Assembly (NCBI GenBank): GCA_963737155.1 | Contig: CAVTRN010000001.1 | Span: forward strand, 1,472,001-1,536,000 | Origin: Nitrospirota bacterium | GTDB taxonomy: Bacteria > Nitrospirota > UBA9217 | Direction: 5' to 3' | Length of the DNA: 64,000 bases | Shown here: piece after piece, positions 1 to 64,000 of the stretch | Layout: each line of letters begins with the position of its first letter | Position numbering within the stretch: the first letter of the stretch is position 1 | Translations under genes and position numbers: made by a program | The notes under the pieces: model-generated | Seen by the model: only the letters and a program-made list of their open reading frames with translations | The model's database searches: none | Told to the model about the DNA's origin: nothing

Positions 1-715
1 AATCAACGATATGTCACCCATGGCGAAATACGAGATGGGGATTCGCGGGGACGATACTACGCCTGGAACCGGACTCCCGACTGCCTTTGAGGACGAAGAT
101 CGACTGAGGATCAGCCTTTACCCGCATTATATGAGGTCTGTAAGACGGGATGGTATCGTAATAGAAAATGTGCACTACTATCATGACGTACTCAGGAAGT
201 GGATTAATGCATCCAAGGGGAGTAGAAAGAGACTATTTGAAGTGAACTATAATCCCCGCGACATGAGCGTAGTTTACTTCTACGATCCGGAGCTTAAAAA
301 GTATTTTCCAATACCTTACAGGAATATGACTCATAAACCGTTGACACTCTGGGATATCACTGCCGAGAAGAAGTATTTACACGAGCAGGGCATGAAAACC
401 ATTGACGAGGCCAGCATCTTCAGATCATATGAACGCAGGATGCACATAGTCGAAAATTCGACGGAAAAAACGAAACAGGCGCGTAAAGAGTCTCGCAAAC
501 GGACCGAAGTGCGGGAATTCCACAAACGTAAGCATAAGCAGGAAACGCAGCCGGCAGAGCATTCCAAAAACGGAAATAATGTATCGAATGTTGCCGACGC
601 TGGACAAGACAAGAAGTCCATATTTACCGACCTGTTAAAAAATGCAAGGCCCTTTGAGGGAATAAAAGTGATACATAGGAAATCTGAAAGGGGTTCGGAT
701 GGTGACGAAGGATGA
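1..715 (+). CDS. tniA: TniA/TnsB-like DDE transposase, C-terminal part (Mu transposase C-terminal domain); 5' end lies outside the window
   Basis: Frame is open back to base 2. R-x-V-RRDGI...YY and YNPRDMSVVYFYDP motifs. Overlaps the tniB start. Confidence 0.85.
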   Translation, partial: INDMSPMAKYEMGIRGDDTTPGTGLPTAFEDEDRLRISLYPHYMRSVRRDGIVIENVHYYHDVLRKWINASKGSRKRLFEVNYNPRDMSVVYFYDPELKKYFPIPYRNMTHKPLTLWDITAEKKYLHEQGMKTIDEASIFRSYERRMHIVENSTEKTKQARKESRKRTEVREFHKRKHKQETQPAEHSKNGNNVSNVADAGQDKKSIFTDLLKNARPFEGIKVIHRKSERGSDGDEG

Positions 716-1607
716 TGTACATGCGGAAAGCCTCATTCCAGATGCACGGGCAGTGCTCGACTTGGACGATAAGGCCAGAGTGGATTATATCCGGCAGGAG
801 AAGTGGATCCCGTATACTCGGGCAAACGAGATATTAGCCAGCCTTGAGGAACTTCTGATCACACCGAAGAAGTCACGGATGCCAAGTATGCTCATTGTTG
901 GCGACTCAAACAATGGCAAATCCAGTATTGCACAAGAGTTCCTCCGTCGCCACCCACCTACTAATGGCATTGAGTCCGAAGCGTATCCCGTTATTTGGAT
1001 AGAAGCCCCGAATACCCCGGACGAGGGTAGGTTGTATAACAATATTCTGAAGCATCTTCTAGTGCCGTTCAAGTACAAGGACATGCCCTCGAAAAAAGAG
1101 CATGAGGTTGATTATTATTTCCAGAAACTTGGCACCAAAATGCTCATCATAGACGATATCCACAACATCTTGAGCGGACCCATAACGAAACAGCTAATAT
1201 TTATGAATGCTTTAAGAACTCTAAATAACAGTTTGTATATTCCTATCGTACTCTTGGGAATAGAAACAGCCTTACAAGCTGTTGCTACAGACAAACAGAC
1301 AAGCAGTAGGTTTCCACCTGTTGCGCTGCCTAAGTGGAAGCCTAATCAAGAGTATGTGTCGCTATTGCTTAGTATTGAAATGATTCTGCCTTTGAGAAAA
1401 GCATCCAATCTGGCTTCTGAAGAACTGGCTCCTTTAATCCTAGATCTTTCCGAAGGGTATATCGGGGATATTGTCGAATTGATGAATACCGCCGCTATCT
1501 ATGCCGTCCAGGCCGGGATTGAGCGGATCACCTCCAAAGTGATTTCTGCATGCGGTTACATCAAACCTTCACAACGAAGCCTCAAGGTAGGGCTGGAGAT
1601 AGTATGA
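699..1607 (+). CDS. tniB: TniB/TnsC AAA+ ATPase
   Basis: WIPYTRA N-terminal motif, Walker A GDSNNGKS, Walker B LIIDDIH, RF-LPKW arginine finger region. Confidence 0.92.
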   Translation: MVTKDDVHAESLIPDARAVLDLDDKARVDYIRQEKWIPYTRANEILASLEELLITPKKSRMPSMLIVGDSNNGKSSIAQEFLRRHPPTNGIESEAYPVIWIEAPNTPDEGRLYNNILKHLLVPFKYKDMPSKKEHEVDYYFQKLGTKMLIIDDIHNILSGPITKQLIFMNALRTLNNSLYIPIVLLGIETALQAVATDKQTSSRFPPVALPKWKPNQEYVSLLLSIEMILPLRKASNLASEELAPLILDLSEGYIGDIVELMNTAAIYAVQAGIERITSKVISACGYIKPSQRSLKVGLEIV

Positions 1608-2796
1608 TGGGGTAGCAAACTTATATAGCGCCCAACTAAAGAAACGCCAGTTTGCGGTCAGGCTTAGACCAGAGAATAGTGAACTTCTCTCATCTTGGTT
1701 GGCAAGGACCATTTATGGCCATATGGTCGATTCCGCGACCTTTTTTAGCCTCTACTTTCCAGAGCGACAAAATATTATCTGGAAACGGGATATAGACCTA
1801 ACAGCCGATGATGAATTTTTGGAGATATTGTCTTATAAGAGCGGTCTGCGTTTCGGAGACCTCCTAGATCTTACGTTGAGATCATATGAGTCATATCTTG
1901 CGGAAAAGATATCCACTGTAGCAGCAAACCATTTTATTCAACCTTTGGGGAATTTTGGTCGAATGACAACAATGTACGGGCTGAGATTCTGTCCTATATG
2001 TCTGAAGGAAGATAAAATTCCTTTTTTTAGAAAAACATGGAGACTTTCTTTTTCAACGGCCTGTATTAAACACGGATGTTTCTTGCTGGACAGATGCCAG
2101 AAGTGCAATTACTCGATTTCCATTTTTAGGCGATTTTATGATCATGGCTTTCCTCATTGCTATAAATGCGGGGCGGAATATAAAAACGCAACGCCGGAAT
2201 TAATCACCGCCGACTCGCATGGGCTCCAACCTATCAAACAATTATATAACATACTGGATTCTGGCGTGTTTAGATTTTCCAACCGTTATACTTACTCCTT
2301 TTTATTCTTTGAGATGTTGTACAAGGTTATCAAACTCGTATGTTTCTGGAAAAAGGATAAGGCGTTCTTTGGTCAGCAAGATGATGTGTTATACAGAAAA
2401 CTTATGTTCAACGAGCCCATTCACAGATATCTGACAGATTACCCATTAAAGGTCCAACACCTTCTTTTTTCCAACGCAATGGATCTTTTTAACGGCCTGC
2501 CGGATAAACTTGTCGGGTTTTTAACTGCCAATAATATGAGAATGTCCGATCTAGTACATGACCTCAAATATGTTCCTTTTTGGTTTGCCGAAATTGCGGA
2601 ACAGTTCAATCTCGATCAGAGAGCTGTGACTATAGACGAGGTTCGTAATGCTATAACATACTTAAAAAAGAGGAATAAACTCGTTTATCGGCAATCTGTC
2701 GCGGATCTCATGGGGGTTTTCAATTTTAATCCCAAAAAGCGACGGGATATTAGTAAGCTGTTTAATAAAGTCGGGCGTTTTTATTTAGCTGCTTGA
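1604..2796 (+). CDS. tniQ: TniQ/TnsD-family target-selection protein; true 5' end lies upstream of the called ORF, with a possible 1-nt frameshift near 1609
   Basis: In-frame upstream RPENSELLSSWLAR is the TniQ N-terminal motif. RFCPICL, WRL, C-x2-H, C-x2-C zinc sites. Confidence 0.85.
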
Positions 2797-2904
2797 TGAG
2801 GCTAACACATGCAATGATATGCTATACGATTATGCTCCAACCGAGACTATCCCACTGTTGGATGCCCTATATACTTCAGAGTTGGGACTATTCTTAAACT
2901 TCTG

Positions 2905-3090
2905 TATGACTGCCCGTACCAGACCATGGAAGGACTCCACATAGTCATCGCGGATGTCATTGAACGATGCAACAAGTACTGACTTGTGGAAAAACATGGC
3001 TTCAGAAGCCTGCGGCAGGCATACGATCAGCTTCAGCTTAAAGTAGCCACGTAAGTACTATATTGTGTCCAAGGTACCAGGTGCGCTACA
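2905..3090 (+). pseudogene. IS3-family transposase 3' remnant with right end
   Basis: Degenerate peptide ...IADVIERCNKY*LVEKHGFRSLRQAY, then TGTGTCCAAG-GTACCAGGTGCGCTACA, an IS3-type right end terminating in CA. Confidence 0.55.
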
Positions 3091-3273
3091 CTTTAGTTCC
3101 GTTAGTTCCTTATTTCCAATAAATTAAAAGTGTGATATATTTCTACTGTATCTTCAAACCCCGTCTTACATTATCTGAGTCGATCGAATTCCATTAACAC
3201 CAGACTTCAGAATTATCGGGAGCGGTTCAATTCCTATAACAATGTTATGTGGCAACATAAATCGGAGTCAGAT

Positions 3274-3657
3274 ATGCCTACCTCTGAAATAATTAGAGCC
3301 TTTTTGTCTCATGCATCATCAACGAGTTCACGTTCAACAGCTCTTCAACCGCTTAGTTGGCTCACTGGAATATTGATATCAGGCTTAGTTATTGCACCCA
3401 AATGGAAGGCACCCAATTGGGTGCTTATTTTAATAGCGATTATGTTAGGTCTGACAGTAGCCCTTTTTTTGGCTAGCTACGGGTATTACGCATTAAAAAA
3501 ACCAGATGCCCTGCGTTCCGAGCGTTTTACATTATCCAAAATGGCTATTGAAAAGAATCTAATCGGAGATAATACTACTGGATTAACAGAAGTCGCAGAT
3601 TTTGGCGAAACAACGTCATTAAAAGTCCTTCCTGATAAACAGGGTGCTAAAGAATGA
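3274..3657 (+). CDS. Two-TM membrane protein, hypothetical
   Basis: GGAG RBS before ATG 3274. Two hydrophobic helices followed by PDALRSE. ATGA overlap with the next ORF. Confidence 0.7.
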   Translation: MPTSEIIRAFLSHASSTSSRSTALQPLSWLTGILISGLVIAPKWKAPNWVLILIAIMLGLTVALFLASYGYYALKKPDALRSERFTLSKMAIEKNLIGDNTTGLTEVADFGETTSLKVLPDKQGAKE

Positions 3658-3944
3658 AGAACATAGCGATTAGCTTGAATGCTGGATTACCAAATCAGCG
3701 GAATGAGATAACAAATTTATTCTCAAACAACGATTGGGCATATTGGCACTGGATCGATGATTTCTGGATCGTTCAGGTGCCAGACGAATACACCCCCCAA
3801 TCGCTTTACGAAAAATTGGGTAAATTACCTAGTCTTGGCTCCTCAACTATCCTTGTTTTTGAATTCCAAGGGTCGATTACCTACTGGGGTATTGCCGAAG
3901 AAGAAGCATGGAAGTGGCTGAGTGTCATAGGTGTAGCCGGTTAA
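3654..3944 (+). CDS. Small hypothetical protein (possible Cas2/VapD-like ferredoxin fold)
   Basis: 96 aa, translationally coupled to the upstream ORF. WAYWHWIDDFWIV...WG pattern. Confidence 0.6.
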   Translation: MKNIAISLNAGLPNQRNEITNLFSNNDWAYWHWIDDFWIVQVPDEYTPQSLYEKLGKLPSLGSSTILVFEFQGSITYWGIAEEEAWKWLSVIGVAG

Positions 3945-4080
3945 GCACTGTGCTAAATTTGTGTTAAAAGTGTTCAAAAAGGACAGAACAGTAAAATAGA
4001 TAGAGTTAACAGAACAGCAACAACCTCTTGATTGTGAAAGTAAAACGGGAAACCAGGCAACAAATCAAGGTTTTTTTCTT

Positions 4081-4124
4081 CTTTCACGGCGATAGCAGGG
4101 GTTCGAATCCTCTTGGGGACGCCA
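4081..4124 (+). other. att core: duplicated 3' half of tRNA-Glu(TTC), a genomic-island junction
   Basis: CTTTCACGGCGATAGCAGGGGTTCGAATCCTCTTGGGGACGCCA matches the anticodon loop through CCA of tRNA-Glu. The 5' half is absent. Confidence 0.88.
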
Positions 4125-4325
4125 ACAATTCCTAAAAGAATCAGAACTTTTACGGTTCTGGTTCTTTTTAATTTTTGGTACACAGATAGTACACATTTGA
4201 CTGCGGACGGTCCCATCATCAGTAGCCTCTCCTCTTGTAAATTCCTGCTGCCTGTTTTATACTCATTTTGATCAATTAGCCCGAAAAGTTTACCTTCTAA
4301 GAACAACAAAAAGCTGGGAGGCGTT

Positions 4326-5462
4326 ATGTCGTCGATAGAATGCGCTTTCTGTGGCACACCTATTACCGAACAAAACGACTCCAAAGAGCATTTGATCGCA
4401 AATGCAATAGGGGGGAGAAAAAAAATCAGTGGCTTCCTTTGTAAAGTTTGCAATAGTATATCAGGGAAAGATTGGGATGCTGAGCTTGCTAAACAACTAA
4501 ACCCCCTCAGTTTATTTTTTGGGATTATTAGAGAAAGAGGTGAAGTCCCATCACAGATAGTGGAAACAACCAAAGGCGATCGACTTCAATATAATCCTGA
4601 CGGCAGAATGAGCCTGCCAAAGCCCGAGTACAAGGAAGAGTCGCTCGGCGCAGGCGTACAAATAAGCATAAAAGCGAGATCACTCAAAGAGGCGCGGCAA
4701 ATGCTTGCTGGAATTAGAAGAAAGTATCCGAAAATCGAGACAAATGGATTACTTCAGAATGCCAAACGCGAATCTTTCTATTCGAAAGATATGCTTAAAT
4801 TCAGTCACTCATTTGGAGGGCATAAGGTTGGACGAGCACTGGTTAAATCAGCTTTTGGGCTTGCTGTTGCTGCGGGTGTTAATCCCAAATCATGCGAGAA
4901 TGCCATTAACTATTTGACTAAAGAAAATTCAGAGGCATGTTTTGGATATTTTTACGAGCGGGACCTGATAAAAAATCGGCCGGACGGTGTTGTATTTCAC
5001 TGTGTTGCTGTGAATGGTAATCTAAAAACACGCCAACTTCTCGGATATGTGGAGTATTACGGCGTTCGAAGAATGATAATTTCTCTTTCTGATTCGTATG
5101 ATGGGCAAGAGTTCTCTAACGTTTATGCGATTGATCCCATTTCGGGTAACGAGATTGCTCTTGATGTTGACCTTTCACTTACACCAGAGGAAGTGAAAGC
5201 CGCATATCGATACGAGAAGATTCCGCCGGGGTCGGTTGAATCTGCCTTTAAAAAAGTTATTCTAATCGGTTTAGAAAAGGCTTTTGAAAAAGAGAAAAAC
5301 AGGGCAATAACGGAAGCGGTCGAATACGCTATTAAGAATTGCGGAGCGGCAGAAGGCGAGCTTTTAACAGAGGACCATACGAAAAAATTAATAGGCCTTA
5401 TAATGGAAAAGCTAGAGCCTTACTTAATGCATCACACCAAAGATCATTCGGAACGGAGATAA
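4326..5462 (+). CDS. HNH endonuclease domain protein
   Basis: CAFCG...EHLIANAIGG...LCKVCNS zinc/HNH motif. GGAGG RBS. Confidence 0.8.
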   Translation: MSSIECAFCGTPITEQNDSKEHLIANAIGGRKKISGFLCKVCNSISGKDWDAELAKQLNPLSLFFGIIRERGEVPSQIVETTKGDRLQYNPDGRMSLPKPEYKEESLGAGVQISIKARSLKEARQMLAGIRRKYPKIETNGLLQNAKRESFYSKDMLKFSHSFGGHKVGRALVKSAFGLAVAAGVNPKSCENAINYLTKENSEACFGYFYERDLIKNRPDGVVFHCVAVNGNLKTRQLLGYVEYYGVRRMIISLSDSYDGQEFSNVYAIDPISGNEIALDVDLSLTPEEVKAAYRYEKIPPGSVESAFKKVILIGLEKAFEKEKNRAITEAVEYAIKNCGAAEGELLTEDHTKKLIGLIMEKLEPYLMHHTKDHSERR

Positions 5463-6342
5463 AATCTTATGTGGAAATCAAACCCGACCTTCGGAAACTT
5501 AGTCCTCCCTACGACGACCTCCGTAAACATCGTCGGACCAAGTTTGTTCAAATCCTTCATGTCAGTTCAGCAATGCGCACACTTAAGGGTTTCATAGCCC
5601 AGCGCCTCACCATAATGCTCCCATTTGCCGCCATCTTGGGGCACACTGGGAAATCCTGAACCGTAGCCATAATGAGACATCCTGAAATAGAAAAGGCTGG
5701 CACGGCATTTCCGCCAGGTAGCCTTTAGGTTCGTAACTTAAACCGATTTCAACACATCATGCATTATCCGAATTATTCATGCACTCGCTTTATTTGGTCG
5801 ATAGACCCGACAACCTTTAACGATGCCGCTTCTACCGCCTTATACATCTGCTCAGCTTTTTCTCGGTTCCCGGTGCGGTAAGCTGCAATTGCTTCCTTCG
5901 ACAGCCGGGTTGTATTTCTTTATGAGGTTCTACCACTGTCTTGTAGCTTAGCATCTGCCCGCAAATTATCTGGTCTTCTTTGTCGTACCACTTCCCGAAC
6001 CTGCATTGGCGATTGTGGAAGTGGCTTCTATGTTCTTTGTAACCTCTTCGGTTGCCGCCGACTGTTCTTTCTATAACGCACAATATATGATTATGGACTT
6101 CATTTCCATCACGTAGGCAAAATGCTTTATGATAAAGTTGATTATTTCCAATAAACGAGAAATGTGATATGCTTCTAACACACTTTCAGATTGCATATTA
6201 CAAAAACGGGGGTATAGCACGTCCCTCTGAATAACAACATCTAGACCTTGTGTGTGAGTTCCAGACTTATATTATAACTAGTCGTTAAACCCAAAACTAA
6301 GAAACCTGTATTTTAACTCAGCATTAGTATGAGGAATATTGA

Positions 6343-7233
6343 ATGGCACGACATAGAACAAGTCCACTTGAGGATTTCTTCTTAATAGTGATCAGAAAAA
6401 TCCCCTGGTGGGTTTTTGTTTTTTTGGCGCTGATATCATTTTCGGTGTTGCATTTTTTTGCCACTAGACCTTTGGTAAACATAGGCCCAGTTTACCTGCT
6501 AAAAAGAACTATTCAAATGTTGGCTATGTTCGGACAATACCTTATCCTTATTTTTATTGGTCTTGTAGCTCTATTGTCAGCCATGCAGAAAAAGCTGTAC
6601 GGCAGAACGGAGTCACGCTTCGATGTTGCTGCTTTGAATGAAATGAGCTGGGAGGATTTCGAGAGGCTAGTCGGCGAATACTATGAACGTGTTGGTTTCC
6701 AAGTTACACGGACAGGCAGCGATGGCCCCGATGGTGGTATAGATTTAGTGCTACGTAAAGATGGCGAAACACATCTAGTACAGTGCAAACAGTGGAAGGC
6801 ATATAAGGTCGGGGTGCAACCGGTCCGAGAGTTCTACGGAGTAATGGCCGCGCGTGGTGTAGCTGGTGGATACTTTGTCACCTCCGGCGCATACACCGAA
6901 GCGGCTCAGGAATTTGCACAGGGCCTCAATGTTGAATTGATTGACGGGGGCAAGCTCGTGGATATGATTGACTTGGCGCGAAAGAAGCCTACAGCGTTAG
7001 CTATTAAAAACGAATCAGAACAATTGGCCATTACACCAGTCTGTCCAAAATGTGGCGCAGAGATGAATAAACGGGTCGGGCGTCTAGGAAACACTGCTGG
7101 TAAGGAATTTTGGGGGTGCAGCACCTTTCCAGAATGTAACGGCACTCGACAGCTGGAGTATGCCGCCAGCGATGGGGTTACACTTACAGTGTCATCGAAA
7201 GCGGCTACTTCTGTGCCAGAAAAAAAGAGTTGA
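6343..7233 (+). CDS. Membrane-anchored Mrr-family restriction endonuclease with topoisomerase-type Zn ribbon
   Basis: WEDFERLV, DGGIDL, VQCKQW, FVTSG motifs. CPKCG...FWGCSTFPEC ribbon. Two N-terminal TM helices. Confidence 0.88.
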   Translation: MARHRTSPLEDFFLIVIRKIPWWVFVFLALISFSVLHFFATRPLVNIGPVYLLKRTIQMLAMFGQYLILIFIGLVALLSAMQKKLYGRTESRFDVAALNEMSWEDFERLVGEYYERVGFQVTRTGSDGPDGGIDLVLRKDGETHLVQCKQWKAYKVGVQPVREFYGVMAARGVAGGYFVTSGAYTEAAQEFAQGLNVELIDGGKLVDMIDLARKKPTALAIKNESEQLAITPVCPKCGAEMNKRVGRLGNTAGKEFWGCSTFPECNGTRQLEYAASDGVTLTVSSKAATSVPEKKS

Positions 7234-7921
7234 CCCGATTGTGGTGCGGAGCTGTTTTGGTTCAAGAGCGGTCAATATATTTACGGCTGTATAACTGTAA
7301 GAAAGGATGGCCAGTGGAGCTGGCGTGGTATCGTGGTATGATGAGTCGTGTTTGTGACCATTAGAAATGTATGACTTTGCTTCACAGGTTCACCGCAAAA
7401 CCGTTAAGGAATGACTGCTTCCGTCCATTGCCCATATTCGTTTTTCACAGGGTTAAAAAAGACGGAACCTTAGGAGTGACAATTTACGTCAGTTTTTTGC
7501 CATAAATTGGCAATTCTTATGTTTTTTTATTATACTTCCAGTTAATTTCGTTAAAAAAACAATGTATTATTAAAAACCTCATGTTAAGCATATTAATTGC
7601 ATGTTTATGCGTAGAAAATATATAAATTAGATTATAATTTATTAATATATAGCTCTTAATAAAAATTGTGTTGATTTTTATGATACAATAAGTTAAAGTC
7701 AACTCTAATTTTAGCCGAAAAGTTATCTAGTAGATTGTTGAACAGCCATCCGTACGTTTATCCTTCAACCGAATTAGGCTGAAGAAAGGGATAAGTTGAA
7801 GAGGGGTATTATTAGTGATCGGTAAACTTGCCGAACTATTCAAAATATTCTTCAACAAGGTGAGTAGAACATATCTGGGAGCTAGTTATAACAAAATGTG
7901 ATAAAGGGGAGGTAAAATATC

Positions 7922-7951
7922 ATGAGAAAAGGTGACCCGACAGAAGAGTAA
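7922..7951 (+). CDS. Possible 9-aa micropeptide MRKGDPTEE
   Basis: Strong SD (AAGGGGAGGT) 8 nt upstream and a terminator immediately downstream. Confidence 0.3.
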   Translation: MRKGDPTEE

Positions 7952-7980
7952 AAGAGAATCTCAGCAATCATTAGTAATAA

Positions 7981-8012
7981 ATAAAAAGAGGGGCAATGGC
8001 CCCTCTTTTTAT
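7981..8012. terminator. Bidirectional rho-independent terminator
   Basis: ATAAAAAGAGGGGC-AATG-GCCCCTCTTTTTAT perfect hairpin with A/T tails. Confidence 0.88.
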
Positions 8013-8033
8013 TTATTGGTTATGATATAGAAA

Positions 8034-9635
8034 TTACTTGGTATTCATGATCTCTTGGACATGGTTCAATTGCATGTTCATACTTCTAAAATTAAATGAT
8101 GTGTAATTAACTTTATCGCCCATCGTTTTACAGTATTCTTTAGCCTTGGCCAAATCTTTTGCATCTTTACTCCTTTTGTAGGTATGGTAGTAGAACATAG
8201 CAACGGAGTCAAACATATTACTAGTGGCAGTTTCTTTTTCTAGCAGTGTTTCTAATTCCATGAAGTAGCTTCTGGCAATGTTATAATCCGAATCTGAATT
8301 GGTTAGCACATATTTTTCTAAAGCATACCAGCAAACATTGTTGATCAAATTCTCATAGTCTTGATCTGGAAATGTGCCAGTATTTTTATCAACAATTTTC
8401 CGAGCTTCCATTATTTTTTCTAGTGCAATATCTATATATTCAGAGCCGAGCATCCAATACGTATATGCAAGTCTAGCTTTCACCTTGAATAAATTTTTGT
8501 AGTCACATGCTGGTTGATTATCTAGAATTTTTTCGCTTTCATCGAAAGCAGCTAAAGCGTTTTCAATATGATTCGGGAGATCACTTTGAATAAAATATAT
8601 CTCTCCTATTCGGAAAAATACAACATAGTGGTCAGGATGTTTTTCTTTAACTTTCTCATAAGTTTTTAGCGCTTCGTTGTACTTCCCTTCATAAAATAAT
8701 AAGAAAGCATCCTCCATATCATTCCAATATTGAAGGTTAAGATCACTATCGAAGTCCTGTTTTTTTAACTGGCTAAAAAGATTGGAATAAAGTTCTCGTG
8801 CCTTCTTTAGCCATGGAACTTTTGGATTTTTTAAATTATAGGTTTTAATAAAAGCCCAGTATATTTCGAACTTATCCTTAAAAGGTCCATCTTCAATAAA
8901 TATTTTCGGAAATAACTCTTCTTCATAAGTAAAAAACCCACGTGGTCCAAGCTTTTCATTTGAATATTTATCCCCGCATTGCTCTCTCTCGTTTATCTCC
9001 CTTAAATGAGTCATAAGAACATCCATTGTCTGGAGGTCGCGAGCAAGCAAAGAAAAACTTTTCTTTATATGTGGATGAATACTACCCCTTTTATAAGAAA
9101 GTGAATGCTCTAATTCACCCCATACATCCTGGAGTAGAGTTCTTAATTGAATTTCAGCAGTAAACGACTTATCCCCAACTACTCGTTCGATAACATAATG
9201 TATCGATTTATAACCTGACTTTTTTTCATCGATTAAAGGTATTGCTCGATCGTAATATTTTTTGGTCATTCCGATAATTAGGTCAATATTATCATTATCT
9301 TCCCAATTATATATTTTAAGTTCTCTCAATGAGAAACCGTTTGCCAATAGTGCCCCGAGAAAAAAGTCATGAGTAAGAAAAATATCTTTTTCAAAGAGGC
9401 ACAATAATCTAAAGCCCGCATAGTCCGTTATATTATCGAGTACAGTAATCTTTTTTCGTTTTGTTTTTAAGAATACGCTTTCAGGAGATTTAACACGATA
9501 TTTCGATGTGTAAACCGGAAGGTTTTGTTCTTGTCGTCCCTGTTTTACTATACCGTCTAGTTCACTTAAGATGCTATTGAAACCATGTATATACTTTTTT
9601 ACATATGCAGTAATTTCAGAAAAAGTAATTGACAC
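8034..9635 (-). CDS. RelA/SpoT synthetase-domain (SAS-like) protein fused to C-terminal TPR repeats
   Basis: RVKSPES, DYAGFR, SGYKSIHY, EIQLRTLLQDVWGELEH motifs. TPR-like helices (GKYNEALKTYEK...FRIGEIY). AGGAGG RBS. Confidence 0.88.
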   Translation of the reverse strand: MSITFSEITAYVKKYIHGFNSILSELDGIVKQGRQEQNLPVYTSKYRVKSPESVFLKTKRKKITVLDNITDYAGFRLLCLFEKDIFLTHDFFLGALLANGFSLRELKIYNWEDNDNIDLIIGMTKKYYDRAIPLIDEKKSGYKSIHYVIERVVGDKSFTAEIQLRTLLQDVWGELEHSLSYKRGSIHPHIKKSFSLLARDLQTMDVLMTHLREINEREQCGDKYSNEKLGPRGFFTYEEELFPKIFIEDGPFKDKFEIYWAFIKTYNLKNPKVPWLKKARELYSNLFSQLKKQDFDSDLNLQYWNDMEDAFLLFYEGKYNEALKTYEKVKEKHPDHYVVFFRIGEIYFIQSDLPNHIENALAAFDESEKILDNQPACDYKNLFKVKARLAYTYWMLGSEYIDIALEKIMEARKIVDKNTGTFPDQDYENLINNVCWYALEKYVLTNSDSDYNIARSYFMELETLLEKETATSNMFDSVAMFYYHTYKRSKDAKDLAKAKEYCKTMGDKVNYTSFNFRSMNMQLNHVQEIMNTK

Positions 9636-10046
9636 CGCTTGTCACCTCCTGATTTTAATAAATCGTGAGTAAGAATATTAGTAGAACGACTCCTTTTCAA
9701 TAAGTTAATTAGCATAGTTTAATTGAACTGATTACCTGCGCCCGTCGATATAAGTCAAAGTCGTGATTCGCATAATCCCTCAAAACGACGCTAGGTAGCT
9801 GACAGCATAGCCAGAGTGTCAGGTGGAGGGGGCCGTTAAGCCCGTTGCGCCGCACCGTGCCTGTCACGTGCGGCATACAGAACCAGCCTGATGAGCGCGT
9901 GATGTAGTGAAGAACCGACATTAAAACCGCAGGAAACTATGGTCATGGTCGGGATGATGGTAGCTTAGAAAAACATCGATGAGAAAATTAAAGTTTCTCG
10001 TCAACGAGATACCTTTTCTTTTTTGACAAGTGCCATTTAAACGGAT

Positions 10047-10122
10047 GCCTATGAATATTTGCGTAACCGGCGCGGAGCATGCGCCAGCGTGCGAAAAGTC
10101 CAGGTTGACGCGGTGGTTAGGC
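10047..10122 (-). other. Integron attC site (degenerate R' core)
   Basis: Minus strand: GCCTAAC-cacc-GCGTCAACCTGG...CCGGTTACGC-aaatatt-CATAGGC, an imperfect palindrome directly after a minus-strand gene. Confidence 0.7.
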
Positions 10123-11073
10123 ATCAGACGCACTAATGAGATCTGCTGCAGACACCCGTACTCCTTTCTGGGGGATTCTCTTGCCATTTACTCTGACTCC
10201 GTCTTTTAGAAGGTGATCCAGAGTTTCTATGCTCAGGCAAAGCTCACCATATGCGATCGCCTAGATTTTCGAGGCATCGTTTACAGGTGGTCCGATGTAG
10301 TCAAATCGCCCCAGAATATATAGCTGTGCAACTTGGCCAACCGTGACACCGCAGCCGCCAGCAAGATCGTCTGGAATATGTTTCGCGCCATTATCGACAG
10401 TTTCTGCACATGCCAAACAGAACGCCTTCACGTGACCCGCTTGAAATCCGCCGTCGTGCACGGCTGGAACCGAGCCATAACGTCCGGCTTCGGACACAAC
10501 CATAAGGCCATCCCCTGTCCCCTTTGCGAAAACCTGTTTGCATCGAGATCGATAGAAAGCGTCCTGAAATGAATGTTCGAAGATCTCAATAGTTATCTGA
10601 ACCAGCTTGGGATCCTGTTTCGCCGACCAATTTGTAAAACCGCGCAGATCGAAAAATGCGATCAGTGCGGAACAGCCTCGTGCGCGCTCGTCTATGGACT
10701 CCCATTTTGCCACAGGATATCCTACATTATCACCACCCTCAAAGGCCTCCCAGACCGCCAAGCCCTGCTCGTAGACCTGATAGCGACCGTGCGATGCCGA
10801 ACCGAGGAAGTACTCTCGGAAGGCTGGCAGCCATTTTAAAGCGGGGACCATTTTACCCAGAGCACCAAAGAACGGGATGCTTGTGCCGTCAGATATCAGA
10901 AGGATGCCCTCATAGTCGCGGTCTGGATAGCTTGCAAACAGTCTCCACTTGGGAGGTGGCGGAAAATAGGGGTCTCGTTCGACCATGTGCCTGGCAAGTG
11001 ATCGCTGTTGTCGTCGATGAATATCGTCAACAGCCGCTTTGCCTCCTTTTCGTCCATGGATATCGTCCCCCAT
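10123..11073 (-). pseudogene. Class III nucleotide cyclase in a gene cassette, disrupted
   Basis: FFDLRGFT, GDGLMVV, YIGPPVNDASKI motifs. TAG right after SKI with plausible coding sequence continuing. Probable 5' frameshift. GTTAGAC core site at 11085-11091. Confidence 0.7.
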
Positions 11074-11158
11074 TTCTCGCTTGCGTCTAACATTTAATTC
11101 ATGTCAGGCGGCATTTTCCCCACAACACCCGAGATGCTTCCAAAGTACTCTGTAACGT

Positions 11159-11430
11159 TTACAATTGCATCGTCGCCAAGGGAGGCAGTTTCCTCTCGCA
11201 ATTCCATGTCATCAGCATCACCCGAACGAGGTGCCCCCATATTGAATGAACTTTATCCGCACTGACATGGCCCATTTTCTCGAAAGGTGTTGTCGGTTTA
11301 TCTGTCAGATAATTCTTCACTGCATCAGGGCGCGTCGCGGGAAACTGTTTGTTAGTAACCGCTACACGTCCAGTTGCACATCCCATCGCTAAAAACAATG
11401 CCAACGCTGAACTGCATAATTACTAAATCT
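11159..11430 (-). pseudogene. Small lipoprotein, probably decayed
   Basis: LAMGC lipobox. Reading quality deteriorates toward the 3' end. Confidence 0.4.
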
Positions 11431-11485
11431 ATAAGCGTCCACGGGCAAATCTCTTCTCTATAACCTATCATTTTTATAAAAAAAA

Positions 11486-11523
11486 ACAACAAGGGATTCC
11501 CTATTTATTGCTTCGATATCCCG
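11486..11523 (-). promoter_or_regulatory. Regulon box A with promoter
   Basis: Minus strand CGGGATATCGAAGCAATAAATAGGGAATCCCTTGTTG, followed by TGA-TAGGTT. Confidence 0.6.
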
Positions 11524-11681
11524 GGGGGGAGAAACATGATAATGTCTGTAGTACGTAACCGAATTACGTCGGTTGTGGGCTCTTGAGCCCTCCAGTGTCG
11601 AACCCTACGCGTCATATTAAGCGAGACTAAATAACCACGCCACGTCAATAATTACCAAAAAATAACACCAGGGTTCAGAAA

Positions 11682-11724
11682 TTGCAATCGGTGATTCCCT
11701 GGATTTGGCCACATTTTCCCTTGG
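11682..11724 (-). promoter_or_regulatory. Regulon box B with promoter
   Basis: Minus strand CAAGGGAAAATGTGGCCAAATCCAGGGAATCACCGA-TTGCAA-17nt-TATTTT. Confidence 0.6.
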
Positions 11725-11868
11725 TTAGGGAAAAGCGTATTGCGTTCATCGCAGAGAGGGTAACGACTGTTTAGAAACACTGGTCTCTTTTGGTAAACAT
11801 CGCTTTATAACAAAATATCCGATATTAATCGTAAATTCGCAATAAAATACTAGGACCAATTAAATCGA

Positions 11869-11935
11869 CCCAGGGAAAAAGAAGTAAAAACCACGGGAAT
11901 CCCCGATTGAAAAATTCACGTCTTGATGATATGTT
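11869..11935 (+). promoter_or_regulatory. Regulon box C with promoter
   Basis: CCAGGGAAAAAGAAGTAAAAACCACGGGAATCCCCGA-TTGAAA-17nt-TATGTT. Confidence 0.65.
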
Positions 11936-12414
11936 CAATTAATTCAAACGATGAGCAGATTTAATAATAATAAAAGTTACGCTTCCATTTTAACCTATTT
12001 GATTATTCTGTTATTAAAAACACAATCGGTGGTCTTCTGCCGAATGTGGTGTCCCTAAGCCGCAAACGTTGGTAAACCAACTGACTAAAGCTTAAGTTCA
12101 AATTCAATAATTATTGGTGAGTCGAAAAGTTACAAACAAATGGTTATCAATGAGCTCAGCAATACGCTTTCGGATGAAAGAAAACAAGAGATAACACCAG
12201 TTTTTCTGGTGCCTAGGAAACTAAGAACATATCAAACATCCTCACTATGTCATCAGTGACGATATTTTGATGTACTCAAAAAAAAGTGATCAGGTTCCTT
12301 TTCTGACCGAAAGAACTGATCCGCCATGCGCATAGTAGTAGAAATTGATTATAAAGCCAAAGGGTTGTATGAAAGGGTTGGGCTTACCACAAATACTTAT
12401 CGAAGGAGGTTCCT

Positions 12415-13003
12415 ATGCGTCAAAGTCTTGTACTTCGCCAACAGATGTCCGACTCGATCAATGATGATATAGCAAGTCGTTAAAAAATCCATCAGAGCAA
12501 AATTGTCAGGCTCAAAACCGGCAGCGCAAGCATGATAGCCGCTGGTGCTCCGGCGGCCGTCCCGCCGTTGGTGATGCTGGCACACGGAGATTCATGGTTT
12601 GACTATCCGTTATCAGGCAATAGCTTGTCCCTTTGTAGCAAAGATATAATTGCGCAATTGGAATCTATGGGAAACATAAACCCAGTCATCATGAATGTTT
12701 CTCATCACGGCGACGCAACGACTGAAGAAATGTGCCGGGCCTTGGCTCAAGCCTTCACTTGACTGTTGCGGTTGGAATGTTGCGCAAGGCACATTGATCA
12801 TTCATCAAGCGCTAACTCTTTTTAGGAACCGGCTGTTTAATCTTGCAAGCAATCCAGCCAATAATATCATATTGGTCGAAACACAAGGAGCGCTTCAATC
12901 GGCCGATTGGGCCAATGAGTTACATCCCTATCCGAACGGTTTCAAGACGATTGCCGGTAAGTTCGTAGATGCGTTACGTCTCAAGTTCCCAGGCAGAATA
13001 TAG
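12415..13003 (+). pseudogene. SGNH/GDSL-like hydrolase, internally deleted and frameshifted
   Basis: LAHGDSWFDYP (block I) and WANELHPYPNGF (block V) lie in different frames. Confidence 0.6.
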
Positions 13004-13441
13004 TGCCTTACATTATGAGTTTTCTAATTAACTATTTTTATTGGGTAAACTGTTGGCCAACCAGTCCCTCATTTCAGGCCTTTGCGGCGAAGTCTAAAGT
13101 GGGCATTCATCAACCAAACCTAATTGGAGATAACTTTTATGTCTGGATATCGATTTGGAAAGCATCCACCGAAACATGATTATCACACCCTTCGATTGCA
13201 GAATAATCTAACGTCTGCGCTTGCGGCGCCACCTCCTTCCTACGAAGGGGGCTTCTCAATACATATTTATGATCCAAGTAGGCATGATATGCTTGCACCA
13301 GAAGTAATGGGAGACTTAATGAATAGCGATCTCTCCCAGATCTGCCAATAGAGAATTTTGTAGACAGACTGGTCACATTGCGCATTACCTGCGCGTTGTG
13401 GGCTTTATATGAGCGGTTAAAATCTTAAAAAGGAGGAAATT

Positions 13442-13837
13442 ATGCGTCATTTTAAGAAAGTATCTCTGCTTCTTGTTTTGTTTATATTAGTAATCGGCTA
13501 CGCCACCATTATTTGGGCAGCTTGTGACGCTGATTCAGACTGCAAAAACGGTCGTATATGCCGGAATGGAGTCTGCGTATCCAGTGCTAATGCCGGATGC
13601 ACGAAAGATTCTGACTGCCCAGGTGACCTCGTCTGCGAAAAAGGAAAATGCGCAAATTCTAGCGATGGGACATCTGATTTAAAATCAAACGATACATTTT
13701 ACCAACAACGGCAATTCATACCGGCAACATTTTGCTGTGATTCATTTGGCAATAGACGGTGTCCACTTATAAATCAAGTGCCTGAAGGCGCAACTTGTTT
13801 TTGCACGGGGCAAGGATGGGGGATAGCGTGCAGATGA
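13442..13837 (+). CDS. Secreted cysteine-rich protein
   Basis: AGGAGG RBS, signal peptide, two C-xx-DSDC-x4-C-x4-C repeats and a CC..C..C.C..C tail. Confidence 0.8.
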   Translation: MRHFKKVSLLLVLFILVIGYATIIWAACDADSDCKNGRICRNGVCVSSANAGCTKDSDCPGDLVCEKGKCANSSDGTSDLKSNDTFYQQRQFIPATFCCDSFGNRRCPLINQVPEGATCFCTGQGWGIACR

Positions 13838-14295
13838 GAAAGTTTATAAAATATTATATAGCCATATGTATTATTACCTGTACCAAAGCATTTGCTGAGT
13901 CATCAAATGCAGTTCCTTCTCAAGCTTTGCAGAGCCAAATGCAGATGATGTCAGGCCCAACTCTGCCAGTTTCTTATTGGATTCCAGTATTTTTAATAAT
14001 ATTGGGTGGTTTGGTGATCTGGGTTCAATACAAATACTTATTAACAGTAAAGCCAAATCCTGATGTTTCACTACCCTCTTTTACACTGACGCTTATAATT
14101 ACTGGGACTCTTGTCATAGTCTCAACCGGTATGAACGAAAAAATTCTTGGTACTGCTGTGGGGTTGTTTGGCACGATTGCTGGATATGTTTTGGGGCGTG
14201 CAACACATGGTGGTCATAAAACAGAAGAAGACTTGAATAAGGAAACAAACAATCCAAAAATAGAAGTGAGTAAAATAGGTACGACCCCCGCTTAA
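13834..14295 (+). CDS. Membrane protein, hypothetical
   Basis: ATGA overlap with the upstream gene. Signal peptide plus three TM segments, GLFGTIAGYVLG. Confidence 0.7.
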   Translation: MRKFIKYYIAICIITCTKAFAESSNAVPSQALQSQMQMMSGPTLPVSYWIPVFLIILGGLVIWVQYKYLLTVKPNPDVSLPSFTLTLIITGTLVIVSTGMNEKILGTAVGLFGTIAGYVLGRATHGGHKTEEDLNKETNNPKIEVSKIGTTPA

Positions 14296-14767
14296 TTAAC
14301 AGCAAATTAAAGAAAACAGCGTTGTCACAGGCTGAGCAGAGCAAAACTCGACACTATGATTAGGGTCTCGGGCGATGAACCCACCCAGCTCCTCACGCCT
14401 GCGTTCAAGTGCAAGATACAACCGGTATGCTTATTTCTACTTCTGTTACAGGATGGATAGGCGCATATTGCGCTCGAACGGTTATCTAGCTCATATAGCG
14501 TGCTTCATCTTGGTATTTATCCGTCACAACAATTTTGAATAACCTGCCGGTGCCACTTCACGGCTTGTGCCAGTAGTTAGGCAAGTTTAAGGAGATAAAC
14601 CGCCAGATTTAAAAGCCGGAATGGGTGTTTACACCAGATTTTGTATCGATTTACAAATTCACTCCAATATGGGTTCTGTTCTTGTCTGCGAGCAGGATAT
14701 TTCATCTATTTTTTGCTTAGTTAATAGGATTAATCCGTTTCTTAGCATATTAAAAGGAGAGAAATTT

Positions 14768-15724
14768 ATGAACTCACGTTGGCTAATTGCGATCATGCTG
14801 CTAATTTCTAGCTGTGCCACTACAGATCCCAGTGCTGTGACGAGTTTTTCGGCATTGGCGCCGGACGCAAGTAAACTGCATAGCCTAACGACGGCCTATG
14901 CAGATGCGCCAAATCAGCTAAGAGCTCTCAATGTCCTAAACTACACGGCAATGTCTGCTGACGCAACTGCGGAGCAGGTGAAAGCCCGCAATGCTCAGGT
15001 GGCCCAAATTGACGCGTTACATGCGATTCTTGTCAATTACATGCAGTCACTGGGTGCATTGGCAAATAACAGCCTGGTCCAGACAAGCACTGATACCAAG
15101 GACGTGACCGATGGTCTCACCGCGTTGTCGAAGGCCAACCCGAATCTTGGTCTTACCTCAAGTATGATTGCAGGCATAGGGGACCTTGCTAACTTACTGG
15201 CAGATGCGTCGACATCGTTTTACCGTCAGGATCAACTTACCAGTATCATCGGGAAATCCCAAGCGCCTTTTCAGCAATTGGTAGCAGCGGAAAAAAAAAT
15301 TGTTTCGGAAGGAGTAATAAAGGAACTGCAGCTTGTCGAGGACAAGACCAAGGCTCTAGCGGAAGTAACGCACGCTTTGCAGGTTAATGCTGCTGCAGAA
15401 GCTGCAAAATCAAAGTCTCCTGAAGAAGGGGCTACCGGCGTGGAAGCCTTAAATCGCCAATTGCAGGGTACCGGCGCGACAGACATCGCATCGCTGTACC
15501 TTCTGCAACAGTCGATCACCTCAAATCTTAACAATCTCGATATCCAAATCAAAGCTGCAACTGCCTATCTCACGGCCCTCAACAAAATTGCTGATGCGCA
15601 TACGGTACTTTACAAGAATAGGGAGAATCTCCTAAGTAAAGAAGGCGCAAAGACCGCAATCTCGCAGCTTACTCCGCTGGTGAAAGACGCCAATGCGGCA
15701 CTTAAGGCTATGAAAAATATGTAA
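14768..15724 (+). CDS. Alpha-helical lipoprotein (about 318 aa)
   Basis: AAAGGAG RBS before ATG 14768. Lipobox ISSC. Ala/Leu-rich amphipathic helices. Confidence 0.8.
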   Translation: MNSRWLIAIMLLISSCATTDPSAVTSFSALAPDASKLHSLTTAYADAPNQLRALNVLNYTAMSADATAEQVKARNAQVAQIDALHAILVNYMQSLGALANNSLVQTSTDTKDVTDGLTALSKANPNLGLTSSMIAGIGDLANLLADASTSFYRQDQLTSIIGKSQAPFQQLVAAEKKIVSEGVIKELQLVEDKTKALAEVTHALQVNAAAEAAKSKSPEEGATGVEALNRQLQGTGATDIASLYLLQQSITSNLNNLDIQIKAATAYLTALNKIADAHTVLYKNRENLLSKEGAKTAISQLTPLVKDANAALKAMKNM

Positions 15725-15757
15725 CCTACAAATAAATTTAGACTAGGAGATATATTC

Positions 15758-16147
15758 ATGGACATAACAGAACTAGCTGATGCATGCCAATCGTTGGCTG
15801 AAAATTTGGATGGAGAACGGGCCAAATTGAATTATGAAGGGCCACAGGCAATTAAACTTGGGGAATTGTCGTCTAATCTCATCTCCCAAGCAAGCACTCT
15901 GAGGACACTAGCAGTTGCACAGGCCATAACCGGTAGTACAGGTGCAATGACAGCGCTTACTAATGGCACGGATGCAGCTAAGAAGGCGGCAGGAAAGCTA
16001 AAGGATGCTGCAACGGCGATTCAGATTGCCGGTCTTATCCTATCACTTGGGGCGGCAGTTATTTCGGAGAATCCAGGCGCCGTAATTTCAGTGGGAAGCG
16101 GTCTCGTGACAGCTTTAAATAACTTGCGACTAATGGATAATTATTAA
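15758..16147 (+). CDS. Small Ala-rich helical protein with hydrophobic C-terminal hairpin
   Basis: AGGAG RBS. Co-oriented with the lipoprotein gene. Confidence 0.75.
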   Translation: MDITELADACQSLAENLDGERAKLNYEGPQAIKLGELSSNLISQASTLRTLAVAQAITGSTGAMTALTNGTDAAKKAAGKLKDAATAIQIAGLILSLGAAVISENPGAVISVGSGLVTALNNLRLMDNY

Positions 16148-16191
16148 GAACTTATTATATCTTTTCACAATGTCTATCCAACTAAAGATTA

Positions 16192-16397
16192 GTACGTTCT
16201 GAAGTTCATTGCGAAATTGCTGGACGAGCACGGTTGTACAGTTTATTCATGCCAGAACGCCGGCGACTCCATCAAAAGATCGAGAAAATCCGCTTCGATG
16301 TAATGTAGTCCTGACCGATATAAGGATGCCCAAGGTCACCGGCATCGAGCTTTTGCAGAACATACACATCTACAATTAGGAGATTCCGGTGATCCTA
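16192..16397 (+). pseudogene. Degenerate partial duplicate of the receiver domain of the downstream HD-GYP gene
   Basis: Near-copy of about 16934-17133 with indels and stops. Confidence 0.85.
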
Positions 16398-16720
16398 TGG
16401 TCGTTTCTGAAGCCCCCTTCCCTGATTGATATATTGGACTGGGAAACGTATATCAGGTTAGCATTGCGGCACCCACTCTACAGATCAATACTAAATAACG
16501 AAAAAGAGATATTTGGTGCTTCTCTCCGATATTTTTGGGATAGTAATAAACAGGCCATAGGATCGACTCCAGTTGATACATTCATGTGGTGATACAGAAG
16601 AGGGTGTATTCTGGTCCAATTCAGAAAGCCATTCCGCTGCAATTCATATCTTTCTAATTGATGCCCGAGGTCCCTCCTCTTATATATATCTGTAACAGTT
16701 GCTTAATTTAATAACCATTA

Positions 16721-16786
16721 CCTAGGGAAATCGAAGCAAAAAATAGGGAAACCCCAATTGCCTTTGTTCATCTAAAATGTTAGTTT
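16721..16786 (+). promoter_or_regulatory. Regulon box D with promoter of the HD-GYP gene
   Basis: CCTAGGGAAATCGAAGCAAAAAATAGGGAAACCCCAA-TTGCCT-17nt-TAGTTT. Confidence 0.65.
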
Positions 16787-16886
16787 TTGTAAAATGTCTC
16801 TATTTAGTATCTGTAGTGGCATCTTTACTCTAAAGAAGACTATATTGCCCTGAGCTCTTGATAAAAGTTAGGTAGGTTCTGGTTAA

Positions 16887-17960
16887 ATGACCGATGAGAT
16901 GAAAAGTACAATTCTGATTGTCGATGACGACCCGTATGTTCTGAAGTCCATTGCGAAGTTGCTGGAAGAACACGGCTATACAGTTTATTCATGCCAGAAT
17001 GCCGGCGACGCTATCAAAATGGTCGAGAAAGTTCTTTTTGATTTGGTCCTCACCGATATAAGGATGCCCAAGGTCACCGGCATCGAGCTTTTGAAGAACA
17101 TACATACCTACAATCAGGAGATTCCGGTGATCCTGATGACGGCCTTTGCTGAGCTGGACGTTGCCGTTGATGCGATAAAATGCGGCGCTTTCGATTTCAT
17201 CATGAAACCCTACAAACCCGACAATCTCCTGAATGCTGTGGACAAGGCGGTTAAATACAGGCGGTTTGCAGAAATGGAGAGAAATTATAAGGTAACTCTG
17301 GAAGACACGGTACGGTTACGGACGCGGGAACTGGCGGACGCTCTCAGTCTGGTCAAAAATATGAGCGAGGAGATCATCCGGCGTTTGACGGCGGTGGCGG
17401 AATATCGCGACACGGACACCGGAGCCCACATTACCAGGACAGGCATTTATTCATGCAAGCTCGCCGGAGCTCTCGGCAAGCCGTCAGATTTCATCGATGC
17501 GATGGCCTTCGCTGCTCCTATGCATGACCTAGGTAAGATCGGGATACCCGATAATATCCTTCTGAAACCGGGAGCTCTAACCCCGGAAGAGTTTGAAGTC
17601 ATGAAAAGCCACACGACCATCGGAGAGAAGATGCTGACGGGCTCGTCCTATCCCGCAATCCGTTTTGCCGCGTCAATTGCGCTGTCCCACCATGAACGGT
17701 GGGACGGCAAAGGGTATCCCCGGGGGCTCAAGGGAGAAGAAATTCCCATCGAAGGAAGAATCGTTATGCTGGTTGACCAATACGACGCTCTCAGAAGCAA
17801 ACGGCCGTACAAACCCGCATTTGATCATGAAAAAGCCTACAAGATCATTACCGAGGGAAACGGGAAGACCAATCCCGGACATTTCGATCCCTCCGTGCTT
17901 CAGGCTTTTAAGGAAGTCGGGCCACTTTTTTCTGAAATATTTGAGTCCCACCAGGATTAA
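16887..17960 (+). CDS. REC-HD-GYP response regulator, c-di-GMP phosphodiesterase (RpfG family)
   Basis: [16 protein letters not shown] receiver motifs. [18 protein letters not shown] and RPYK. Confidence 0.93.
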
Positions 17961-18212
17961 GGGATCCGAATTAAGTCAAATATTACACTGAAACATTGGA
18001 ACTTTGGTTGGTACCGGAAAAGCATAGCCTGTCTATCACACAGGCAGCGACACGTGTCACACTTAATAAACCGTATTTTTATCTTCCCTTATCCTAGTTT
18101 CTTCGCATCTGGCGAGAGCATCACTCTGAGTAATCAAAGTATTAAAGCGCAAGGAAAACGTCAAAGGCAGCATTAAAACATCTTATCTTATTTTATCAGA
18201 GAGGAGACATTT

Positions 18213-18503
18213 ATGTCCGTACGAATTATCTGCATCAATAAATCAGGTGGGTATCACGAGAATCCACATGAAGCAATTAGTCGTTTTGGATGGATTAATG
18301 AGCAAACAGGAGAGAGCAAGATTGCAACGAGAGAGGACATGTGGAAATGGGTCAGCGATGGAGGGGAGGCTTATGTTAAAGATGCGCGGGGGAATATAGC
18401 TCGCGTTCGGGCTAAGACGAATAGCCTTGGTACAAAATATTTGCAAACTGAGGCTGATGGAAAGCCATCGGACAATTTGCTGGCGCTTCGCGAATGTAGC
18501 TGA
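18213..18503 (+). CDS. DUF3892-family protein
   Basis: RIICINK...YLQTEADG...DNLLALREC. GAGGAG RBS. Confidence 0.8.
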   Translation: MSVRIICINKSGGYHENPHEAISRFGWINEQTGESKIATREDMWKWVSDGGEAYVKDARGNIARVRAKTNSLGTKYLQTEADGKPSDNLLALRECS

Positions 18504-18734
18504 GTAAGTTTCAATGAAAAAATAATTTAGCGGATTTTAAGGTATCTATATATTTATATTTGTTTCTAACGTTTGAACATGCTCGCCTCTTGCTATAACG
18601 AAAATATGATCGTATACCCCGTGACTGGAACGAGACGCTCTGCCCAAGAATATTCACGGCAACTCCAGCACACGTGATTGCAAAGGCGGCGAGGTCCGTT
18701 CAAACAAGATGCCCTTTCATGGAATGGAGGCTTT

Positions 18735-18960
18735 ATGCCAAAACCACAAGACGTTAATCCTTATAGTTTCGAAGTAAATGAAATTGAATACAACCTTGAC
18801 GGATTTTCTGTGGTTTGGGGTGTTTGGGAAGATGGTTCTCATCGGTGAGCAATGCGTTCGAACAGGGAAGATGAGGACCAGGGTTCCCCTAAAACAATCG
18901 GAAATACTGTCTGGTTTTTGTTGTCGCAGGAGCTCAGTTTACCATTATAGCAAACTATAG
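18735..18960 (+). pseudogene. Decayed small hypothetical gene, apparently the same family as 24387-24732
   Basis: GGAGG RBS, MPKPQDVNP...GVWEDG..(stop)AMR.N...G.P..GNTVWFLL.QEL. Confidence 0.45.
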
Positions 18961-19117
18961 GCTTTTATCAATAAGAGTACAGAATATCTGACTGATTTCT
19001 GTGAAATTCAGTGCTTGGACGAAGGCCGGAAAGATAATTAAACTTCCTTGCTATCGTGTGGAGATTCATTATTGAGCTCGAAGTCGCAAGAAATACTAGG
19101 ACAACCATTGAAACCAA

Positions 19118-19184
19118 CCTAGGGGAAAAGAGGCAAAAAACACGGGAATCCCTGATTGAATATCTCGTGTCTTGATGATATGAT
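19118..19184 (+). promoter_or_regulatory. Regulon box E with promoter (paralogous to box C)
   Basis: CCTAGGGGAAAAGAGGCAAAAAACACGGGAATCCCTGA-TTGAAT-17nt-TATGAT. Confidence 0.65.
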
Positions 19185-19221
19185 CAATTATTTCAATTTG
19201 GCGATAGCGGACCAGCCGAAT

Positions 19222-19521
19222 ATGAAAGTCATTGCGGAAGCTGAATATGGTGTGTTCGTTGTTGAGCTTCCGGTCGAGCTGCTTCCCGCCATTATTATGG
19301 ATCTTTTCATGTCAGTTTTTTATGATATCGGAGCTACGCGCCATGTTTTAGTAACTAATCCAGGAATAAATAACTTTGCGAGATTGTTGTACGTCGACAA
19401 ATATTTGATACTTGCAATGCCCGATGCGGAAGCATCGGGGTATCTCCTGAAAAAAGTATCCTCCGATTGGAGGACTACATTCAGATCTATAGCAATAAAC
19501 AACTTAAATGAGAGCACATGA
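19222..19521 (+). CDS. Hypothetical protein
   Basis: ATG 19222 lies just downstream of the box E promoter. Confidence 0.5.
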   Translation: MKVIAEAEYGVFVVELPVELLPAIIMDLFMSVFYDIGATRHVLVTNPGINNFARLLYVDKYLILAMPDAEASGYLLKKVSSDWRTTFRSIAINNLNEST

Positions 19522-19767
19522 GGATACTAATATCTCATTACAAGCTGGGGAAGATTGACGAGAATAATGTAAGGTGGGTATCCCCTTAGCTCAGGTTACC
19601 CCTATATGTAGACCTGGATCCCCGATAGTAACATTCGGCATGAAGTGCTATCGAATGAAATATTGTCACTCCAGAGGATGTAATCGAGCACCTGGTTATA
19701 AGAATATCACAACCAATTGTGGCTACCTGAGTCAAAGGGATACCCACTTAATGTAATTTGGAAATAG

Positions 19768-19830
19768 GTTTAACAACAAATTAAGCGGATGGCGCGGACA
19801 AGCCGCCTACCGCTTAATTTTACGTTACGT
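19768..19830 (+). other. Integron attC site
   Basis: GTTTAAC-aacAAATTAAGCGGA-TGGCG...CGCC-TACCGCTTAATTTtac-GTTACGT, a 63-bp palindrome followed directly by RBS and gene. Confidence 0.8.
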
Positions 19831-19851
19831 ACCTATTAAGGAGGAACCACC

Positions 19852-20160
19852 ATGCCGATCACATTAGGGAACTACGAGTTTGAAGGCCCATACAAAGATA
19901 CATCGAAAATTGAAGACCGGTCTGGGGTATACGCGATTCTCTGCCTACGTGATAAGAAGTACTTGCTCATTGACGTTGGCGAGTCAGCGACTGTACGCAG
20001 TCGCCTTGTCGGTCACGACAGAAGTGATTGTTGGAAACATAACTGCAGTGAAATGCTAGCCTACGCAATCCTTTATACGCCAAATAAGCAACAATCCGGG
20101 CGCATGGAGATTGAGCAAGAACTTCGGGAGAAATACGATCCAGTCTGTGGTAAGCGCTAG
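19852..20160 (+). CDS. GIY-YIG-like small protein (cassette gene)
   Basis: SGVYAI...IDVGES..VRSRL..H...IEQEL...P.C pattern. AAGGAGG RBS. Confidence 0.75.
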   Translation: MPITLGNYEFEGPYKDTSKIEDRSGVYAILCLRDKKYLLIDVGESATVRSRLVGHDRSDCWKHNCSEMLAYAILYTPNKQQSGRMEIEQELREKYDPVCGKR

Positions 20161-20443
20161 CTAAGGTGTCCAAACATGTGGTGGACTGTGGGCTTGCATA
20201 GATATCGAAATACTAGTCTCTTAAAAATAGGATATTAAAATAATAAAGCCTCAGTTCAACGGCCATCGGGAAAATAAAGCAAATGATCAACCGTCGTTTC
20301 TTAAGTTATCGGATAACGTAGTACACAGAAAGGCAAGGCTGATATCAAGATTAAAATGTACGCGTAGTTTACACGATATCAGCACCATATTACTGGAAAT
20401 TAATATCTAATGTGAGAGCTGTCTACTAAATGGGAGTATCATT

Positions 20444-20662
20444 ATGGGGCTGAATAGAAAATCTCTTGAGCGCATACAAATGGCGCTAGCGCTTCAAAAG
20501 GAATTAACTACGCGTTTAGAGTCCGATAATAATGAGAGTTATAAGGTTGTTTTAGATGAACTCAATGTCTGTCTCAATGCTGTTCAACAATTAAAGTCTG
20601 AAAGACATTTAGAGGTCCTTTTACCACAGGCTATAAAAAAAGCAAAAAAAATACTTGGATAA
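20444..20662 (+). CDS. Small hypothetical protein
   Basis: GGGAG RBS, helical 72 aa. Confidence 0.5.
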   Translation: MGLNRKSLERIQMALALQKELTTRLESDNNESYKVVLDELNVCLNAVQQLKSERHLEVLLPQAIKKAKKILG

Positions 20663-20737
20663 TAAAGAGATACTTGTCTAGATAGGACAGCTGCGTTGTC
20701 TTTTTAACGATGAATTGTTTCATTACTGGTTAGATAA

Positions 20738-21901
20738 ATGAAGACAATCCCGACCATAAGTGATGGGAGTCCAACCTACGGGATTTTAACGACTGTTATA
20801 AGTGTAACCTTGCTCGCTCTTATAGCGACATTAATCTTGCCTGGTATTATTGCATCAATCGGGAAGGTATTTTATTATAAAGATTTAGCAAACAAAATCC
20901 CTGTAGAAATTGAGAAAAAGTTGGTAGCTTACGATTCGGCTACTAAACGACTCGATGAACAAATGACAAACATTGATGCTCTTCTTGAGAACCCGGCCAA
21001 GCTTGAAGCAGACCAGATTACATCATTGCTAGAATTGAGGCGGGATATTGAAAAACGTAAAAAAGAAAGCATTCCGCCCGTATCAATAATACCGTTCTAT
21101 TTGAATCCTCAGATGCTTTTATGGCCTGCCATATATACGAGCCTTGGCTGGATGGTAACCGCGTTTAGGCCAAACAGAGATTTTTCCGCTATACGAGATC
21201 GGACGCGTAGCTGGTTAATATTGACCTCTATGATTTATATTCTGTATGAGTGGCCATTGTGGATGCGCAATCTAATTGTCTATAAGGAGGGGCGAACAGT
21301 TTTTGCCTACCCAAACCTGGATATACATATTTATTCATTTCTTGGACAAGAAGGTATTATTCTCGGCTTTTGCGCGTTGTTATCAGCCTTGTGGTTACAA
21401 TGGATCAATGCATTTAACGACACAACAGAGCAAACTCGTGCATTAGCTGCAGATTCGACGTATTATGTTGCATGTGCAGATACACTTGACGGTCTAAGCA
21501 GGGCTTTTCTCATGTGGCAGTTTTTGTCTGTTGTTCTAGCTTCTGGATTTTTATTCTTTACTAATTTTTTCTGGGAACTGGTTGCTAAGTACCATGATCA
21601 GCGATACCTTGTATCTGCAATACTTTCGCATTTCCTATGGGCAGTGTCATGGCTTATGATTTCATTACCACTTTTAGTTCGCTGGAGGATATGGGTTCAA
21701 GCAAAAAACAGTGTTTTAGCAGAAATGATAGACAGCAGGCCTTATCATACAAGATTTAGAAGACAATCCGGAGGGATGGACATCAATTCACGCATTTCAC
21801 TAATTTCTAATCTCAAACCCCTGAGCGGATTGGGCGTGTCTGTTTCTGGCCTTACGGCTGCAATATCCTTCATTCTGCCCTTGCTAAAGATGGTCATTTA
21901 A
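20738..21901 (+). CDS. Multi-TM membrane protein, hypothetical
   Basis: 387-aa ORF with about 7 hydrophobic segments. Confidence 0.7.
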   Translation: MKTIPTISDGSPTYGILTTVISVTLLALIATLILPGIIASIGKVFYYKDLANKIPVEIEKKLVAYDSATKRLDEQMTNIDALLENPAKLEADQITSLLELRRDIEKRKKESIPPVSIIPFYLNPQMLLWPAIYTSLGWMVTAFRPNRDFSAIRDRTRSWLILTSMIYILYEWPLWMRNLIVYKEGRTVFAYPNLDIHIYSFLGQEGIILGFCALLSALWLQWINAFNDTTEQTRALAADSTYYVACADTLDGLSRAFLMWQFLSVVLASGFLFFTNFFWELVAKYHDQRYLVSAILSHFLWAVSWLMISLPLLVRWRIWVQAKNSVLAEMIDSRPYHTRFRRQSGGMDINSRISLISNLKPLSGLGVSVSGLTAAISFILPLLKMVI

Positions 21902-22187
21902 CAGTTTCCTCGACATCATAGCATTTCGCACTCTAGTTCTTCACAATCCCTAGCCGAGTTAACAACCTAGATTCCATCAGCGTCCCCGATCTTCTTCAGG
22001 CGGGCGATCTCAATATTATTATTAAGCTTATTCATAGTATTAAAAACTTCATATAGCGGATAATTTAATTACTCGTCCATGTTGTCAATCTATTTTATAA
22101 AATATTCGGGGCATTCATAAAAAAGAATAATTCTGACTAAAAATGGAAATCCATTAAACTACCAAAAAATAATGCAACTATCTTTAA

Positions 22188-24171
22188 CCCAAGTTCCGCA
22201 ATTGCGACCGATTTTTAACTTTTTTGTGGGTCATTGAAGTGATAACTCCCTGATTGCATTACGCCTGATCTTTGAAAACTGCATGTAGTGCAGAAAACCC
22301 CCTTGCGAGGGGGAATACATCTTGGCATAATGGCGACATGTACTTGCGTCGTCAGAACAAAAAGAGCGGCGGTGTCACCTATGAAACGTGGACGCTTGTG
22401 GAGACAGTCCGAACAATCCGTGGTCCGCGTCAGCGAATCGTGGCGACAATCGGAAAGCTTCCTGGTTTAGACACTGAAGAGAAGGTCGGCTGGGAGGAGG
22501 TCGGAAGGATACTGAACGGCAAGCCCCGGTCTACCCTGTCTCTTTTTGAGAAAACACCGGAAGTTCCGGAGTGGGCCACCGTAAACCTTCGCGGTGTCCA
22601 GGTGGTACGGCTCCGGCACTTCGGAGACGTGTATCTTGGGCTTGTGCTCTGGCATCGCTTCGGGCTCATGGAGTTTTGCAGGGAACACATACCCGAAGGT
22701 CGTGAGGAGATCCCCTGGTCGGTCATGGCGACAGTGCTCACACTCGCCCGGTTCTGTGCCCCGTCGTCGGAGCTTCAGATAGCCGAATCGTGGTACGCAA
22801 AGACCGCCCTCGACGATCTTCTGGGCGTGTCCACCGACAAGATCAATGACGACCGGCTGTATCGTGCGCTTGACGCACTTCTTCCGCACAAAGACGCCTT
22901 GTGCCGACACTTGCAGAATCGCTACGGAGAGCTTTTCGGAACCACGTTCGATTTTCTCATCTACGATGTCACCTCAAGCTACTTTGAGGGCAGTGGAAAA
23001 CACAATACCAAGGCCAGACGAGGATACAGCCGAGATGGCCGTCCCGACTGCGTCCAAGTTTGTATCGGCCTCGTGACCAGCGCAGAGGGTCTACCTCTCG
23101 CCTACGAAGTCTTTGATGGCAACCGGCCTGACGTGACCACGGTCGAGGACATCATCGATATCATGGAGACCAGATATGGCAAGGCCCAGCGGGTGTGGGT
23201 CATGGACCGGGGCATGGTGAGCGAAGAGAACCTGGAAACCTTAAGAACAAAAGGCGCACACTACATCGTTGGCACCCCAAAGGCCATGCTCAAAAAGTTT
23301 GAGCGCGAGCTAACAGAAACCGGGTGGGAAGAGGTCCAGCCAGGAGTCGAGGTCAAGCTCTCCGCATCGCCGGAAGGAACGAACGAAACTTTTGTCTTGT
23401 GCCGATCCGAGGGCCGCAAAGAAAAGGAGCAGGCCATCCTGAACCGCTTCATCACCAGAATGGAGACGGGGCTTGCCAAGCTCAAGGAACAGGCGGAAAA
23501 AAGCAAAAGACCAGATCGGCAAAAGGTAGAGCGCAGGATCGGGCGTCTCCTTGAGCGAAACAGCCGTGCAGCCGCGCTTTTTGATGTTACGGTGGAAGAA
23601 CAACAAAGCGGAAATGGTCCGAGGCTCCTCGTCAAGATCAGAAAAAACGAAGACCGTGCTGAATGGGCGCTTCATACGAGTGGTAACTACTTGCTCCGGA
23701 CCAACTGGCAAAGCCGTGATCCGAAGGAACTCTGGAAGCTCTATATCCAGCTAACTCAGGCAGAGGACGCCTTCCGAACCACTAAGAGCGATCTGGGGCT
23801 GCGACCAATCTATCACCAGACCACAGAGCGTACCGATGCCCATATCCTGGTTTGCTTCCTCGCGTTAGCCATGTGGCGGACACTGCAACAATGGATGGAA
23901 TGCTCGGGCTTGGGCACTGCGCCGAGAAAACTTCTGGAAGAGCTACACGAGATCAGATCGCTTGACGTCTTACTTCCGGCAAAAGATAAAACGATCCGGC
24001 TGCGGACGGTATCCAAAGTACCGCAACCGCTAAGGATATTGCTTCAGCGGCTTGCTTTACCGATTCCGAATCAACCGAAAATAGTTAAAAATGTAGTGCA
24101 GAATTTAGCGGTTTAAGAAGATCAACTTGTTGATTTATCAAAACTTTGATTTTTTAACTGCGGAACTTGGG
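22188..24171 (+). mobile_element. IS1634-family insertion sequence
   Basis: Terminal IRs CCCAAGTTCCGCA / TGCGGAACTTGGG. TTAA flanks on both sides. Confidence 0.9.
22338..24116 (+). CDS. IS1634-family DDE transposase
   Basis: YDVTSSYFEG, GYSRDGRPD, VMDRG, EDAFRTTKSDLGLRPIYH. Confidence 0.93.
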   Translation: MYLRRQNKKSGGVTYETWTLVETVRTIRGPRQRIVATIGKLPGLDTEEKVGWEEVGRILNGKPRSTLSLFEKTPEVPEWATVNLRGVQVVRLRHFGDVYLGLVLWHRFGLMEFCREHIPEGREEIPWSVMATVLTLARFCAPSSELQIAESWYAKTALDDLLGVSTDKINDDRLYRALDALLPHKDALCRHLQNRYGELFGTTFDFLIYDVTSSYFEGSGKHNTKARRGYSRDGRPDCVQVCIGLVTSAEGLPLAYEVFDGNRPDVTTVEDIIDIMETRYGKAQRVWVMDRGMVSEENLETLRTKGAHYIVGTPKAMLKKFERELTETGWEEVQPGVEVKLSASPEGTNETFVLCRSEGRKEKEQAILNRFITRMETGLAKLKEQAEKSKRPDRQKVERRIGRLLERNSRAAALFDVTVEEQQSGNGPRLLVKIRKNEDRAEWALHTSGNYLLRTNWQSRDPKELWKLYIQLTQAEDAFRTTKSDLGLRPIYHQTTERTDAHILVCFLALAMWRTLQQWMECSGLGTAPRKLLEELHEIRSLDVLLPAKDKTIRLRTVSKVPQPLRILLQRLALPIPNQPKIVKNVVQNLAV

Positions 24172-24215
24172 TTAAGATAGAGATAACATCTCTCTGAGAA
24201 CAAAGGAGGACCACC

Positions 24216-24390
24216 ATGGCAAAAGCACTCAGGAAACCACATCTCGTAGCAAAGGTTTCAGAGAAGGCTGGCATCACCAAGAAGGCAGCGCACGATCTCA
24301 TGCAGTTCATCGTAGAGACAGCCTACAAGGAAGCGAAGAACTCTTTCACCTTCCCGAGCTTAGGCAAGCTCGTCCTGGTTAACCGTATGT
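24216..24390 (+). pseudogene. Truncated HU-family DNA-binding protein
   Basis: AAGGAGG RBS. ...AGITKKAA...AYKEAKNSFTFPSLGKLVLVNR, then HU homology is lost before the arm. Confidence 0.7.
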
Positions 24391-24732
24391 TGTCTCCCGA
24401 ATTAACCCAGTCGTAACTCCCCTGTCTAATTCAGAATAATCCAACCCATCTTTTCATTATTTCAGATTATAATAGCCGCGCTTCTAAGGAAGAAGAAGGT
24501 ATATCTATATCGATGGGTACATGGGATGACAAGCAAGTAATTGGGATCAGGTGGAACGGAAAATCCAGAAAAGACTTTGGGTAACCCTCAAGCTACTGGC
24601 TACCCAACGTGGTTTATCTTACCTCATGAACTCGGCATTTCTGTTGTAAAAGATCTAATTATAAAAGAAGCCACGGGTAATTCATATATCCGCCATGGTA
24701 GTTTACCAAAAGCAGTAATTTGGCTCAAATAA
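24387..24732 (+). pseudogene. Decayed hypothetical gene (IRWNG...GNPQ..GYPTWFILP family)
   Basis: Motif pieces split by a stop and a frameshift. Confidence 0.4.
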
Positions 24733-24798
24733 ATTTCTAAAATTACCAATCGACTGTATAGGTAGTTTACAGACGTACATTATCCGGGGAGAATTAAC

Positions 24799-24827
24799 TT
24801 GACAGATCTACGCTCATAATATAGGAT
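24799..24827 (+). promoter_or_regulatory. sigma70 promoter of the R-M operon
   Basis: TTGACA-17nt-TAGGAT. Confidence 0.65.
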
Positions 24828-24854
24828 ATAATTATACTTTAAAAAGTATAATTA

Positions 24855-25049
24855 ATGACTATAAAAAGACTTAATATAGTACAATTTGGTACCAATTCTT
24901 TGCAGAAGGGTGATAGGATAAAAATACCCGAGCCACTTCTTCAAACGCTTAATATCGTTCAAGGACAATTGATTCACATTTCTCTCGATGTAGAAAGTCA
25001 GCAAATTATATTGAAAGCGGTGAAAAAAAATGGGAAAAAGAATAAATAA
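24855..25049 (+). CDS. AbrB/MazE-like small DNA-binding protein
   Basis: RIKIPEPLLQTLNIVQGQLIHISLD swapped-hairpin pattern. Overlaps the R-M gene start. Confidence 0.6.
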   Translation: MTIKRLNIVQFGTNSLQKGDRIKIPEPLLQTLNIVQGQLIHISLDVESQQIILKAVKKNGKKNK

Positions 25050-27456
25050 CAAAAAAATAGCTACACACACTCCACGCACTACGGAAGTAGATGCATACCT
25101 TTTCATCAAAAACAATCTAAAGCTACGCGGGTGGGACATTCGCAATCCAGATCGTAATACGGGTGGTCAAGTTTACACTCAGAATGAATGCCTTGCCCAT
25201 CCCGCGATACATGCCGCACTTAATAAAGATCGACCTGAAAATATAGTTATGTTGACAGAAAAAAAGGTCTGGGTTATAGAAGCTAAAAAGTCGCACAAAC
25301 AAATTGACGATGCTGTTTCAGAGGCTGAGGAGTATGCTCGACGTATTAATGACAATGGACAACTGTCAACAAAGTTTATTAGTGGTGTTGCAGGCAACTC
25401 CGAAGATGGATTCATTATAAAAACCAAAATGCTTGTTGATGGTCGTTACATGCCCGTCAAGATAAATGACGTAGAGATTACGTCACTCTTGTCAAGGAAC
25501 GAATGCATAAAGCTGATAGACTCGGGATTTCCAAGCCTTGATAATCCACCTATTGATGAAAAACTTTTTCTGTCACGAGCCGACTATATCAACGAAGTTT
25601 TACACATTGGAGCCGTGAACCCGCATCAGAGAGCAAACGTAATGTCAGCGCTATTGTTATCAATGCTTGGCGATACGATGCCCAATATAGAGGAACGCCA
25701 GGCCTCGGTATTGATCGGAGATATCAACGGCCGCGTTAAAGCCGTTCTCAAAGCTCAAGGCAAGGAAGGGTTCTATGACTACATTAGGATCGCACTTCCT
25801 TCAACAGCAGATAACCATGTCAAGTTCCGAAAGGCCATGGTCGAAACTATTCAGGAGCTGAATAATCTTAACATCCGATCCGCGATGAATTCAGGAGAAG
25901 ATTGGCTTGGAGCTTTCTATGAGGTTTTCTTAAAATATGCAAACTGGGCTCAGGATCTGGGAATCGTCTTGACTCCGCGGCATATCACGACTTATATAGC
26001 TGATGTGATGGACATACTACCAACCGATATCATCTATGACCCCACATGCGGGACAGGTGGATTTCTAGTAGCGGCTTTTGATTCCATAAAGAAAAAGTCT
26101 ACACCTTCTCAGTTGAAAAAATTTAAAAATAATTCCGTTTTTGGAATAGAACAAGATGCAGGCGTGGCGGCGTTGGCCGTCGTAAATATGATATTTCGCG
26201 GTGATGGCAAAAACAATATTGTTGAAGGAAATTGTTTTTCAAAGTATCTCAAGCCAAGCAATTCATATTCTGCCAAGTACACCAAAAAAGAAAGCGCAAA
26301 TCCACCAGTTACAAAAGTAATGATGAATCCACCGTTTTCTCTGAAAGGCTCTAAACAAAAAGAGTTTGATTTTATTAACCACGCGCTTAAGCAGATGAAA
26401 GATAACAGTATATTGTTTTCCGTTTTGCCATACGCTGCAATGGTCAAGCCAGGAAGATATAAAACGTGGCGTCAGAACACGTTACTTCTAGAGCATACTC
26501 TGTTATCAGTTATCACCTTTCCTGGAGATCTTTTTTATCCTGTGGGTGTTCATAGTGTTGGAATATTTGTCAAAAAAGGTGTGCCACATCCTCAGGGACA
26601 ACAGATACTCTGGGTAAGGGCTTTGAATGATGGCCTTGTTAAATCTAAAGGCAAGAGACTACCTAGTAGTCGCGTTCCAAATGACCTTGAGGTCATAAGG
26701 GATACTTTGCGTCAATTTTTGCATAATCAGAGCATGAAGGTTTCGAGCCGCCAACAGTTCGTCAAAAAGGCTTCATTATCATCGGACGATGAACTTGTGG
26801 AACTGGTGCCAGAGGCTTATTTAAAGCAGGCGAAACCGGATTCCGACGCTATCTTAAAGAAAGTCGAGCAAGAAGAGCGCAACATCTTGGCTTACCTGAT
26901 AAAAAATAACAAAATCACTTTTTTTGGGAAAAGAATAGTTCCTGATCCAAAAAAACGAAATAGAAGCATTCGACGCTGGAAATCTTTTAACGTTACAGAT
27001 ATATTTGATGTCTCTCGAGGCGACTTCCATTCTATTGCCGCCTTGGACGCTGGCAAATATCCTACAATATCTCGTGTCAGTACAGATAACGGTTTGGTGG
27101 GGTTCTTTGATAAACCACAAGGTGCAACACTCTATAAACCTGGGACTATAACTATCTCAACAGTAACTGGCGATGCCTTTATTCAGCCAGTTTCATTTAT
27201 TGCTACAGACAATGTTTTACTTTGCGTCCCAAATAAAGAATACGAATCTCTTAGCTCAGCAAGCCTCTTGTTTATAAATGTTATGTTGAATGAAGTGAAA
27301 TGGCGGTATGGCTATGGCAGGCAACCTTATCTGGCGAAGTTTAAGATCACGGAAATCATGCTGCCCGTAGATAATGCGGGTGCGTTAGATGAAGATTATA
27401 TGGACAATGCTGTGAAATCGGTACCAATATGGACATTGATTAAGAATTTTTTTTAA
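25030..27456 (+). CDS. Type IIG/BcgI-like restriction-modification enzyme (endonuclease, N6-adenine MTase and specificity domain in one chain)
   Basis: PE...VIEAK nuclease motif, YDPTCGTGGFL (motif I), MNPPF (motif IV), C-terminal HsdS-like TRD (KWRYGYGR). Confidence 0.88.
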   Translation: MGKRINNKKIATHTPRTTEVDAYLFIKNNLKLRGWDIRNPDRNTGGQVYTQNECLAHPAIHAALNKDRPENIVMLTEKKVWVIEAKKSHKQIDDAVSEAEEYARRINDNGQLSTKFISGVAGNSEDGFIIKTKMLVDGRYMPVKINDVEITSLLSRNECIKLIDSGFPSLDNPPIDEKLFLSRADYINEVLHIGAVNPHQRANVMSALLLSMLGDTMPNIEERQASVLIGDINGRVKAVLKAQGKEGFYDYIRIALPSTADNHVKFRKAMVETIQELNNLNIRSAMNSGEDWLGAFYEVFLKYANWAQDLGIVLTPRHITTYIADVMDILPTDIIYDPTCGTGGFLVAAFDSIKKKSTPSQLKKFKNNSVFGIEQDAGVAALAVVNMIFRGDGKNNIVEGNCFSKYLKPSNSYSAKYTKKESANPPVTKVMMNPPFSLKGSKQKEFDFINHALKQMKDNSILFSVLPYAAMVKPGRYKTWRQNTLLLEHTLLSVITFPGDLFYPVGVHSVGIFVKKGVPHPQGQQILWVRALNDGLVKSKGKRLPSSRVPNDLEVIRDTLRQFLHNQSMKVSSRQQFVKKASLSSDDELVELVPEAYLKQAKPDSDAILKKVEQEERNILAYLIKNNKITFFGKRIVPDPKKRNRSIRRWKSFNVTDIFDVSRGDFHSIAALDAGKYPTISRVSTDNGLVGFFDKPQGATLYKPGTITISTVTGDAFIQPVSFIATDNVLLCVPNKEYESLSSASLLFINVMLNEVKWRYGYGRQPYLAKFKITEIMLPVDNAGALDEDYMDNAVKSVPIWTLIKNFF

Positions 27457-27759
27457 AGTCAACGATGTTAGTCGTACATACCTGCAGCCCATCGCGCGTT
27501 TCGCGGAACGCCGTTCGCAGAAATCAGCGGACATAGACTGAAACGTGGGATAGTCTCAACCTCCGCCGCTAGATGAAAGCAGCCATGCTTTTAACCAGCC
27601 TTTTAATATCCTTCCTCTTTCTTAAATCGAGAGTAACATCTATGAGGCGTGCCATATGCTGTTTGTGAACTTTGAGCCTTCTTTCTTTAAATATGTTATC
27701 GTCCCTTTCACTTCTTCAACCGTGACATTCTTTATTGAAATTATGGGGTTGGGTTCGCA

Positions 27760-28407
27760 CTAAAGTTCAGTTAACCCCTCGCGTATAGCAAACTTCGTGA
27801 GTTCTGCAATACTATGGATATTAAGTTTCTCCATAATCTGCTGTCGATGGAATTCGGCCGTTTTTATGCTTACCTGAAGCACCGATGCGATGTCTTTTGT
27901 TTTCTTGCCTTCGGACAATAGTTGCAAAACCTCGCGTTCCCTTGCCGTAAGGATAGATAATATTGAGAGTTCCTCTTTGGATATACGAGACACATAATCT
28001 TTAACAACAATATCCGCAATCTTCGGGCTAAGGTATGTACGGTTAGATGCCACGACCTGTATGGCATGGATGACTTCGTCAAAAGCACAGTCTTTCAAAA
28101 GGTACCCAGTAGCGCCGGCGTTGAGTATTTCAAGGATCACACGCCGCTCAGTATGCATTGAGAGTGCTATAATTTTTGAGTCGGCACTTGACGTTAGTAT
28201 CTGACGGGTAGCCTCTATACCGTTAAGCCCTGGCATGGAAATATCCATAATAACAATATCGGGTAACAATTTAGTTGTTAGCTGCACAGCAGTCCGCCCA
28301 TCCTCGGCTTCAGCTACCACGGTCATGTCCGGTTGTTCCTTAATTAATGACCGGAGACCTTCGCGCATCAACTTATGATCATCGGCAAGAACAATTTTAA
28401 TGCCCAT
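27760..28407 (-). CDS. NarL/FixJ-family response regulator (REC plus LuxR HTH)
   Basis: LADDH, MDISMP, GYLLK, LTAREREVLQLLSEG...HRQQIMEKL. Confidence 0.95.
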   Translation of the reverse strand: MGIKIVLADDHKLMREGLRSLIKEQPDMTVVAEAEDGRTAVQLTTKLLPDIVIMDISMPGLNGIEATRQILTSSADSKIIALSMHTERRVILEILNAGATGYLLKDCAFDEVIHAIQVVASNRTYLSPKIADIVVKDYVSRISKEELSILSILTAREREVLQLLSEGKKTKDIASVLQVSIKTAEFHRQQIMEKLNIHSIAELTKFAIREGLTEL

Positions 28408-28433
28408 TACGGATCCTCCTATTACCTGTTTAT

Positions 28434-30284
28434 TTATAATTTTATCGGTGATACCAGAATTACCTTCGTGCCAGCACCCGCTTCCGTTTCGATCTCACAA
28501 TACCCTCCCATCCGTTTCATGCGGTCGCGTATAGTGAACAGTCCAAACCCTTTATTCTTCCTGACAGCTGATACTGTGTCAAAACCGATTCCATTATCCG
28601 CAACGGTAATCATAATATTGTTGTCTGTTCTAGTGAAAGACATCATAACGGTATCTGCTTTCGAATGTTTGACGACGTTTACGATCAACTCTCTAACACA
28701 TCTGAAAAGAAGATAACGAGCATTGTCATCTATTGGTTTGGGCTGGCCATCATCCTCGACTATGACTTGTATACCGTAAGTCCTTTCGAACCCTTCCGCG
28801 AGATCTTCAACAGCTTCCTTAAGACCAAGTTCAACCAAAACAGGGGGGCTGAGCTCGACCGTCAATGACCTCGTGTGTTGAATTGTCTGTTCAATAATTT
28901 TACGTAGTTCCTCCACTTGCCCTATTGATTCAGAAGACGAGAGAGATCTCCGAAGCATGCCCAGTTTGAAATTCAGCGCCAACAGATTTTGACCCACAAA
29001 ATCATGCAGGTCTGCAGCTATTAGATTGCGCTCCCGTTCTTCGATCCGCGATTCAAAGGATAACATTTCGGATGTTACAGAATGGAGCTCCTTTTGATAA
29101 GTGCGAATTTGATCCTCCATTCCTTTTCGTGCAGTAACATCACGGGCGATAATTAATACTGCCTGGAGGCCAGTGAAAACAAACGGGGATACGGACATTT
29201 CTACATCCAATGTTGTCCCATCTAATTTGAGAAGCTTTGCTTGGAGAAGAGGAGGAATTGTGCCAAATTCCTGGACCTGTTGAATGCGCTTCCATATATA
29301 GTCTCTGTCTTTCTCGTTTATATGGTTCAACATTTGCTGCCCCAAGAGCTGAGAAGAATCTAGTGCTCCCAGAAGCTTAGCTCCCGATGTGTTTATAAAC
29401 ATTAAATTATCGTCATGCTGCACGTAGATGCCATCCGGCGAGAGTTCGACTAGTCTGCGATAGCGTTCTTCACTATCGCGCAACGAATTTTCCGCATGCC
29501 CACGCGCGACAATCATTGCATTGAAGGCAGCAGAGAGGTTTCCAACCTCATCAGTTGTTTCAACGGGCAACGGGTTGATTGGCAAACCTTTTTCAAAAGC
29601 TTTTACATCTTCGGTAAGTGTTTTCAATGGGCTTGTAACCTTTTTTACTAGCAAGTGGATAATGGTGATACTGGCGATGATAAAAATAACCATTATGACG
29701 ACATTTTGTTCAACGACGGAGGCAATCTCGTGTCGATAGGTATCCTTACTCAGTGTAATGCTAACGTATCCTATTATTTTTGCTGGTTGAGCCGCCGTAG
29801 GAGCATTTAAATAAAGCGTTTCGTCTACTTGTGCCGCAGGTTGTAATACGACTGGCTTGACGAACTCGAAAGTATCCTGTGTCTCCACGATGCTTAGCGA
29901 ACCAGTAAAATCATGCTTGTCTACAGAGTTATCGCCTGTTGTAGCCAGACTTGAAACGGAGGATGTTTTACGCTTGCTGTAGAGAACTTTCGCATTAGAG
30001 TTGTAAATTGTTATGGATAAGACATCTTGCAGACCGATAACGTCTGTTGCGATATCTTTCAACATTTCCTCATTTTCCGCAAAAACACCCACTGTTGCTC
30101 TTTTCGAGAGAAGTCTCACAAGGATTTCCCCCCGGTCCCTCAGGTACTTCTTTTCTTTATTGCCTTCTCGGACGACTGAAAACAGGGTTTGTGCAGTCAA
30201 TACGAAAATAATTACGATAATGACTGAGAATACAATTCGGAAGCCCAGGTTTTCTTTAAAAGTGCGATAAACTTTCTTATTCAA
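28434..30284 (-). CDS. Membrane sensor histidine kinase (periplasmic domain, HAMP, PAS, HisKA_3, HATPase)
   Basis: Two TMs, DEVGNLSAAFNAM, PAS, ERERNLIAADLHD, DNGIGF, GFGL. Confidence 0.93.
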   Translation of the reverse strand: MNKKVYRTFKENLGFRIVFSVIIVIIFVLTAQTLFSVVREGNKEKKYLRDRGEILVRLLSKRATVGVFAENEEMLKDIATDVIGLQDVLSITIYNSNAKVLYSKRKTSSVSSLATTGDNSVDKHDFTGSLSIVETQDTFEFVKPVVLQPAAQVDETLYLNAPTAAQPAKIIGYVSITLSKDTYRHEIASVVEQNVVIMVIFIIASITIIHLLVKKVTSPLKTLTEDVKAFEKGLPINPLPVETTDEVGNLSAAFNAMIVARGHAENSLRDSEERYRRLVELSPDGIYVQHDDNLMFINTSGAKLLGALDSSQLLGQQMLNHINEKDRDYIWKRIQQVQEFGTIPPLLQAKLLKLDGTTLDVEMSVSPFVFTGLQAVLIIARDVTARKGMEDQIRTYQKELHSVTSEMLSFESRIEERERNLIAADLHDFVGQNLLALNFKLGMLRRSLSSSESIGQVEELRKIIEQTIQHTRSLTVELSPPVLVELGLKEAVEDLAEGFERTYGIQVIVEDDGQPKPIDDNARYLLFRCVRELIVNVVKHSKADTVMMSFTRTDNNIMITVADNGIGFDTVSAVRKNKGFGLFTIRDRMKRMGGYCEIETEAGAGTKVILVSPIKL

Positions 30285-31212
30285 CGATATTCCTCTGGGT
30301 CAATAAGTCGTCAGCTATCTTTAATCCCATTTTGGCCGCCACCTTGATATTAATAGAAAGAGTTGACTTTCGTGCATAAACGCGAATAGCACTCGAATTG
30401 CCCGCTAATATCTTGTTAGCAATTTCAGAGGCTTGTACGCCCATGTCATAAGGATCAATATCCAAGGCAGCTATGGCCCCCATTTCGACATACTTCCTTG
30501 AAAAAGAAAATATCGGGATGTGATACTGGAAAGAAAAATTAAGCAGATAGTCGACCATCTCCGGCGTAACAACTGTTGGATCCGGCAACATCCAGTAAAC
30601 GTCTACCTTCCCCCTTAATCCGCTCAATACGCTTGGTATTTTAGAGGGGTCGCTGACAGCACTTGTTATAAGTTCTAGCCCTGCCGCATGAGCAACTTTT
30701 GATGCCGCGTCGACAAAAGAGGCTGTATTTCGTGGATCATATAGAAGTCCAATTCTTTGTGCCTTGGGGAACACTTTCATGATGGTGGCTATGTAGGTTT
30801 CTGGAGAGATGTCCATGCTCACGCCCGAAATGTTCGAATTTAAAGGGAGGGGTGTTTCCCATGGCACAACCATAGTATAAATGATCGGGAAATTCCTAAT
30901 CGCCTTGACTTTATTGAATGACGCCGTTCCAATAGCCATGATGATTTTGGGTGAGTCATGAATAACTGCTTCTATTCCTTCTCCATCCTGAAGCTTTACT
31001 TCGGGCACTTTGCAGCCACAAGCATCCTCGAAACCGCGAAGAACATCCCTGTAAGGTTTCAGATCGGCGGTTTTAACAGCGATTACTTCGCTCGCAAAGG
31101 TTTGCATGGAGTAACCTGCAGTAAAAGTCGCGAAAGCTGCCAGGGCAAGAAGAATAGCCGTTATTCGAGATAATTTATGTGGGGATAAGGTAGCCATGAA
31201 TGGTGGGTACAA
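30277..31212 (-). CDS. ABC-type periplasmic substrate-binding protein with no cognate permease
   Basis: Signal peptide, RIGLLYDP, WMLPD, GAIAAL, INIKVAAKMGL. Confidence 0.85.
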   Translation of the reverse strand: MYPPFMATLSPHKLSRITAILLALAAFATFTAGYSMQTFASEVIAVKTADLKPYRDVLRGFEDACGCKVPEVKLQDGEGIEAVIHDSPKIIMAIGTASFNKVKAIRNFPIIYTMVVPWETPLPLNSNISGVSMDISPETYIATIMKVFPKAQRIGLLYDPRNTASFVDAASKVAHAAGLELITSAVSDPSKIPSVLSGLRGKVDVYWMLPDPTVVTPEMVDYLLNFSFQYHIPIFSFSRKYVEMGAIAALDIDPYDMGVQASEIANKILAGNSSAIRVYARKSTLSINIKVAAKMGLKIADDLLTQRNIVE

Positions 31213-31225
31213 TGCGGTTTAATAA

Positions 31226-32524
31226 TTACAAATTGTACTTAATATCTTGAGCGACGAGCTGCCTGAGGGTTTTTTCGAAATATTCCTTTTGACAAATGAC
31301 GCCGTTCATCTCTCCAGCGTGGATTAGTTTCATATATCTGCATCCGCCGAAACAGAGAGGAAGAAAGCTGCACTCGAGACATTCTTCGTTTTTCCAGGCA
31401 TCGATTCCGTGTGACTTATTATAGTCAATCAGACCGTCAGTAATATTGCCAATGCAGCAATTCTTCCTGCCGATCATCCCCGGACACTTGTAAAGGGTGC
31501 CATCGTAATTCACGACAAGGCTGTCAATCAGCTCTACCATGCATGGTATTGGCATAACTTTTTGAGTACCATATCCTCTTCGCAGTACTTCTTCCCGGAG
31601 GAAAAGGGTAGCTTCGGCTATCCAAGGTTCATTAGGTGAATCGCAGCCATCGTGAAAATCAGGTGGAGCAAATTCGTTGCTCTCGCTAATGACAGGATCG
31701 AACTTGATGACAGAAATCTTATCAGGAGTGAGCCCGTTCTCTGACAAATAATCGAGAAGAAGAGGAAACTCGCGATAATGATTCTGCGTATAATTGCCGC
31801 CTATCTGAATGTGGGTCATAGCACATACTTTTTTAATATTGCTCAATATCAGATCAAATGAACCACGGCCCGATTTGAAAGGCCTATATCTGTCGTGGAT
31901 ATATTTTGGACCATCAAGTGTAACTTTCGCACCTTTCAAACCGAGTGGCGTCAGTATTTTAACTACTTCCGTTGTCAGCAACGTACCGTTTGTCACAAGG
32001 GTAAAGCTATATTTTACGGCTTTCTGCTCCGCATAGGCTCGCATTTTATGCGATATATCAATAATGGTTTCAAGACTTAAAAGCGGTTCGCCGCCATAAA
32101 AAACGATTTTTATCTCCTCCTTTTTTGACAAATCATTCCTTTTTATCGCAAAATCTACGAACTGAGTAGCTGTATCCTTTGATAAATGGAACTTGCCTTT
32201 CCTTTTGCCTTCAAAGCAATATTTGCATCTGAGGTTGCATTCAAGGTTCAAGACTACAATATATTTGGCTGATCGGTCCACATTATTCATTTCATAGAAG
32301 AAGGAAAGCATCTCTTGCTGTTCTTCTTCCAAACTATGCACGAGGAATCCGAGGTTATAAAGCGTTTCCTTGTCTTCCTCCGTCAGCCTGCCTTTGTCAA
32401 TATCTTCTATCAGGCTGGAAGGTATAAGTCCAGCGGCCGCATTTTTAGTAGAAAAAATCAAAACGGAATCTTTGTCAGCGGCGGACGAGTACAGTTTAGT
32501 ATATTTCGATAGTTTTGAAGGCAT
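31226..32524 (-). CDS. Radical SAM/SPASM peptide maturase (geopeptide-maturase-like)
   Basis: CNLRCKYC, FYGGEPLL, TNGTLL. SPASM C...YKC...CLEC...CFGGC...C. N-terminal RRE-like extension (LSKYTKLY...LIFST). Likely start ATG 32524. Confidence 0.9.
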   Translation of the reverse strand: MPSKLSKYTKLYSSAADKDSVLIFSTKNAAAGLIPSSLIEDIDKGRLTEEDKETLYNLGFLVHSLEEEQQEMLSFFYEMNNVDRSAKYIVVLNLECNLRCKYCFEGKRKGKFHLSKDTATQFVDFAIKRNDLSKKEEIKIVFYGGEPLLSLETIIDISHKMRAYAEQKAVKYSFTLVTNGTLLTTEVVKILTPLGLKGAKVTLDGPKYIHDRYRPFKSGRGSFDLILSNIKKVCAMTHIQIGGNYTQNHYREFPLLLDYLSENGLTPDKISVIKFDPVISESNEFAPPDFHDGCDSPNEPWIAEATLFLREEVLRRGYGTQKVMPIPCMVELIDSLVVNYDGTLYKCPGMIGRKNCCIGNITDGLIDYNKSHGIDAWKNEECLECSFLPLCFGGCRYMKLIHAGEMNGVICQKEYFEKTLRQLVAQDIKYNL

Positions 32525-32600
32525 ATGGTTTATAATGGGAACAAAAATATATCTTTGATAAGCGAGGGGGAGAGATAGGAAATATCCCCCCCAATGTTTA

Positions 32601-32702
32601 TTAAAAAATGTCAAGAGGAATCAATGCTCCATAACAACACCCTGCATTCAGCATGTCTTTCTTTTCGACACCCTTTTTTACGACTATAATATTCTTTTTC
32701 AA
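32601..32702 (-). CDS. RiPP precursor peptide MKKNIIVVKKGVEKKDMLNAGCCYGALIPLDIF (geopeptide-like), missing from the ORF track
   Basis: SD AAAGGGGGTGA, then TTG start, 33 codons and TAA. GVE leader motif and CC core. Lies between the TonB receptor and the rSAM gene. Confidence 0.85.
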   Translation of the reverse strand: MKKNIIVVKKGVEKKDMLNAGCCYGALIPLDIF

Positions 32703-34361
32703 GAGTCTCACCCCCTTTCTTGTAATTTATCATCCCTCACATGAGGATATTGAAGCTAGAATTTATATCGTATCCCAGCTTCCAACCAACGCCCTGGATT
32801 ATTGTATACATTAAAAAGATACTGATTGCTATCGAATATATTATGGATATCAAAGAGAGCTTCTACAGACTGATCTTTATTTAAATAGAGATTTTTAATA
32901 ACATGTAAATCAACAATGAAAGAATCATATTCTCCTTGATTCGATGGACTTGCATTCCAGTAGATATAATGTCCTTGCAATCGAACCTTGAGGGATTGCT
33001 CAACGTCATATTGGAGGCCTATGTCATAGGTCCTCTGCGGGTCATTCGGTATAGCCTGGCCAGTAAGCTGGTCCTTCGCCGTCATAAAAGCCGCGCCCGC
33101 GCTAAGTGAAGTATGGTAGACAGGCAGAGTCTTCATTTCTAATTCCATCCCTTGTATTCGTTCTTGTCCGCTGTTTTCTGCAATAAATGTTGAGTTTGAA
33201 AGCTGGTCCGTTACAAGTGCGTCTTTTATATCATGCCTGAATAGGGAAAGTTTAAGCCAAACATACGGCAAATCCGTCGACTCCATACCCATTTGATAAG
33301 ACCACACCTGCTCCATCTTCAAGTCAGGGTTTGCTACGTGTAATAAACCGTCTCCATACGTTGTCGCAAGGGGGGGAATATTGAAACCGCGGGCGGAAGA
33401 GGCGCGTAACAGGGTGTTGTCCGTGATTTTGTAAGTTATGCCGAGGCTTGGGCTTGTGAAGTTCCCGTTTGTATTTGTTACATCATAACGAATTCCCGGA
33501 GTTATGGACAGTTTATCTATTGATATGGTGTCGTTAATAAAATAAGCATCTCTTTTTATTCCTTGCTCGCCGTCGGCAATCGCATTTGACACTAATTTTC
33601 TGGAATCCAGGTCTGAGCCCAGAACAACGTTATTGTATTGCTGTTTCCAGATTAATTTTGCACTCGTACCGTACCCCGTATCCACGTAGCGGTCCTGTGA
33701 AAGCTCCGAGCCGGTGCTTAACTGATCGTCATTAAAAACGAAATCCTGTCGCGATGACCAAGCAGACAAATCGAATTCGGTATCACTACTGACCATTGAC
33801 TTCATTGACAAAGTTGTAAATAAGGTTTCAATGTCATTATTAACCGCGAGGTCGAAACTAGGGAGTTCGACAACACCACGCGACAGGTTGTTATAGTTCA
33901 TCGTAAATATTAAGCTTGTGTCTTTTGTTAAATCATAATTCAGTTTCGCATAAGCGTTATTCCCATCATAGCTATTATTGGGCCTGAACCCATCGGTTTG
34001 CAATCTGCCAGCGGTCACATAGTATCCAAATTGGTGCTGTTCGCCTAAGGTTTCTATTCTTAGGTCCTGCGTATTTCTCTCGCCATAGGTAGCCGATATT
34101 GTTCCGTTGACGCCGGTCCCGCTGCCCGACTTTGTGATAATATTTATAACACCGCCAAGCGCAGAGCCCCACGCAGAGGAGGCTGGACCCTTAACTATTT
34201 CTATTCTCTCGATGTTCTGAACTGGAAGCATACCGATGTCAACGACATTATCACTCAGATCATTCAGTGGAACACCATCCATGAATACGGCAACATGACT
34301 CTCGTCCGAGTCCTGAATTTGTGCTTCAGCACTACTGCCTGGACCTCCTGTTAAAAACACT

Positions 34362-35885
34362 CAGGTTATACTGTTTTTAGTTGAAATTGAAAAGAGTGGC
34401 TCCCCCGTGGCATAATCCACGGTAGAGAGAGAAAAAAGAAAGGAGCCACTCAATGAAGGATACCACAAGGAAGAGAAAAAAGGCAATACGAGGAATTGAA
34501 GAGGCATACGGAAGGCGGGAGATCATCGAACAGATGTATTGTGTCTTCGCAAAAGGGAAACAGGGTTTTGATGAATGCATGAAGGAAATGGGCAGAATGA
34601 TGGCAGAGACGATCATGTACATCGAGCGGGAGGAGATTGCCGGCCCCGACTACCAGCCTAACAGTCCCGATCTGCGGAAGTGGGCTAGCCAGGGCGGTTC
34701 CGTCTATATCGGAGATCAGAAGATCCCGGTGACCCACCCTCGGCTTCGAGGTCCGGCGGGTGAGATTGTACTGCAGAGCTATCAGAAGATGAAAAAACCG
34801 GAAGTCTTCGCAGAAGAATTGCTTGGAAAGGTGCTTCGGGGCATATCATGCCGGAAGTATGCGGAGACAGTTGTAGATACGGCACGAGCATTTGGAGTGT
34901 CCGCCAGCACGGTATCGAGCCATATCGTCGCGGCAACAGCAAAACAGCTTCAGGAGTTTAAGGAACGGTCACTCACGTCATTCGTTCCCTTTGCGGTCTT
35001 TTTAGACACTGTTCACCGCGGCGGAGAGGCATTCATCGTGGCGCTGGGGCTTGATATTGCCGGAAAGAAGCAGACATTGGGGTTCTGGCAGGGGGCGACG
35101 GAGAACCATGAACTGTGTGAAGAGCTGTTTTCTGATATAGAGCGGCGAGGTCTGATACTTTCACGACGAATCATCTGGGTTACCGATGGCGGCAAGGGCG
35201 TAATCAAGGCACTCCGGGATCGCTTCGGTAAGAAACTCATCCATCAGCGGTGCACGATCCACAAGGACCGGAATATACAGCATCATTTGCCGAAGAAATA
35301 CCGGAAAGGCGCACACTGGAGGTTCCGGACAGCCCTGGAGCAGAATAATTACGCGGACGCTCGTCAGATGCTTCTGGACATGGAGAAATGGCTTCGGGGC
35401 ATTAATGAGTCGGCGGCTGATTCGCTCATGGAAGCGATAGAAGACATTCTCACCCTTCATCGATTGAAGGTCCCCGCTCTCTTGAGGAAGACGTTGCATT
35501 CTACCAATCCTATCGAGAGCATGTTTTCCACGGTGAGAAAAGCAGAAGGCAATATAAAGCGCTACCGCGACAGCAAGATGATGCAGCGCTGGCTCGCTTC
35601 TGTCCTCTTATATGCTGAACAAGGATTCAGAAAGATCAAGGGCCACGCCTTCATCGCGGACGTGATGAAACGGATCGAAGCGGAAGAATTAAATGACCTA
35701 ACAGTCAAAGAGGCTGCGTAAAGGGGGATGGTTAGGTATGGCTCGGCCTCAGAAAACTCACATATGGCGATCCTACGAATCCGATTTTATAAACAGCGAT
35801 GATTTACACCGTTGAACCGATAAAAATACTTTAGCCGAAGGGAACGGGCCACTCAGATAATTTCAACTAAAAGCTTGACCTCGTC
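34362..35885 (+). mobile_element. IS256-family insertion sequence
   Basis: 8-bp TSD AAAACACT (34354-34361 and 35886-35893). Imperfect IRs sharing TTTTAGTTGAAATT. Confidence 0.92.
34453..35721 (+). CDS. IS256-family transposase
   Basis: FLD, VTDGGKG, QRCTIHKDRN, STNPIES. Confidence 0.93.
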   Translation: MKDTTRKRKKAIRGIEEAYGRREIIEQMYCVFAKGKQGFDECMKEMGRMMAETIMYIEREEIAGPDYQPNSPDLRKWASQGGSVYIGDQKIPVTHPRLRGPAGEIVLQSYQKMKKPEVFAEELLGKVLRGISCRKYAETVVDTARAFGVSASTVSSHIVAATAKQLQEFKERSLTSFVPFAVFLDTVHRGGEAFIVALGLDIAGKKQTLGFWQGATENHELCEELFSDIERRGLILSRRIIWVTDGGKGVIKALRDRFGKKLIHQRCTIHKDRNIQHHLPKKYRKGAHWRFRTALEQNNYADARQMLLDMEKWLRGINESAADSLMEAIEDILTLHRLKVPALLRKTLHSTNPIESMFSTVRKAEGNIKRYRDSKMMQRWLASVLLYAEQGFRKIKGHAFIADVMKRIEAEELNDLTVKEAA

Positions 35886-36303
35886 AAAACACTTGCACGC
35901 CTGTGACAGTATTTAACACGTCTGCGACAGTATGAGCGTTCATATTTTTGATATCTTCTGCTGTAATAACGGTCACATTTTCCGCGGTCTGTGCTAGAGA
36001 TGTTTTACCGCGTGTCGGCGATTCTACATCAAGATCCTCTTCTTTATAATAAATCAGGAGTTCCTTTTTGTCTTCATCGTTTTCAGCATATACAATAGAT
36101 GAGAACATAAATAAGAAACTAGCGAAGGCTAGAAGGACGCTGATGAGATAGAAGAAGGCTTTCATAACGTTTATCCGTAAAGGAGTGTCAACTGAGCATA
36201 TCGTTGAAGGAAAGGCATTAATAATTCAGAGAATCTAACAATAATATTTGATCAGTCGATGTTATAAAACAGTGAAATATTATGTTTTTAACATTTAAGT
36301 GCG

Positions 36304-36332
36304 AGTATATTCAGCGCTTCAAATATTGTCAA
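36304..36332 (-). promoter_or_regulatory. Near-consensus sigma70 promoter of the TonB-peptide-rSAM-TCS operon
   Basis: Minus strand TTGACA-17nt-TATACT. Confidence 0.75.
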
Positions 36333-36384
36333 GATTTATCGCACGAGCCGGGTTATTTCACGCGGAAAATATTGCAATCAAAGC

Positions 36385-36449
36385 AAGGTATTTGGAAGCT
36401 AAAACTAGGGAATCCCTTGGTTGATTTTATAGTTCATGATTAAAATACT
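36385..36449 (+). promoter_or_regulatory. Regulon box F
   Basis: AAGGTATTTGGAAGCTAAAACTAGGGAATCCCTTGG-TTGATT. Confidence 0.55.
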
Positions 36450-36590
36450 TGTCGCTACTTGAAATTAAAATGGAACTAAATCATAAAACTTCCAAATTCG
36501 GTAAACCAAAAATAAGAAAATGTAGTATGTCGTGACTCTAAATAACAGCCTTATTCGCTCAAAATATATTTGGACACAATCGTATCATTT

Positions 36591-36656
36591 TTAGGAATTT
36601 AGAAGCTTAAAACTAGGGAAACCCCGATTGCTATTTATAATTTAAAATATTAATCT
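36591..36656 (+). promoter_or_regulatory. Regulon box G with promoter upstream of RHS1
   Basis: TTAGGAATTTAGAAGCTTAAAACTAGGGAAACCCCGA-TTGCTA-17nt-TAATCT. Confidence 0.7.
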
Positions 36657-37157
36657 GCTTTTGCTTAAAAATATTCAGATGATTGCGACGACATTTGCAG
36701 AAATTAGAATGATAAAAATACAGCATGGAATTACAGGTAATTGCTGCTAGATGCATTGTAAGCGGATTATCTGCTCAATGATGCTGCAGCTCCAATGTAG
36801 CTCCAATGTTAATTTGTAATTTAACAGAAAGAATTTAACAAGAGGCAACCGGCACCAGTGAAATTGCTACACAGAAGTGCATCATTCCCCCAATCACGCG
36901 TTTAAAATTGAGTAGTGTAGCATAATCTTTCTACAGTGATTTTCGTTCTGATCGAAGTAAAGAGCCTGATATTCTCGAACGCTGGGGACAATTCACTTTC
37001 GTGGCGAACCATATTAAATTCATTTAGCTCAATTTACCTTAAACAGAACCTTTTTGCACGCATTCCGAGCGATCTTTGCGTGATACTGATTTCTTGGCAT
37101 TATGCAATTTAGGTGACGGGATATTCCCAATCTTACAAGCTTCTTTGGTGGAGGTTT

Positions 37158-40100
37158 ATGATGGATCAGCAGAGTAGAAATCATCGCAGATTACCCGTAC
37201 TGGAACATTGCTCATTAGTGAAGAGACTCTATCTTATGATCTCAGGATTGATCGTCGCAATGAGCTTATGGACAATGATTGCAATGATATTGCCTTCTGA
37301 ATCTTATGCAATCTGTTTGCAAGGATCTGGAGCGACTGCAAATCAAATAGTTTTTTGTGATACTCAAACGGAAGCTTTGGCTGCAGCAAGTGGCTATTGC
37401 AGTAACTCGGGCTCAAATTGTTGCACTTTTGCAGTTGGAGAAACTTATTCTAACTCTTATTGTGGTCCCTTTGGGTGCGGCACCGCAGGGGGGGAGGTAG
37501 ACATTAACAATTGCGGCGTAACTGCTTATCCCATTATCTTCGGGAACTGCGACGAAGGCGCGACTCAGTCCTGCACAGAAAACTATCTTAACGGGGTACA
37601 GTGCAACGGCACACAGACCTGCTTGCCTAACGCCCAGTATGGCTATTGCGCACTCTTTGATCCGTCGTGCTTACCATGTTCTGATGGTCAATCACAGAAC
37701 TGTGCTTATACCTGTCCTTCGGGTATACAGATCACCGGCACACAGGCCTGCGAGAACCAACTGTTCGGCTCCTGTTATGCTGATCCATTAATATGTCAGC
37801 AAGCAGTATGCAATGATGGCCAGACATTGCCTTGCAACACTTACGACATTGCGGGGAATCAGTGCTACGGTGCTCAGACATGCAGTGGCGGCCAGTGGGG
37901 ATACTGCCAGCCTGGCTCAACGTGCGCAACATGCCTCGGCAGCAGTAGTCAGTTATGCATTGCAACAGATATATTGGGGAATCAATGCAACGGTTCTGAG
38001 ACATGCAGTGGCAGCCAGTGGGGACCCTGCCTGCCAACCGGCCCGTCGTGCGCAGTATGCTCACCCAATCAGACCCAGACATGTTCATGTCCCATTGGCG
38101 GGGGAACTCAAACATGCTCTTCTTCTGGACAATGGAGTGCATGCTCATGCATAGTTGCATGCCAAACTGGTGATTGCGGTAATACCAGTAATGGTCCCCA
38201 GAGTAATACCACATGCATCAATTCATCTGCAAATCTAAAAAGTGGCAATCTCACTCATAATCAAGATGTAATTACAGCGCCCAAGAGCTTGCCCTTTTCA
38301 TTAACCTACAATAGCAATGACATTACTGTAGGACCGTTAGGACGTGGCTGGACCGATACGTATAATGTGTTCATTTCCGCTGCAACGAATACTTCTGGAA
38401 GTATCTCGTCACTTATTTTGACAGAAAATAGCGGTAACAAAATAATGTTCTCTCCTTCCAGCAGCCTATATTCCCCCAGTGCAGGCAGCGGGGACACATC
38501 AACCATAGTTGTCAATGCCGACGGGACTTATACCCGCACTCTAAAAGACGGGACCCTGCAAACATTCAATACTTCCGGCATCCTCAATACAATCAGTGAC
38601 CGGAATAACAACACCACAACGTTGTCCTACAGCGGCGGAAATCTGGTTACTATAACCGATTCTACAGGAAGATCGCTCAGTATTGCAGCAGCAAGCGGCC
38701 AGATAGCATCGATAACTGATCCTTCTGGCCAGACCTACAAATTTTCTTATAATGGCAATTTACTGATGGCAGTCTCTGATCCTTCGGGCGATATATGGAA
38801 CTACACCTATGATGCTAACGGCAGAATGCTCACCAAGACAGATCCGGCAGGTTTCCAGTCGATCTACGCCTATGATGTCAACGGAAATCTTATAAGCACA
38901 ACAGACCCCAATGGAATGGTAAAAACCATGACGTATAACCAAGCCTTGAATGAGGCACAGTTTGTGGAAATAGACGGCGGGGTTTGGTATCAGTTTTATG
39001 ATCCTAATCTAAACCTGCCGACACAGACAATGGCGGTGGATCCGAACGATAACGAATATATAACCAACTACACTTATGACAGCAACGGCAACATGCTCAC
39101 TAAAACGGACCCGGATGGGGACGTTACTACTTACACTTATGACGCAAAGAGCAATGTAACTTCGATAATAAATGCTCTTGGCCAAAAAACAATCTATACG
39201 TACAATAACTTCTCCGAGGTCACGTCAATGATAGACCCCTTGGGGAACAACACCACGTACACTTACGACGCCAATGGGAATCTTTTATCCACAACTGATC
39301 CATTGGGAGTTGTCACCACATATCAGTATGACACCAAAGGCAATGAAACAAGAGCTACCAATGCCTTAAATCATACCACCAAACTAACTTACGATAAATA
39401 CAATAACATCGCATCAGTCACCGATCCGGCGGGCGACAAATCCACGTTCACGTATACTATAAACGGCAAAATGACTAGCCTGACAGATGCCAACGGCAAT
39501 ACAACAACATTAACGTATAATAACCTAAATCAACTGATTCAGGTCGTTGATTCGGAAGGAAACACGACACTATATGCTTATGACAAGGATGGCAACCGGA
39601 CAATGCGGGCCGATGCAAACGGCAATGCAACGTATTTCGCGTATAACTTTAAAAGACAGCCCACGATGGGGAAGAATGCGTTAGGTGGCATAACGAGCCT
39701 CAACTACACAGGAACTGGTTGCGAATTCTGTGGTGGGAGTAGGTACCAACTTGCTGCCCTTATAGACGCGAATGGGAATACCACATCCTACTCGTATGAT
39801 ATACTCGGGAGGCTCATCAACCAAACCGATTCTCTCGGAAATGGAATAATGTATTCCTATGATCCCGCGGGCAACCTGACCACCGTCAATAAAGCCGATG
39901 GAGCCACTATACACTATGCCTATGACGCAACTGGCAGACTGTTGACAAAATCCTATCCTGACGGCTCGACAACTTCCTTTACTTATGATGCCAAGGGTAA
40001 CATCCTCACAGCCACAAATAACAATATTTCCTATACCTTCACCTACGATGCAGACGGAAGAGTGGCGAGCGTAGCAGACCATTTTAATGATCTGGTGAAT

Positions 40101-41564
40101 TATGCGTATGATGCTGTTGGAAACAAAACGCAAACGCAATTAATTTCTCCTTCTGGCGATTCAACTGATAGTTATATTTATGATTCCACAAACAGACTTA
40201 GTAAAATTAAAGATGAGGCTAAGACTTTCACTTTTGCATATGATAAGACTGGAAAACGCACGAACCTCACTCTTCCGAACGGAGCGTCTGCAAGTTACAT
40301 ATATGACTTGTCCGGCAATTTAACAAGCTTGATAAATACTTCTTCAACTGGTACTATTATCGCAAGCTCTGCCTATACCTTGGACAAGGTTGGAAACAGG
40401 CTGACCTCGTCCGGAGTGAATGGTGAGAATTCGTACAGCTATGACGCTGTATACGATCTACTATCTGCGCAGCCTGGGGGCAACGCCCAGTATGGTCCTG
40501 AAGAATACACATATGATCTGATGGGCAACCGTCTTACGGGGCCGAAGTCGAATCAAACCTATACCTTTAACCAGGACAACCAGCTTGTCACTGAAAACAA
40601 GCAACAGTTCCAGTACGACAATAACGGGAACCTTATAAGCTATGTAACCAGATCGACCACATCCAGTTATTCTTATGACTTTGAAAACAGGCTGACGCAA
40701 GTGATCACGGCCAGTACCGACACCGTAACGACGACAGCATACGCCTACGACCCCTTTGGCCGAAGGATTCAAAAAAGCGTAACAACAGCAGCAGCAGGCA
40801 ACACAATTGCCACAAGCACATACTACATCTACGACGGACAATCTGTTTTACTTGAAAACACTGACACCGCCTCAGGCGGAGAAGTTACAATCCGTTATAT
40901 CCAAGGTCCCAACATAGACGAGCACCTGGCAATGGTCCGAGTCAATGACAATACTTACAACTACTATCATGCAGACGGTCTAGGCTCGATAGTCGCGATA
41001 ACGGATAAAAATCAGCAAATAGATGAAACATACACCTATTCAGCATTTGGTGTGGTCACGAGTGTGGGTAATGGAATAAATAACCCTTATAGCTTTACTG
41101 GCAGGGAATGGGATTCAGAAGCAAGCCTGTACTATTATCGGTCTAGGTATTATAACCGGAAGATAGGGAGGTTTATCAGCAAAGACCCAATAGGGTTTAT
41201 AGGTGGTTTGAATCTATACCGATACGTGGGAAATAATCCTATTAACTTTAGAGACCCATATGGACTTAATCAAGAACTCTATGGGTGGATTAGTAATTTC
41301 ACTCAGGAGGCTTTTACAAGCACCATCGAAAACCTATTACCTGAGTCTCTTGAAGCGCCCCTTCAAGCGGCAGGCTATGCGTTAGGCGTGCTTGATCCGT
41401 TCCCTCGGGAACTTAATGCGGAAGAAGATGCTATGGTCTTAATAACACAGAGTCAAGAGTTTGGTGCAGCTGTTGATCAGTTGGCTATAGATACTGTGAA
41501 TACAAGTGATCAACTTGAACAATTAATTAATGATGAAAATGAGAGAATAGGTAACTGTCATTAA
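37158..41564 (+). CDS. Sec-secreted RHS/YD-repeat protein with Cys-rich repetitive N-terminus (RHS1)
   Basis: GGAGG RBS, signal peptide (SYA|), repeated G-x-QTC-xGxQWGxC modules, DUF6531-like LTYNS/LGRGW, YD repeats, HADGLGS...NNPINFRDPYGL cleavage motif, about 95-aa CT. Confidence 0.93.
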   Translation: MMDQQSRNHRRLPVLEHCSLVKRLYLMISGLIVAMSLWTMIAMILPSESYAICLQGSGATANQIVFCDTQTEALAAASGYCSNSGSNCCTFAVGETYSNSYCGPFGCGTAGGEVDINNCGVTAYPIIFGNCDEGATQSCTENYLNGVQCNGTQTCLPNAQYGYCALFDPSCLPCSDGQSQNCAYTCPSGIQITGTQACENQLFGSCYADPLICQQAVCNDGQTLPCNTYDIAGNQCYGAQTCSGGQWGYCQPGSTCATCLGSSSQLCIATDILGNQCNGSETCSGSQWGPCLPTGPSCAVCSPNQTQTCSCPIGGGTQTCSSSGQWSACSCIVACQTGDCGNTSNGPQSNTTCINSSANLKSGNLTHNQDVITAPKSLPFSLTYNSNDITVGPLGRGWTDTYNVFISAATNTSGSISSLILTENSGNKIMFSPSSSLYSPSAGSGDTSTIVVNADGTYTRTLKDGTLQTFNTSGILNTISDRNNNTTTLSYSGGNLVTITDSTGRSLSIAAASGQIASITDPSGQTYKFSYNGNLLMAVSDPSGDIWNYTYDANGRMLTKTDPAGFQSIYAYDVNGNLISTTDPNGMVKTMTYNQALNEAQFVEIDGGVWYQFYDPNLNLPTQTMAVDPNDNEYITNYTYDSNGNMLTKTDPDGDVTTYTYDAKSNVTSIINALGQKTIYTYNNFSEVTSMIDPLGNNTTYTYDANGNLLSTTDPLGVVTTYQYDTKGNETRATNALNHTTKLTYDKYNNIASVTDPAGDKSTFTYTINGKMTSLTDANGNTTTLTYNNLNQLIQVVDSEGNTTLYAYDKDGNRTMRADANGNATYFAYNFKRQPTMGKNALGGITSLNYTGTGCEFCGGSRYQLAALIDANGNTTSYSYDILGRLINQTDSLGNGIMYSYDPAGNLTTVNKADGATIHYAYDATGRLLTKSYPDGSTTSFTYDAKGNILTATNNNISYTFTYDADGRVASVADHFNDLVNYAYDAVGNKTQTQLISPSGDSTDSYIYDSTNRLSKIKDEAKTFTFAYDKTGKRTNLTLPNGASASYIYDLSGNLTSLINTSSTGTIIASSAYTLDKVGNRLTSSGVNGENSYSYDAVYDLLSAQPGGNAQYGPEEYTYDLMGNRLTGPKSNQTYTFNQDNQLVTENKQQFQYDNNGNLISYVTRSTTSSYSYDFENRLTQVITASTDTVTTTAYAYDPFGRRIQKSVTTAAAGNTIATSTYYIYDGQSVLLENTDTASGGEVTIRYIQGPNIDEHLAMVRVNDNTYNYYHADGLGSIVAITDKNQQIDETYTYSAFGVVTSVGNGINNPYSFTGREWDSEASLYYYRSRYYNRKIGRFISKDPIGFIGGLNLYRYVGNNPINFRDPYGLNQELYGWISNFTQEAFTSTIENLLPESLEAPLQAAGYALGVLDPFPRELNAEEDAMVLITQSQEFGAAVDQLAIDTVNTSDQLEQLINDENERIGNCH

Positions 41565-41697
41565 TCATTATCGTTTATTCGTCTGACTGTGTTATTATTG
41601 GTGCTTTGCGGATTTTCAGTGAAATGGCATCTTTGTCTCGGTGAGTGCCGGGTAATCTCGGGGGGCACCTCGGCTACATCTCGTACTAGGAGAGTAT

Positions 41698-41886
41698 ATG
41701 CAGAAAAGAACGATGCTGCTGAAAAAAAATCTTAAACGGTCACTTATAGGTACCTGCGTGACATTCGTTTTATTAATTATACGTACTCATGACTTTGAAA
41801 CATCCTTACTTGTTGCATTCGCAGTGTTCTTGTCTAGTTTAATGTGGGTTTTTATTTATTATAGAAACCCGAATAGAGGAGATTGA
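41698..41886 (+). CDS. Small 2-TM protein, candidate immunity for RHS1
   Basis: AGGAG RBS, position after the RHS CT. Confidence 0.5.
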   Translation: MQKRTMLLKKNLKRSLIGTCVTFVLLIIRTHDFETSLLVAFAVFLSSLMWVFIYYRNPNRGD

Positions 41887-41890
41887 GATG

Positions 41891-41927
41891 GTAGGTCGGG
41901 TTAAGCACACAGCATAGCGTAACCCGA
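41891..41927 (+). repeat. REP-like palindrome (GTAG type)
   Basis: GTAGGTCGGGTTA...CGTAACCCGA. A related copy lies at 57763-57794. Confidence 0.6.
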
Positions 41928-41936
41928 TCTCATTCT

Positions 41937-42042
41937 TGAACTGCCCCCTCCGTCTAGACAATTCACGTTAGACTATAAGCAAGGATCCCCGGCCCGGGAC
42001 GGACAGAAAGGATCTTGTCATGAGAAAACAGAAAAGTTTCAG
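41937..42042 (+). mobile_element. IS3-family left-end remnant
   Basis: TGAACTGCCCC...AGACA left IR, then RBS and a truncated orfA start (MRKQKSF). Confidence 0.5.
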
Positions 42043-42103
42043 AATCTTTGAAGTTGACATCAACCAATTGGTGAAAATTGAGATCAATAATAAAGGTTGA
42101 GGT

Positions 42104-42664
42104 ATGAAAAACAGTATACTGATCATAATATCGGTAATAGTACCCTTATTTCTGTCCTCACATGTTTATGCAATTTACCAGTGGGTCGATGAAAAAGGCC
42201 AAGTTCATATTAGTGATTATCCGAAGCCGACATATGAGCAAAATAATACGGAGAAAACCTTGAAGGGTGAAAGGTCTCAGTTGACAACGACTGTCAGTAA
42301 TGAAAATGCTATACAACGCATGGATTTAGGATCAACCCAACCCTCAACGGGAATAATCAGCCGGCCTCAATTCGATCAGACAGGTATACAACGATCTCTA
42401 GCTAGTTTGGGCGAGCAAATATTATCATTTGTATTCCTTGGATTCTGTCTGTTCGTTGCTTGGATATTTGCCTTGATCGATATAATCCGTAGTAAATTTT
42501 ATGACAATACTAATAAGATTCTATGGTTTTTCTTTGTCTTTTTGCTTGCACCAATTGGAGTTATACTATATTTTCTCATAGGCAGACAACAAAAAATAGA
42601 AGTAGCGTCAAATAGGGATACCGAAATGCCCCGCAGAAGACCGCGAAATTTAGATTTGGAATAG
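42104..42664 (+). CDS. DUF4124 plus PLDc_N membrane protein
   Basis: IYQWVDEKGQVHISDYP. WIFALIDII...KILW...PIGVILYFLIGR. Confidence 0.8.
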   Translation: MKNSILIIISVIVPLFLSSHVYAIYQWVDEKGQVHISDYPKPTYEQNNTEKTLKGERSQLTTTVSNENAIQRMDLGSTQPSTGIISRPQFDQTGIQRSLASLGEQILSFVFLGFCLFVAWIFALIDIIRSKFYDNTNKILWFFFVFLLAPIGVILYFLIGRQQKIEVASNRDTEMPRRRPRNLDLE

Positions 42665-42914
42665 GTACAAATGCATGGCGTATTCTTGACGAAATGAAGT
42701 ATTCTAAATGATGCTAACTGCAAATACGAATGTCCTAAAAAATCCAAAAGGGACAAAAATTGTAAAATAATCAAAATTAAATGAAATAGAAATGACCTCT
42801 TGATTATGAAAGTCAACGGGAATCCAAGCACAAATCTAAAGGTTTGATTATTAAATAGAGAAGTCGATATTGCATTAAGAATATGTCCAAATATGCCATC
42901 AAAGGAGAATACAT

Positions 42915-43286
42915 ATGGGACTATTATCAACTGATAGCAAGCCGACCGGCATCTCTCTGCAAAACGCCTATACTGCTATTCGCACATGGTATCAACACAA
43001 CATCGCTGTTGCTCAGGCTCGCGGTGACATCTATGGCCAGGCTTCTGTAGCACTAATTAAGGCACTACCGATAGCCTCCACTCTATCTGATATTGAGATT
43101 ATCGCCGTGCTTCGCGAGGTCATTCTCGGTTACCTTGAATGGGCATATCACCAGAGTGACGGTCAGTACAAAATGGCCGCATATGCACATGCCGCTTTGG
43201 AAACAATCGGGCGTTCCTATTCACTTACACCAGAAGAAACGCAAAAGCTACAATCAAGCGTTCTATGGCCTTTCATAAAACGATGA
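42915..43286 (+). CDS. Hypothetical protein
   Basis: AAAGGAG RBS, 123 aa. Confidence 0.6.
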   Translation: MGLLSTDSKPTGISLQNAYTAIRTWYQHNIAVAQARGDIYGQASVALIKALPIASTLSDIEIIAVLREVILGYLEWAYHQSDGQYKMAAYAHAALETIGRSYSLTPEETQKLQSSVLWPFIKR

Positions 43287-44065
43287 TATGTCCTGAGCTC
43301 GGCAGCGGGCGAATTTATTTGAATCATCCATAAACATGTGGCCGCTGCTGTTTGTAATCATACTATCGGCATTTTCAGAGGAAACGGTGCCGAACATCAA
43401 ATAACTTTGAGGGGAAGCGCAGCGCCTTTCATTTGATTCAGGAAATTAACTCCATTATAGGCAGTAAAGCCCTATCGCCTCTGCAAAGATTTAATAGCTT
43501 CATTACTTGCTTTTTGTGCTAAACTGTGGGTCACTTCATTGAGCTTGACAAATATGTCAAGGATAACTGATTATTCGGTATTTTATGACGATCACAGCGA
43601 TAGCCAGCTTCGATTATTTTGACACCGAAGCTTTTTTTAGCGAGGTACAACTTCGCCAGTCAAACTATTTGTCTTATATGATGACTGTAGTAGAACTGTA
43701 GTCTCCCCATCAATCCTGTCAATTTTTGATATTCCGATGTAGCGCACCCGGTACACTGGACATAAGATAACAGTAAAGCTGCGATCTTCAATCGATATTC
43801 ATTGGCAGTACATTCTCTCAAAATGCTTTTTAAATAATCAATCGTTATCTTTGTCAGCCCTCGCGACACTGCTGTTGCGCTCGGGATATTTCCTATTTCA
43901 ATCACTATCTGTATATAGAAGCTCTCTTGTCAGCGTAAAACAGAAGAGATGCCATCTAAATAATTATATATGTCCGCCCCATCCATATCCTGATCTAATC
44001 GGCATCTTGTTGATTCCCGTCAAGACGTAATCTGCCTTCTTCAATAAAAATATGCAAACAAAGAT

Positions 44066-44131
44066 CTGGGGATTATTTAGTATAAAACTAGGGTTTCCCC
44101 GGTTGACATAAATGGGAAACGATGAAAAACT
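44066..44131 (+). promoter_or_regulatory. Regulon box H with promoter upstream of the PPC/FlgD-RHS2 cluster
   Basis: CTGGGGATTATTTAGTATAAAACTAGGGTTTCCCCGG-TTGACA. Confidence 0.7.
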
Positions 44132-44470
44132 CTAATATAAAAAACGAATTACTAAGTAGCCGGAAGTCTATCTGTTAATTTATGCATAAGCTGATTTAGA
44201 GTTATTCGTAATAACAGCTTATCGCTAACACAATGAAGAGGACCCTCTCCGACCTGACAATTATGCCATACCAACAGACAATATCTACCTACAATGAGAG
44301 GCCAGAAGGGGAGATCTGCCAATTTAAATGCAATCTTACTTAATGTGATACAGTTCGGACGACAAGGGACGTTAACAGCACTGCTGGCTCTATGTCTTAA
44401 CGAGACTAAGTCTCGATTTTCTATAGTTACATCCGTGATGATAAAGCCCTTATCCCTCGAGGTGTCAAAA

Positions 44471-47065
44471 ATGGCGATTAAGATTAAACCGTATCTTTCA
44501 TTATCCTGTTTTCTTTTTATCTTAATATCACTAATCCCTCTTACCACCCATGCGGCCACACCGTTGTCCTGCGGCCAGGTGGTGTCCACTACGACAATTT
44601 CATCTGGGGAGATTGACAATTACGCCTTTTCGGGGACTGCGGGAGACACGGTGCGGATAGTGGCGGTACCTGTTTCCGGGAACCTCACCTACGGGGCAGT
44701 CGCACTCTATGACCCGTCTGGTAATTTTATAACCTGGTCGAACTCTGGGCCCATTCAGACAGCGCTAACCGTGAGTGGAGTTTACACGCTCGAGGTGTAC
44801 ACAGAATTTTACAACGGGATCGGCACATACCAGGTAAGATGGGACAATCTCAATAGCCCGTGTGAGGGTGAAGTCACCCTGCTATGCGGGCAAACCGCAG
44901 TCGGTACGACATCCTCATATGTGCAGGAAGACTACTACACCTTCACGGCGGCTGGGGGAGACACGGTGCGGGTGGGGGCGGCACCTGTTTCCGGGAGTTC
45001 TTCATTCTATCCAGGCGTGGTGCTTTATGACCCCTCGGGTACGGTGATAGCTACCACGACCGGTGAGCCCATTCAAACAGCGCTAACTACAACCGGAAAT
45101 TATACGCTCAGGGTGTACGGTGACAATTACAACGGGGACGGCACCTACCAGATAAGATGGAACAACCTCAAGAATCCTTGCGGGGGAAACATCCTGCCAT
45201 GCGGGCTGGCTACGTCCGGTACGATAACCTCATATGTGCAGGAAGACTACTACACCTTCACGGCGTCTGCGGGAGACATAGAGCGGATAGTGGCGGCACC
45301 TATTCCCGGGAGTTCTTCATTCTATCCGGGCGTGGTGCTCTATGACCCCTCGGGTGCGGTGTTAGCCGGGTCGACCAACGGGCCCATTCAAACAGCACTA
45401 ACTTCAACCGGAAATTATACGCTCATAGTGTACGCTGACTATTACGAAGGAACCGGAAGCTACAATCTTTCAGAGGAGAAATTAAATAATCCCTGTAATT
45501 CTGTAGCTATGAATTGTGGACAGAGCCTGTCGGGATCGATAGTTAATCCACTCGATGCGTTTTTTTATAGTTTTACAGCCAATGCGGGTGATGCATTAGT
45601 GTTCACAATGATGACGACCTCCGGGAACCTCACTCCCGGACTTCAGCTTTTCGACTCCTCTGGGAATATAATAGCTGAAAATTATAACCTCACAACGGGC
45701 GGGACTGTAACGCTGAATTCTACTGTCTCCCAGGCAGGCACTTATTTCATCGCCGCCTCAGATTATAATTATAATGCGGTTGGCAATTATACGATCAATT
45801 TCCAGAAGAACGGCAATTCCTGCCCCGAGGTGCAAGTGCTGTCTCCTAATGGAGGGGACACTCTATATGCGGGATCTCCCTATCTCATCACATGGACCAC
45901 CTCGGCTAGTGCTGGCCTGGCATCCGAGGGCATTAGTTTATCGGTAGACAGTGGGGCCACGTATTCGACAATTGCTCAGGGTTTGCCAGGCAACACCACT
46001 TCATGGCAGTGGACGCCAAGTAGCACAACCTCAAACGGACGCATCCGGATATCCGTGACCGACAATGCGGGACTCACCGATTTTGACAATAGTGCTGCCG
46101 ATTTTACGATACTTTCCATGGTGACGGCTCCGGCAAGCACGGCCAACGTAACGCTGTCCAATGTCAGCGCGAGCAGCAACTCAATCAACACGATGGCTTC
46201 GCAGTCATCCAGCATATTCTTTACCCTCAATGAGCCAGCCACGGCAACGCTCATGATAATACCTCAAATGCAGGGTCCGACGGGGACCCCGATTTATCAG
46301 ACATCTCAGACCTGCGCTGCGGCCGGGTCGTATGCCTTCACTTGGAATGGGACGGACAACACGGGCAAGGTCGTCCCTGACGAGGCGTACCTTTATGTCA
46401 TAGTGGCATCAGACGGCACAACGTCCACTAGTTATTCCCCGCTTGCCTCGACAGGCACAGGCACGGGAACTTGCTCGCAGTCGTCGAATTGCGATCCTTT
46501 GAGCAATAACCCCTTGACGGTCACCTACTCGGTGGCACTGTCCTCCCGGGTGACCATCAGTATCACCTGGGGGGCGCAGAACTTCACAATTCTGAATGCC
46601 TACCCAGTATTGCCGGGGACCTATAGCTATGTTTGGGATGTCAGGAACCCGAGCGGCGAACCACTCGATTTCGGCGCACTAGCCTACTGCTCAGCGTCTC
46701 TTCTCCCTGGGAACATTATAATAACGTCCGGAGACACGCCCGTGGTAAGTGCGCTCAAAACCGATCCTTTTGCGATGAATATGTCCTATGGCCAGTTTAC
46801 GAGGATAGAGTACACGCTCTCGCGAGACTCGAATGTCACCATACAGCTTGTCTCGCCGTCCGGAGTGGCCATGACTCTCGTCAATAACCAGCTTCAAACG
46901 GCGGGTCATCAAGAGTTCGACTGGCATGGTATGGATCCGACGGATACGACTGGAAAGGAAGCTTTGGTATCCGAGGAGGGTAATTATATGGTCACGATTC
47001 AGGCCGTGAACCCGATTACCGGGACAAGTTCTACCACAAGAGGAAATTTGGCGATCGGAGATTGA
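44471..47065 (+). CDS. Secreted beta-sandwich protein: four PPC-like repeats, an Ig-like domain and FlgD-Ig-like C-terminal domains
   Basis: GAGGTG RBS, signal peptide. Repeats D-YY-TF-TA-xxGD-x-V...LYDPSG...G-x-Y-TL. SPNGG..ITW. FTWNGTDNTGKVVPDEAYLY and FDWHGMD...EEGNY. Confidence 0.82.
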   Translation: MAIKIKPYLSLSCFLFILISLIPLTTHAATPLSCGQVVSTTTISSGEIDNYAFSGTAGDTVRIVAVPVSGNLTYGAVALYDPSGNFITWSNSGPIQTALTVSGVYTLEVYTEFYNGIGTYQVRWDNLNSPCEGEVTLLCGQTAVGTTSSYVQEDYYTFTAAGGDTVRVGAAPVSGSSSFYPGVVLYDPSGTVIATTTGEPIQTALTTTGNYTLRVYGDNYNGDGTYQIRWNNLKNPCGGNILPCGLATSGTITSYVQEDYYTFTASAGDIERIVAAPIPGSSSFYPGVVLYDPSGAVLAGSTNGPIQTALTSTGNYTLIVYADYYEGTGSYNLSEEKLNNPCNSVAMNCGQSLSGSIVNPLDAFFYSFTANAGDALVFTMMTTSGNLTPGLQLFDSSGNIIAENYNLTTGGTVTLNSTVSQAGTYFIAASDYNYNAVGNYTINFQKNGNSCPEVQVLSPNGGDTLYAGSPYLITWTTSASAGLASEGISLSVDSGATYSTIAQGLPGNTTSWQWTPSSTTSNGRIRISVTDNAGLTDFDNSAADFTILSMVTAPASTANVTLSNVSASSNSINTMASQSSSIFFTLNEPATATLMIIPQMQGPTGTPIYQTSQTCAAAGSYAFTWNGTDNTGKVVPDEAYLYVIVASDGTTSTSYSPLASTGTGTGTCSQSSNCDPLSNNPLTVTYSVALSSRVTISITWGAQNFTILNAYPVLPGTYSYVWDVRNPSGEPLDFGALAYCSASLLPGNIIITSGDTPVVSALKTDPFAMNMSYGQFTRIEYTLSRDSNVTIQLVSPSGVAMTLVNNQLQTAGHQEFDWHGMDPTDTTGKEALVSEEGNYMVTIQAVNPITGTSSTTRGNLAIGD

Positions 47066-47323
47066 GGGTCACTAAATATGACCGTCTTTGTTCCAATTAA
47101 ACTTCATTAATCAAGAATTCTAATTTCACATCAAGTTATTGATTACATAAAAAAAGGCAAAATGTTTTTCACCAAAGGTAAGGATGGCAAATAAATTCAG
47201 GCGCTATCTTTTTACCCTTTTGCGTATTTTAGGAGATTTGCAAGAGACTCCCAGGCTTAAAGTCAATACATGCCTTGTAGACTTTGAGGCAGTGTTTTGG
47301 AAAGCGCACGAGCGGAGGTTCAT

Positions 47324-47791
47324 ATGATGCACAGGATAAAGGATATGCTTTGTTTGTTCATGACTGAATTTCCCCACAAAAAAAATGTACCTTTTATGCT
47401 CTTGATGTTGCTCTACATGTATAGTCCGCTTAAATTAGCATACGCAAATTGCAATTATATGTTTGTAAGCGAAGACTTATGTTTAATTGATGTGGGTTGC
47501 ACTACCAAAAAGGAAGCTAAGGACGTAGCGATACATTTCGGCAAGCCTCCTATTCCTAGTACAATTTATCCTAATTGTTTTAACCATCTTAATACGCCCC
47601 TACCTTGCGGAACGTATACAATTTGTTGGAGTTGCCCCGGGTACTCTTGGTGCCCTACCCCTGACGTACCAGTTGTACGGCAGTGCAGCGCTGGAGATCT
47701 CTGTTGTCTAAAACCCGATGACCCCTGCTGCAAAAAAGCGGGCGGTACAGGGAGCAGCAGCAATGTACCTAACGCTGTCGTCGGTAATTAA
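47324..47791 (+). CDS. Secreted Cys-rich protein, array copy 1
   Basis: GGAGG RBS. Conserved leader (MMHRIKDML...AYA|), variable Cys-rich core, conserved CCLKPDDPCC tail. Confidence 0.85.
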   Translation: MMHRIKDMLCLFMTEFPHKKNVPFMLLMLLYMYSPLKLAYANCNYMFVSEDLCLIDVGCTTKKEAKDVAIHFGKPPIPSTIYPNCFNHLNTPLPCGTYTICWSCPGYSWCPTPDVPVVRQCSAGDLCCLKPDDPCCKKAGGTGSSSNVPNAVVGN

Positions 47792-47845
47792 TAAGGAGAG
47801 TGAATATGGCAAAAGGGCGATTGAGGTTGCAAGTATAGGGTTCGC

Positions 47846-48337
47846 ATGATGCACAGGATAAAAAATATGCTTAGCTTATTCATGACTGAATTTCTCCACA
47901 AAAAAAACGTCCTTTACCTGCTCTTGATGTCGCTTTGCATGTTTACTCCGCTTAAATCAGCTTATGCAGTTTGCGATGGTGGAAGTGAATGCACATGGCA
48001 ACTTTGCACAACCGAAGCGGAAGCTCGAGATTGGCTTACTGGTTGTCCTCCCCTAGCCCCAATACCTTGGCTCCCGGGATCGAATTGCTACTGGATAACT
48101 TGTGGTTCGAATCCGTCAATGCCGCATCCCTGCCTGCTTATGGATGGGGTGAATGTTCAAGGTTCGATTTGTTGGACTTGCCCCGGGGCCGGCTGGTGCC
48201 CTCCCCCTGCAGTAAAAGTCGTGCCGCAGTGCAGCGCTGGTGATTACTGTTGTCTAAAGCCCGATGACCCCTGCTGCCAAGTTGCGGGCAGTACAGGGAG
48301 TGGCAGCAATGTAACTAACGCTGTCAGCGGTCATTAA
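47846..48337 (+). CDS. Secreted Cys-rich protein, array copy 2
   Basis: Same leader and tail as copy 1, different core. Confidence 0.85.
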   Translation: MMHRIKNMLSLFMTEFLHKKNVLYLLLMSLCMFTPLKSAYAVCDGGSECTWQLCTTEAEARDWLTGCPPLAPIPWLPGSNCYWITCGSNPSMPHPCLLMDGVNVQGSICWTCPGAGWCPPPAVKVVPQCSAGDYCCLKPDDPCCQVAGSTGSGSNVTNAVSGH

Positions 48338-48585
48338 TGACCAGAGTGAATATGGCAACGGGGCGATTGATGTTGCAAGTCTCGAAACGATAGTCTTTAA
48401 ATTTTCTCTGCGTAAATTGATCATGCGAATTCTATAAGGTGATAAATAAATACAGGCGCTAGCTTTTTACCCTTTTTGAGTATTTTAGGAGATTTGAAGG
48501 ATACTCCCAGGTTTAAAGTCAGTCAATACACGCCTTGTGGACTAGAGATAGTGTTTCTGAAAGTGTACAAGCGGAGGTTCACACG

Positions 48586-49056
48586 ATGCACAGGATAAAA
48601 GACATGCTTAGTTTGTTCATGTCTGAAATTCTCCAGAAAAAAAATGTCCTTTTGCTGATCTTGCTGATGGTTTACATGTATTATCTGCTTAAATCCGCCT
48701 ATGCAGATTGCGCTGGTACGTATGGATTTCAATCATGCGAAACCGAGGCAGAAGGTCTTAATTGGAATTCAGTTTATGCTTGTGGTAATGGCGGCTTATA
48801 CCATATCCCATGGCTCCCGGAGTCGAATTGTTATTGGATGACTTGTACCCCGCTGACACCCATAGGCGATGCCGGATGCCTACCTTTCAGTGGGGTGTTT
48901 GTTTGTGGCACGATATGTTGGAATTACAACGGCCCTCTCAATATGAAGTGCAGCTCTGGAGATCCCTGTTGTCTAAAGCCCGATGACCCCTGCTGCCAAG
49001 TTGCGGGCAGTACAGGGAGCGGCAGCAATGTACCTAACGCTGTCATCGGTCATTAA
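48586..49056 (+). CDS. Secreted Cys-rich protein, array copy 3
   Basis: GGAGG RBS. Same leader and tail, different core. Confidence 0.85.
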   Translation: MHRIKDMLSLFMSEILQKKNVLLLILLMVYMYYLLKSAYADCAGTYGFQSCETEAEGLNWNSVYACGNGGLYHIPWLPESNCYWMTCTPLTPIGDAGCLPFSGVFVCGTICWNYNGPLNMKCSSGDPCCLKPDDPCCQVAGSTGSGSNVPNAVIGH

Positions 49057-49197
49057 TGACGAGAGTGAATATTGCAACAGGGCGATTGATGTTGCAAGTC
49101 TCGAAGCGATAGCCTTTAAATACTTTCTGCGTAAATAACCATGCGAATATTATCCAGATATCGGGGTATTAATCTTTTAAGTTGCCAGGAGGTACTA

Positions 49198-52100
49198 ATG
49201 TGCCGATCAATGTATATGTTGTTGCTCCTCATGCTTGTAATCCCGCTTTCATCTCCCGCATACGCAGAGCATCTGGCTCCTGCCGATCAGTTTTGCGCAC
49301 CGGTGACCGGGAGCGGCAGCGATAGCAAACTCTTTTATGGCGGCAAACCCGTAAGTCTGCTCTCGGGCGTTGAGTATTTTAGGCGGACCGACCTTACCAT
49401 CGGCAGCCTTTTCCCCATCACCGTCACACGCCAGTACGACAGCAGTTCCGCCTACGATAGTCCGCTCGGCTACGGGTGGGCGCTGGACTATGACAAACGC
49501 CTTTATACCTACCCGGACGGCTCCATCGTACTACGCAAGGACTGCGGCGGGAAATCTCGCTTTACCTGGAACGTGTCGGGATACAGCAGCTCTGCGGGAG
49601 ACCCGAGCACCCTCGTTCAAAATGCTGACGGCACCTATACTTACACCGACAAATATGGACAAAGCGAAAATTATGATGCTCAGGGGCGGCTTACGAGTAA
49701 GGTGGATACGAAGGGCAATTCGCTCGTGTTTACCTATGAAAGCAGCATATTGAGCTCGCTCTGGGGGCTGTCGCCCTGGAACATCAATCAGTCAACCCCC
49801 CTTATTGTTGCATATGATTACCAATTGGTCAAAATCGAAGAGGATGCTGCCACAGGCTCACCCACCGGTGTTTCTGTTACGTTCTCCTATGACACCTCAA
49901 CGAACAGGCTCATTGGCGTCATGGACAGCGCTGGCCGGTCAATCACCTACAGCCACGACAACATAGGAAATCTGATCGGGGTAAGTAACCCCTCGGGGAA
50001 TATATCCTATGGGTATAACGATTCAACCAACAATCACCTCCTTACGGACATTGACGAGGGCCAGGGTGCGTACACCAATACATATGACACTTATGGCAGG
50101 GTCATCTGGCAGACCCACGGCACGGGTGCAATAGAATTTGCGTATACCATCCCGTCTTCAGCGACTACGATCACCACTTACATTGCAGACAACTCAGGTA
50201 ATCTCCTGAACGCCCAGGGCCGGACAGTAAATTTCGACAGTAATGGAGCCCTGATCATGGCTACTGATACCTTCGGGAATGTCACAACCTACACGCGTGA
50301 CGCTAACTCGTGGATCACGCAGGAGGGATACTGGGAGAATACCGGCACGGTGTCAACACCGAATCTCGTGCTCACGACGGCAATGAGTTACACTTACGAC
50401 ACTAAAGGCAACATGCTCAGCAAAACCGAGGCATTGGGGACAGCACAACAAAAGACCACCACCTACACCTATCATCCCACATTCAGCTTCGTGACGTCCG
50501 AAACGGTAACAAGTGTGGTTGATCCGAGCCAAAACAAGGTCATCACGAAAAATTATGACAATACAAACGGGAATCTTTTGTCAGTCGCGGAAACCGGTCT
50601 CTTAGGAAACGGGACCCCGTATTCCTATACCACGACCTACGGGTATGACGGCTTGGGCCACGTGACCAGCATCAGCGGCCCACGGACCGATGTTGATGAG
50701 GTGACAACATATACTTACGATCCCGTAACTTATTATCGTACATCCATGACCCAGCCGATAGTCGGGACGACCACCTATTCTAACTTTGACCCCCTCGGCA
50801 ATCCCCAGACCGTCACTGACCCGAATGGGAACAGCACGACCTACACCTACGATGCCACGGGCAGGGTGCTGACCGTAAAAGCTCCTGGTGATTCGAACCC
50901 GACGCAGTTATTTTATGTCTCCGGCGGTTGTTCCTCATGCGGCGGGGGGACGGCACTCAATATTGATCATATAACGCTACCCTCAGGCAATACGATCTGG
51001 TATACTTATGACGCCATGGGAAACCTTGCCACGATCAAGGACAGCCTGAACAACAGCATCAACTATACCTATGACTCCGCAGGGAACAAGCTAACAGAAC
51101 AGATCAACGATGCATCCGGAGCCCTCCAGAAGAGTTTAAGTTATCAGTATGATGCGCTTAACCGGCTTTACCAGACCGTCAATCCCGACACCACGTACAC
51201 GCAGTATGGCTACGATAATCTCAACAACCGCACATCGGCCCAGAACCCGAAATTGGCAATTACGAATTATACATACGATGCCCTGAGCAGACTCACTTCG
51301 GTGGTTCAGCCCGGCACGATCACAACTGCTTACGGCTATAATGCGAACAACAACCTCACGTCTGTTACGGACGCCAACAGCAATACGACGACGTACAAGT
51401 ACGACGATAAAGGAAGGGTCTATCAAGTCATATCGCCCGATACGGGAACGACAACATACTCGTATGATCCGGCAGGAAACCTTATCGCCAAGACGGATGC
51501 GAAAGGAGTCACCATCTCCTATACCTATGATGCTCTGAACCGCCTTACCAATATCAACTTCCCGAGTGACCCAAACATCGTGTATACGTATGATACGTGC
51601 CCGAACGGCAAGGGCAGACTGTGCTCCATGACCGATGCCAGCGGTTCGACAAATTATGTCTACACGCCGAAAGGGCAGGTCAGCACACAAACAAACGTCA
51701 TCAACAGCATACAGTACGTTACCCAGTACACTTACGATCAGGACGGAAACGTTGCTACAATGACCTATCCGTCGGGCCGCGTGATTACGTACGACTACAC
51801 GAACGATCGAGCTGTAAGCGTCCTGAACAACTCTGCGAATCTTGCCACAAACATCACTTACAAACCCTTTGGCGGTATGAGCGCGATAACCTATGGAAAT
51901 GGCCTGACCGGTTCGGTTTCTTACGACAACCAATATCGCATCACGGCTATCACCGATGGCGCTGTCATGAATCTGAGTTACCCAAATTATGACGCGGACG
52001 GCAATATCAATGCCATCACCAACGTGCTCGACGCCACAAAGAACAAGTCTTACGGCTACGATGCATTAGACCGGCTGAACAGCGCGACGGGCTCCTGGGG

Positions 52101-53109
52101 CAGCGTTAGCTGGACTTATGATGGCGCCGGCAATCGGCTCACGGAAGGATCAAATAGCTATACTTACGCTCCGAACACCAATAAATTAACGGGCGCCAAC
52201 GGAATATCCTATGGATATGATAACGACGGAAACACTACCTCGCAGGGCGCGATTCAGTACATCTACAATCAGAATCAGAGGCTCATTCAGGCAAATAATG
52301 GCGGAACGACAGCGTATTACACCTATAACGGAAACGGCCAGCGAGTCATGAAGGACGTAAATGGAACCACGACGATATTCATTTACAGCCTGACCGGCCA
52401 GATCATTGCCGAATCGAACAGCGCTGGAAATATCACTGTGGAATATGTATACTTGAACAGGCAACCGCTGGCGCAGATCGTAAACGGCAATACGTACTAT
52501 TACCACCCCGATCATCTCGGCACCCCGCACAAGATGACGGACGCAACCGGCACCGTCGTTTGGTCTGCATACTATAAACCCTTCGGTGCAGCGAGCGTCA
52601 CTGTATCTACGATCACGAACAATCTGCGATTACCGGGGCAGTACTTCGATGCGGAGACGGGGCTGAATTATAACTACTATAGAGACTATAGTTCAGTCAT
52701 CGGAAGATATCTCGAGTCAGACCCTTTGATGTTGCCATTTCTTCATAACCGTAGCGTCCGTTTTGTCCTCCCATATTTAACAACAACTCCAGGCCATCTT
52801 CACGATTATCTCTACGTGGAAAATAATCCCATACATTGGGTTGACTCAAAAGGATTATTACAGAGTTCAGGATCAGGGCCATCCGGTTATCCTGGTAATG
52901 AGGGAGCGGCGTGTAATCTTAACAATGCTTCTAGTCTCATCTATGGCCACTTTAATATGGGTGCCGAATATGCGTATACTCCCGTACAATGTTGTGAAGA
53001 AGAAAACTGCAATCCAACTTGCCCGTCAGATAAGGGTCCGTGGCTAACTAAACCAAATTCCGATAAATGTGTATGCGTTAAATGGAAGACTATCATGAAG
53101 GAATATTGA
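49198..53109 (+). CDS. Sec-secreted RHS/YD-repeat protein (RHS2) with a Cys-rich C-terminal cargo
   Basis: AGGAGG RBS, signal peptide (AYA|), GKPVSLLSG/RQYDS/LGYGW (DUF6531-like), YD repeats, HPDHLGTP, PGQYFD, NNPIHWVDSKGL. Confidence 0.94.
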   Translation: MCRSMYMLLLLMLVIPLSSPAYAEHLAPADQFCAPVTGSGSDSKLFYGGKPVSLLSGVEYFRRTDLTIGSLFPITVTRQYDSSSAYDSPLGYGWALDYDKRLYTYPDGSIVLRKDCGGKSRFTWNVSGYSSSAGDPSTLVQNADGTYTYTDKYGQSENYDAQGRLTSKVDTKGNSLVFTYESSILSSLWGLSPWNINQSTPLIVAYDYQLVKIEEDAATGSPTGVSVTFSYDTSTNRLIGVMDSAGRSITYSHDNIGNLIGVSNPSGNISYGYNDSTNNHLLTDIDEGQGAYTNTYDTYGRVIWQTHGTGAIEFAYTIPSSATTITTYIADNSGNLLNAQGRTVNFDSNGALIMATDTFGNVTTYTRDANSWITQEGYWENTGTVSTPNLVLTTAMSYTYDTKGNMLSKTEALGTAQQKTTTYTYHPTFSFVTSETVTSVVDPSQNKVITKNYDNTNGNLLSVAETGLLGNGTPYSYTTTYGYDGLGHVTSISGPRTDVDEVTTYTYDPVTYYRTSMTQPIVGTTTYSNFDPLGNPQTVTDPNGNSTTYTYDATGRVLTVKAPGDSNPTQLFYVSGGCSSCGGGTALNIDHITLPSGNTIWYTYDAMGNLATIKDSLNNSINYTYDSAGNKLTEQINDASGALQKSLSYQYDALNRLYQTVNPDTTYTQYGYDNLNNRTSAQNPKLAITNYTYDALSRLTSVVQPGTITTAYGYNANNNLTSVTDANSNTTTYKYDDKGRVYQVISPDTGTTTYSYDPAGNLIAKTDAKGVTISYTYDALNRLTNINFPSDPNIVYTYDTCPNGKGRLCSMTDASGSTNYVYTPKGQVSTQTNVINSIQYVTQYTYDQDGNVATMTYPSGRVITYDYTNDRAVSVLNNSANLATNITYKPFGGMSAITYGNGLTGSVSYDNQYRITAITDGAVMNLSYPNYDADGNINAITNVLDATKNKSYGYDALDRLNSATGSWGSVSWTYDGAGNRLTEGSNSYTYAPNTNKLTGANGISYGYDNDGNTTSQGAIQYIYNQNQRLIQANNGGTTAYYTYNGNGQRVMKDVNGTTTIFIYSLTGQIIAESNSAGNITVEYVYLNRQPLAQIVNGNTYYYHPDHLGTPHKMTDATGTVVWSAYYKPFGAASVTVSTITNNLRLPGQYFDAETGLNYNYYRDYSSVIGRYLESDPLMLPFLHNRSVRFVLPYLTTTPGHLHDYLYVENNPIHWVDSKGLLQSSGSGPSGYPGNEGAACNLNNASSLIYGHFNMGAEYAYTPVQCCEEENCNPTCPSDKGPWLTKPNSDKCVCVKWKTIMKEY

Positions 53110-53121
53110 TAAAGGGATGAT

Positions 53122-53586
53122 ATGACTACTTTTATTCGTAAAAGCAAATTGCTATCTTTGTTTTATGCGTCTTCTATGGTGTTGCTCTTCCATTATTGTT
53201 ATGGCTTAATAAAACATTCAGTTTGGAGTAAAGCTCTCGGTTTTGTAAGCATGGATATTTCGACCCCAAAATGGTTGATATTTGCCTTGGTACTATTTAC
53301 AAATTTTATAGCGGATATAACCTCATCACTAATAGCTGCGATAATTCCAGGTTTTCTTCTTTTTTATGTTCTGAAAAAGAGCGCCACCTATTATAGCCTT
53401 CCAGCAGTTTTGGTTTTTATAGCCTTAAGTCCTCGGCTGCGGAAATTATGGAGTGCGCCGAAGCTAGAAACAAAAATTAGCCTATTAATAGGGCCATTCT
53501 TGGCAGCTTTCGTGTATCTATCTGTCGTTTGGCTTTTTCAAAAGTATCTCATCAAACGCATGGGAAACAACATCAACCAAGCGTAA
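53122..53586 (+). CDS. 4-TM membrane protein, candidate immunity for the RHS2 CT
   Basis: Directly follows the CT, hydrophobic. Confidence 0.7.
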   Translation: MTTFIRKSKLLSLFYASSMVLLFHYCYGLIKHSVWSKALGFVSMDISTPKWLIFALVLFTNFIADITSSLIAAIIPGFLLFYVLKKSATYYSLPAVLVFIALSPRLRKLWSAPKLETKISLLIGPFLAAFVYLSVVWLFQKYLIKRMGNNINQA

Positions 53587-53589
53587 CCT

Positions 53590-53900
53590 ATCACCCCGCC
53601 GCTACGTTCTTCTGTACCAGCGCATCGAGATAATGCAGGAGAACCATCTGGTCTCCTTTCGGAAGGCCATCTCATTTTTAACTGCCGCCTCGATGACCAC
53701 GTGTTTCGGACGTTGCTTGACTTACTCGGCAATCAATGATTTAATTAGCCCTCAAGTGCACCTATGATCCTTGGAAAAACTGTCGAAAAACGAGTTGCGT
53801 CATAAGATTTATTGCTCTCGGAAGGCCGTATGGATAAAGGGTTTTCCCCTGATGAGCCGAAGCCGCTGGACGGGATGATCCACACCGATCATCTCGGCAC
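53590..53900. repeat. About 300-bp inter-cassette repeat, copy 1 (others: 54778-54861 plus 56253-56470, and 57798-58125)
   Basis: Shared ACCAGCGCATCGAGATAATGCA block and GACGGG-x-TGATCCAC-x-CCGATCATCT junction. Confidence 0.8.
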
Positions 53901-54456
53901 TCCGCAGATAATGACGAATAGTTCCGGGGCAGTTGTGTGGTCTGCATACTATAAAGCGTTCGGTGCAGCGACCGTCACCGTATCGACGATCACGAATAAT
54001 CTGCGATTCCCTGGGCAGTACTACGATGCAGAGACAGGCTTGAACTATAATTACTTCAGGGACTATAATCCAGTGATCGGGAATTACATAGAACCTGATC
54101 GTGTCAATTTAAAATCTTTACAGCTTCCCCTGCCGCTTTTTAAAGCGAAAATTCACTTTCCAAATATAAATGAAACTAATTTGAAAAAAATACTAACCAA
54201 CTATTCTCTCTATCATCCACAAACACAGAATCCATATCCCTATGTAGACGATAATCCAAACAACCGGACAGATCCTGATGGTGAATTTTGGCCGGAAATT
54301 ATAATCGGGATTATCATAAGTGGACTAATCGCAGAAATGATATATAGTGGATTACATCCAGAAGAAGAACCCCCACAACATATCGATCCAGAACAGCCTG
54401 ATCTTAATCAACCAACCCCTACGCGGCGGCCTTTAGAACCATGTGAAAGGGAATAA
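53875..54456 (+). CDS. Orphan RHS core-tip/CT module 1
   Basis: HTDHLGTP...PGQYYD...DPDGE, then a TM helix and a Pro-rich tail. Confidence 0.85.
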   Translation: MIHTDHLGTPQIMTNSSGAVVWSAYYKAFGAATVTVSTITNNLRFPGQYYDAETGLNYNYFRDYNPVIGNYIEPDRVNLKSLQLPLPLFKAKIHFPNINETNLKKILTNYSLYHPQTQNPYPYVDDNPNNRTDPDGEFWPEIIIGIIISGLIAEMIYSGLHPEEEPPQHIDPEQPDLNQPTPTRRPLEPCERE

Positions 54457-54457
54457 A

Positions 54458-54766
54458 ATGTTGACTTCTTTATGGGATATATTCGGAAGGCATTCGAAAA
54501 TATTTGTGGTATTTGCAGGGTTAGTTGTTATTTTGTGCTCAGTGTTTTTTTATATTAATAAACGAGAGAAAGCTTACAACAAATATTACTTGGCAGGATA
54601 CCTTGTTGTTTTTTTCGGGATATGCGTTTCACTGATTAGAATATTATTATCAGTGCGATCTTGGGGCTTGATGATCTTATCGTTAATTCTTTATCTAATT
54701 GGCTTCATAGTAGTTCTATACGGTGGGAAGAAACGAAAGGAAGCTGACAGTCTTCAAAAAAAGTAG
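54458..54766 (+). CDS. 3-TM candidate immunity protein for orphan CT1
   Basis: Starts 1 nt after the CT stop, hydrophobic. Confidence 0.7.
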   Translation: MLTSLWDIFGRHSKIFVVFAGLVVILCSVFFYINKREKAYNKYYLAGYLVVFFGICVSLIRILLSVRSWGLMILSLILYLIGFIVVLYGGKKRKEADSLQKK

Positions 54767-54869
54767 GATTGAGGTTATTATCAACCCTGCCGCGACGTAC
54801 TTCTGAACCAGCACATCGAGATAATGCAAGAGAGTTATTGGTCCCTTTCAGAGGGCTCTAATATTATTT

Positions 54870-56244
54870 GGCTCATGGCACCCTTCTGTGGGTAAAAGAC
54901 CACGGATGGAATCGATTCATCCAGGGAGTGCAGGCCTGAATGATCTTCAAATCTAGATAGGCATTGTCTCGATAACCGTATGCGCGGCGAATTACATTTC
55001 TTGCTTTAGCGTTTGCGGCCTCAATAAATCCAAGCGGCGCTTTATTATCGCAATACGCCAAAATACCATCCAGATGCTTTTCCACCATACGTGCGAATTT
55101 TTGCATCGGCTTCAGTCGACTCCATTTAAGTTGGTCTACCCAACCTCGAAAGAACTTGCGTGCCCATGTTATTGATTCATAGCTCCACAAGTGCCCAAAC
55201 GTCTCTTTCATCAAATGCGCCTTAAACAATCGCTTATTTGCTCGCAATGCGTCATTCAGCTCTACCCGCGCATTTCCTCGTACATGGGCTTGACGGGAAA
55301 GCAGAATAAATTTTTTCCCCGACAGTCGGCCTTTCATCCATTTCCCGGCCTTTCGGATCTCCTGTACTCGCACAGCATTAAGAGCTTTTAGTAAGTGTTG
55401 GATAACGTGAAACTTATCGTAAATAATCTGCGCACTCGGACAGTGCTTACGGACACTGTTGCGGAACGGCTTCCACATGTCCATTACTGCATGGGTGATT
55501 ATATGAGCACGCTCTTTGCCAAACCACTTCCAGAACTTGCTCAAGTTGCGTTCTTTTCGCCCTTTCCCCACAAACAGCATCTCGGGACCACGAGGTCCAT
55601 CCAGAGCGCTTATCATGTGCTTATACTTATGTCCCTTGCCCTTTCCATGGGAAAGTTCATCCATGCCCAATACGTTTATGCCGTCCAGAGGGCGGTTTGC
55701 CTGCTCTTCCTGTAACGCCTGTTTATCAATCGCCTTGACCGTATGTCGGTGCAGCATCAGGATATCGCCCACGGCCTTGACCGTTGTCACTTTGCACAAT
55801 TCCTTGGTTACATGCGCCAATTCTGCGGTGACCCGCGGTCCTCGGACATCTACAAAATCAAGAGGTTCCGATAAAATCCCGCACGCTTTACAGTTGCCGC
55901 GGTAGCGCTCGAATCGGATAAATGTTGGGGTACTCCAAAACAGTAAATGGCGGACCTCAAATTCCTTGCTGTCGTATCCACCGATGTCTATCACACCACA
56001 CTTCGCGCATGTATGAGTTTCATGATCCCGAGCTATCGTAACAATGACGGATATACGTTCCTTTCGGTATCCTATATCAAACTCCGTCACATGATGCCCT
56101 TGAATTCCTAATAAGCGTGTGAGATAATCTAAATGCATCCGGAAGGCCCCTCCTTGCTTAATGATTGCGAGTCATTTGCAAGAAGTTAACGCTTTCCGGG
56201 TGTCTTTTCAACGCATTTCAGCCCATAGTATCGTGCCAAGAGCC
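54870..56244 (-). mobile_element. ISL3-family insertion sequence
   Basis: IRs GGCTCATGGCAC / GTGCCAAGAGCC. 8-bp TSD TATTATTT (54862-54869 and 56245-56252). Confidence 0.92.
54873..56138 (-). CDS. ISL3-family transposase
   Basis: Zn finger, LGMDE, MDMWKPF, YDKFHV, EAAN...RRAYGYR. Confidence 0.93.
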   Translation of the reverse strand: MHLDYLTRLLGIQGHHVTEFDIGYRKERISVIVTIARDHETHTCAKCGVIDIGGYDSKEFEVRHLLFWSTPTFIRFERYRGNCKACGILSEPLDFVDVRGPRVTAELAHVTKELCKVTTVKAVGDILMLHRHTVKAIDKQALQEEQANRPLDGINVLGMDELSHGKGKGHKYKHMISALDGPRGPEMLFVGKGRKERNLSKFWKWFGKERAHIITHAVMDMWKPFRNSVRKHCPSAQIIYDKFHVIQHLLKALNAVRVQEIRKAGKWMKGRLSGKKFILLSRQAHVRGNARVELNDALRANKRLFKAHLMKETFGHLWSYESITWARKFFRGWVDQLKWSRLKPMQKFARMVEKHLDGILAYCDNKAPLGFIEAANAKARNVIRRAYGYRDNAYLDLKIIQACTPWMNRFHPWSFTHRRVP

Positions 56245-56444
56245 TATTATTTTAACCACCGTTACAAAGCCGAGTGCAGATGCTGCTTGACTTGTGTTGT
56301 GATCAATGGCTTAATATCAATTGCACTTATGCTTTTACAATAAAGTGTCGAAAAACGTATGGTGTCGTAAGTGTATGTTGTGCTGATAACTCCGCATGGA
56401 TACAGGTCCTTTCTCTTATCGTCTGTGATTGCTTGGACGGGCTG

Positions 56445-56972
56445 ATCCACCCCGATCATCTCGGTACGCCGCAAATGATAACGAACAGTTCCGGAGCAGT
56501 TGTGTGGTTTGCCTACTATAAAGCGTTCGGTGCAGCAACCTTAACCGTATCAACGATCACGAACAACCTGAGATTCCCAGGGCAGTACTTCGATGCTGAG
56601 ACGGGGCTACATCAGAACTGGAATCGTGATTACAATTTTTCAAATGGTCGATACCTTGAAGCGGATCCTTTTTTGCTTCCACTTTTTTATCAAGGCAAAA
56701 TATTATTCGTCCCACCATATATCACAAAAAATCCAAACCTCATACCCGTTTATCTTTATGGGGTAAATAATCCTACGAAATATATCGATTCAAATGGTTA
56801 TAAAGCAGCACAATGTAATCCATGTCCTTATGGAAATCAGCCATGGGTTGCATGCATCATGCTGTGTGATACAGCGTGTGCTGCAGCTTTTATTGTTGAG
56901 GCCCCCCCTATAGCGGTTATTTGTATTATCACATGCCATGCAGCTTGCGAGGGCCAAAAGTGCGAGAAATAA
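56445..56972 (+). CDS. Orphan RHS core-tip/CT module 2 (Cys-rich hydrophobic hairpin CT), no clear start codon
   Basis: HPDHLGTP...PGQYFD...NNPTKYIDSNGY, then CIMLCDTAC...ICIITCHAAC. Confidence 0.8.
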   Translation: MHPDHLGTPQMITNSSGAVVWFAYYKAFGAATLTVSTITNNLRFPGQYFDAETGLHQNWNRDYNFSNGRYLEADPFLLPLFYQGKILFVPPYITKNPNLIPVYLYGVNNPTKYIDSNGYKAAQCNPCPYGNQPWVACIMLCDTACAAAFIVEAPPIAVICIITCHAACEGQKCEK

Positions 56973-57300
56973 CATTAATCTAGTTATAGAGGTGTGTCCG
57001 TCCGCTACTTTTATTTGATATCAGAACCGGAATAAGCCTTAAATCTTTTAAATTGTTGTTTATTATCAGACCCCGTTATGATGAGGCGGTGGAAGTTTTC
57101 TTTTACTGGCAACAACAAAATAGACAAAATCAGTAACGGCAGTTTTAATTGTAAGGTTTCCGCAATAGAGTATAGTTAGTCTTCTAGATTGCTACTACAT
57201 ATCATTCGAATAACGGATAGGGAGCATTTTATATCTGTTAATAAATCGTTGGGCAGCAATTAAAAAAGTTTATTTATTGTTACTTTAGGGGGTGAGCATA

Positions 57301-57756
57301 ATGATGGATTGGATTCCGTACCTAATCCCGCTGTGGATATTTGCAATCTTTATCATCAAAGATATAATTCAAAAGGGATCACTAAAGACAATGCAATCGC
57401 ATTACAGTGAGACATTTTTCACGGATCTTCCGCCCCATAAAACTTTCAAAGCAATAATAGCATTCGCGAACCAAAATGGTTATCAAATTGACGACATCGA
57501 CGAACAACATCTTGCAGTAATATTAAACGAAAGAATGACATGGAAAAGCTATGGCTCCTTCTACCCAATTTATGTTCATGAACAGGCTACCAGAACAATG
57601 GTGGAAGTTGGTGTTACAAGCAAGAGCGGAAAAATTTTTTTAATTAGTCCATTCGTCAAAAAGGTCATAACTGTGCGTCTCGAACGTATGCTTAACGCTG
57701 TTAAAGGAGCGGTGTTCGCCTATGAAAGAACAGAGAAAGATGAAAAAGAATATTAA
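57301..57756 (+). CDS. Hypothetical protein with N-terminal TM, possible immunity
   Basis: GGGGGTG RBS. Lies between orphan CT2 and repeat copy 3. Confidence 0.6.
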   Translation: MMDWIPYLIPLWIFAIFIIKDIIQKGSLKTMQSHYSETFFTDLPPHKTFKAIIAFANQNGYQIDDIDEQHLAVILNERMTWKSYGSFYPIYVHEQATRTMVEVGVTSKSGKIFLISPFVKKVITVRLERMLNAVKGAVFAYERTEKDEKEY

Positions 57757-58084
57757 AAAGTTGTAGGGTAGGGTTAAGCGCGGAGCAACCTGACATTATC
57801 ATCACCCTGCCGCTACGTTCTTTCGTACCAGCGCATCGAGATAATGCAAGAGAACCTTCTGGTCACTTTTCGGAAGGCTCTCTATCTTTTTTAACCGCCG
57901 TCACAAGGCCGCGTGCTGCGGATCGCGCTGGACCTACCCAGTGATCAATGATTTAATAGGCTATCCTGTATACCTATGATCTTTGAAAAAAGTGTTGAAA
58001 AAAGAGAAATGGCATAAGAGTATGTTGCTCTCGGAAGACCTCATGGATTAAGGGTTATTCCCGTATGAGCCGCGGTCGCTTGAC

Positions 58085-58125
58085 GGGTTGATCCACACCG
58101 ATCATCTTGGCACCCAACAGATGAT
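58085..58125 (+). pseudogene. Stub of a third orphan RHS module
   Basis: LIHTDHLGTQQMM, then homology ends. Confidence 0.6.
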
Positions 58126-58369
58126 GAGTGCACCATCTGTGATTGGGGTAGGTTCTCTAAGTGTATGTCAGACAACTCATATTATTCAGACTCTAATGGT
58201 ATAAGTGATTGTGCAAAATGCATCATCAGCGCAATAGCTAATTTTAGAACAACTCCCGATATTCGGCTCCTTGTTTGTTCAACGTAGCCTGTCACGCCCA
58301 ATCTTATTGATATTAGTCAACCTCCTGTCAATTCCTACCCATTATCGAGAATCTTTGCAAACAAAAGCT

Positions 58370-58435
58370 CCGGGGATTTCATAGCATAAAACTAGGGTTT
58401 CCCCGATTGCCGTTAAGGTATTAAAATGCTACCTT
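58370..58435 (+). promoter_or_regulatory. Regulon box I with promoter
   Basis: CCGGGGATTTCATAGCATAAAACTAGGGTTTCCCCGA-TTGCCG-17nt-TACCTT. Confidence 0.7.
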
Positions 58436-58603
58436 CTATTATGTACTGACAAGATATCCTTAGATATCTCCGCAATTCAGAGAGGTTGCTTGTATAACGG
58501 AAAAGAACAGAGGAGTACTTTTTGAACGATATTGAGTGAATAATAACCTCTGCCTATGAGCTTGAACAATGTGCACATATCATTTTAACAGGACCTAACG
58601 CCT

Positions 58604-59125
58604 ATGGTTCCTTTAATTAGCGTGGTAGTTGCCAGCGTTTCCGTTATAGTAGTCGTATGCGGACTGATCTATCAAGACAAACGCGCAAGACAATCACTGA
58701 ATATCGATTTGTTGTTGAAATTTGATGTGCGCTTTAACGATGAATCTTTTAAGGCAGTAAGACGTGCAGCAGCAAAGTCAATTTATGATTTCAGGATGAA
58801 TAAGAATAAAGATAAAGTGAGAGAAGAAGTTTTTGATTTTTTTGAGACAGTCGGTCTGTTATTGAGAAAGTACAAGCTGGACAAAGAACTCGTCTGGAGT
58901 ACATTTATCGAATGGGTTCGAGGTTATTGGCAAGCAGGTAATATGTATATTGGGAAAGAACAGAAGGACGACGAAACCCGTTGGCAGGACTTCACATACT
59001 TGTTTAAGGAATTAACAAAAGCAGATCAACGTCTAAAAAAGCGCATGATGGATCGTTCGGACGAAGACCCAGTATTGTCGGATAATGCTATTTCGAGATT
59101 TCTCAAAAAAGAGATGACTCTCTAA
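58604..59125 (+). CDS. DUF4760-like protein with N-terminal TM
   Basis: TM followed by VFDFFETVGLLLR...LD.ELV...W...F.YL. Confidence 0.65.
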   Translation: MVPLISVVVASVSVIVVVCGLIYQDKRARQSLNIDLLLKFDVRFNDESFKAVRRAAAKSIYDFRMNKNKDKVREEVFDFFETVGLLLRKYKLDKELVWSTFIEWVRGYWQAGNMYIGKEQKDDETRWQDFTYLFKELTKADQRLKKRMMDRSDEDPVLSDNAISRFLKKEMTL

Positions 59126-59144
59126 AACCGATAGGAGGACTCTC

Positions 59145-59402
59145 GTGGAATTTTATCAATGTTCCTGCCCCGGAACAGGAAGAGTGATTCTTGATGGAAT
59201 CGACCAGGGGCCTAACAAGGACAGTGCGGGTAACCTGCTGACTAAACAGTGCGATGCTGGGCCGCACACTATTAGCGTACTGTACGATGCTGGCAATACA
59301 TGCTCTCCAGCTCAAATCAAAATCGAAATAAAGGATACTGACCCGATTTCACCCATGGAGATAGTATTTAACTGCGAAAAATGGCAGACTATATGGCTAT
59401 GA
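59145..59402 (+). CDS. Small hypothetical protein (PEGA-like beta domain)
   Basis: AGGAGG RBS. VILDG..QG...GPHTISV. Confidence 0.6.
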   Translation: MEFYQCSCPGTGRVILDGIDQGPNKDSAGNLLTKQCDAGPHTISVLYDAGNTCSPAQIKIEIKDTDPISPMEIVFNCEKWQTIWL

Positions 59403-59880
59403 TCCAACTACTACAGCAGACTTTTATTGTTTACCAGCAGAGGTTTTTTGCTATGTGATAGATATGCATTGTGATTTCTTTCCCTATGGTAGTCGCCGAG
59501 CTCAATGACATGAGTGGGCGCTATTGTTGGACACTGTCATTTATTAGACCGTTCCGGACAAACTTCTCTGATTAATCTGGCAATATCACGTAAATCCCAT
59601 CCGTTATAAGTTAAAATTATATTGATCTCCCCGTATAAAAACATGGGGGCGTAGATCCCGATGATTTAGATGATTTCGGTTGAAGCGATACGCACATGCT
59701 CTGCAGAGACGACGTTGCACTTGTCCACTGTAGCAGCGATGAGGATGCCTCGTGCGAGGTCATATGCTCTCTGAGCCTTCCACACCCGTAATATATTTCT
59801 AAATCTAAATTAGCTTCCAGTTTAATTCCATAGCGGTGTAATAATCTGCCTTGTCTTCGAGAAAATTTATCAATTAAGAC

Positions 59881-59946
59881 CAAGGGTTTTCGAAGCACGA
59901 AACTAGGAGTTACCTGATTGCCATTAAGATATGGAAATGCTACCTT
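59881..59946 (+). promoter_or_regulatory. Regulon box J with promoter (paralogous to box I)
   Basis: CAAGGGTTTTCGAAGCACGAAACTAGGAGTTACCTGA-TTGCCA-17nt-TACCTT. Confidence 0.65.
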
Positions 59947-60202
59947 CTACTATGTGCTGTCAAGATATCCAAGATGTATCCAAGATTCAAAAAGATTAAT
60001 TATTGGCATTGAATACTATTAATATTGCGGAATATAGATGATGTTATTTCACATTATATAAAATTGACAACGATTTAATAAGTTTATTTTGCTATTGATG
60101 GGAGATCTCTGATAGTGGTTATTCTCAGAACACCCTAATGCATTCAGTCTCGTGTGTCTCTATTGCTCATAAAATGCCAAAGAATAAAAAAAGGAGGATA
60201 CC

Positions 60203-60775
60203 ATGGAGCGCCAAGGGTTGTTTGGGGGATTAATCGCAGTACTTTTCCTCATCGCATTGCAAACGAGTCTCGTCGGGGCCGCCCGACGTCGCGCAGGCAC
60301 TAGCCGTAACGTAAAATTCATGGACTTGATCATAACCTCTGACGACGAGAACTATAGTCTCTCACGGCTTCAATTCTATCTCTGGACCGTCTTCATCGTT
60401 ATAGGATTCGGAGCTGTATTCGCATCGAAATTCCAAATCCCTGTGATTCCACAAAATTTAACTCTTCTAATGGGGGTTAATCTGTCGGCAGCCGTCGTAT
60501 CAACCGCCATCACTACATGGAAAGGAGTACCACCATTAGATCCAACGGATAAGTCAGACTTCGTAAAAGACATATTCTTTGAAAACAAGGGTAGTCTTGA
60601 TTTACCTAGGACGCAGATGTTTATCTGGACTGTAATCTCTCTTCTTGTATTTTCAGCTATGTTGATTAAAACCATTACAGACGGAAACCCGCTTTTACCC
60701 GATATACCTTCAGGGCTTGTTGCCCTTATGGGATTGAGCCACGGAGCTTATTTGGGGACAAAGGCGGCAAAGTGA
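60203..60775 (+). CDS. Internally duplicated multi-TM membrane protein
   Basis: AAGGAGG RBS. Repeated SLSRLQFYLWT..IP..L.LMG / DLPRTQMFIWT..IP..L.LMG units. Confidence 0.8.
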   Translation: MERQGLFGGLIAVLFLIALQTSLVGAARRRAGTSRNVKFMDLIITSDDENYSLSRLQFYLWTVFIVIGFGAVFASKFQIPVIPQNLTLLMGVNLSAAVVSTAITTWKGVPPLDPTDKSDFVKDIFFENKGSLDLPRTQMFIWTVISLLVFSAMLIKTITDGNPLLPDIPSGLVALMGLSHGAYLGTKAAK

Positions 60776-60958
60776 ATTGCCCTGAAGCATAGCTGCGGGT
60801 ATCCTAATATAGTTAGAACCTTAAGTCTGAATTATCAATAAAGAGGAGAGTCGCAATGAATTACCAAGATAATAAGACATTCTAAATTAACTCATAAATA
60901 TTCTTAGCCGTGTTATTTTAAAAACCAGAATATCTGGATAAAACAAAGGAGGATAATT

Positions 60959-61948
60959 ATGCATTCTTGTCGATTTTTGAGGAAAAAATTGCGGGGCATC
61001 TCCATGCTTGTTGTTATCGTGAATGGTCTATGTCTTGCTGGTTGCGCAACCACTTCGGTTATTAACTCAGGCGCAAATTTGGCTAAAGTAGGGCAAACAA
61101 CTGCAATACAAATGGGGGAAAATATAACCCTATCAGAAAACTCTATTGTCGCGTTGAAAAAGGCTGTGGCATTTAACGATGGATATAATGGGGTTGCAGG
61201 AAACCCAGGTTCCGAGACATTTCTAACAAATATAGAGTCAATTCAAAGTAAGTTAGATAAGTATGGTTCTATGATTGATAAGTTATCGTCGTCGTATTCT
61301 GCTTTGGGGGATTTAGCCGGATATAACGCTGTAAGCAACTTTAACTCATCAATAGATTCTTTGGCCACATCAGCGACTAATTTCGCCAGTGCTATAGGAA
61401 AAACAATCGTTATTCCGACAGAAGTTAAATCTGGCGTCAATACTATTGGGGGATTCGTACTAGGTGCTGTGCAGGCTGAAAATGTTAAGAATGCAAGCCA
61501 ACAAATCGAGGTGGTCCTCAAACAAGTGATTAATGTATTGGATGATCCGGGCACCAAGGCCAAATTAATTCCAGTTCAAAAAGAAGTTGAAGGACAAATA
61601 AGTCAAGCAGCTGATGTTTTATATTTTAATGGCGTTTACTCATATGGGCCACTACTGGATGAACTAGGTTCTCCTTTAGGTTTCAAGTCTACGTCTACAT
61701 CAGATTCTATCGTTACCAAAAATGATAAAATCAAAAAAGGGCTTAATTATGTCGCCGTTGAAATAGCCCAAGAGCAGGTCATTGCTCAAGGTACTTCGTA
61801 CGATAAGAGCCTTGCCGCTTTAAAAGCATTGATTCCGTTACATGAAAGCCTACAAAAAGGTGCGCCTTTAAATATGAATACAGTCCTGAATATCATTAAC
61901 CAACTGCAAGACATTTCCACATCAATCCAACCAGTAAAGGAGAAATAA
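60959..61948 (+). CDS. Alpha-helical lipoprotein (329 aa)
   Basis: AAGGAGG RBS, lipobox LAGC. Confidence 0.82.
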   Translation: MHSCRFLRKKLRGISMLVVIVNGLCLAGCATTSVINSGANLAKVGQTTAIQMGENITLSENSIVALKKAVAFNDGYNGVAGNPGSETFLTNIESIQSKLDKYGSMIDKLSSSYSALGDLAGYNAVSNFNSSIDSLATSATNFASAIGKTIVIPTEVKSGVNTIGGFVLGAVQAENVKNASQQIEVVLKQVINVLDDPGTKAKLIPVQKEVEGQISQAADVLYFNGVYSYGPLLDELGSPLGFKSTSTSDSIVTKNDKIKKGLNYVAVEIAQEQVIAQGTSYDKSLAALKALIPLHESLQKGAPLNMNTVLNIINQLQDISTSIQPVKEK

Positions 61949-61951
61949 TTT

Positions 61952-62293
61952 ATGCCTGACAACCAACCTACTACTGAAAATTTATTGGCAAGTCTAGCGT
62001 CAGCTGCTGATGCTGCACGTCAAGCGTATTTAACAGCTGCTGCAGCTAATCCTGGAGCAGATCTCAGCCAGTTATATCTAAAAGAGATGGCAGCTCTAGC
62101 TGCATATAGTGATGCAGAAGATAAGGCGCTTGATGCTACTGACCCCAATATTGGCAAAGCTCAAGGAAATCTGGATGCTGCAACTCAAATGATAAGAAAA
62201 GAATTATCAACTATCACAAATTTATCTTCTTGGCTTACAATCTTAGACAACCTTGTCAATTTAGCAGCAACTGTAAGCAAGTTCTTTGTCTAG
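61952..62293 (+). CDS. Small Ala-rich helical protein
   Basis: AAGGAG RBS inside the end of the upstream gene. Amphipathic C-terminus. Confidence 0.78.
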   Translation: MPDNQPTTENLLASLASAADAARQAYLTAAAANPGADLSQLYLKEMAALAAYSDAEDKALDATDPNIGKAQGNLDAATQMIRKELSTITNLSSWLTILDNLVNLAATVSKFFV

Positions 62294-62610
62294 CAGTTCA
62301 AAAGCTATTTTTAGCAAGAATTAGAGGGGACTAAACCTTTACAGTTTGGTCTCCTCAAGCACTGTCTTTCCCTCCGACTTTCACAGCGATTAGGGCTGCT
62401 GTTCGACTGCTTGCAAACAGTAGTCTGATAAATATAAGGCCGATTTGAAGAAGTAGCCAAGCCGCTAGAGGGCACAGCAGGGCCCGCATAGGGGGGTTGC
62501 CGGTGACTGTCTAGCGTGCACTGAGTTTTCGTCAGGTTCGGGGGACAATCTGGGATCACTAAAGTTAACCAGAATTGATGGACTGAGAACGATATAGCTG
62601 GAGAGTAACC

Positions 62611-63900
62611 ATGGTGACGAGCCTACTCTCAATGATTTCCGGACAATACGCCAAGTCTTTAATTTTAGGGTCATTTTTCCCTTCATTGGTGTTCATAGTC
62701 CTGAATATGTTTTTCGTGAGCCCGCTGATACCGACGGGCTGGACTCCCCCGCATTGGCTTACAGCTTTGGATAGCCAGTGGCCAGTGCTTGTTGTAACTT
62801 TTGTAATAATTGTATTATCCGGATTATTGTATCAGTTCAATATCCCGATCATCCGTCTATATGAAGGTTATCCTTGGAAAGAGTCTTGCATCGGTATTTG
62901 GAGGAAGAAGCGTTATCAAAAATTGTTTGAGAACATCCGAAGTCGCTGGATAGGGATGCGCACGCTGCTGCGTAAGATGGGAAAAATACAGCCAGGTCAT
63001 CCGTCATATTCAGACGTTAACGCGTGTTGGGACAAATTTGGCTACAAAATGCGTGAGTTTCCAGAAGATGTCGAACTGGTATTGCCAACTCGGTTGGGCA
63101 ACGTGATTCGACGTTTTGAAGAATATCCTCTACGCCAGTATGGGATAGACTCTGTTCAGATGTGGGCGTGTTTGGTCAGCGAGATTCCGAGTAACTACGC
63201 GACAATTATCGACGATGCAAAGACTATATTTGATTTCACGATAAATCTCTCTTTTTTGATGACCATTCTGGCACTAGAGACTTTGGTGGTCGGACTGCTT
63301 TATCCTGCCTTTCACGTGCTAAATATCCAACAGCTGCTACAAAGGCTGCTTATGGTCGTCTTTTTCTTATTATTCTCTTTTCTCTTCTATTTCGTCTCGA
63401 TCTCTCGAGCTTCAGCTTGGGGGGCCACAGTGAAGAGTGCCTTCGACCTCTATCGATGGGAGTTGTTAACGCAAATGGGCTATCAACAGAAGCCGAAGAC
63501 AAATGAAGAGGAACGTCTCATGTGGAATTCGATCTCACGGCGTATGATTTATGGCAGGTCTCCGACTGAGCCGACACTGGACTATGCAACCAAGGTAACC
63601 TCTGTACAAGTGGATCCCGCAATTCTGGTATTAGACTATGTGAGAGGGGTTACGATAACGGATCAAGGCAAAAAAAACGTTGTTATTTGTATCAAGAATG
63701 ACGACCAACTCGAATGTGATGCTAAGAATGTTGTTGTAACAGACACATTGCCGGAAGGATATTTTTACGTTTGGAATTCGGTAAATGTTACAAATGGTAG
63801 CGTGTCGGTCACTGGCATCAACCCATATAGCTTCAAAATTGGTGCGGTGAAGTATAAGGAGGAGAAGATTCTAACGTATTCTATCGCACGTGCGGAGTAA
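62611..63900 (+). CDS. Membrane protein with C-terminal DUF11-like Ig domain
   Basis: TM segments, LPTRLGNVIRRFEEYP...YGID, NVVVTDTLPEGYFYV. Confidence 0.78.
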   Translation: MVTSLLSMISGQYAKSLILGSFFPSLVFIVLNMFFVSPLIPTGWTPPHWLTALDSQWPVLVVTFVIIVLSGLLYQFNIPIIRLYEGYPWKESCIGIWRKKRYQKLFENIRSRWIGMRTLLRKMGKIQPGHPSYSDVNACWDKFGYKMREFPEDVELVLPTRLGNVIRRFEEYPLRQYGIDSVQMWACLVSEIPSNYATIIDDAKTIFDFTINLSFLMTILALETLVVGLLYPAFHVLNIQQLLQRLLMVVFFLLFSFLFYFVSISRASAWGATVKSAFDLYRWELLTQMGYQQKPKTNEEERLMWNSISRRMIYGRSPTEPTLDYATKVTSVQVDPAILVLDYVRGVTITDQGKKNVVICIKNDDQLECDAKNVVVTDTLPEGYFYVWNSVNVTNGSVSVTGINPYSFKIGAVKYKEEKILTYSIARAE

Positions 63901-64000
63901 TGGAAAAAGCATGTAGATCTTGGTCTCTTTGCTTGCAGGATTGACTGTAAGGACCGAATGATGAGAGCTCTTCGATAGTTACTATTAAGCGGAGACGGCA

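Follow-up and report, generated by a model that had tools for sequence, protein, structure and literature searches.

Dimer-type palindromes suit GerE-type helix-turn-helix domains, and among the closest described systems the NarL heptamer consensus is TACYYMT, with the heptamers paired in inverted orientation, LuxR-type activators use lux boxes near -42.5, and VqmA uses a GGG...CCC palindrome. In clusters of the methanobactin type, a TonB-dependent transporter and a periplasmic binding protein accompany a modified peptide. We analysed a window of 64,000 nt (the whole stretch of DNA under study) from a Nitrospirota genome, in which a short bipartite box recurs on both sides of an operon encoding a NarL/FixJ-family response regulator, its kinase and a peptide maturation system. 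On balance, we favour the reading that these repeats are operator-promoter units of the island's own two-component system, with the regulator acting as a class-II-like activator.

Box copies in the window and their neighbouring genes

Ten copies of a bipartite operator fused to -35 elements had been reported in a first-pass annotation, and all ten were present, at positions 0–4 nt from those originally given. The boxes (43 nt each), their predicted promoter elements and the genes they face are as follows.

11486..11528, minus strand: box A (weight matrix score 40.3), predicted TGaTAGGTT -10 element around 11462-11467, 16-nt spacer
10261-11073: ORF downstream of box A, weakly cyclase-like (Pfam)
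11684..11726, minus strand: box B (score 44.1), in tandem upstream of box A; -35 TTGCAA 11687-11682, TG, -10 TATTTT 11664-11659
11868..11910, plus strand: box C; -35 TTGAAA 11907-11912, TGa, -10 TATGTT 11930-11935; faces uncharacterised ORFs at 12532-16147
16719..16761, plus strand: box D; -35 TTGCCT, TGt, -10 TAGTTT 16781-16786
16887..17960, plus strand: gene faced by box D, receiver plus HD-GYP-type (HD_5) putative c-di-GMP phosphodiesterase (PF00072 6e-33, PF13487 8e-31)
19117..19159, plus strand: box E, paralogous to box C up to and including the promoter; -35 TTGAAT 19156-19161, TGa, -10 TATGAT 19179-19184
19204..19467, plus strand: receiver-like ORF following box E, 5'-truncated and degenerate (tblastn)
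36381..36423, plus strand: box F, divergent from the regulator operon, irregular register
36589..36631, plus strand: box G; -35 TTGCTA, -10 TAATCT 36651-36656 without TG
37113-41564: Rhs gene faced by box G (Pfam)
44064..44106, plus strand: box H; -35 TTGACA, TGa, -10 AAAACT
44294-47065: 923-aa PPC/FlgD_ig protein faced by box H, followed by three small ORFs
49141-53109: second Rhs gene, after these three small ORFs (Pfam)
58368..58410, plus strand: box I; -35 TTGCCG, TGc, -10 TACCTT 58430-58435
58604-59125: DUF4760 gene faced by box I (Pfam)
59879..59921, plus strand: box J, paralogous to box I up to and including the promoter; -10 TACCTT 59941-59946; faces ORFs 60203-63900 and further

Several of these arrangements recur elsewhere. 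HD_5 proteins also lie downstream of a box at L080 and L096, and in G011 (L063) a box precedes a homologous pair of large-protein and Rhs genes. By tblastn, the truncated ORF after box E matches residues 22-110 of the island regulator at 40% identity; it has no Pfam match, and intact receiver-only genes follow a box in G013, G003, G009 and G049 and at L070, L077, L082 and L137. The leader of box B (~150 nt) showed no special fold (z 0.57).

A 17-mer core with up to three mismatches matched 10 times in the window against 0.85 expected, a count reached in none of 100 shuffles; the 10 matches cover nine of the box sites, of which one was hit on both strands, and leave J unmatched. Searching the whole 4.84-Mb genome with a 43-nt weight matrix returned 11 sites with scores of 38–51, and the next best distinct place scored 16.0 (two further in-window rows above 12 score sites D and E again with a shift of 1 nt). 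The eleventh site, at C1:1542498(-), lies 6.5 kb beyond the window end and was left out of matrix training. Leave-one-out scores ranged from 19.7 to 42.7, including when the paralogous partner was dropped as well. By the first-pass annotation's own standard, a genome-wide motif would have counted against its reading; instead, all 11 genomic sites fell in one low-GC island, where they occupy about 59 kb on either side of the regulator gene taken together.

Anatomy of the box and predicted promoter

Each box of ~43 nt combines a distal site with a proximal palindrome, the right arm of which borders directly on the TTG at the start of a weak -35 hexamer. The proximal element is a 15-bp inverted repeat in a 7-1-7 arrangement, with the family consensus TCAGGGA-W-TCCCTGA; the sites read TAGGGAAWCCCCGA or TCAGGGAWTCCCTGA, those of this island mostly TAGGGAAWCCCCGA. 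The distal site (YAGGGRWWTCGAAGC) is conserved two helical turns upstream, and its spacing of 21–22 bp bears out the second half-site reported at about 22 bp. The centre of the palindrome precedes the T of TTG by 8 nt and the predicted start by about 43 bp, a geometry that suits a class-II promoter, in which the activator site has its midpoint near -41 to -43 and adjoins a weak -35.

The earlier description of a -35 TTG followed, after about 17 nt, by a TGn-extended -10 element applies to boxes B, C, D, E, H, I and J. Box A also conforms, with a 16-nt spacer; G lacks TG, and the register of F is irregular because of a small insertion. Across 46 distinct sites from 16 genomes (this one and related ones), TTG was present in 98–100% and TG in 83/76%, and the -10 positions T1, A2 and T6 were kept in 80%, 87% and 72%, respectively. 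A 17-nt spacer then leads to TGnTAnnnT in fixed register, and the spacer sequence itself is non-conserved.

Carrier island

At the island's left edge, tnsA, tnsB (Mu-transpos_C), tnsC/tniB and tniQ lie in a row, the gene order of a Tn7-like transposon, which is a candidate carrier of the island.

L001:17884-18558: TnsA (PF08722/PF08721), just upstream of the window
2..2796, plus strand: TnsB end, TniB/TnsC and TniQ (Pfam)

A candidate left end (TGT...) was located at C1:1469658, at a break in GC content, and the low-GC tract extends to about C1:1.565 Mb; no matching right transposon end was found. Among the genes of the island, neither an ECF nor any other sigma factor was recognised.

Regulator, kinase and peptide maturation operon

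The operon runs from a TonB receptor gene cut by an insertion sequence (IS), through a CC peptide of 33-36 aa, a geopeptide-family radical-SAM maturase, a binding protein and a kinase, to the regulator gene, which is last. From the regulator gene upwards, its features are:

27760..28407, minus strand: proposed regulator, NarL/FixJ-family response regulator (N-terminal receiver, PF00072 1.6e-28; C-terminal GerE-type helix-turn-helix, PF00196 4.9e-19, residues 152-207)
28434..30284, minus strand: sensor kinase cognate to the regulator; domains sCache_4, HAMP, PAS, HisKA_3 and HATPase (PF07730, PF02518)
30277..31212, minus strand: orphan periplasmic binding protein (ABC_sub_bind; PF04392 3.6e-32) with a signal-peptide-like N-terminus
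31226..32614, minus strand: radical SAM/SPASM peptide maturase, geopeptide family (TIGR04280, 567.4 bits against a cut-off of 400)
32601..32711, minus strand: precursor peptide, 33-36 aa, with a Lys-rich leader and then a CC-containing core (weak TIGR04229 match)
32756..36165, minus strand: TonB-dependent receptor gene, split (plug fragment 35884-36165, barrel 32756-34360; Pfam)
34453-35721, plus strand: IS256-type transposase gene that splits the receptor gene

In the alignment the regulator has the acidic pocket and phospho-acceptor Asp of a receiver, with DD at residues 9-10, D55, S83 and K105 in place, and its recognition helix is VSIKTAEFHRQQIMEKL. It scored below every NCBIfam equivalog cut-off, which sets aside NarL proper (144 bits against 250), UvrY/GacA (176.5 against 280) and MctR (188.3 against 300). 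The adjoining kinase is of the HisKA_3 type, as expected for a NarL/FixJ-family pair, and its orthologues (46–52% identity) adjoin the regulator in G001, G002, G003, G008 and G013. There is no permease or ATPase gene near the binding protein gene. The precursor peptide matched TIGR04229 weakly (13.2 bits, E 0.06, the cut-off being 30), and upstream of the maturase gene six loci of the genus carry the same small ORF, of the form MxKRIIVxKKGxEKK...CC.GA.IPL, while two other loci, L073 and L056, have Lys-rich CC variants of the peptide. No paper in the library searched contained the word 'geopeptide', so that this source gives the family no function. The receptor gene, intact in relatives, is the first of the operon, and since it is cut by the IS in this strain the circuit may be impaired here.

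Linkage of box and regulator across genomes

In relatives, boxes lie on both sides of the regulator operon. They directly follow the stop of the orthologous regulator gene, on the same strand, in G002 (L044:3246), G003 (L043:1923), G013 (C3:414298) and G049 (L056:10150), and are divergent from the operon start in G000, G001, G002 and G013, those in the last three occupying the position of box F. No box follows the regulator gene in the present strain, where a methylase gene and an IS occupy that place. Within the genus, a box was found in all seven genomes with a full-length regulator orthologue (at least 67% identity).

Further afield, the same bipartite box lay within 600 nt after the regulator stop, on the same strand, in 51 of 79 loci with a 56–68%-identical regulator and in 24 of 3710 control windows. 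The matrix behind the count of 51 had itself been refined on the post-regulator windows of these loci; with the matrix in its original form, the figures were 24 of 79 and 18 of 3710. The median offset of the box after the regulator gene was 68.5 nt. Phylum labels of the linked loci numbered six or more, including Nitrospirota, Desulfobacterota, Planctomycetota, Chloroflexota, Omnitrophota and Spirochaetota. As the sensor domains of the kinases and the downstream genes vary, the regulator and the box form the constant pair.

Operator and recognition helix also covaried. Boxes reading TTAGG...CCTAA accompanied five of seven regulators with the helix E[AS]HRK as against one of the 43 others; within this family, KTAE regulators went with TAGGG, and KTVE regulators (G008, G049) with TCAGGG, although each covarying group may be a single clade. 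The first-pass proposal that the NarL-family regulator at 27760-28407 governs the box is thus supported by gene adjacency, island restriction and covariation; the protein is not NarL itself, however, and the operator has no NarL heptamers.

Alternative explanations

If the island regulator instead bound the boxes as a repressor, it would occlude the -35 element, and the extended -10 promoters would fire on its departure. The proximal palindrome does abut the TTG, TG is frequent among the 46 sites, and extended -10 promoters can function without an activator. However, the -10 hexamers are poor (AAAACT, TACCTT, TAGTTT, TAATCT), of the -35 only TTG is kept, the conserved second site, which lies two turns further up at around -65, is of a kind typical of activators, and a centre near -43 is the site geometry of LuxR- and NarL-type class-II activation, and we therefore regard repression as unlikely. 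That the boxes are non-regulatory, being remnants of small mobile elements, duplicated blocks or terminator hairpins, is scarcely credible. A terminator scan did pick up the palindrome with an opposite-strand T-run once (16756-16744), and the earlier suspicion that C/E and I/J are short paralogous blocks proved right, but sharing through the promoter was limited to these two pairs, and no extended similarity was found in the flanks (150 nt upstream; +30 to +230 downstream) in any of 55 pairs (maximum local score 22). Moreover, every copy is intergenic and oriented towards a downstream gene, the -10 register is fixed although the spacer varies, a hairpin would have a stem of no more than about 6 bp, closed by a 3-nt loop, an Rfam search gave no match, and the box is kept across phyla beside one gene family.

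The box might also be read by another protein, either a paralogue of the same subfamily on the other replicon or some other factor, with the regulator operon merely one target; we think this improbable. In its favour are boxes in genomes lacking a full orthologue: G014 (99% complete) has five well-formed boxes and none of its six GerE-domain proteins belongs to the island regulator's subfamily, G011 has three TAGGG-type boxes and as sole relative of the regulator a 57%-identical paralogue with a KTVE helix, and in G009 and G012 the regulator is represented by receiver fragments only. The chromosomal paralogues of the present genome (62% and 60% identical), at C2:30188 and C2:693225, are also followed by related proximal sites, which makes cross-talk possible. 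Against this stand the adjacency of regulator and box across phyla with varying neighbours and the covariation of helix and operator. In addition, none of the 11 boxes lies near a paralogue, the sites that follow the paralogues do not reach 12 on the island matrix, and the boxes of G014 have integrases, IS elements and defence genes as neighbours, which would be expected of imported DNA.

Proposed circuit and comparison with known systems

Because the box occurs across many phyla directly after the gene of one regulator family, the island regulator probably switches on the island's toxin and signalling genes together. As predicted from sequence, the phosphorylated regulator would bind both sites as dimers and recruit RNA polymerase in class-II fashion, so that 11 transcription units would be co-induced, including the two Rhs toxin loci, the receiver-HD-GYP phosphodiesterase, the receiver remnant and, in several operons, uncharacterised proteins of secreted or lipoprotein-like type. 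The sCache_4/PAS/HisKA_3 kinase and the orphan binding protein probably sense the radical-SAM-modified CC peptide of the same operon, which the TonB-dependent receptor would take up. A two-component regulon is itself of a known type; what is unusual is the peptide-linked input and the mobile, toxin-rich output. Taken together, the elements allow a speculative reading, which we hold to be doubtful as a whole: an exported, radical-SAM-modified CC peptide ('geopeptide') would re-enter across the outer membrane through a dedicated TonB-dependent receptor and be sensed in the periplasm by the binding protein and the Cache/PAS kinase, and the NarL-type regulator would fire 11 promoters in synchrony (Rhs armed, c-di-GMP lowered), a self-contained circuit not described for Gram-negatives, in which regulator and operator would be an ancient cassette found in at least six phyla and coupled to many sensors. 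If true, the island would carry a mobile quorum-sensing or metallophore-sensing 'warfare switch'.

By sequence, the closest solved structures to the regulator are VraR (5hev, E 3.6e-33) and NarL (1a04, E 1.5e-32). As in Escherichia coli NarL/NarP, a regulator of receiver and GerE-type helix-turn-helix is paired with a HisKA_3 kinase, and dimer-type inverted repeats, to which binding is predicted here, lie near -35 at several promoters of one regulon. However, the island operator has the 7-1-7 form and a distal site 21–22 bp away rather than TACYYMT heptamers in 7-2-7, and in place of a nitrate sensor the system has an sCache_4/PAS kinase and an orphan binding protein. LuxR and VqmA share the GerE-type domain, a palindrome overlapping -35, class-II activation (predicted for the island) and, possibly, a self-made extracellular signal controlling competition genes; they differ in that the island regulator has a phospho-receiver in place of an autoinducer-binding or PAS ligand domain, its signal would be sensed by a kinase outside the cytoplasm, and its site is bipartite. 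Methanobactin-type clusters likewise hold precursor peptide, maturase, TonB receptor and periplasmic binding protein in one operon, whereas the island maturase belongs to the radical SAM/SPASM geopeptide family (TIGR04280) and not to MbnBC, and the cluster ends in a two-component system rather than a sigma/anti-sigma pair. The geopeptide system comes close in its maturase (567 bits against a cut-off of 400) and in the short peptide gene directly upstream, but the island peptide itself scores only 13.2 bits against the TIGR04229 cut-off of 30.

A repeated probable operator confined to one genomic island

The first-pass annotation had described ten copies of a bipartite, operator-like repeat, and when aligned as 43-mers the stated consensus was present at all ten positions (boxes A-J). 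Each copy reads YAGGGRWW-(T)CGAAGC-N-AAAAMTAGGGWWWCCCYGATTG. With up to three mismatches allowed, the 17-mer core matched the window 10 times against 0.85 expected (nine box sites, one counted on both strands), and none of 100 shuffled windows reached 10 core matches. A weight matrix was trained on the ten aligned 43-mers and the whole genome was then scanned (two contigs, C1 and C2, of 1.76 and 3.08 Mb; 49.5% G+C versus 43.8% in the window, C1:1472001-1536000), yielding 11 sites at scores of 38-51, with the best other distinct place at 16.0. The eleventh site, C1:1542498 (-), lies 6.5 kb past the window end and was absent from the training set. Leave-one-out matrix scores were 19.7-42.7, also when the paralogous partner was left out. 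In none of the 55 site pairs were the sequences flanking box and promoter similar over an extended stretch; C/E and I/J, flagged earlier as paralogous blocks, were indeed the sole pairs sharing about 70-100 bp through the promoter. A genome-wide spread of the motif, which had been named as arguing against the regulon, was checked, and all 11 sites were confined to one island. Given the matrix, shuffle, leave-one-out and flank results, the motif is real, far beyond chance, and island-confined rather than genome-wide.

Low G+C marks the island over about 95 kb; its candidate left end is C1:1469658, and the tract stretches to roughly C1:1.565 Mb. At the left edge of this tract, Tn7-like genes open the window (the end of tnsB, tniB and tniQ, to 2796), and tnsA lies just upstream (from L001:17884); a right end of the Tn7-like element was not found by reverse-complement k-mers or by a 23-mer search with up to five mismatches. 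Cargo of the tract includes several IS elements, two Rhs loci, a two-component operon and defence-like genes: restriction, Mrr, HNH, N6 methylase with specificity domain, deaminases, E1/E2/JAB-type, HTH plus M78 peptidase, and DUF815.

Box and predicted promoter anatomy

The proximal part of the box is an inverted repeat, whose wider-family form is the 7-1-7 palindrome TCAGGGA-W-TCCCTGA. A second site had been placed about 22 bp upstream, and a distal site does occur at 21-22 bp. The proposed coupling of a TTG hexamer to an extended -10 held for boxes B, C, D, E, H, I and J (a 17-nt gap, then TGn and a TAnnnT-like hexamer) and needs qualifying for the other three: A fits at 16 nt, G is without TG, and F is irregular, with a small insertion. 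A generic promoter scan independently listed boxes C and E. Across 46 distinct sites from the genome under study (G000) and 15 relatives, TTG occurred in 98-100%, the TG of the predicted extended -10 in 83%/76%, and -10 positions 1 (T), 2 (A) and 6 (T) in 80%, 87% and 72%, respectively, while the spacer between the TTG hexamer and the -10 was unconserved. In the usual numbering, the palindrome is predicted to be centred near -43, with the distal site at about -65.

Several other readings were rejected. A sigma-54 promoter would require a GG/GC spacing that is off by one here, and TTGC is missing in some copies. An ECF sigma promoter would call for a sigma gene, and none was seen among the island's genes, where Sigma70_r4 matches fell solely on the regulator's own helix-turn-helix. 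A terminator reading of the palindrome drew one weak match, on the opposite strand, and orientation and stem length speak against it. Nor does the interval from box B to box A look like a structured small RNA (fold z-score 0.57); no Rfam families were found in the window.

A two-component operon with a putative modified peptide

The island regulator gene is the last of an operon on the minus strand, running from 36165 to 27760.

Genes of the two-component/peptide operon, in order
Gene 1: TonB-dependent receptor, split by an IS256-type (Transposase_mut) gene at 34453-35721 (+)
Gene 2: 32601-32711 (-), 33-36-aa peptide
Gene 3: 31226-32614 (-), radical SAM/SPASM maturase ('geopeptide maturase' model TIGR04280, 567 bits; cut-off 400)
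Gene 4: orphan ABC_sub_bind periplasmic binding protein with a signal-peptide-like N-terminus
Gene 5: kinase with sCache_4, HAMP, PAS, HisKA_3 and HATPase domains
Gene 6 (last): 27760-28407 (-), NarL-family regulator

The operon was conserved in five relatives (G001, G002, G003, G006 and G013), partly in G008, and also in G049, which belongs to another genus. In six loci of the genus, a peptide ORF of the form MxKRIIVxKKGxEKK...CC.GA.IPL comes before the maturase gene, and two more distant loci carry Lys-rich CC peptide variants there. This conserved, Lys-rich peptide of 30-36 aa has an invariant CC, and its gene immediately precedes that of the TIGR04280 maturase. Its match to the geopeptide model was weak (13.2 bits; cut-off 30). 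Our literature search found no paper that uses the name 'geopeptide', and the family seems to lack a published function. A 95%-identical IS256-type transposase occurs in the relative G014 (L037:13930-15195).

Linkage of regulator and box within the genus

The box is divergent from the receptor gene in G000 (boxes F and G), G001, G002 and G013. In G002, G003, G013 and G049 a box comes directly behind the regulator stop, on the regulator's own strand. No remnant box was found after the regulator gene in G000, nor was any small ORF after the divergent box common to G000, G001, G002 and G013. Searched with up to one mismatch, a 22-mer box pattern hit 11 of the 15 genus genomes, against 3 of 49 from the order's other genera; the reversed pattern, used as a control, gave 0 in all genomes searched. 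All seven genus genomes with a full-length regulator orthologue of at least 67% identity also had the box. The reverse relation did not hold. Boxes were present with receiver-only fragments in G009 and G012; G011 has three boxes, and its one GerE protein with the subfamily helix is a 57% paralogue. G014 (99% complete) has five well-formed boxes, yet its six GerE-domain proteins all fall outside the subfamily. The G014 boxes (loci L035-L038) adjoin integrases, IS elements, defence, toxin-antitoxin and Wadjet-type genes, and this setting would fit imported DNA.

Two chromosomal paralogues of the regulator, each with its own kinase, occur on the second contig at C2:30188-30829 (62% identical) and C2:693225-693869 (60%). 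They are followed by related but distinct boxes (…AAAAATCAGGGAATCCCCTATAG… and …TAAAATCAGGGTTCTCCCTATTTG…). Because these paralogues too precede variant boxes, the gene-then-operator layout would fit a habit of the whole subfamily, and there is room for cross-talk between the C2 paralogues and the island boxes.

Linkage across phyla

A profile search with an alignment of seven orthologues against one genome per species matched at least 599 stretches, of which at least 560 encode a regulator relative. Among the matches listed were 80 loci with a 56-68%-identical regulator, whose record titles name Nitrospirota, Thermodesulfovibrionales, Desulfobaccales, other 'delta' groups, Geobacteraceae, Sedimentisphaerales, Phycisphaerae, Pirellulales, Dehalococcoidales, Omnitrophota, Spirochaetota and others. 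All but one, which had too little downstream sequence, were usable. With the island matrix (score at least 12), a box lay on the same strand within 600 nt after the regulator stop at 24 of the 79 loci, compared with 18 of 3710 control 600-nt windows. With a refined matrix (score at least 21) the counts were 51 of 79 and 24 of 3710, the former carrying a circularity, since the matrix was refined on those same windows; its scores split cleanly, at least 21 versus at most 4.3. The stop-to-box offset had a median of 68.5 nt, with 45 of 50 sites within 150 nt, and the cross-phylum consensus was AATCAGGTATTTCGAAGCCCAAAATCAGGGATTCCCCGATTGT.

The full receptor, maturase and binding-protein operon was found only at L066 and L073, both labelled Nitrospirota and, among the matches listed, the nearest full-operon copies outside the order; at the remaining listed loci similarity to the operon was limited to the kinase core. 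Genes after the box also varied (receiver-only proteins, second NarL-type regulators, HD-GYP proteins, PAS kinases, MltA and others). Since operon neighbours and post-box genes vary, the regulator gene and its box are, judged from these sequences, the constant pair.

Recognition helix and operator also covaried. Regulators with the helix E[AS]HRK had TTAGG...CCTAA boxes in 5 of 7 cases, versus 1 of 43 without it, 28 of which had C...G at those positions. In the window's family, KTAE regulators accompany TAGGG boxes, and two KTVE regulators (G008, G049) accompany TCAGGG. This covariation points to regulator-box pairing and is no more than suggestive, because each group may represent a single clade.

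Predicted mechanism and output

Comparative evidence is strong and supports predicted control of the boxed promoters by the island regulator. Once phosphorylated, the regulator would occupy both the proximal palindrome and the distal site in dimeric form and would activate promoters with a weak -35 and an extended -10 in class-II fashion. Repression in place of activation would draw on the same regulator and boxes, and we consider it less likely; under the activation reading, the output in G000 would comprise 11 predicted units.

Predicted output of the regulon
37113-41564, Rhs locus
49141-53109, Rhs locus, preceded by a 923-aa PPC/FlgD_ig protein
Receiver-HD-GYP protein
5'-truncated receiver remnant
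Weak cyclase-like gene
Several operons for secreted or lipoprotein-like proteins of no assigned function

In relatives, genes downstream of the box included receivers, hybrid kinases, CheW, PilZ, patatin, endonuclease, ATP sulfurylase/APS kinase and large surface proteins. Based on gene content, the receptor may take up the modified CC peptide, which the binding protein and Cache/PAS kinase would read; this peptide-sensing loop may be impaired in G000, where the receptor gene is interrupted.

Downstream of the main Rhs gene (49141-53109) are orphan Rhs C-terminal tips (RHS core motif plus variable ends) at 53812-54456 and 56274-56972 (+). Small ORFs come after each tip, and an ISL3 transposase is encoded at 54873-56138 (-); the arrangement resembles a toxin/immunity cassette array that has been displaced and split by an IS. 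Downstream of the cyclase-like gene that box A points to, in a stretch of 35.6% G+C, 8034-9635 (-) encodes a protein of 533 aa that combines TPR repeats with a small alarmone synthetase domain of RelA/SpoT type. Two ORFs downstream of box C (12532-13003, +) overlap in different frames, which suggests one frameshifted gene: 12532-12760, whose GDSW motif is typical of SGNH hydrolases, and 12695-13003.

Significance and comparison with known systems

These results define a candidate operator, precise enough to test, for a large and uncharacterised NarL-type regulator subfamily that ranges over Nitrospirota, Desulfobacterota, Planctomycetota, Chloroflexota and others, largely in organisms that lack genetics. 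Because gene and box travel together, subfamily regulons should be predictable from sequence in metagenome-assembled genomes. In G000, the regulon would link Rhs toxins and the turnover of c-di-GMP with an operon making, and probably sensing, a modified peptide. If confirmed, this would give the orphan 'geopeptide' family a function and provide an example of competition gear that is horizontally transferable and self-regulated.

Domains, alignment and structure-database matches identify the island protein as a bona fide NarL/FixJ-family response regulator, which fell below the equivalog cut-offs of NarL, UvrY/GacA, MctR and every other such model. Judged by titles and the starts of abstracts, a literature search for box-like strings returned no paper on bacterial regulation. 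The operator differs from the NarL heptamer arrangement. Its layout would work in the manner of LuxR-/NarL-type class-II activation. The operon content resembles peptide-metallophore clusters with a TonB transporter and binding protein. The island system is probably a two-component regulon, an already known kind, with three special features: a gene-operator pair that travels across phyla, a mobile toxin-rich island and a putatively peptide-linked sensor.

Follow-up and report, generated by a model that had tools for sequence, protein, structure and literature searches.

A probable geopeptide cassette with a candidate peptide-sensing chain and an interrupted receptor gene in a Nitrospirota genome

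Gene content of the locus and interruption of the receptor gene

Six co-oriented genes were found on the minus strand of the analysed window (the whole stretch of DNA, 64 kb), encoding a response regulator, a sensor histidine kinase, a periplasmic binding protein, a radical SAM/SPASM maturase, a precursor peptide and a TonB-dependent receptor (Table 1). From regulator to receptor, these genes are separated by 26, -8, 13, 76 and 53 nt. The original prediction, which had described a tightly packed operon for peptide-based signalling, was partly confirmed at the level of the locus: the six genes and their common orientation stood, but close packing throughout and an intact receptor gene did not, as a 1524-bp insertion sequence (IS), which had been missed, splits the receptor gene. 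The regulator scored below the cut-off of every NCBIfam equivalog (such as MctR, 188 vs 300, and NarL, 144 vs 250). The locus is flanked by genes for a restriction-modification methylase, an IS4-type transposase and an RHS protein.

Table 1. Coordinates of genes, mobile-element features and promoter elements in the window
Feature	Position	Strand	Details
Response regulator gene	27760-28407	-	Receiver and GerE/LuxR-type helix-turn-helix (NarL/FixJ class), by profile matches
Sensor histidine kinase gene	28434-30284	-	TM, periplasmic sCache_4 (about residues 38-192), TM, HAMP, PAS, HisKA_3, HATPase
Periplasmic binding protein gene	30277-31212	-	PF04392 (ABC_sub_bind); signal peptide; without ABC partner
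Radical SAM/SPASM peptide maturase gene	31226-32524	-	TIGR04280; N-terminal RRE-like domain
Precursor peptide gene	32601-32702	-	33 codons, TTG start
TonB-dependent receptor gene, 3' fragment	32756-34361	-	Remaining plug and beta-barrel; PF00593, 1.3e-40; Plug profile positions 40-107
Target-site duplication AAAACACT, left copy	34354-34361		8 bp, direct repeat beside the IS
IS256-family insertion sequence	34362-35885	+	1524 bp; NF033543, 206.4 bits vs cut-off 150
IS256-family transposase gene	34453-35721	+	Strand opposite to the cassette
TonB-dependent receptor gene, 5' fragment	35884-36165	-	Signal peptide, TonB-box region, plug start; Plug PF07715 profile positions 3-37
Target-site duplication AAAACACT, right copy	35886-35893		8 bp, direct repeat beside the IS
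Sigma-70-like promoter	36304-36332	-	TTGACA-17-TATACT, about 140 nt 5' of the receptor start codon
Two related 21-nt boxes (family D1)	36308-36328, 36354-36374	-	Candidate regulator site; 15/21 positions common (71% identity)

The inserted element belongs to the IS256 family and is present at 11 places in the genome at 100% identity, the part common to these copies being exactly the interval given in Table 1. It carries a perfect 14-nt inverted repeat (34375-34388 and 35859-35872). The 5' fragment of the receptor gene runs for 93 codons to a stop that arises at the insertion point. When the element and one copy of AAAACACT were removed in silico, an open receptor frame of 625 codons was obtained, which could be aligned end to end, at 61% identity, with an intact orthologue of 623 amino acids. 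The insertion is a recent event, and it leaves the promoter separated from the five remaining genes of the cassette. No paralogue of the receptor was found in the genome at E 1e-10.

The promoter had been described as near-consensus, in agreement with its 11 matches out of 12 positions, and it is the best promoter-like site in the region 27400-36700; promoter-like sites across the region as a whole were not in excess (22 vs 17.9 +/- 4.8 in shuffles). Judging from their sequence, the two 21-nt boxes, one of which (36308-36328) falls within the promoter spacer, could possibly serve as a site for the regulator. A similar box was absent upstream of seven orthologous receptor genes, and a single genome-wide search with a loose pattern detected no box outside the promoter region 36308-36374; neither the box comparison, nor the seven orthologous promoters, nor this search established a site through which the regulator would exert feedback.

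Precursor, maturase and conservation of the neighbourhood

The maturase was assigned to TIGR04280, 'geopeptide radical SAM maturase' (567.4 bits vs a cut-off of 400). The ATG at 32524 agrees with the family profile as its start, and the longest open reading frame extends to 32614. The CxxxCxxC motif and seven SPASM cysteines were invariant in all 27 aligned maturases. A profile match to CteB (E 1.9e-35) begins within the N-terminal domain of that enzyme, and in the structural model of the window maturase (pLDDT 92.4) three strands (residues 9-13, 20-25 and 30-35) are followed by three helices (36-44, 49-57 and 65-73), with CteB chains as the best fold matches (E 4e-21, TM 0.69). Both the profile and the predicted fold point to a CteB-like N-terminal domain, consistent with the earlier description of a peptide-modifying radical SAM/SPASM enzyme with an N-terminal RRE.

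The precursor gene has a Shine-Dalgarno-like GGGGGTGA upstream of its TTG start, and its product combines a conserved leader (I-I-V-V-K-K-G) with an invariant Cys-Cys pair located 10 residues before the C-terminus. Against the geopeptide model TIGR04229 it scored only 13.5 bits, under the cut-off of 30, and three other peptides of this type from the phylum sample gave no match, whereas peptides from Geotalea- and Trichlorobacter-labelled records, taken from cassettes located with the same maturase profile (TIGR04280), passed the model with 40.5 and 35.1 bits. Precursors of the window type therefore form a branch that escapes the curated model, and the 33-aa Cys-Cys peptide is, on its sequence features, a divergent geopeptide.

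Among 401 genomes sampled from the phylum, 43 contained a maturase above the cut-off, and 34 cassettes taken from this sample were used to examine the neighbourhood. The receptor adjoins the maturase in 32 of the 34 cassettes (one exception is truncated by a contig end), the Cys-Cys peptide is present in 31 and the PF04392 binding protein in 28, in 27 of which the kinase adjoins the binding-protein gene. All aligned sensors are kinases (HATPase_c in 25/25, HAMP in 24/25 and sCache_4 in 15/25), and their transmitter types differ, with HisKA in 17, HisKA_3 in 8 and an extra receiver in 9 of these 25. Further loci were identified in named genome records, selected for at least 5 kb on either side and a maturase of at least 38% identity; in 28/28 of them, two of which repeat loci already counted, the receptor and the binding protein were both found within 7 kb. 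Most are labelled as Desulfobacterota groups and have other gene orders, and in records labelled Geobacteraceae, Desulfuromonadales and similar the sensing genes are mostly divergent. Since many of the further loci are divergently arranged, the link between these genes survives rearrangement. Receptor, peptide, binding protein and kinase each recur in 27 to 32 of the 34 cassettes, with receptor and binding protein in 28/28 further loci, and the possibility that the peptide-maturase pair and the receptor-binding protein-kinase module rarely co-occur fails because the link is very strongly conserved, also in other gene orders.

No exporter or leader protease was conserved among the 34 cassettes, matching the earlier remark that none is visible at the locus, and no family beyond the four known ones and shadow ORFs recurred in more than six of the 34. 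More distant triads of peptide, maturase and receptor in which neither binding protein nor kinase was detected by BLAST were found in other phyla, in five loci labelled Planctomycetota, Omnitrophota and Auribacterota. Genomes with two cassettes, of which three pairs are examples, have one receptor per cassette, and the peptide cores differ between the two.

Coupling of the binding protein to the kinase

The binding protein had been described as lacking an ABC permease or ATPase partner and as overlapping the kinase gene. This was borne out: the overlap is 8 nt, no open reading frame with ABC ATPase motifs was detected within the 64-kb window, and no second PF04392 gene occurs in the genome. 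Distances between binding proteins correlated with those between the periplasmic domains of the kinases when the maturase was controlled for (partial r 0.72, p 0.0005, n=29), and its reading as an orphan binding protein tied to the kinase is supported. A docking prediction with residues 41-311 of the binding protein and 38-192 of the kinase, whose runs share at least 73% of contacts with a partner pLDDT of at least 72, scored 0.52 (best of three controls, 0.01) and lends weak support to a contact between them. In the benchmark, whose counts apply only roughly because the alignments were self-made, 58 out of 80 solved complexes passed the docking mark, as did 2 out of 110 mismatched pairs; passes with scores of 0.60 or under comprised only 7 of the 80 solved complexes, plus both of the passing mismatches.

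On the other hand, the receptor showed no correlation with the binding protein once the maturase was controlled for (partial r 0.07). The expected co-variation of peptide cores with the periplasmic domains of binding protein and kinase was not found beyond shared descent: in crude, low-power tests with the maturase controlled, the cores followed neither the binding protein (partial r -0.004, p 0.52, n=41), nor the kinase sensor domain (-0.05, p 0.70, n=29), nor the receptor (0.058, p 0.12). The peptide core follows the maturase (0.33, binding protein controlled), and receptor distances track those of the maturase (r 0.87) more tightly than binding-protein distances do (0.74).

Among 20 PF04392 loci, none of which contained a maturase, 12 genes matched the binding protein of the window; 10 of these 12 adjoin a kinase, and 9 are accompanied by a full-length receptor. 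As such receptor-binding protein-kinase modules exist without a peptide or radical SAM enzyme, the module is generic and able to sense other ligands. In the solved PF04392 proteins described in excerpts of PMC10443332, the ligands are free Trp, Tyr or Phe and not peptides.

Candidate mechanism, related systems and alternatives

The locus is very probably one instance of the 'geopeptide' RiPP cassette, comprising the receptor, Cys-Cys precursor, CteB-like maturase, orphan PF04392 protein, sCache_4 kinase and NarL-class regulator. This cassette is already known as a curated NCBIfam family, which the original prediction had missed, and the interpretation offered there, a peptide autoinducer circuit, is partly supported. 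Sensing of the peptide by the cassette is a tentative reading, held at somewhat less than even confidence, in which chemistry, release, uptake, binding and output would proceed as follows. The RRE-like domain of the maturase would bind the conserved leader, and the enzyme would cross-link the Cys-Cys region, most likely through thioether bonds, by analogy with its nearest solved relative. The mature peptide would exit the cell and, being too large for porins, return to the periplasm via the dedicated TonB receptor, after which the binding protein would capture it and dock on the periplasmic domain of the kinase, which would phosphorylate the regulator. The cassette may thus represent peptide signalling in double-membraned bacteria. 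In the present genome, the receptor gene is cut by the IS256-family element, so that the import arm is dead and the circuit as proposed probably does not operate, being silent or uncoupled.

Several known systems resemble parts of this arrangement. The NCBIfam/TIGRFAMs geopeptide system (TIGR04229 and TIGR04280, the latter a 'hypothetical equivalog') shares with the window the maturase family and a Cys-Cys precursor directly upstream, but the window peptide lies under the TIGR04229 cut-off, and in the window the genes make up a single colinear operon that includes a NarL-class two-component pair, whereas loci labelled Geobacteraceae or Desulfuromonadales are mostly divergent. The names 'geopeptide' and 'TIGR04280' led to no publication about the family. 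CteB, the thioether-forming radical SAM/SPASM maturase of SCIFF (PDB 5WGG and 5WHY), is both the best sequence match among solved structures and the best full-length fold match. The two enzymes have in common an N-terminal peptide-binding domain, a radical SAM core and a seven-cysteine SPASM domain, but they share about 20% identity, and the substrate of CteB has six scattered cysteines rather than two adjacent ones. We know of no SCIFF loci in which a receptor, a binding protein or a kinase is encoded. LuxP/LuxQ is a binding-protein-dependent sensor kinase system, which the window resembles in that an orphan periplasmic binding protein without transporter adjoins a kinase whose sensor domain is periplasmic; in the window, however, the families are PF04392 and sCache_4, and there is also a dedicated TonB receptor upstream, implying a ligand too large for porins. 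Methanobactin operons, which contain MbnT and MbnE and include a periplasmic binding protein, likewise combine a precursor, modifying enzyme and TonB-dependent transporter, but they include other enzymes (MbnB/C), none of which is conserved among the 34 geopeptide cassettes, and the geopeptide binding protein is paired with a kinase. The same combination is found in the Itf cluster of Bacteroides thetaiotaomicron, a RiPP cluster with its own TonB-dependent transporter according to excerpts of PMC11002830; it has an exporter/peptidase (ItfE), whereas none is conserved among the 34 geopeptide cassettes. Quorum sensing in clostridia has been linked to SCIFF-derived ranthipeptides (Chen et al. 2020, as cited in PMC8102284), where a CteB-type-modified peptide reportedly acts in cell-cell regulation; the hosts are Gram-positive and no receptor is named in the excerpts of that source, whereas the window encodes a full candidate reception chain beside the peptide.

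A metallophore-like or nutrient-linked role, the foremost of the alternatives, appears unlikely. The released Cys-Cys peptide would sequester a ligand in short supply, for example a thiophilic metal, and come back via the TonB receptor. Its arrival would be reported by the binding protein and kinase so that expression is adjusted as in siderophore systems, with acquisition primary and sensing secondary. The triad of receptor, peptide and maturase is indeed the most conserved core, also occurs without detectable binding protein or kinase, and includes the receptor, whose distances follow those of the maturase more tightly than binding-protein distances do; methanobactin offers a precedent. RiPP clusters with their own TonB transporter are known (ItfF, in excerpts of PMC11002830). 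Two invariant adjacent cysteines could bind metal, but the nearest solved enzyme puts Cys sulfur into thioether bonds, which would remove the thiols. Moreover, no inner-membrane transporter is conserved across the 34 cassettes, no ABC ATPase was detected in the window, and metal-related genes are not recurrent in the 34 neighbourhoods.

The persistence of the receptor beside the peptide-maturase pair (32/34 and 28/28), including at loci with binding protein and kinase encoded on the opposite strand or not found, and the separate receptors of two-cassette genomes with different peptide cores argue against a slightly less probable reading, in which an unrelated outside cue (such as an aromatic amino acid or a compound of another organism) is sensed and merely controls production of a peptide that is not taken up again and whose own role is antimicrobial, intracellular or other. 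This reading draws on the three-part sensing modules without peptide or maturase at the 20 PF04392 loci, on the aromatic ligands of solved PF04392 proteins (excerpts of PMC10443332) and on the lack of co-variation of the core with the binding protein or sensor domain; binding protein with kinase, and receptor with peptide and maturase, act as two evolutionary units. A chance neighbourhood of six unrelated genes in a variable, mobile-element-rich region, as the flanking genes and the ordinary frequency of promoter-like sites might suggest, is highly improbable and already contradicted by the neighbourhood counts, as the same families recur in 28 to 32 of the 34 cassettes and in 28/28 further loci, in several gene orders.

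Geopeptide family and layout of the cassette

The radical SAM/SPASM enzyme of the cassette matches the NCBIfam model TIGR04280 ("geopeptide radical SAM maturase") with 567.4 bits (cut-off 400) over profile positions 2-427 of 428, and only one TIGR04280 maturase gene is present in the genome. The longest open reading frame starts at 32614, but the gene is taken to start at the ATG at 32524, where the match to the family profile sets in. The cysteines C96, C100, and C103 of the CxxxCxxC motif and seven SPASM cysteines (C328, C347, C382, C385, C391, C395, and C411) are invariant in all 27 aligned maturases. The nearest solved structure by sequence is CteB (E 1.9e-35, alignment from residue 25), the thioether-forming SCIFF maturase, which is also the best match by fold (E 4e-21, TM 0.69). 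The model of the maturase (pLDDT 92.4) begins with three strands and three helices and, judging from this model and the CteB alignment, its N-terminal layout appears to be that of an RRE peptide-recognition domain; a Pfam search with residues 1-95 returned no family, even at E 10. The predicted CteB-like fold (RRE-type domain, radical SAM core, and SPASM) agrees with the original prediction, which had proposed an rSAM/SPASM enzyme and had referred to SPASM enzymes with an N-terminal RRE.

The cassette belongs to a curated family that is apparently unpublished as far as searched: no paper on the geopeptide or TIGR04280 family was found in the literature covered, supplementary files aside. Three features make the copy in the window notable: its six genes are colinear, its precursor is divergent, and an insertion sequence has inactivated it.

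Features of the cassette, the inserted element, and the flanking region
Feature	Position	Strand	Basis or remark
DDE (IS4-type) transposase gene	22272-24116	plus	
N6 DNA methylase fused to type I specificity domain, 808 aa	25030-27456	plus	
Regulator, receiver and GerE-type domains	27760-28407	minus	domain profiles
Kinase, 616 aa: two membrane spans flanking a periplasmic sCache_4 domain, then HAMP, PAS, HisKA_3, HATPase	28434-30284	minus	
PF04392 periplasmic binding protein	30277-31212	minus	
Radical SAM/SPASM maturase	31226-32524	minus	start at ATG 32524
Precursor peptide gene, 33 codons, TTG start preceded by GGGGGTGA	32601-32702	minus	spacer read and translated
TonB-dependent receptor, in two pieces	35884-36165 and from 34361 onward	minus	
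8-bp direct repeat AAAACACT flanking the element	34354-34361 and 35886-35893		target-site duplication
Insertion element, 1524 bp	34362-35885		11 places in genome, all at 100% identity
IS256-family transposase gene, 422 aa	34453-35721	plus (opposite to operon)	NF033543, 206.4 bits (cut-off 150)
Terminator-like site inside the element	35811-35797	operon strand	
Promoter-like TTGACA-17-TATACT	36332-36304	minus	11/12 matches, best site of region
RHS-repeat protein, 1483 aa	37113-41564	plus	

The intergenic gaps along the cassette are 26, -8, 13, 76, and 53 nt. Of the six co-oriented, tightly packed genes that had been described, the minus-strand arrangement and the small gaps hold, including the overlap of the binding-protein gene with the kinase gene (gap -8 nt), whereas the receptor gene is split by a 1.5-kb element. 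The near-consensus promoter also stands as the best promoter-like site of the region, where such sites are not in excess (22 versus 17.9 +/- 4.8 in shuffles). Two related 21-nt boxes are located at this promoter. No counterpart of them was found upstream of the receptor genes in seven orthologous NarL-type cassettes, and none elsewhere in the genome with a single loose pattern that matched one box and differed from the other by one base; these comparisons gave no link between the boxes and the regulator. Upstream of the receptor gene, three NarL-type cassettes of other genomes (L058, L059, and L060) have a perfect palindrome, TACCCGAACGGGTA, and this palindrome may be a regulator site. Two of the three, L059 and L060, additionally have in common a TTGACAAT...TATACT promoter-like site similar to that of the window. 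An attenuator or terminator hairpin between the peptide and maturase genes was considered and rejected, as the fold (-15.9 kcal/mol, z -0.63) is no better than shuffles. A search for expression data turned up no matching RNA run; one metagenomic DNA run matched in a small fraction (0.14) of the sequence words.

The precursor peptide, whose gene is below the ORF calling threshold of 40 aa, has 33 residues and is encoded 76 nt upstream of the maturase gene; its leader is rich in Lys, and a Cys-Cys pair stands 10 residues from the C-terminus. It scores 13.5 bits (E 0.048) against the geopeptide precursor model TIGR04229, below the cut-off of 30. Among eight cassette peptides scanned, those labelled Geotalea (40.5 bits) and Trichlorobacter (35.1) passed, one labelled Desulfuromonadaceae reached 27.1 bits, and five, including three window-type peptides from the phylum sample, had no match. 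The low score of the window's precursor and the failure of the three like peptides place them in a divergent branch that is missed by the curated model. A second class of precursors was also observed, in which a 45-90-residue leader of Lys/Ala/Thr repeats (KKKAxKKK-like) replaces the short leader and the peptide still ends in Cys-Cys and a short tail; it was seen upstream of the maturase in nine loci (L045, L048, L054, L064, L066, L067, L071, L108, and L110). Another locus, L052, contains two tandem precursor genes whose leaders are almost the same and whose tails after Cys-Cys differ slightly.

Conservation of the gene neighbourhood and the sensing module

Of 401 genomes sampled from the same phylum, 43 carry a maturase above the cut-off; the neighbourhood was examined in 34 such cassettes, fetched with their flanks. 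The receptor adjoins the maturase in 32 of the 34 (one of the other two ends at a contig edge), and a Cys-Cys peptide lies between them in 31, the exceptions being L056, L070, and L072, where none was found even on re-examination. The binding protein is present in 28 cassettes, with the kinase adjoining it in 27. Two split kinases and one cut at a contig end were left out of the alignment, and the remaining 24 together with that of the window showed HATPase_c in 25/25, HAMP in 24/25, and sCache_4 in 15/25 (E 0.001). The transmitter type varies among these 25 kinases (HisKA_3 in 8, HisKA in 17, and an extra receiver in 9).

In named genome records, the closest maturase relatives come from MAGs labelled Nitrospirota or Thermodesulfovibrionales, and the next (38-50% identity) from those labelled Geobacteraceae, Desulfuromonadales, Desulfobacterales, and Desulfobulbales. 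Both the receptor and the binding protein were found within 7 kb of the maturase in 28/28 such loci (at least 38% maturase identity, 5 kb on either side; two of the 28 duplicate loci already counted). BLAST found the kinase in 19/28 loci as a lower bound, and Pfam found HAMP kinases in two of three loci that were examined further. The sensing genes in these records are often divergent from the receptor-peptide-maturase unit, so the association survives rearrangement. The original prediction had held that it would fail if peptide-maturase pairs rarely co-occurred with the receptor, binding protein, and kinase; the same families instead recur, in 28-32 of the 34 cassettes and, as receptor and binding protein, in all 28 loci. 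Five more distant maturases (25-32% identity; L154, L155, L158, L166, and L173), labelled Planctomycetota, Omnitrophota, and Auribacterota, still have a Cys-Cys peptide whose leader is similar, and a TonB receptor is found in four of the five loci; at the exception, L154, the sequence available upstream of the maturase is just 392 bp long. BLAST detected neither a binding protein nor a kinase in these five loci.

The sensing part has a wider distribution than the maturase. PF04392 genes occur in 266 of the 401 sampled genomes, far more than carry the maturase. When 20 PF04392 loci were compared (19 from maturase-free genomes and one second locus of a maturase-carrying genome), 12 of the genes were similar enough to match the binding protein of the window (27-32% identity), and in those 12 loci a kinase follows in 10 and a full-length receptor is present in 9; none of the 20 loci contains a maturase. 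Thus, the receptor-binding protein-kinase module is a generic one. In the window's genome the binding protein is the sole PF04392 gene, and no ABC ATPase motifs occur within the 64-kb window, which bears out the earlier description of a binding protein without an ABC partner. The nearest solved structures are 3LKV, 3LFT, and 6HNI, and according to PMC10443332 the ligands of solved PF04392 proteins are free Trp, Tyr, or Phe.

Docking of the binding protein (residues 41-311) with the periplasmic part of the kinase (residues 38-192) gave a score of 0.52, the best of three controls being 0.01; at least 73% of contacts are shared between runs, with a pLDDT of at least 72 for the partners. The docking mark was reached by 58/80 solved complexes and 2/110 mismatched pairs, and scores up to 0.60 by only 7/80 solved complexes and both passing mismatches, counts that hold only roughly as our own alignments were used. 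These models weakly support a binding protein that docks on the periplasmic domain of the kinase.

Possible function of the cassette

Signalling by peptides is the norm among Gram-positive bacteria and rare where an outer membrane, which peptides cross poorly, surrounds the cell. The best single reading of the cassette, held tentatively and at somewhat less than even confidence, is re-uptake of the mature peptide followed by periplasmic sensing. A thioether-cross-linked RiPP would be released from the cell, a dedicated TonB-dependent receptor would bring it back across the outer membrane, and the orphan PF04392 protein, docked on the Cache-type kinase, would read it in the periplasm. This reading is favoured because only ligands that are too big to pass through porins require a TonB receptor, because the receptor is tightly tied to the peptide-maturase pair, and because the binding protein is coupled to the kinase and is not followed by an inner-membrane transporter. 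No exporter or protease is conserved in the 34 cassettes or present in the window flanks, as the first inspection of the locus had also noted.

The logic resembles that of binding-protein-dependent kinases such as LuxP/LuxQ, with an orphan binding protein and a kinase carrying a periplasmic domain, here with a TonB gate in front; the protein families of LuxP and LuxQ differ from PF04392 and sCache_4. Unlike methanobactin systems, which are defined by MbnB/MbnC-type modifying enzymes and a metal-binding product, the cassette has an rSAM/SPASM protein as its sole enzyme and no MbnB/MbnC-type enzymes. RiPP clusters carrying their own TonB transporter are described in PMC11002830, and work by Chen et al. 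(2020), as summarised in PMC8102284, connects ranthipeptides of the CteB type with clostridial quorum sensing.

The main rival is that the product scavenges in the manner of a metallophore and that its return is sensed as well. The distant receptor-peptide-maturase triads without a detectable binding protein or kinase speak for this rival, whose probability is judged to be low. Several genomes have two cassettes, each with a separate receptor and a different core (for example L047/L059, L044/L052, and L063/L071), which fits receptor-specific reception under either the re-uptake and sensing or the scavenging reading; if the peptide is a signal, such genomes would run separate channels.

Co-variation of the parts was examined by partial Mantel tests controlling for the maturase. 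Loci without a recognised peptide or a near-full-length binding protein or receptor match were dropped, which reduced 81 loci to 41; two loci with identical maturases were dropped as well. Before this control, all cassette parts correlate through shared descent. In these crude tests of low power (n=41 and n=29), the binding protein correlates with the kinase sensor domain (partial r 0.72, p 0.0005, n=29), which tight linkage alone could explain, and shows no correlation with the receptor (partial r 0.07). The peptide core tracks the maturase (0.33 with the binding protein held constant), and with the maturase controlled its values are -0.004 (n=41) against the binding protein, 0.058 against the receptor, and -0.05 against the sensor domain. 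This pattern points to two units, one of receptor, peptide, and maturase and the other of binding protein and kinase. The expected co-variation of peptide cores with the binding protein and the periplasmic domain of the kinase thus did not appear once the maturase was controlled, and there is no positive sign of the binding protein reading the core. A third reading, in which the module senses something else and merely controls peptide production, is considered quite improbable. Chance juxtaposition of the six genes is ruled out by the neighbourhood counts.

A broader proposal under re-uptake and sensing is that double-membraned anaerobes use the geopeptide cassette for peptide signalling, in which a self-made RiPP is re-imported and sensed; this is possible but rather doubtful. 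If true, it would represent a new class of peptide cell-cell signalling in Gram-negative-type bacteria and the first energised outer-membrane importer serving purely as an entry gate for a self-made signal. The cassette places a peptide, a modifying enzyme, an energised outer-membrane importer, a periplasmic binding protein, and a kinase side by side, and this gene set is held together across at least two phyla and in several gene orders. It is among the clearest genomic candidates for outer-membrane-crossing peptide sensing or for a new thiol- or thioether-based scavenging peptide of anaerobes, and with the counts reported here, what was a database label becomes a testable proposal whose parts are defined.

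Disruption of the receptor gene and the surrounding region

The TonB receptor gene of the original prediction is present but not intact, being cut by an IS256-family element whose transposase also matches Pfam Transposase_mut (4.9e-35). The flanking direct repeat has the 8-bp length typical of target duplications of this family. The element has a perfect 14-nt inverted repeat, each arm of which is set 13 nt in from the respective end, and the outermost 13 nt match poorly by eye. The first 93 codons of the receptor run into a stop, and the remainder restarts beyond the element. In silico removal of the element and one repeat copy gave an open frame of 625 codons, which aligns end to end with an intact 623-aa orthologue (61% identity). 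The insertion destroys the receptor gene, and no second receptor of this kind was found in the genome at E 1e-10. Moreover, 1.5 kb of foreign DNA, including the terminator-like site, now parts the promoter from the other five genes. The insertion is recent, since these five genes still look intact next to their orthologues. The broken copy of the window is a poor choice for experiments.

The same element is found at ten further places in the genome, and the complete identity of the copies points to a recent burst of transposition. Split open reading frames were also observed in other cassettes (binding protein and kinase in L047, receptor in L052, L059, and L136, and kinase in L075), which may reflect common cassette decay or else assembly errors.

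The flanks of the cassette hold a methylase, an IS4-type transposase, and an RHS protein, placing it in a variable, mobile-element-rich stretch. The transposase gene adjoins that of the methylase-specificity fusion. The RHS-repeat protein has a Cys-rich N-terminal part and is followed by small ORFs, and its locus looks like a polymorphic-toxin locus.

Follow-up and report, generated by a model that had tools for sequence, protein, structure and literature searches.

An unannotated geopeptide-like precursor gene beside its candidate radical SAM/SPASM maturase, with a possible link to outer-membrane uptake and sensing

Introduction

Is a 33-codon frame, lying without annotation between a TonB-dependent receptor gene and a radical SAM gene, a true substrate gene for that enzyme, and what would such a peptide be for? 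The question is raised by a 64,000-nucleotide stretch of DNA, here called the window, in which an original prediction placed a hidden precursor with a CC core and compared it with the geopeptides. The geopeptide family is defined in silico, through a peptide model (TIGR04229) and a maturase model (TIGR04280); no description of a geopeptide product, its chemistry or its role was found in the open-access literature. The best explanation of the data presented here, to which we assign a probability of roughly 0.85 on sequence grounds, is that the peptide gene is genuine and translated, and that it encodes a RiPP precursor which has a Lys-rich leader and belongs to the geopeptide family as a divergent member.

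Results

A short minus-strand gene precedes the maturase gene

The features from which the analysis starts are the following.

32601..32702, minus strand: precursor peptide gene, TTG start; leader about residues 1-11 (MKKNIIVVKKG), invariant C22-C23, 10-residue tail
32708..32718, minus strand: Shine-Dalgarno-like AAAGGGGGTGA, 5 nt 5' of the peptide TTG
31226..32524, minus strand: radical SAM/SPASM maturase, 432 aa; TIGR04280 567.8 bits; Radical_SAM, Fer4_12

The minus-strand frame that had been proposed, a Shine-Dalgarno sequence followed by TTG, is present: sequence and translation give MKKNIIVVKKGVEKKDMLNAGCCYGALIPLDIF and then a stop, that is, 33 codons plus TAA, with TTG at 32702-32700 and the ribosome-binding block at 32718-32708. 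It was also placed correctly, between the TonB-dependent receptor ORF (32756-34360, minus strand) and the radical SAM ORF. The radical SAM frame does run too far, as had been suspected; the longest frame starts from TTG 32614 and overlaps the last 14 nt of the peptide gene, while the family model and homologues put the start of the true maturase at ATG 32524. Versions of 432 aa and 462 aa are both present in public collections. GTG at 32711 was rejected as a peptide start, since it lies inside the Shine-Dalgarno block and homologues align to the TTG. Blocks of the type GGAGGTGA / GGGGGTGA lie 5-8 nt from the start in all 16 genome loci, among whose peptides the window copy is the sole one with a TTG start and carries Asn at position 4, where 15 of the 16 have Arg.

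The gene occurs once in its own genome and has no annotation there, and the exact 33-aa sequence had no match in a collection of 15 billion proteins. A fraction of 0.23 of the sequence words was found in one soil-metagenome DNA run. Look-up in the ESM Atlas returned unnamed clusters only, at scores of 0.86-0.87, below the meaningful level.

The peptide is conserved, under coding constraint and built on a shared plan

Conservation of the ORF beside orthologous maturases, on which the original prediction had staked its claim, was found in nearly all loci. A CC peptide homologue lies 5' of the maturase in 17/18 genome loci (16 within 450 nt of the maturase and one further off, 700 nt upstream, in L034) and in 26/29 metagenome loci (25 at an identity of at least 37%, with L074 added by hand); the three metagenome loci without one offer 73-123 nt of upstream DNA only. 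All 23 full-length metagenome or MAG maturases tested exceed the TIGR04280 cut-off. Within the peptide gene, pN was lower than pS in 36/36 pairs (mean pS 0.79, pN 0.30), and the columns of invariant Cys, Gly and Arg vary in their synonymous codons among homologues. A chance ORF is therefore excluded, on conservation and on pN < pS. A database search with an alignment query headed by a 51-aa homologue retrieved 32 relatives of the peptide, whose names never go beyond 'hypothetical protein'.

From 42 peptides (40 unique) we derived a shared plan, for which there is no curated definition, and in which a hydrophobic leader strand with a terminal G is followed by a spacer, then by an invariant CC and lastly by a short tail. 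The spacer from the leader Gly to CC measures 9-12 residues in 30/30 short forms in which the motif was found, and the tail 7-10 residues in 39/42; the tail is constrained in length and free in sequence. The window peptide conforms, with IIVVKKG, a 10-residue spacer, CC and a 10-residue tail. Its Lys-rich leader, rightly remarked on before, marks a basic clade (VLKKG, with relatives carrying (KKKAT)n) that is distinct from the commoner acidic leaders of the VLDEG type. Across 24 short-form pairs, with kinship ignored, leader net charge was negatively correlated with the charge of maturase residues 1-85 (Spearman -0.74), and the value for the rest of the maturase was +0.26; with the poly-Lys forms included the correlation is not significant (-0.29, p 0.10, n=33).

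The neighbouring enzyme is a geopeptide-type maturase with a predicted recognition domain

The maturase scores 567.8 bits against TIGR04280, the geopeptide radical SAM maturase model (cut-off 400), with residues 4-430 aligned on model positions 2-427 of 428, and it is the sole TIGR04280 gene in the genome. Pfam matches are Radical_SAM (49.9 bits) and Fer4_12; Pfam SPASM was not listed at E <= 0.1. The CxxxCxxC motif (C96/C100/C103) is invariant in 12 sequences, and so are Cys 294, 328, 347, 382, 385, 391, 395 and 411 in the Cys-rich C-terminal half. In the structural model (pLDDT 81.6), residues 9-82 form three strands and three helices, a predicted N-terminal recognition domain. Profile search led to CteB (5wgg, E 1.1e-30), and Foldseek also placed CteB on top (TM 0.65-0.69, aligned over the whole chain), with the SPASM enzyme anSME and PqqE among further fold matches. 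The next-best NCBIfam families, TIGR04463, CefB, Clo7bot and PapB, are other maturases of Cys peptides.

Taken with the position of the peptide gene, on the same strand and upstream with its end 76 nt before the maturase start, these data make it very probable that the window peptide serves this enzyme as substrate. The leader, through its short hydrophobic strand IIVVKKG, would be held by the recognition domain, which would thereby set Cys22-Cys23, 9-12 residues past the leader Gly, in the active site. The maturase would most likely cross-link the two neighbouring cysteines. That one or both sulfurs are joined through a thioether to carbons of the 7-10-residue tail, as by CteB-type sactipeptide and ranthipeptide maturases, is an evenly balanced proposition. 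No acceptor residue after CC is conserved across the 42 peptides, and neither Asp/Glu nor Thr/Asn, as in known ranthipeptides, is fixed; the thioether is for this reason an analogy and not a result. The modelled fold would also bring anSME-like Cys oxidation within reach.

The curated peptide model covers a small part of the family

The original prediction had linked the locus to the geopeptides and proposed an HMM check, and the two halves of the link fared differently. On the enzyme side it stands, the maturase passing TIGR04280 far above its cut-off. On the peptide side, TIGR04229 is the sole NCBIfam match and gives 13.5 bits (E 0.048), under the cut-off of 30, the alignment pairing residues 11-26 with positions 7-21 of the 22 in the model; by TIGR04229 alone, the window peptide falls outside the family. 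The same holds for nearly all of its relatives: among peptides beside above-cut-off maturases, 30 bits was reached in 0/17 genome loci (the window peptide and 16 others) and in 1/23 metagenome loci, and the scores form a continuum from 32.1 bits down to no match. The TIGR04229 model is thus narrow and catches a small part of the real family, and because it catches few members, the substrate gene is often left unannotated.

A GC-rich hairpin follows the peptide gene

The spacer between peptide and maturase contains one further feature.

32566..32592, minus strand: GC-rich stem-loop in the peptide-maturase spacer; MFE fold -15.8 kcal/mol; weak copy

A hairpin had been reported at about 32566-32592. 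The position proved exact, as the MFE fold of the spacer pairs precisely these nucleotides at -15.8 kcal/mol, and the element recurs in relatives; the window copy taken alone is within chance (z = -1.04, with 28/200 dinucleotide shuffles folding equally well) and, over the first 60 nt (z = -1.71, 15/200 shuffles), is among the weakest of the loci compared. A GC-rich stem-loop is found just 3' of the peptide stop, 8-20 nt away, in 16/16 genome loci, and z < -2 against dinucleotide shuffles was obtained in 33/41 loci. The stem is GAGGGAGAGC/GCUCUCCCUC in close relatives, and other GC stems take its place in distant ones. A simple terminator scan gave 0 terminators and no T-run at the hairpin; a simple promoter scan gave 5 promoter-like sites against 5.3 expected by chance. 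The hairpin is likely a partial terminator or an mRNA-stabilising element, and either would raise the level of peptide mRNA above that of the enzyme.

Short ORF, identical codons in tandem, GC hairpin within 8-20 nt and then a gene: this is also the layout of an attenuator, in which a ribosome stalled on the pair of Cys codons would govern the hairpin and hence radical SAM expression, in the style of the trp leader. This reading is scarcely credible given that the leader motif, its distance from CC and the length of the tail show conservation at the protein level, that leader charge co-varies with the N-terminal domain of the enzyme, and that the enzyme belongs to a family of peptide maturases with a recognition domain, which needs a substrate. 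A precursor peptide, and not a regulatory leader, remains the preferred reading of the ORF.

An insertion sequence lies within the receptor gene

Upstream of the peptide gene, the window holds the receptor gene in two parts.

32756..34360, minus strand: TonB-dependent receptor, C-terminal 534 codons; barrel plus plug from model position 40
34362..35885, plus strand: IS256/Mutator-family insertion sequence, ends approximate; transposase 34453-35721
35884..36165, minus strand: receptor, N-terminal 93 codons; signal region and Plug positions 3-37, 27.6 bits
36304..36332, minus strand: putative promoter-like block 5' of the receptor (TTGACA...N17...TATACT), conserved among the closest relatives

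The original prediction did not mention the IS256-type element that divides the receptor gene. The C-terminal part matches TonB_dep_Rec_b-barrel (141 bits) and Plug positions 40-107, and the N-terminal fragment aligns with the N-terminus of intact receptors in relatives, where both parts are contiguous. The element encodes a transposase (Transposase_mut, 121.6 bits), has 14-nt perfect inverted repeats at 34375-34388 and 35859-35872, and is flanked on both sides by AAAACACT (34354-34361 and 35886-35893). The genome has 11 near-identical copies of this recently active element. The short N-terminus of the receptor ORF is due to the insertion; Sec read-through of a TGA was considered as a cause and rejected.

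Since the receptor gene is split, the peptide uptake step is probably lost in the window genome, and the element may disturb transcription from the receptor promoter into the peptide gene. The oddities of the window copy, namely its TTG start, Asn4 and weak hairpin, might reflect relaxed selection after receptor loss. Alignment of the region upstream of the receptor shows the promoter-like block together with a TTGC-N7-GCAA palindrome, both in the closest relatives only; the palindrome was dropped as a regulator site, this range of relatives being too little. The nearest NCBIfam models of the receptor are B12, siderophore and haem receptors, all under cut-off, and PqqU, the NCBIfam TonB receptor family for PQQ, is among the weak matches.

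Peptide and maturase travel with uptake and sensing genes

Three further genes follow the maturase on the same strand.

30277..31212, minus strand: periplasmic solute-binding protein, PF04392 ABC_sub_bind, 112.2 bits
28434..30284, minus strand: sensor histidine kinase with TM, sCache_4, TM, HAMP, PAS, HisKA_3 and HATPase_c
27760..28407, minus strand: NarL/LuxR-type response regulator, REC plus GerE

Comparison of loci gives a conserved set comprising the TonB-dependent receptor, the peptide, the radical SAM/SPASM enzyme, the PF04392 protein, the sCache_4 kinase and the NarL-type regulator. Nine wide genome loci have a maturase above cut-off; a neighbouring receptor gene is found in all nine, a neighbouring binding protein and a neighbouring kinase in eight each, and the regulator in six; in metagenome loci the receptor was seen in 23/29 and the binding protein in 12/29. 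Linkage of the receptor and the sensing genes survives rearrangement in L050, L051, L055, L058, L059, L061 and L063, and the flanks outside the six genes vary from locus to locus. The sensor half of the kinase (residues 1-260) is conserved, and the output half differs between loci. In the flanks of the loci examined, neither an exporter nor a leader protease recurs as part of the set. A PmbA/TldD peptidase gene adjoins the receptor in L030 only, and a half-size MFS gene lies 3' of the maturase in four loci only (L049, L050, L052 and L053), with no specific orthologue in the window genome.

A predicted complex of the binding protein with the sensor domain of the kinase scored 0.53, and the best of three controls 0.32, a weak result, with runs agreeing in at least 91% of contacts and a partner pLDDT of at least 89. 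The mark for such scores was passed by 58/80 solved complexes and 2/110 mismatched pairs, counts that are only rough guides here because our own alignments were used; passing scores of at most 0.60 were obtained for only 7 of the 80 solved complexes and for both passing mismatches, and the tool itself states that most such predictions are wrong unless the pairing was already a likely one.

The composition of the set bears on what the peptide does. Many sactipeptides are antibiotics, and the nearest ESM Atlas cluster with a Pfam family is a lantibiotic, at the chance-level score of 0.76; we nonetheless find it highly improbable that the product is a bacteriocin-like RiPP against competitors, in view of the lack of conserved immunity, ABC exporter or peptidase genes, and of a dedicated uptake receptor and sensor for one's own toxin, which is not normal in producers. 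We give an equally small chance to a role like that of PqqA with PqqE or of MftA with MftC, in which the peptide is only a scaffold: a small diffusible cofactor or metabolite would be excised from it and scavenged by the receptor. PQQ and mycofactocin are made from short peptides by radical SAM/SPASM enzymes with an N-terminal recognition domain, and the PqqE fold match and the weak PqqU receptor match would fit; further tailoring enzymes, such as the proteases and oxidases of pqq and mft, are not conserved beside the maturase, however, and the tail of 7-10 residues is constrained in length and not in sequence.

A metallophore deserves more weight, and we regard it as unlikely. On this account a thiol or thioether metal-binding peptide would be secreted, under anoxia or in sulfidic surroundings, to capture a metal in short supply, and the loaded peptide would be re-imported through the receptor and passed to the binding protein, with the two-component system reporting supply. 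The invariant feature is indeed a Cys pair, its conserved partners are a binding protein in the periplasm and a TonB-dependent receptor dedicated to the set, and this receptor is nearest to B12, siderophore and haem models. Methanobactin operons show a like pairing, joining a peptide precursor, a TonB-dependent transporter and a periplasmic binding protein in the service of a copper metallophore. Against this, no ABC permease or ATPase adjoins the PF04392 protein for cytoplasmic import, the binding protein is paired with a kinase whose sensor half is the conserved part, no metal-related gene is conserved in the flanks, and one enzyme with two cysteines makes a thin ligand set.

Discussion

We tentatively propose a receptor-gated peptide-sensing loop as the function of the gene set, a reading to which we give a chance somewhat short of even. 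The mature peptide would leave the cell and return across the outer membrane through its dedicated TonB-dependent receptor, the PF04392 protein would capture it in the periplasm, and the loaded binding protein would activate the sCache_4 kinase and, with it, the NarL-type regulator. Passages of PMC10443332 treat the stimulation of sensor kinases by binding proteins as an established mechanism; the PF04392 proteins of solved structure described there have aromatic amino acids as ligands, and not peptides. Ranthipeptides are tied to regulation and quorum sensing in clostridia in a section of a review (PMC8102284, citing Chen et al. 2020).

The geopeptide family now reaches a Nitrospirota-like lineage with basic leaders, together with relatives whose leaders are (KKKAT)n, and a rebuilt peptide model would recover geopeptide genes that are now unannotated. 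That peptide and enzyme travel with the receptor, binding protein and kinase despite changes in gene order would, as a hypothesis, tie a radical SAM peptide both to uptake across the outer membrane and to a two-component sensor. To our knowledge, no such link has been described for enzymes of the sactipeptide or ranthipeptide type. The wider claim, that the geopeptide set is a new peptide-signalling circuit of outer-membrane bacteria, with a radical SAM-cross-linked CC-peptide RiPP as autoinducer and a PF04392/sCache_4/NarL readout, is more speculative, and we consider it rather doubtful. If true, it would mean a RiPP autoinducer with an energy-dependent receptor gate across several anaerobic phyla, missed so far because a gene of about 30 residues is rarely annotated.

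Comparison with known systems places the locus closest to the geopeptides proper. Like them, it has an above-cut-off maturase with the peptide directly 5' and the same plan of leader Gly, spacer, CC and short tail; in L063, the peptide of 32.1 bits that is the only sampled one to pass TIGR04229 also adjoins a receptor and a binding protein. The window peptide differs in its leader, which is basic (VVKKG) and not acidic (VLDEG), and in that the closest named record is a Nitrospirota MAG, not Geobacter; a scan of genome contigs with the single maturase gave only one true relative, a Nitrospirota MAG. Because no named Geobacter locus was among the matches, metagenome loci and the HMM stand in for the 'canonical' geopeptides in this comparison.

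With CteB/CteA (thermocellin), PapB and the SCIFF maturase, the window system shares a predicted succession of recognition domain, radical SAM and SPASM and a Cys-containing core, and CteB is both the best sequence match (E 1.1e-30) and the best fold match (TM 0.65-0.69) of the window maturase. Identity to CteB is only about 20%, however, and the window core has one adjacent Cys pair where theirs has spaced Cys, a conserved acceptor residue is lacking, and the window set is found in a diderm with an outer-membrane receptor.

Methanobactin operons are similar in combining a small precursor with essential cysteines (MbnA), a TonB-dependent receptor and a periplasmic binding protein. They are unlike the window set in their enzyme, MbnBC in place of radical SAM/SPASM, and in their sigma/anti-sigma pair, for which the window set has no counterpart, its binding protein adjoining a kinase. 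LuxP-LuxQ type sensing offers the closest parallel for the readout: the genes for binding protein and kinase lie side by side and are conserved as a pair, and the weakly predicted contact (0.53 against 0.32 for the control) points the same way. The families differ, being PF04392 and sCache_4 in the window, and the proposed ligand would be a modified peptide that first passes a TonB-dependent receptor.

A CC peptide gene precedes the radical SAM maturase

On the minus strand of the window, a 33-aa ORF with a Cys pair (CC) lies between a TonB-dependent receptor ORF (32756-34360) and a radical SAM maturase gene:

32718-32708, minus strand: SD AAAGGGGGTGA, 5 nt upstream of the peptide TTG
32702-32700, minus strand: TTG start codon of the peptide
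32601-32702, minus strand: CC precursor peptide ORF, 33 aa, translated as L/MKKNIIVVKKGVEKKDMLNAGCCYGALIPLDIF and a stop
32524, minus strand: ATG start of the radical SAM maturase, 432 aa, scoring 567.8 bits on TIGR04280, the geopeptide maturase model (cut-off 400)

Sequence and translation agree with the original prediction of a hidden ORF with an SD and a TTG start between these genes: it begins 53 nt past the receptor stop and ends 76 nt before the maturase ATG. Also as predicted, the mechanical ORF list wrongly extends the radical SAM gene into the peptide, starting it at TTG 32614 so that it covers the final 14 nt of the peptide; the start lies at ATG 32524 in the family model and in every homologue. 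Public protein sets hold both versions, of 432 aa (NCBI/ENA) and 462 aa (Logan). The peptide ORF is uncalled by any gene caller on record, its exact sequence is absent from about 15 billion public proteins, and its gene is single-copy in the genome.

Above-cut-off maturases were found in 15 of the 61 related genomes searched, chiefly in the family to which the window belongs (14 of 36 at E <= 1e-60). Three loci whose maturase is truncated at a contig end (L022, L024 and L026) were left out, and 18 genome loci remained. A small CC ORF on the same strand lies 54-219 nt upstream of the maturase in 16 of them. At the 17th (L034, the same as L021) the CC peptide lies about 700 nt upstream and directly follows the receptor gene, while an HTH gene (L034:9956-10288, plus strand, near a BrnA-like antitoxin gene) separates it from the maturase. 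The enzyme of the 18th, L023, is below the cut-off. A metagenome scan by maturase alignment recovered 80 loci, 29 of them at >=37% identity. The peptide was found in 25 of these by script and in one more, L074, by eye; the remaining three carry just 73-123 nt of upstream DNA. In L074, about 1.35 kb of foreign DNA (L074:~720-2072) separates the peptide gene from the maturase; there and in L034 the peptide gene remains with the receptor gene despite the intervening DNA. The 22 full-length metagenome maturases that were tested, like that of a Nitrospirota MAG, all exceeded the TIGR04280 cut-off, and CC peptides also accompany four of six enzymes at greater distance (29-31% identity, 254-328 bits). 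The original prediction stood to fail if the ORF were not conserved beside orthologous maturases; when this comparison was run, the peptide was present in 17 of 18 genome and 26 of 29 metagenome loci.

Among the 16 genome peptides, M1, K9, C22 and C23 are invariant and R4, I5 and K10 nearly so, and each is preceded by a GGAGGTGA-type SD 5-8 nt ahead of its start. For nine short-form genes, pN was below pS in all 36 pairs (mean pS 0.79, pN 0.30), and the invariant Cys, Gly and Arg columns are encoded by differing codons. Searched with a profile, 5.8 billion protein clusters yielded 32 peptide relatives, all labelled 'hypothetical protein' at most. The upstream conservation, SDs, pN/pS pattern, codon variety and database relatives together indicate that the ORF is a conserved, translated gene.

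The family shares a plan that the curated model under-detects

Alignment on CC of 42 peptides (40 unique) revealed a common hydrophobic strand with a terminal Gly (IVVLDEG, IVVLKKG, IIVVKKG) and an invariant CC. The leader Gly and CC are 9-12 residues apart in 30/30 short forms matched by a motif regex, and 39 of the 42 tails after CC are 7-10 residues long; past CC, the family has no conserved residue. Leaders are acidic in most distant members and basic in the window's clade, in line with the predicted Lys-rich leader. In a sister set from the same genera, 4 to 12 KKKAT-like units separate leader strand from core and bring the leader net charge to +17 to +40; these poly-Lys precursors lie upstream of maturases in L009, L010, L011, L013, L017, L020, L027, L043, L044 and L046, the last with a leader of 78 residues. 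Three genomes (G004, G012 and G013) carry short-form and poly-Lys systems together.

The proposed check against the TIGRFAM models gave a divided result: the maturase clearly passed its model, but the peptide scored 13.5 bits on TIGR04229, the geopeptide precursor model, against a cut-off of 30. Among the 15 other genome peptides, L016 alone matches (12.3 bits), and the L034 peptide scores 11.6 bits. The 23 metagenome peptides divide into one above the cut-off (L063, 32.1 bits), eleven at 13.2-24.9 bits and eleven with no match. With one of 23 metagenome peptides passing and all scanned genome peptides under the cut-off, TIGR04229 is too narrow for the enzyme-defined family. The window peptide lies on a continuum with that model's own members and, by context and plan, is a family member.

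The maturase resembles CteB

The TIGR04280 score bears out the geopeptide link proposed for the downstream enzyme, the sole TIGR04280 gene product in the genome. Its next-best NCBIfam families, the Cys-peptide maturases TIGR04463, CefB, Clo7bot and PapB, are far under their own cut-offs. The closest named record, the Nitrospirota MAG, has a maturase of 65% identity and the same receptor-peptide-enzyme order with the peptide MKNRIIVLKKGVDKKGVVSGGCCAMAFIPIR. A CxxxCxxC motif (C96/C100/C103) and eight more Cys are invariant among 12 maturase homologues, whose profile matches CteB (5wgg/5why) at E 1.1e-30. The AlphaFold2 model (pLDDT 81.6, pTM 0.83) matches CteB over the full-length fold (TM 0.65-0.69), followed by TigE, anSME, ChlB and SuiB; its residues 1-82 form three strands and three helices, as in the recognition domains of such enzymes.

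In 24 short-form pairs, the net charges of the leader and of enzyme residues 1-85 were anticorrelated (Spearman -0.74; +0.26 for the rest of the enzyme), although the nominal p-value overstates the case because relatives are not independent. Where the leader is basic, the N-terminal domain is acidic (-3 to -7, apart from one at 0), and acidic leaders accompany near-neutral domains; with poly-Lys forms included, the correlation was -0.29 (n=33, not significant). The short-form correlation fits leader binding to the N-terminal domain, short of proof.

A stem-loop recurs after the peptide gene

The MFE fold of the spacer pairs exactly 32566-32592, where the hairpin had been predicted. In the window this hairpin is not beyond chance (z -1.04, 28/200 shuffles; on 60 nt, z -1.71, 15/200), and the spacer has no T-run terminator. 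A strong stem-loop lies directly 3' of the peptide stop in 16/16 genome loci, nearly identical in close relatives (GAGGGAGAGC/GCUCUCCCUC) and built of GC stems of quite different sequence in distant loci, several followed by U-runs; z is below -2 against dinucleotide shuffles in 33 of 41 loci. The window's hairpin is a weak copy. Partial terminator or stabilising hairpins are common in such operons, and this one probably acts likewise, raising the peptide message above the enzyme message.

Uptake and sensing genes accompany the peptide and enzyme

Downstream of the maturase lie three further genes:

30277-31212, minus strand: PF04392 solute-binding protein
28434-30284, minus strand: histidine kinase with sCache_4 periplasmic domain, HAMP, PAS and HisKA_3
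27760-28407, minus strand: NarL-type regulator

Ten wide loci were available from relatives. Nine carry a maturase above the cut-off; adjacent to it are the receptor in all 9, the binding protein and the kinase in 8 each and the regulator in 6; beyond this set, flanks vary from locus to locus. Among the 29 metagenome loci, many on short contigs, 23 have the receptor, 12 the binding protein and 4 the kinase. At L050, L055 and L061, receptor-peptide-enzyme and the genes for kinase and binding protein are divergently oriented; at L051, L058, L059 and L063, the same holds for peptide-enzyme and the genes for receptor and binding protein. That the linkage persists through rearrangement points to a functional tie. 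In the metagenome locus L047, a tandem pair of TonB-dependent receptor genes precedes the peptide gene (L047:288-4337).

The sensor half of the kinase (residues 1-260) is conserved while its output half varies, from HisKA_3 to HisKA plus a receiver, and no ABC permease or ATPase lies beside the binding protein. Predicted as a complex, the kinase periplasmic domain (38-196) and the binding protein in its mature form (41-311) scored 0.53, the best of three controls 0.32; runs agreed in >=91% of contacts, with partner pLDDT >=89. In calibration, the mark was reached by 58/80 solved complexes and 2/110 mismatched pairs, with 7/80 solved complexes and both passing mismatches at 0.60 or under, counts that are only rough here because custom alignments were used. 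The model weakly supports contact between the binding protein and the sensor domain. The relevant portion of PMC10443332 describes stimulation of sensor kinases by binding proteins as an established mechanism, and aromatic amino acids as ligands of three solved PF04392 proteins.

No conserved leader protease or exporter was found among the locus flanks. In four metagenome loci whose peptides have acidic leaders (L049:1422-1979, L050:5802-6368, L052:4770-5327 and L053:5817-6413), the gene directly 3' of the maturase is a half-MFS gene (186-199 aa, first half of the MFS_1 model), a candidate exporter with no specific counterpart or orthologue in the window's genome. The PmbA/TldD family processes the microcin B17 leader; a metallopeptidase gene of this family adjoins the receptor gene in L030 (L030:12569-13939, minus strand), and as this occurs in one locus only, it may be chance.

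An insertion sequence splits the receptor gene

The receptor is one gene in relatives and two pieces about 1.5 kb apart in the window, with a Mutator/IS256-family transposase gene on the opposite strand between them:

36372-36386, minus strand: TTGC-N7-GCAA palindrome, upstream of the receptor N-terminal piece
36304-36332, minus strand: promoter-like block TTGACA/TATACT, likewise upstream
35884-36165, minus strand: receptor N-terminal piece, plug positions 3-37
34362-35885: IS256/Mutator-family insertion sequence (transposase 34453-35721, plus strand)
32756-34360, minus strand: receptor C-terminal piece, plug 40-107 and barrel

The element has 14-nt perfect inverted repeats near its ends and the 8-bp AAAACACT on either side. 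Because the genome holds 11 near-identical copies, it looks recently active and its insertion here is probably recent. The promoter-like block and palindrome, shared only with the closest relatives, could represent the promoter of the operon and a site for a regulator; the element now lies between this block and the peptide gene. Three features of the window's copy, the TTG start, Asn at position 4 where Arg is otherwise found and the weak hairpin, could mark incipient decay or be unrelated to it; the enzyme, binding-protein, kinase and regulator genes are intact. Mobile or variable genes surround the set (22272-24116, 25030-27456 and 37113-41564, all plus strand): a DDE_Tnp_1 transposase, a fused N6_Mtase/Methylase_S restriction-modification protein and a 1483-aa ORF, in whose translation YD-type repeats are numerous and the N-terminal region is rich in Cys.

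Proposed mechanism and relation to known systems

The original observation was thus confirmed and its interpretation supported: a conserved peptide gene with an invariant CC and fixed plan adjoins a CteB-like TIGR04280 enzyme, with a recurrent hairpin and linkage to a receptor, a binding protein and a kinase. We propose, with a probability of about 0.9, that the enzyme binds the leader strand of the peptide and acts on its Cys pair. The modification has roughly even odds of being one or two thioethers from the Cys pair to the tail; anSME-like Cys oxidation, or something new, is possible instead. Tentatively, the product would be released, taken back up through the receptor and sensed by the binding protein and kinase; that it serves as a metal carrier seems rather unlikely. 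A signalling role has a precedent in clostridia, where ranthipeptides are tied to regulation and quorum sensing (PMC8102284, citing Chen et al. 2020). Geopeptides are known solely as a pair of in-silico families, and the open literature searched held no publication on the system. With the window, that pair gains a divergent member from another phylum, and the comparison reveals a peptide model that under-detects its family and a family that carries an uptake-and-sensing module.

What the first reader, a model, noticed from the sequence alone, without database searches (positions are those of the whole stretch)
47190..49150. Tandem array of stand-alone variable Cys-rich 'heads' upstream of a headless RHS protein
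Seen: three paralogues share a leader/signal peptide and a C-terminal CSxGDxCCLKPDDPCC..AGxTGSxSNVxNAVxG tail around divergent Cys-rich cores. Flanking non-coding DNA is also repeated (about 47190-47330 vs 48445-48590; 47790-47835 vs 48337-48430 vs 49056-49150). RHS2 begins almost directly with its DUF6531-like domain. RHS1 instead carries a fused Cys-rich head ending in SSANLKSGNL, which resembles the array tail SNVTNAVSG. Inference: these are detached, exchangeable N-terminal targeting modules that dock on, or recombine into, RHS shells. They would mirror orphan C-terminal cassettes, giving a toxin that varies at both ends.
Basis: partly seen in the sequence, partly recalled or inferred. Interest (0 to 1): 0.78.

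Follow-up and report, generated by a model that had tools for sequence, protein, structure and literature searches.

The report
Split cysteine-rich heads of RHS toxins
Three small secreted cysteine-rich genes in a row are the detached front ends of the neighbouring RHS toxin, a split design that recurs in related bacteria and may let one toxin shell carry different targeting heads.

Summary
Three paralogous genes (47324-47791, 47846-48337, 48586-49056, + strand) encode 155-163-aa secreted proteins. They share a leader and tail but have divergent Cys-rich cores, and their flanking DNA is repeated. No Pfam or NCBIfam family matches them.

Related genomes show what they are. Fifteen loci with a headless RHS2-type gene were fetched. 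In all 15, one to four Cys-rich signal-peptide genes lie directly upstream, usually after a large surface-protein gene with a conserved 300-aa C-terminus. In two further loci of that type, the head is fused in frame to DUF6531/RHS and no separate head gene exists. The window's RHS1 and one more distant RHS (G001) also carry fused heads. So these are split-off N-terminal domains of Sec-exported RHS toxins.

A new regularity emerged from cysteine counts:
- 30 of 31 stand-alone heads have an odd number.
- 15 of 15 toxin tips have an odd number.
- 10 of 10 headless RHS bodies have an even number.

This suggests that one interchain disulfide joins head and toxin assembly. A solved bacterial teneurin gives a precedent for such a link.

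Not shown: docking, a targeting function, or recombination into RHS genes. Verdict: a real feature and a new variant of polymorphic RHS toxin systems.

The parts
44471..47065 (+). Large secreted surface protein. It has PPC repeats and FlgD-Ig-like and P-domain-like C-terminal modules. Its last ~300 aa are the conserved module found upstream of the heads in related genomes.
   Evidence: Pfam. The C-terminal 289 aa are 55% identical to the G050 counterpart while the N-termini are unrelated. The module was found in 14 of 401 genomes, all in the window's family, each beside an RHS2-type gene.
47189..47323 (+). Repeated upstream element (5' UTR or promoter region) of head 1. Its second copy lies before head 3.
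   Evidence: the repeat finder families D3, D5, D6. Only 2 copies in the genome. No significant RNA fold (z -0.81).
47324..47791 (+). Head 1: 155 aa, 41-aa leader, mature part with 13 Cys.
47846..48337 (+). Head 2: 163 aa, mature part with 15 Cys. It starts 55 nt after head 1 and has no upstream element of its own.
48338..48443 (+). Post-stop spacer repeat. It includes a vestige (48421-48435) of the sequence at 49141-49153 that precedes RHS2.
   Evidence: the repeat finder D1 and D7; sequence.
48444..48585 (+). Second copy of the upstream element, before head 3.
48586..49056 (+). Head 3: 156 aa, mature part with 13 Cys.
49199..53109 (+). RHS2, the headless RHS toxin. It has a 23-aa signal peptide, then a 24-aa stretch with one Cys (DQFC) and a TGSGSD linker, then DUF6531, the RHS shell and RHS core. 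Its 83-aa toxin tip has 7 Cys. The longest ORF starts at 49141.
   Evidence: Pfam and NCBIfam. Cys map. An 18-nt linker motif is shared with the three head tails.
53122..53586 (+). 154-aa hydrophobic ORF 13 nt after RHS2. It is a candidate immunity protein (inferred from position only).
   Evidence: no Pfam family.
53812..54456 (+). Orphan RHS C-terminal cassette 1. It has the RHS core motif and a 56-aa tip with 1 Cys, and is followed by a 107-aa ORF at 54443-54766.
   Evidence: PF03527; Cys count.
56274..56972 (+). Orphan RHS C-terminal cassette 2. Its 56-aa tip has 9 Cys.
   Evidence: PF03527; Cys count.
37113..41564 (+). RHS1, a full-length RHS with a fused Cys-rich head (41 Cys). The head is homologous to stand-alone heads of G003. 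The toxin tip has a single Cys, the penultimate residue.

Best explanation
The three genes encode the detached N-terminal 'head' domain of a lineage of Sec-exported RHS toxins.

In this bacterial family the head is made in one of two ways. Either it is the in-frame N-terminus of the RHS protein, or it is encoded by one to four separate genes. The separate genes are wedged between a large surface-protein gene and a headless RHS gene.

Shown here:
- homology between the split and the fused forms;
- strict gene adjacency;
- complementary presence (the head is either fused or separate, never absent);
- signal peptides and cysteine richness;
- a mosaic divergence pattern within the array.

Inferred:
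- After export and disulfide folding, a head joins the RHS particle at the place it occupies in the fused proteins, just before the DUF6531 plug.
- It docks through its conserved tail and one spare cysteine.
- It supplies the variable, outward-facing adhesion or targeting part, while the shell carries the toxin tip.

The array arose by tandem duplication of a unit made of head, spacer and the DNA just upstream of RHS2. Recombination keeps leader, tail and spacers alike while the cores diverge. One RHS shell can therefore be paired with three alternative heads.
For: 1. The genes are real and paralogous.
- The leader is under purifying selection (Ka/Ks 0.2-0.6).
- Synonymous divergence is mosaic: Ks is 0.07-0.17 in the tail, 0.31-0.59 in the leader and 0.76 to saturated in the core.

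2. This is a small family of stand-alone proteins.
- Exhaustive HMMER over 1.84 billion representatives gave 12 hits at E<=0.001.
- One hit is a repetitive 1402-aa artefact. The other 11 are 99-195 aa and have the same leader, the CTTEAEA motif, DPCC motifs and a GTGSG tail.

3. Synteny is strict.
- The head profile hits 4 of 64 genomes of the family and 4 of 401 of the phylum sample.
- All six hit places outside G000 lie at RHS loci: five are ORFs upstream of an RHS gene or of a contig end, and one is the fused N-terminus of an RHS.
- I searched with the RHS2 N-terminus (15 of 64 genomes) and fetched the upstream DNA. All 15 headless loci examined have at least one signal-peptide ORF of 131-462 aa with 8-14% Cys directly upstream. 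The window and G054 each have arrays of 3 and 4. G003 also has 3 heads at a contig end.
- The two fused loci in G015 have no separate head gene.

4. Fused and split forms are homologous (a Rosetta-stone argument).
- BLASTP gave E 1e-16 and 6e-14.
- hhalign between the window-type heads and the fused type gave 98% probability, E 1.7e-13, over the leader and first module.
- A G003 head matches RHS1 at E 5e-8.
- A G001 RHS has CDTEAEA..GTQTC..GRWGPC..(STDPCCG)n..FANVASGNL, which runs into DUF6531 at 248-316.

5. A linker vestige is shared. The 18-nt motif coding TGSGS(N/D) occurs four times in the window: in the three head tails and at 49306-49323 in RHS2, just before DUF6531. The pattern was derived from these sites.

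6. Cysteine counts are regular.
- 30 of 31 heads are odd, ranging from 7 to 41 Cys.
- 15 of 15 toxin tips are odd, and 14 of 15 have their last Cys within 13 residues of the C-terminus.
- 10 of 10 headless RHS bodies are even.
- The neighbouring large proteins are mixed, 4 odd of 9, which serves as an internal control.

7. There is a precedent. In the cryo-EM structure of a bacterial teneurin-like protein, a Cys near the C-terminus of the toxin is disulfide-bonded to a Cys just before the N-terminal cleavage site of the plug. [quoted passage not shown]
Against: - No physical interaction has been shown, and there are no expression data.
- No protein was found in which the window's exact tail (CCLKPDDPCC) continues into RHS. 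All 11 real relatives in the exhaustive search are short, and the two 'longer' word searches found nothing (weak evidence).
- The tail after GTGSG is not conserved across the family. The resemblance of SNVxNAVxG to the first DUF6531 strand may therefore be local history and not a docking element.
- The direct profile comparison of window-type heads with RHS1 is weak (hhalign 48%). That link rests on the G003 intermediate.
- There are parity exceptions. One head (P0008) has 18 Cys. One fused RHS (G015, 1440 aa) has 21+7+3 = 31 Cys in all, which does not balance. Signal-peptide ends were set by a simple hydrophobicity rule, and one G054 ORF (9722-10093) is ambiguous.
- The sequences are related, so the parity counts are not independent trials.
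- One headless locus (G014:C1) has a head but no large protein upstream.
- The head's fold is uncertain (pLDDT 60), so a targeting function is inferred from position and variability only.
Confidence: 0.72

Rival explanations
1. The heads are adaptors, not targeting modules. They tether the RHS particle to the conserved C-terminal module of the large surface protein encoded upstream. The three genes would then form an anchored, contact-dependent weapon.
For: - The large protein's last ~300 aa are conserved (55% identity) while its N-terminus varies.
- This module was found only beside RHS2-type genes, in 14 of 401 genomes, all in the family.
- The gene order big protein, head, RHS holds in 13 of the 15 headless loci examined.
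Against: - A conserved docking module would be expected to bind a conserved partner, but head cores are hypervariable.
- G014:C1 has a head and an RHS without the large protein.
- RHS1 has a fused head and an IS256-type transposase upstream instead.
- The large proteins' cysteine counts show no parity rule.
Confidence: 0.25
2. The heads are a silent or semi-silent DNA reservoir. Their cores recombine into RHS genes (or into the expressed head slot) through the conserved leader and tail, mirroring the orphan C-terminal cassettes.
For: - Ks is about ten times lower in the tail and spacers than in the core.
- Repeated flanks exist.
- The locus also holds two orphan C-terminal cassettes and IS elements.
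- G003 has a truncated 85-aa head fragment beside an intact head.
Against: - Each head is a complete gene with its own start, Shine-Dalgarno site (H1, H3), signal peptide and stop. Orphan C-terminal cassettes lack these.
- RHS2 has no leader or tail homology beyond 18 nt, so there are no two arms for replacement.
- No inverted repeats were found.
- Contigs from two metagenome runs showed no variant joints, at very low cover.
Confidence: 0.1
3. The heads are independent secreted cysteine-rich proteins, such as bacteriocin-like peptides or adhesins. On this view they merely travel in the same variable island as RHS genes.
For: - They have their own signal peptides and no known domain.
- The window is a mobile, defence-rich island.
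- The contexts of the eight metagenomic relatives (P0004-P0013, excluding P0009) could not be read.
Against: - Homologous heads are fused in frame to RHS in three genomes.
- 15 of 15 headless loci have a head and 2 of 2 fused loci lack a separate one.
- None was found away from an RHS locus.
Confidence: 0.08
4. The heads are decaying leftovers: displaced 5' ends of former full-length RHS genes, without function.
For: The tails end where DUF6531 would begin. A vestige of the DNA just upstream of RHS2 follows head 2.
Against: - The reading frames are intact.
- The stop position is conserved across genera.
- Leader Ka/Ks is 0.2-0.6.
- Cysteine parity is maintained while counts range from 7 to 41.
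- Heads are universally present upstream of headless RHS genes.
Confidence: 0.04

Closest known systems
Stand-alone versus fused PAAR domains of T6SS Rhs effectors
   Same: An N-terminal module of an Rhs toxin is encoded either in frame or as a separate small gene next to the rhs gene, and it decides how the toxin is delivered. This is recalled knowledge. For PMC8651086 I saw only the search listing and the start of the abstract. PAAR as a T6SS N-terminal determinant comes from passages of PMC3482391.
   Different: - No PAAR domain or other Pfam family is present in the heads.
- The heads and the RHS have Sec signal peptides and are disulfide-rich, so they act outside the cytoplasm.
- The heads occur in arrays of up to four hypervariable copies.
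Bacterial teneurin-like proteins (BiTLP; Raoelijaona et al. 2026, PMC13018210)
   Same: - It is a Sec-exported YD/RHS shell with variable N-terminal adhesion domains, an encapsulated small toxin and a downstream immunity gene.
- A disulfide (C719-C2216) links the segment just before the plug's cleavage site to a Cys near the toxin's C-terminus (passages read).
- The odd-cysteine rule found here fits the same kind of link.
   Different: - No FN-plug, NHL or TTR domains were detected. TEN_YD-shell scores 14.7 bits against a cut-off of 50.
- The N-terminal part here is a separate gene product in most loci.
- The disulfide is inferred here and not observed.
Orphan C-terminal rhs cassettes of polymorphic toxin systems (Zhang et al. 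2012, PMC3482391)
   Same: Extra variable modules are stored next to a full-length RHS gene. The window has two such cassettes downstream of RHS2.
   Different: - The heads are at the other end of the protein.
- They are complete genes with start, signal peptide and stop.
- They share only an 18-nt linker motif with RHS2.
- The terms 'cysteine-rich' and 'disulfide' do not occur in the held text of that survey, which holds the first 300,000 characters.
Tc (ABC) toxins: TcA with the TcB-TcC cocoon
   Same: Three adjacent genes encode a very large protein and an RHS cocoon that encapsulates a toxin tip (recalled; mentioned in passages of PMC4267844).
   Different: - The large protein here has PPC, beta-helix, fn3 and FlgD-Ig domains and no TcA-type domains.
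- The cocoon is a single chain.
- The middle gene is a 130-460-aa Cys-rich protein, not a TcB.
Bdellovibrio Bd0108-Bd0109 (PMC4267844)
   Same: A small Sec-exported protein is encoded beside an RHS-repeat protein and binds it (Kd 45 uM; passages read).
   Different: - Bd0108 is an intrinsically disordered 101-aa protein.
- Bd0109 lacks the protease and toxin parts.
- The pair regulates pili.
- Sequence relatedness was not tested here because no sequence was in hand.

Membership tests
RHS/YD-repeat polymorphic toxin locus (for RHS1, RHS2 and the surrounding system) | RHS/YD repeats forming the shell | tested here: met
   PF05593 scores E 4e-102 for RHS1 and 1.3e-69 for RHS2. TIGR01643 also matches.
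RHS/YD-repeat polymorphic toxin locus (for RHS1, RHS2 and the surrounding system) | RHS-associated core with the DPxGL-type cleavage motif, followed by a variable C-terminal tip | tested here: met
   TIGR03696 matches both proteins. Tips differ between orthologues that are 55-63% identical at the N-terminus. One tip in G015 passes Pfam PLA2 (35.5 bits, cut-off 32.1).
RHS/YD-repeat polymorphic toxin locus (for RHS1, RHS2 and the surrounding system) | Cognate immunity gene directly downstream | not testable with these tools
   Small hydrophobic ORFs follow each tip (41698-41886, 53122-53586, 54443-54766). They have no family. Function was not tested.
Any curated protein family (for the heads) | Match above threshold in Pfam-A or NCBIfam | tested here: not met
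   The three window heads match 0 families. Across 13 further heads or fused head regions scanned, the only head-specific hit was the short MopE metal-binding motif, in 2 long heads (27.5-27.6 bits, cut-off 27). The two fused N-termini also hit DUF6531 or RHS_repeat downstream of the head.
PAAR-type split N-terminal adaptor of Rhs effectors | PAAR domain | tested here: not met
   No PAAR family appeared in any head scan.
PAAR-type split N-terminal adaptor of Rhs effectors | The same module is found both fused to and separate from Rhs, encoded next to it | tested here: met
   This shows that the system works like that one, not that it is a member.
Bacterial teneurin-like proteins | Teneurin superfold (FN-plug, NHL propeller, teneurin-type YD shell) | tested here: not met
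   PF25023 scores 14.7 bits against a cut-off of 50, and no NHL or FN-plug family matched. Sequence search only; fold was not compared.
Bacterial teneurin-like proteins | Disulfide between the pre-plug segment and the toxin C-terminus | not testable with these tools
   Only parity and position of cysteines are available. No coordinates or chemistry.
Tc (ABC) toxin | TcA-type translocator encoded beside the cocoon | tested here: not met
   The large upstream proteins carry PPC, beta-helix, fn3, FlgD_ig and P_proprotein domains only.

The most novel reading that the evidence does not exclude
The RHS shell may work here as an assembly chamber for a two-chain, disulfide-linked toxin. One spare cysteine of an exchangeable, separately encoded head would be joined to the spare cysteine near the C-terminus of the toxin tip. 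The link could be direct, or it could pass through the two-cysteine N-terminal segment of the RHS.

What leaves the shell would then be a head-S-S-toxin conjugate of the A-B type. The head would choose the target, and reduction would free the toxin.

With three heads, one resident tip and two orphan tips, this locus could make up to nine combinations. The toxin would therefore vary at both ends.
Probability: 0.3. Interest if true: 0.85.

Novelty: new variant of a known kind. Interest (0 to 1): 0.7.

Why it matters
RHS toxins are known to vary at their C-terminal tips, and the N-terminus is known to set the delivery route. How Sec-exported RHS proteins of Gram-negative bacteria find and enter targets is poorly understood.

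This work adds three things:
- A recurrent three-gene design: large surface protein, split cysteine-rich head(s), headless RHS.
- Natural fused and split versions of the same head. These give a direct, testable prediction of which proteins assemble and where.
- An odd/odd/even cysteine rule. It points to a specific covalent link that can be checked with one non-reducing gel or one disulfide-mapping experiment.

If the heads are interchangeable targeting parts, this would be diversification at both ends of a toxin. It would also offer a natural system for re-aiming an encapsulated payload.

Tried and rejected
- **Complex prediction** of head 3 with the first 595 residues of mature RHS2 (collected in 73 and 78). 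Verdict 'no answer', score 0.00, controls not run. This is no evidence either way.
- **AlphaFold2 of mature head 3** with a 13-row alignment. Mean pLDDT 60, pTM 0.48. Only residues ~6-72 are moderately confident (strand, helix, strands), and the DPCC tail is unstructured.
- **Structure search** of that model against 48,161 PDB representatives. Best Z was 3.7, so no fold could be assigned.
- **ESM Atlas**: no usable hit.
- **Rfam** on the whole window: no hits.
- **Promoter and terminator scan**: not above shuffles.
- **The search for related loci.** With the 12-row alignment the call returned an error because no stretch was conserved enough. With the 4-row alignment it found nothing in genome contigs or metagenome contigs. 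With the RHS2 N-terminus it found nothing in genome contigs.
- **Word-index searches for longer (fused) relatives**: none found.
- **Sequencing runs**: no RNA holder listed. Contigs of three DNA runs from one study were laid. They gave only scattered 150-330-nt pieces, identical to the window in two runs, with no joints. Nothing can be said about expression or shuffling.
- **Anammox lineage test** (PF18582): not found in the genome.
- **Lipoprotein reading of the heads**, which could have explained the odd cysteine. Rejected because most heads have D, E, N, T or V before the first Cys, and that Cys sits at +2 after an AxA site (sequences).
- **Read-through or frameshift fusion of head 3 to RHS2.** Rejected because of the double stop TAATGA and many stops in all frames of the 143-nt spacer.
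Full report
**Observation**

The region holds three intact paralogous genes on the + strand:
- H1: 47324-47791
- H2: 47846-48337
- H3: 48586-49056

Their products are 155-163 aa. They share a 40-41-aa leader: a conserved M(M)HRIKDMLSLFM.E stretch, a KKN charge cluster, a hydrophobic core, and LK.AYA just before a Cys at +2. They also share a tail, C-S-x-G-D-x-CCLKPDDPCC..AG.TGS.SNV.NAV.G(H/N). The cores between leader and tail are divergent and Cys-rich.

- A ~95-nt element precedes H1 and H3. It has only these two copies in the genome.
- The 3' repeat continues past each stop codon.
- The spacer after H2 ends with a vestige of the bases at 49141-49153 that precede RHS2.

The duplicated unit was therefore head, spacer and the DNA just upstream of RHS2.

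RHS2 most likely starts at the ATG at 49199, behind AGGAGG. It reaches DUF6531 24 residues after its signal peptide. RHS1 has a 41-Cys head before DUF6531. The genome has exactly three heads and two DUF6531 genes, all in this window.

**What the heads are not**

- No Pfam or NCBIfam family matches them.
- The ESM Atlas gave no usable hit.
- An AlphaFold2 model is only moderately confident over residues 6-72 (pLDDT 60 overall). It found no PDB fold above Z 3.7.

**Relatives**

An exhaustive HMMER search with a four-sequence profile over 1.84 billion representatives found 12 proteins at E<=0.001. One is a repetitive 1402-aa artefact. The other 11 are 99-195 aa and have the same build: leader, CTTEAEA-like motif, DPCC motifs and a GTGSG tail. 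The tail after GTGSG is merely Gly/Ser/Asn-rich in these proteins, so SNVxNAVxG is particular to this genome.

Among whole genomes, the head profile hits 4 of 64 genomes of the window's family and 4 of 401 genomes sampled from its phylum, all four in that family. None of the other 14 genomes of the same genus is hit.

**Genomic context**

All six hit places outside G000 lie at RHS loci. Five are ORFs upstream of an RHS gene or of a contig end. They usually lie downstream of a very large secreted protein. The sixth is the fused N-terminus of an RHS.

I then searched from the other side.
- The first 300 residues of RHS2 after its N-terminal stretch find orthologues (42-63% identity, 55-63% for the intact copies) in 15 of 64 family genomes.
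- I fetched the upstream DNA of these loci.
- In all 15 loci with a headless RHS2-type gene, one or more signal-peptide ORFs of 131-462 aa with 8-14% cysteine lie directly upstream. These loci are the window, G050, G034 twice, G003 twice, G042, G054, G062, G014 three times, G020, G021 and G015:C5.
- A sixteenth, decayed locus (G014:C6) has a decayed head.
- Most of these heads are too divergent for the profile to find.
- Arrays recur: three in the window, three at a contig end in G003, four in G054.

The large upstream proteins differ in their N-terminal parts (PPC, beta-helix, fn3) but share a ~300-aa C-terminal module. That module is 55% identical between the window and G050 (E 1e-98). It occurs in 14 of 401 genomes, all in the family. 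Every strong match lies within about 1-2.4 kb of an RHS2-type match. One headless locus (G014:C1) lacks it.

**Fused forms**

In G015 two RHS2-type genes have no separate head gene. Instead the RHS protein itself starts with a long leader and a 19-21-Cys head that runs through a Gly-rich linker into DUF6531 (Pfam DUF6531 at 156-224).
- The stand-alone 144-aa head of G054 aligns with these fused N-termini over almost its whole length (36% identity, E 1e-16 and 6e-14).
- A profile of 13 window-type heads matches a profile of this type with 98% probability over the leader and first module (E 1.7e-13).
- A G003 stand-alone head carries the window-type MxRIKD leader. It aligns over 168 aa with the head of the window's own RHS1 (E 5e-8) and shares its C..G.TQ.C....GTQTC..GQWG.C unit.
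- A G001 RHS is fused too: CDTEAEA, GTQTC..GRWGPC, eight STDPCCG repeats, then FANVASGNLSHNQD at the start of DUF6531.

The direct comparison of window-type heads with RHS1 is weak (48%). No protein was found that continues the window's exact tail into RHS.

Taken together, the head is an N-terminal RHS domain that is either fused or split off. In the 17 RHS2-type loci examined it is never missing. This is the classical gene-fusion argument for physical association of the split products.

**Traces of the split**

The head tails end in TGSGSN..., and RHS2 begins with ...APVTGSGSD... fifteen residues before DUF6531. The 18-nt coding motif occurs four times in the window, only at these four places. 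The pattern was built from them, so the zero expectation is not an independent test.

**Evolution of the array**

Synonymous divergence differs strongly along the gene:
- Tail: Ks 0.07-0.17
- Leader: Ks 0.31-0.59
- Core: Ks 0.76 to saturated

The leader has Ka/Ks of 0.2-0.6. This mosaic indicates gene conversion of the ends, or import of foreign cores between conserved ends. Tails also look genome-specific: all G003 heads end alike and differently from the window's.

**Cysteine parity**

| Part counted | Result |
|---|---|
| Stand-alone heads, after the signal-peptide core | 30 of 31 odd (7 to 41 Cys); P0008 has 18 |
| Toxin tips, after the DPxGL-type cleavage motif | 15 of 15 odd (1 to 15 Cys) |
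| Toxin tips, last Cys within 13 residues of the C-terminus | 14 of 15 |
| Mature bodies of intact headless RHS proteins | 10 of 10 even |
| Neighbouring large proteins (control) | 4 of 9 odd |

The 15 toxin tips include both window RHS proteins and both orphan cassettes. Homologous tips that differ in count differ by two.

Nine of the ten headless RHS bodies have six cysteines: one ~12 residues into the mature protein, one in RK(D/E)CGGK inside DUF6531, and two local pairs. The G054 protein lacks exactly the first two.

RHS1 has 41 + 2 + 1. Its last head Cys lies three residues before DUF6531, and its only tip Cys is the penultimate residue.

Exceptions and caveats:
- The fused 1440-aa G015 protein sums to 31, which does not balance.
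- Signal-peptide ends were set by a simple rule.
- The sequences are related to one another.

The simplest reading is that heads and tips each keep one cysteine for a bond outside their own domain, and the only other odd partner in each locus is the other of the two. The cryo-EM structure of a Bacillus teneurin-like protein shows just such a bond. A Cys 21 residues from the toxin's C-terminus pairs with a Cys four to five residues before the plug's cleavage site, and the authors suggest that it keeps toxin and N-terminal domains together after release (PMC13018210, passages read). This step is inferred here, not shown.

**Nature of the toxins and setting**

- One tip in G015 passes Pfam's secreted phospholipase A2 model, and a second in G034 falls just below the cut-off. 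The window's tips match nothing.
- The tips are cysteine-rich and every component has a Sec signal. This points to action in an oxidising, extracytoplasmic setting.
- The host is Gram-negative in build, with a TonB-dependent receptor in the window.
- The window is a mobile island with Tn7-like genes, restriction systems, IS256-, IS4- and ISL3-type transposases and no secretion machinery.

**Comparison with known systems**

- The locus is a member of the RHS polymorphic toxin class.
- The split head works like stand-alone PAAR proteins of T6SS Rhs effectors, but it has no PAAR domain and belongs to a Sec-exported, disulfide-rich setting.
- It resembles bacterial teneurin-like proteins in export route, variable N-terminal domains and, possibly, the N-to-C disulfide. 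It lacks their defining domains by sequence.
- It mirrors orphan C-terminal cassettes, but it consists of complete genes.
- It is not a Tc toxin.
- The Bd0108-Bd0109 pair is a loose functional parallel.
- Full-text searches for DUF6531 (16 papers) and for combinations of Rhs with cysteine-rich, disulfide, split or adaptor terms turned up no description of such heads. The held text of the main survey of polymorphic toxins does not contain 'cysteine-rich' or 'disulfide'. Supplements were not consulted.

**Verdict**

It remains open in its mechanism, namely docking, targeting and recombination into RHS.

This is a new variant of a known kind, with one sharp, cheap experimental test: an adduct on a non-reducing gel.

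Noticed in passing
window 53812-54456 and 56274-56972: Two orphan RHS C-terminal cassettes (PF03527) lie downstream of RHS2. They are separated by an ISL3-family transposase gene (54873-56138, - strand). Each tip has an odd number of cysteines (1 and 9).
   Followed up: partly
L014 (G015:C8) 12494-12943 (-) and L035 (G034:C16) 1662-2111 (-): These RHS toxin tips have the secreted phospholipase A2 signature (YGNWCGPGG...CC.xHD.C). Pfam PF00068 scores 35.5 bits (above the 32.1 cut-off) and 29.9 bits (below it). Each has 9 cysteines.
   Followed up: partly
heads of G001 (L042 207-1403), G003, G054, G042, G014: Before the tail there are runs of a 6-7-residue DPCC repeat, for example eight STDPCCG units in G001. 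This looks like a disulfide-laddered stalk. No family matched it.
   Followed up: no
heads of G062 (L020 6389-7777), G020 (L023 6675-7664), G014 (L025 461-1276): These long heads (271-462 aa) carry repeated C..G....CY.GP.G..G.G.C..G...C..C.W modules. Two of them have the MopE-type CDGxDNDC motif (PF11617, 27.5-27.6 bits). The tails of the G062 and G020 heads (DNTGKSTT, DNSGKGTAGKN) resemble the N-terminal stretch of their own RHS proteins (DGSGKS, DHSGKN). This parallels TGSGSN and TGSGSD in the window.
   Followed up: no
window 1-2800: Tn7-like transposition genes (Mu-transposase C-terminus, TniB, TniQ) sit at the window's start. They are followed by an HNH endonuclease, an Mrr-type restriction enzyme, a RelA/SpoT-domain protein and a type I methylase/specificity fusion. 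The window is a mobile, defence-rich island.
   Followed up: no
window 34453-35721: A Mutator/IS256-family transposase gene lies upstream of RHS1, where the other loci have the large surface-protein gene. The RHS1 locus may have been cut off from its upstream partner.
   Followed up: no
L030 (G021:C14) 7115-8404: A more distant, longer RHS (1558-aa frame) starts its mature part with ...GYCTTEQEVDKYV. This recalls the CTTEAEA motif of the heads, though the rest of its N-terminus is not Cys-rich (2.8% Cys).
   Followed up: no
window 44000-54000: Short contigs identical to the window (0 differing letters, 150-330 nt) are scattered over this stretch in two runs of one study labelled soil metagenome. 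The study may be the source of the assembly.
   Followed up: partly
window 42104-42664: A 186-aa protein with DUF4124 and a PLDc_N membrane domain is encoded between the RHS1 and RHS2 loci. Its relation to them is unknown.
   Followed up: no
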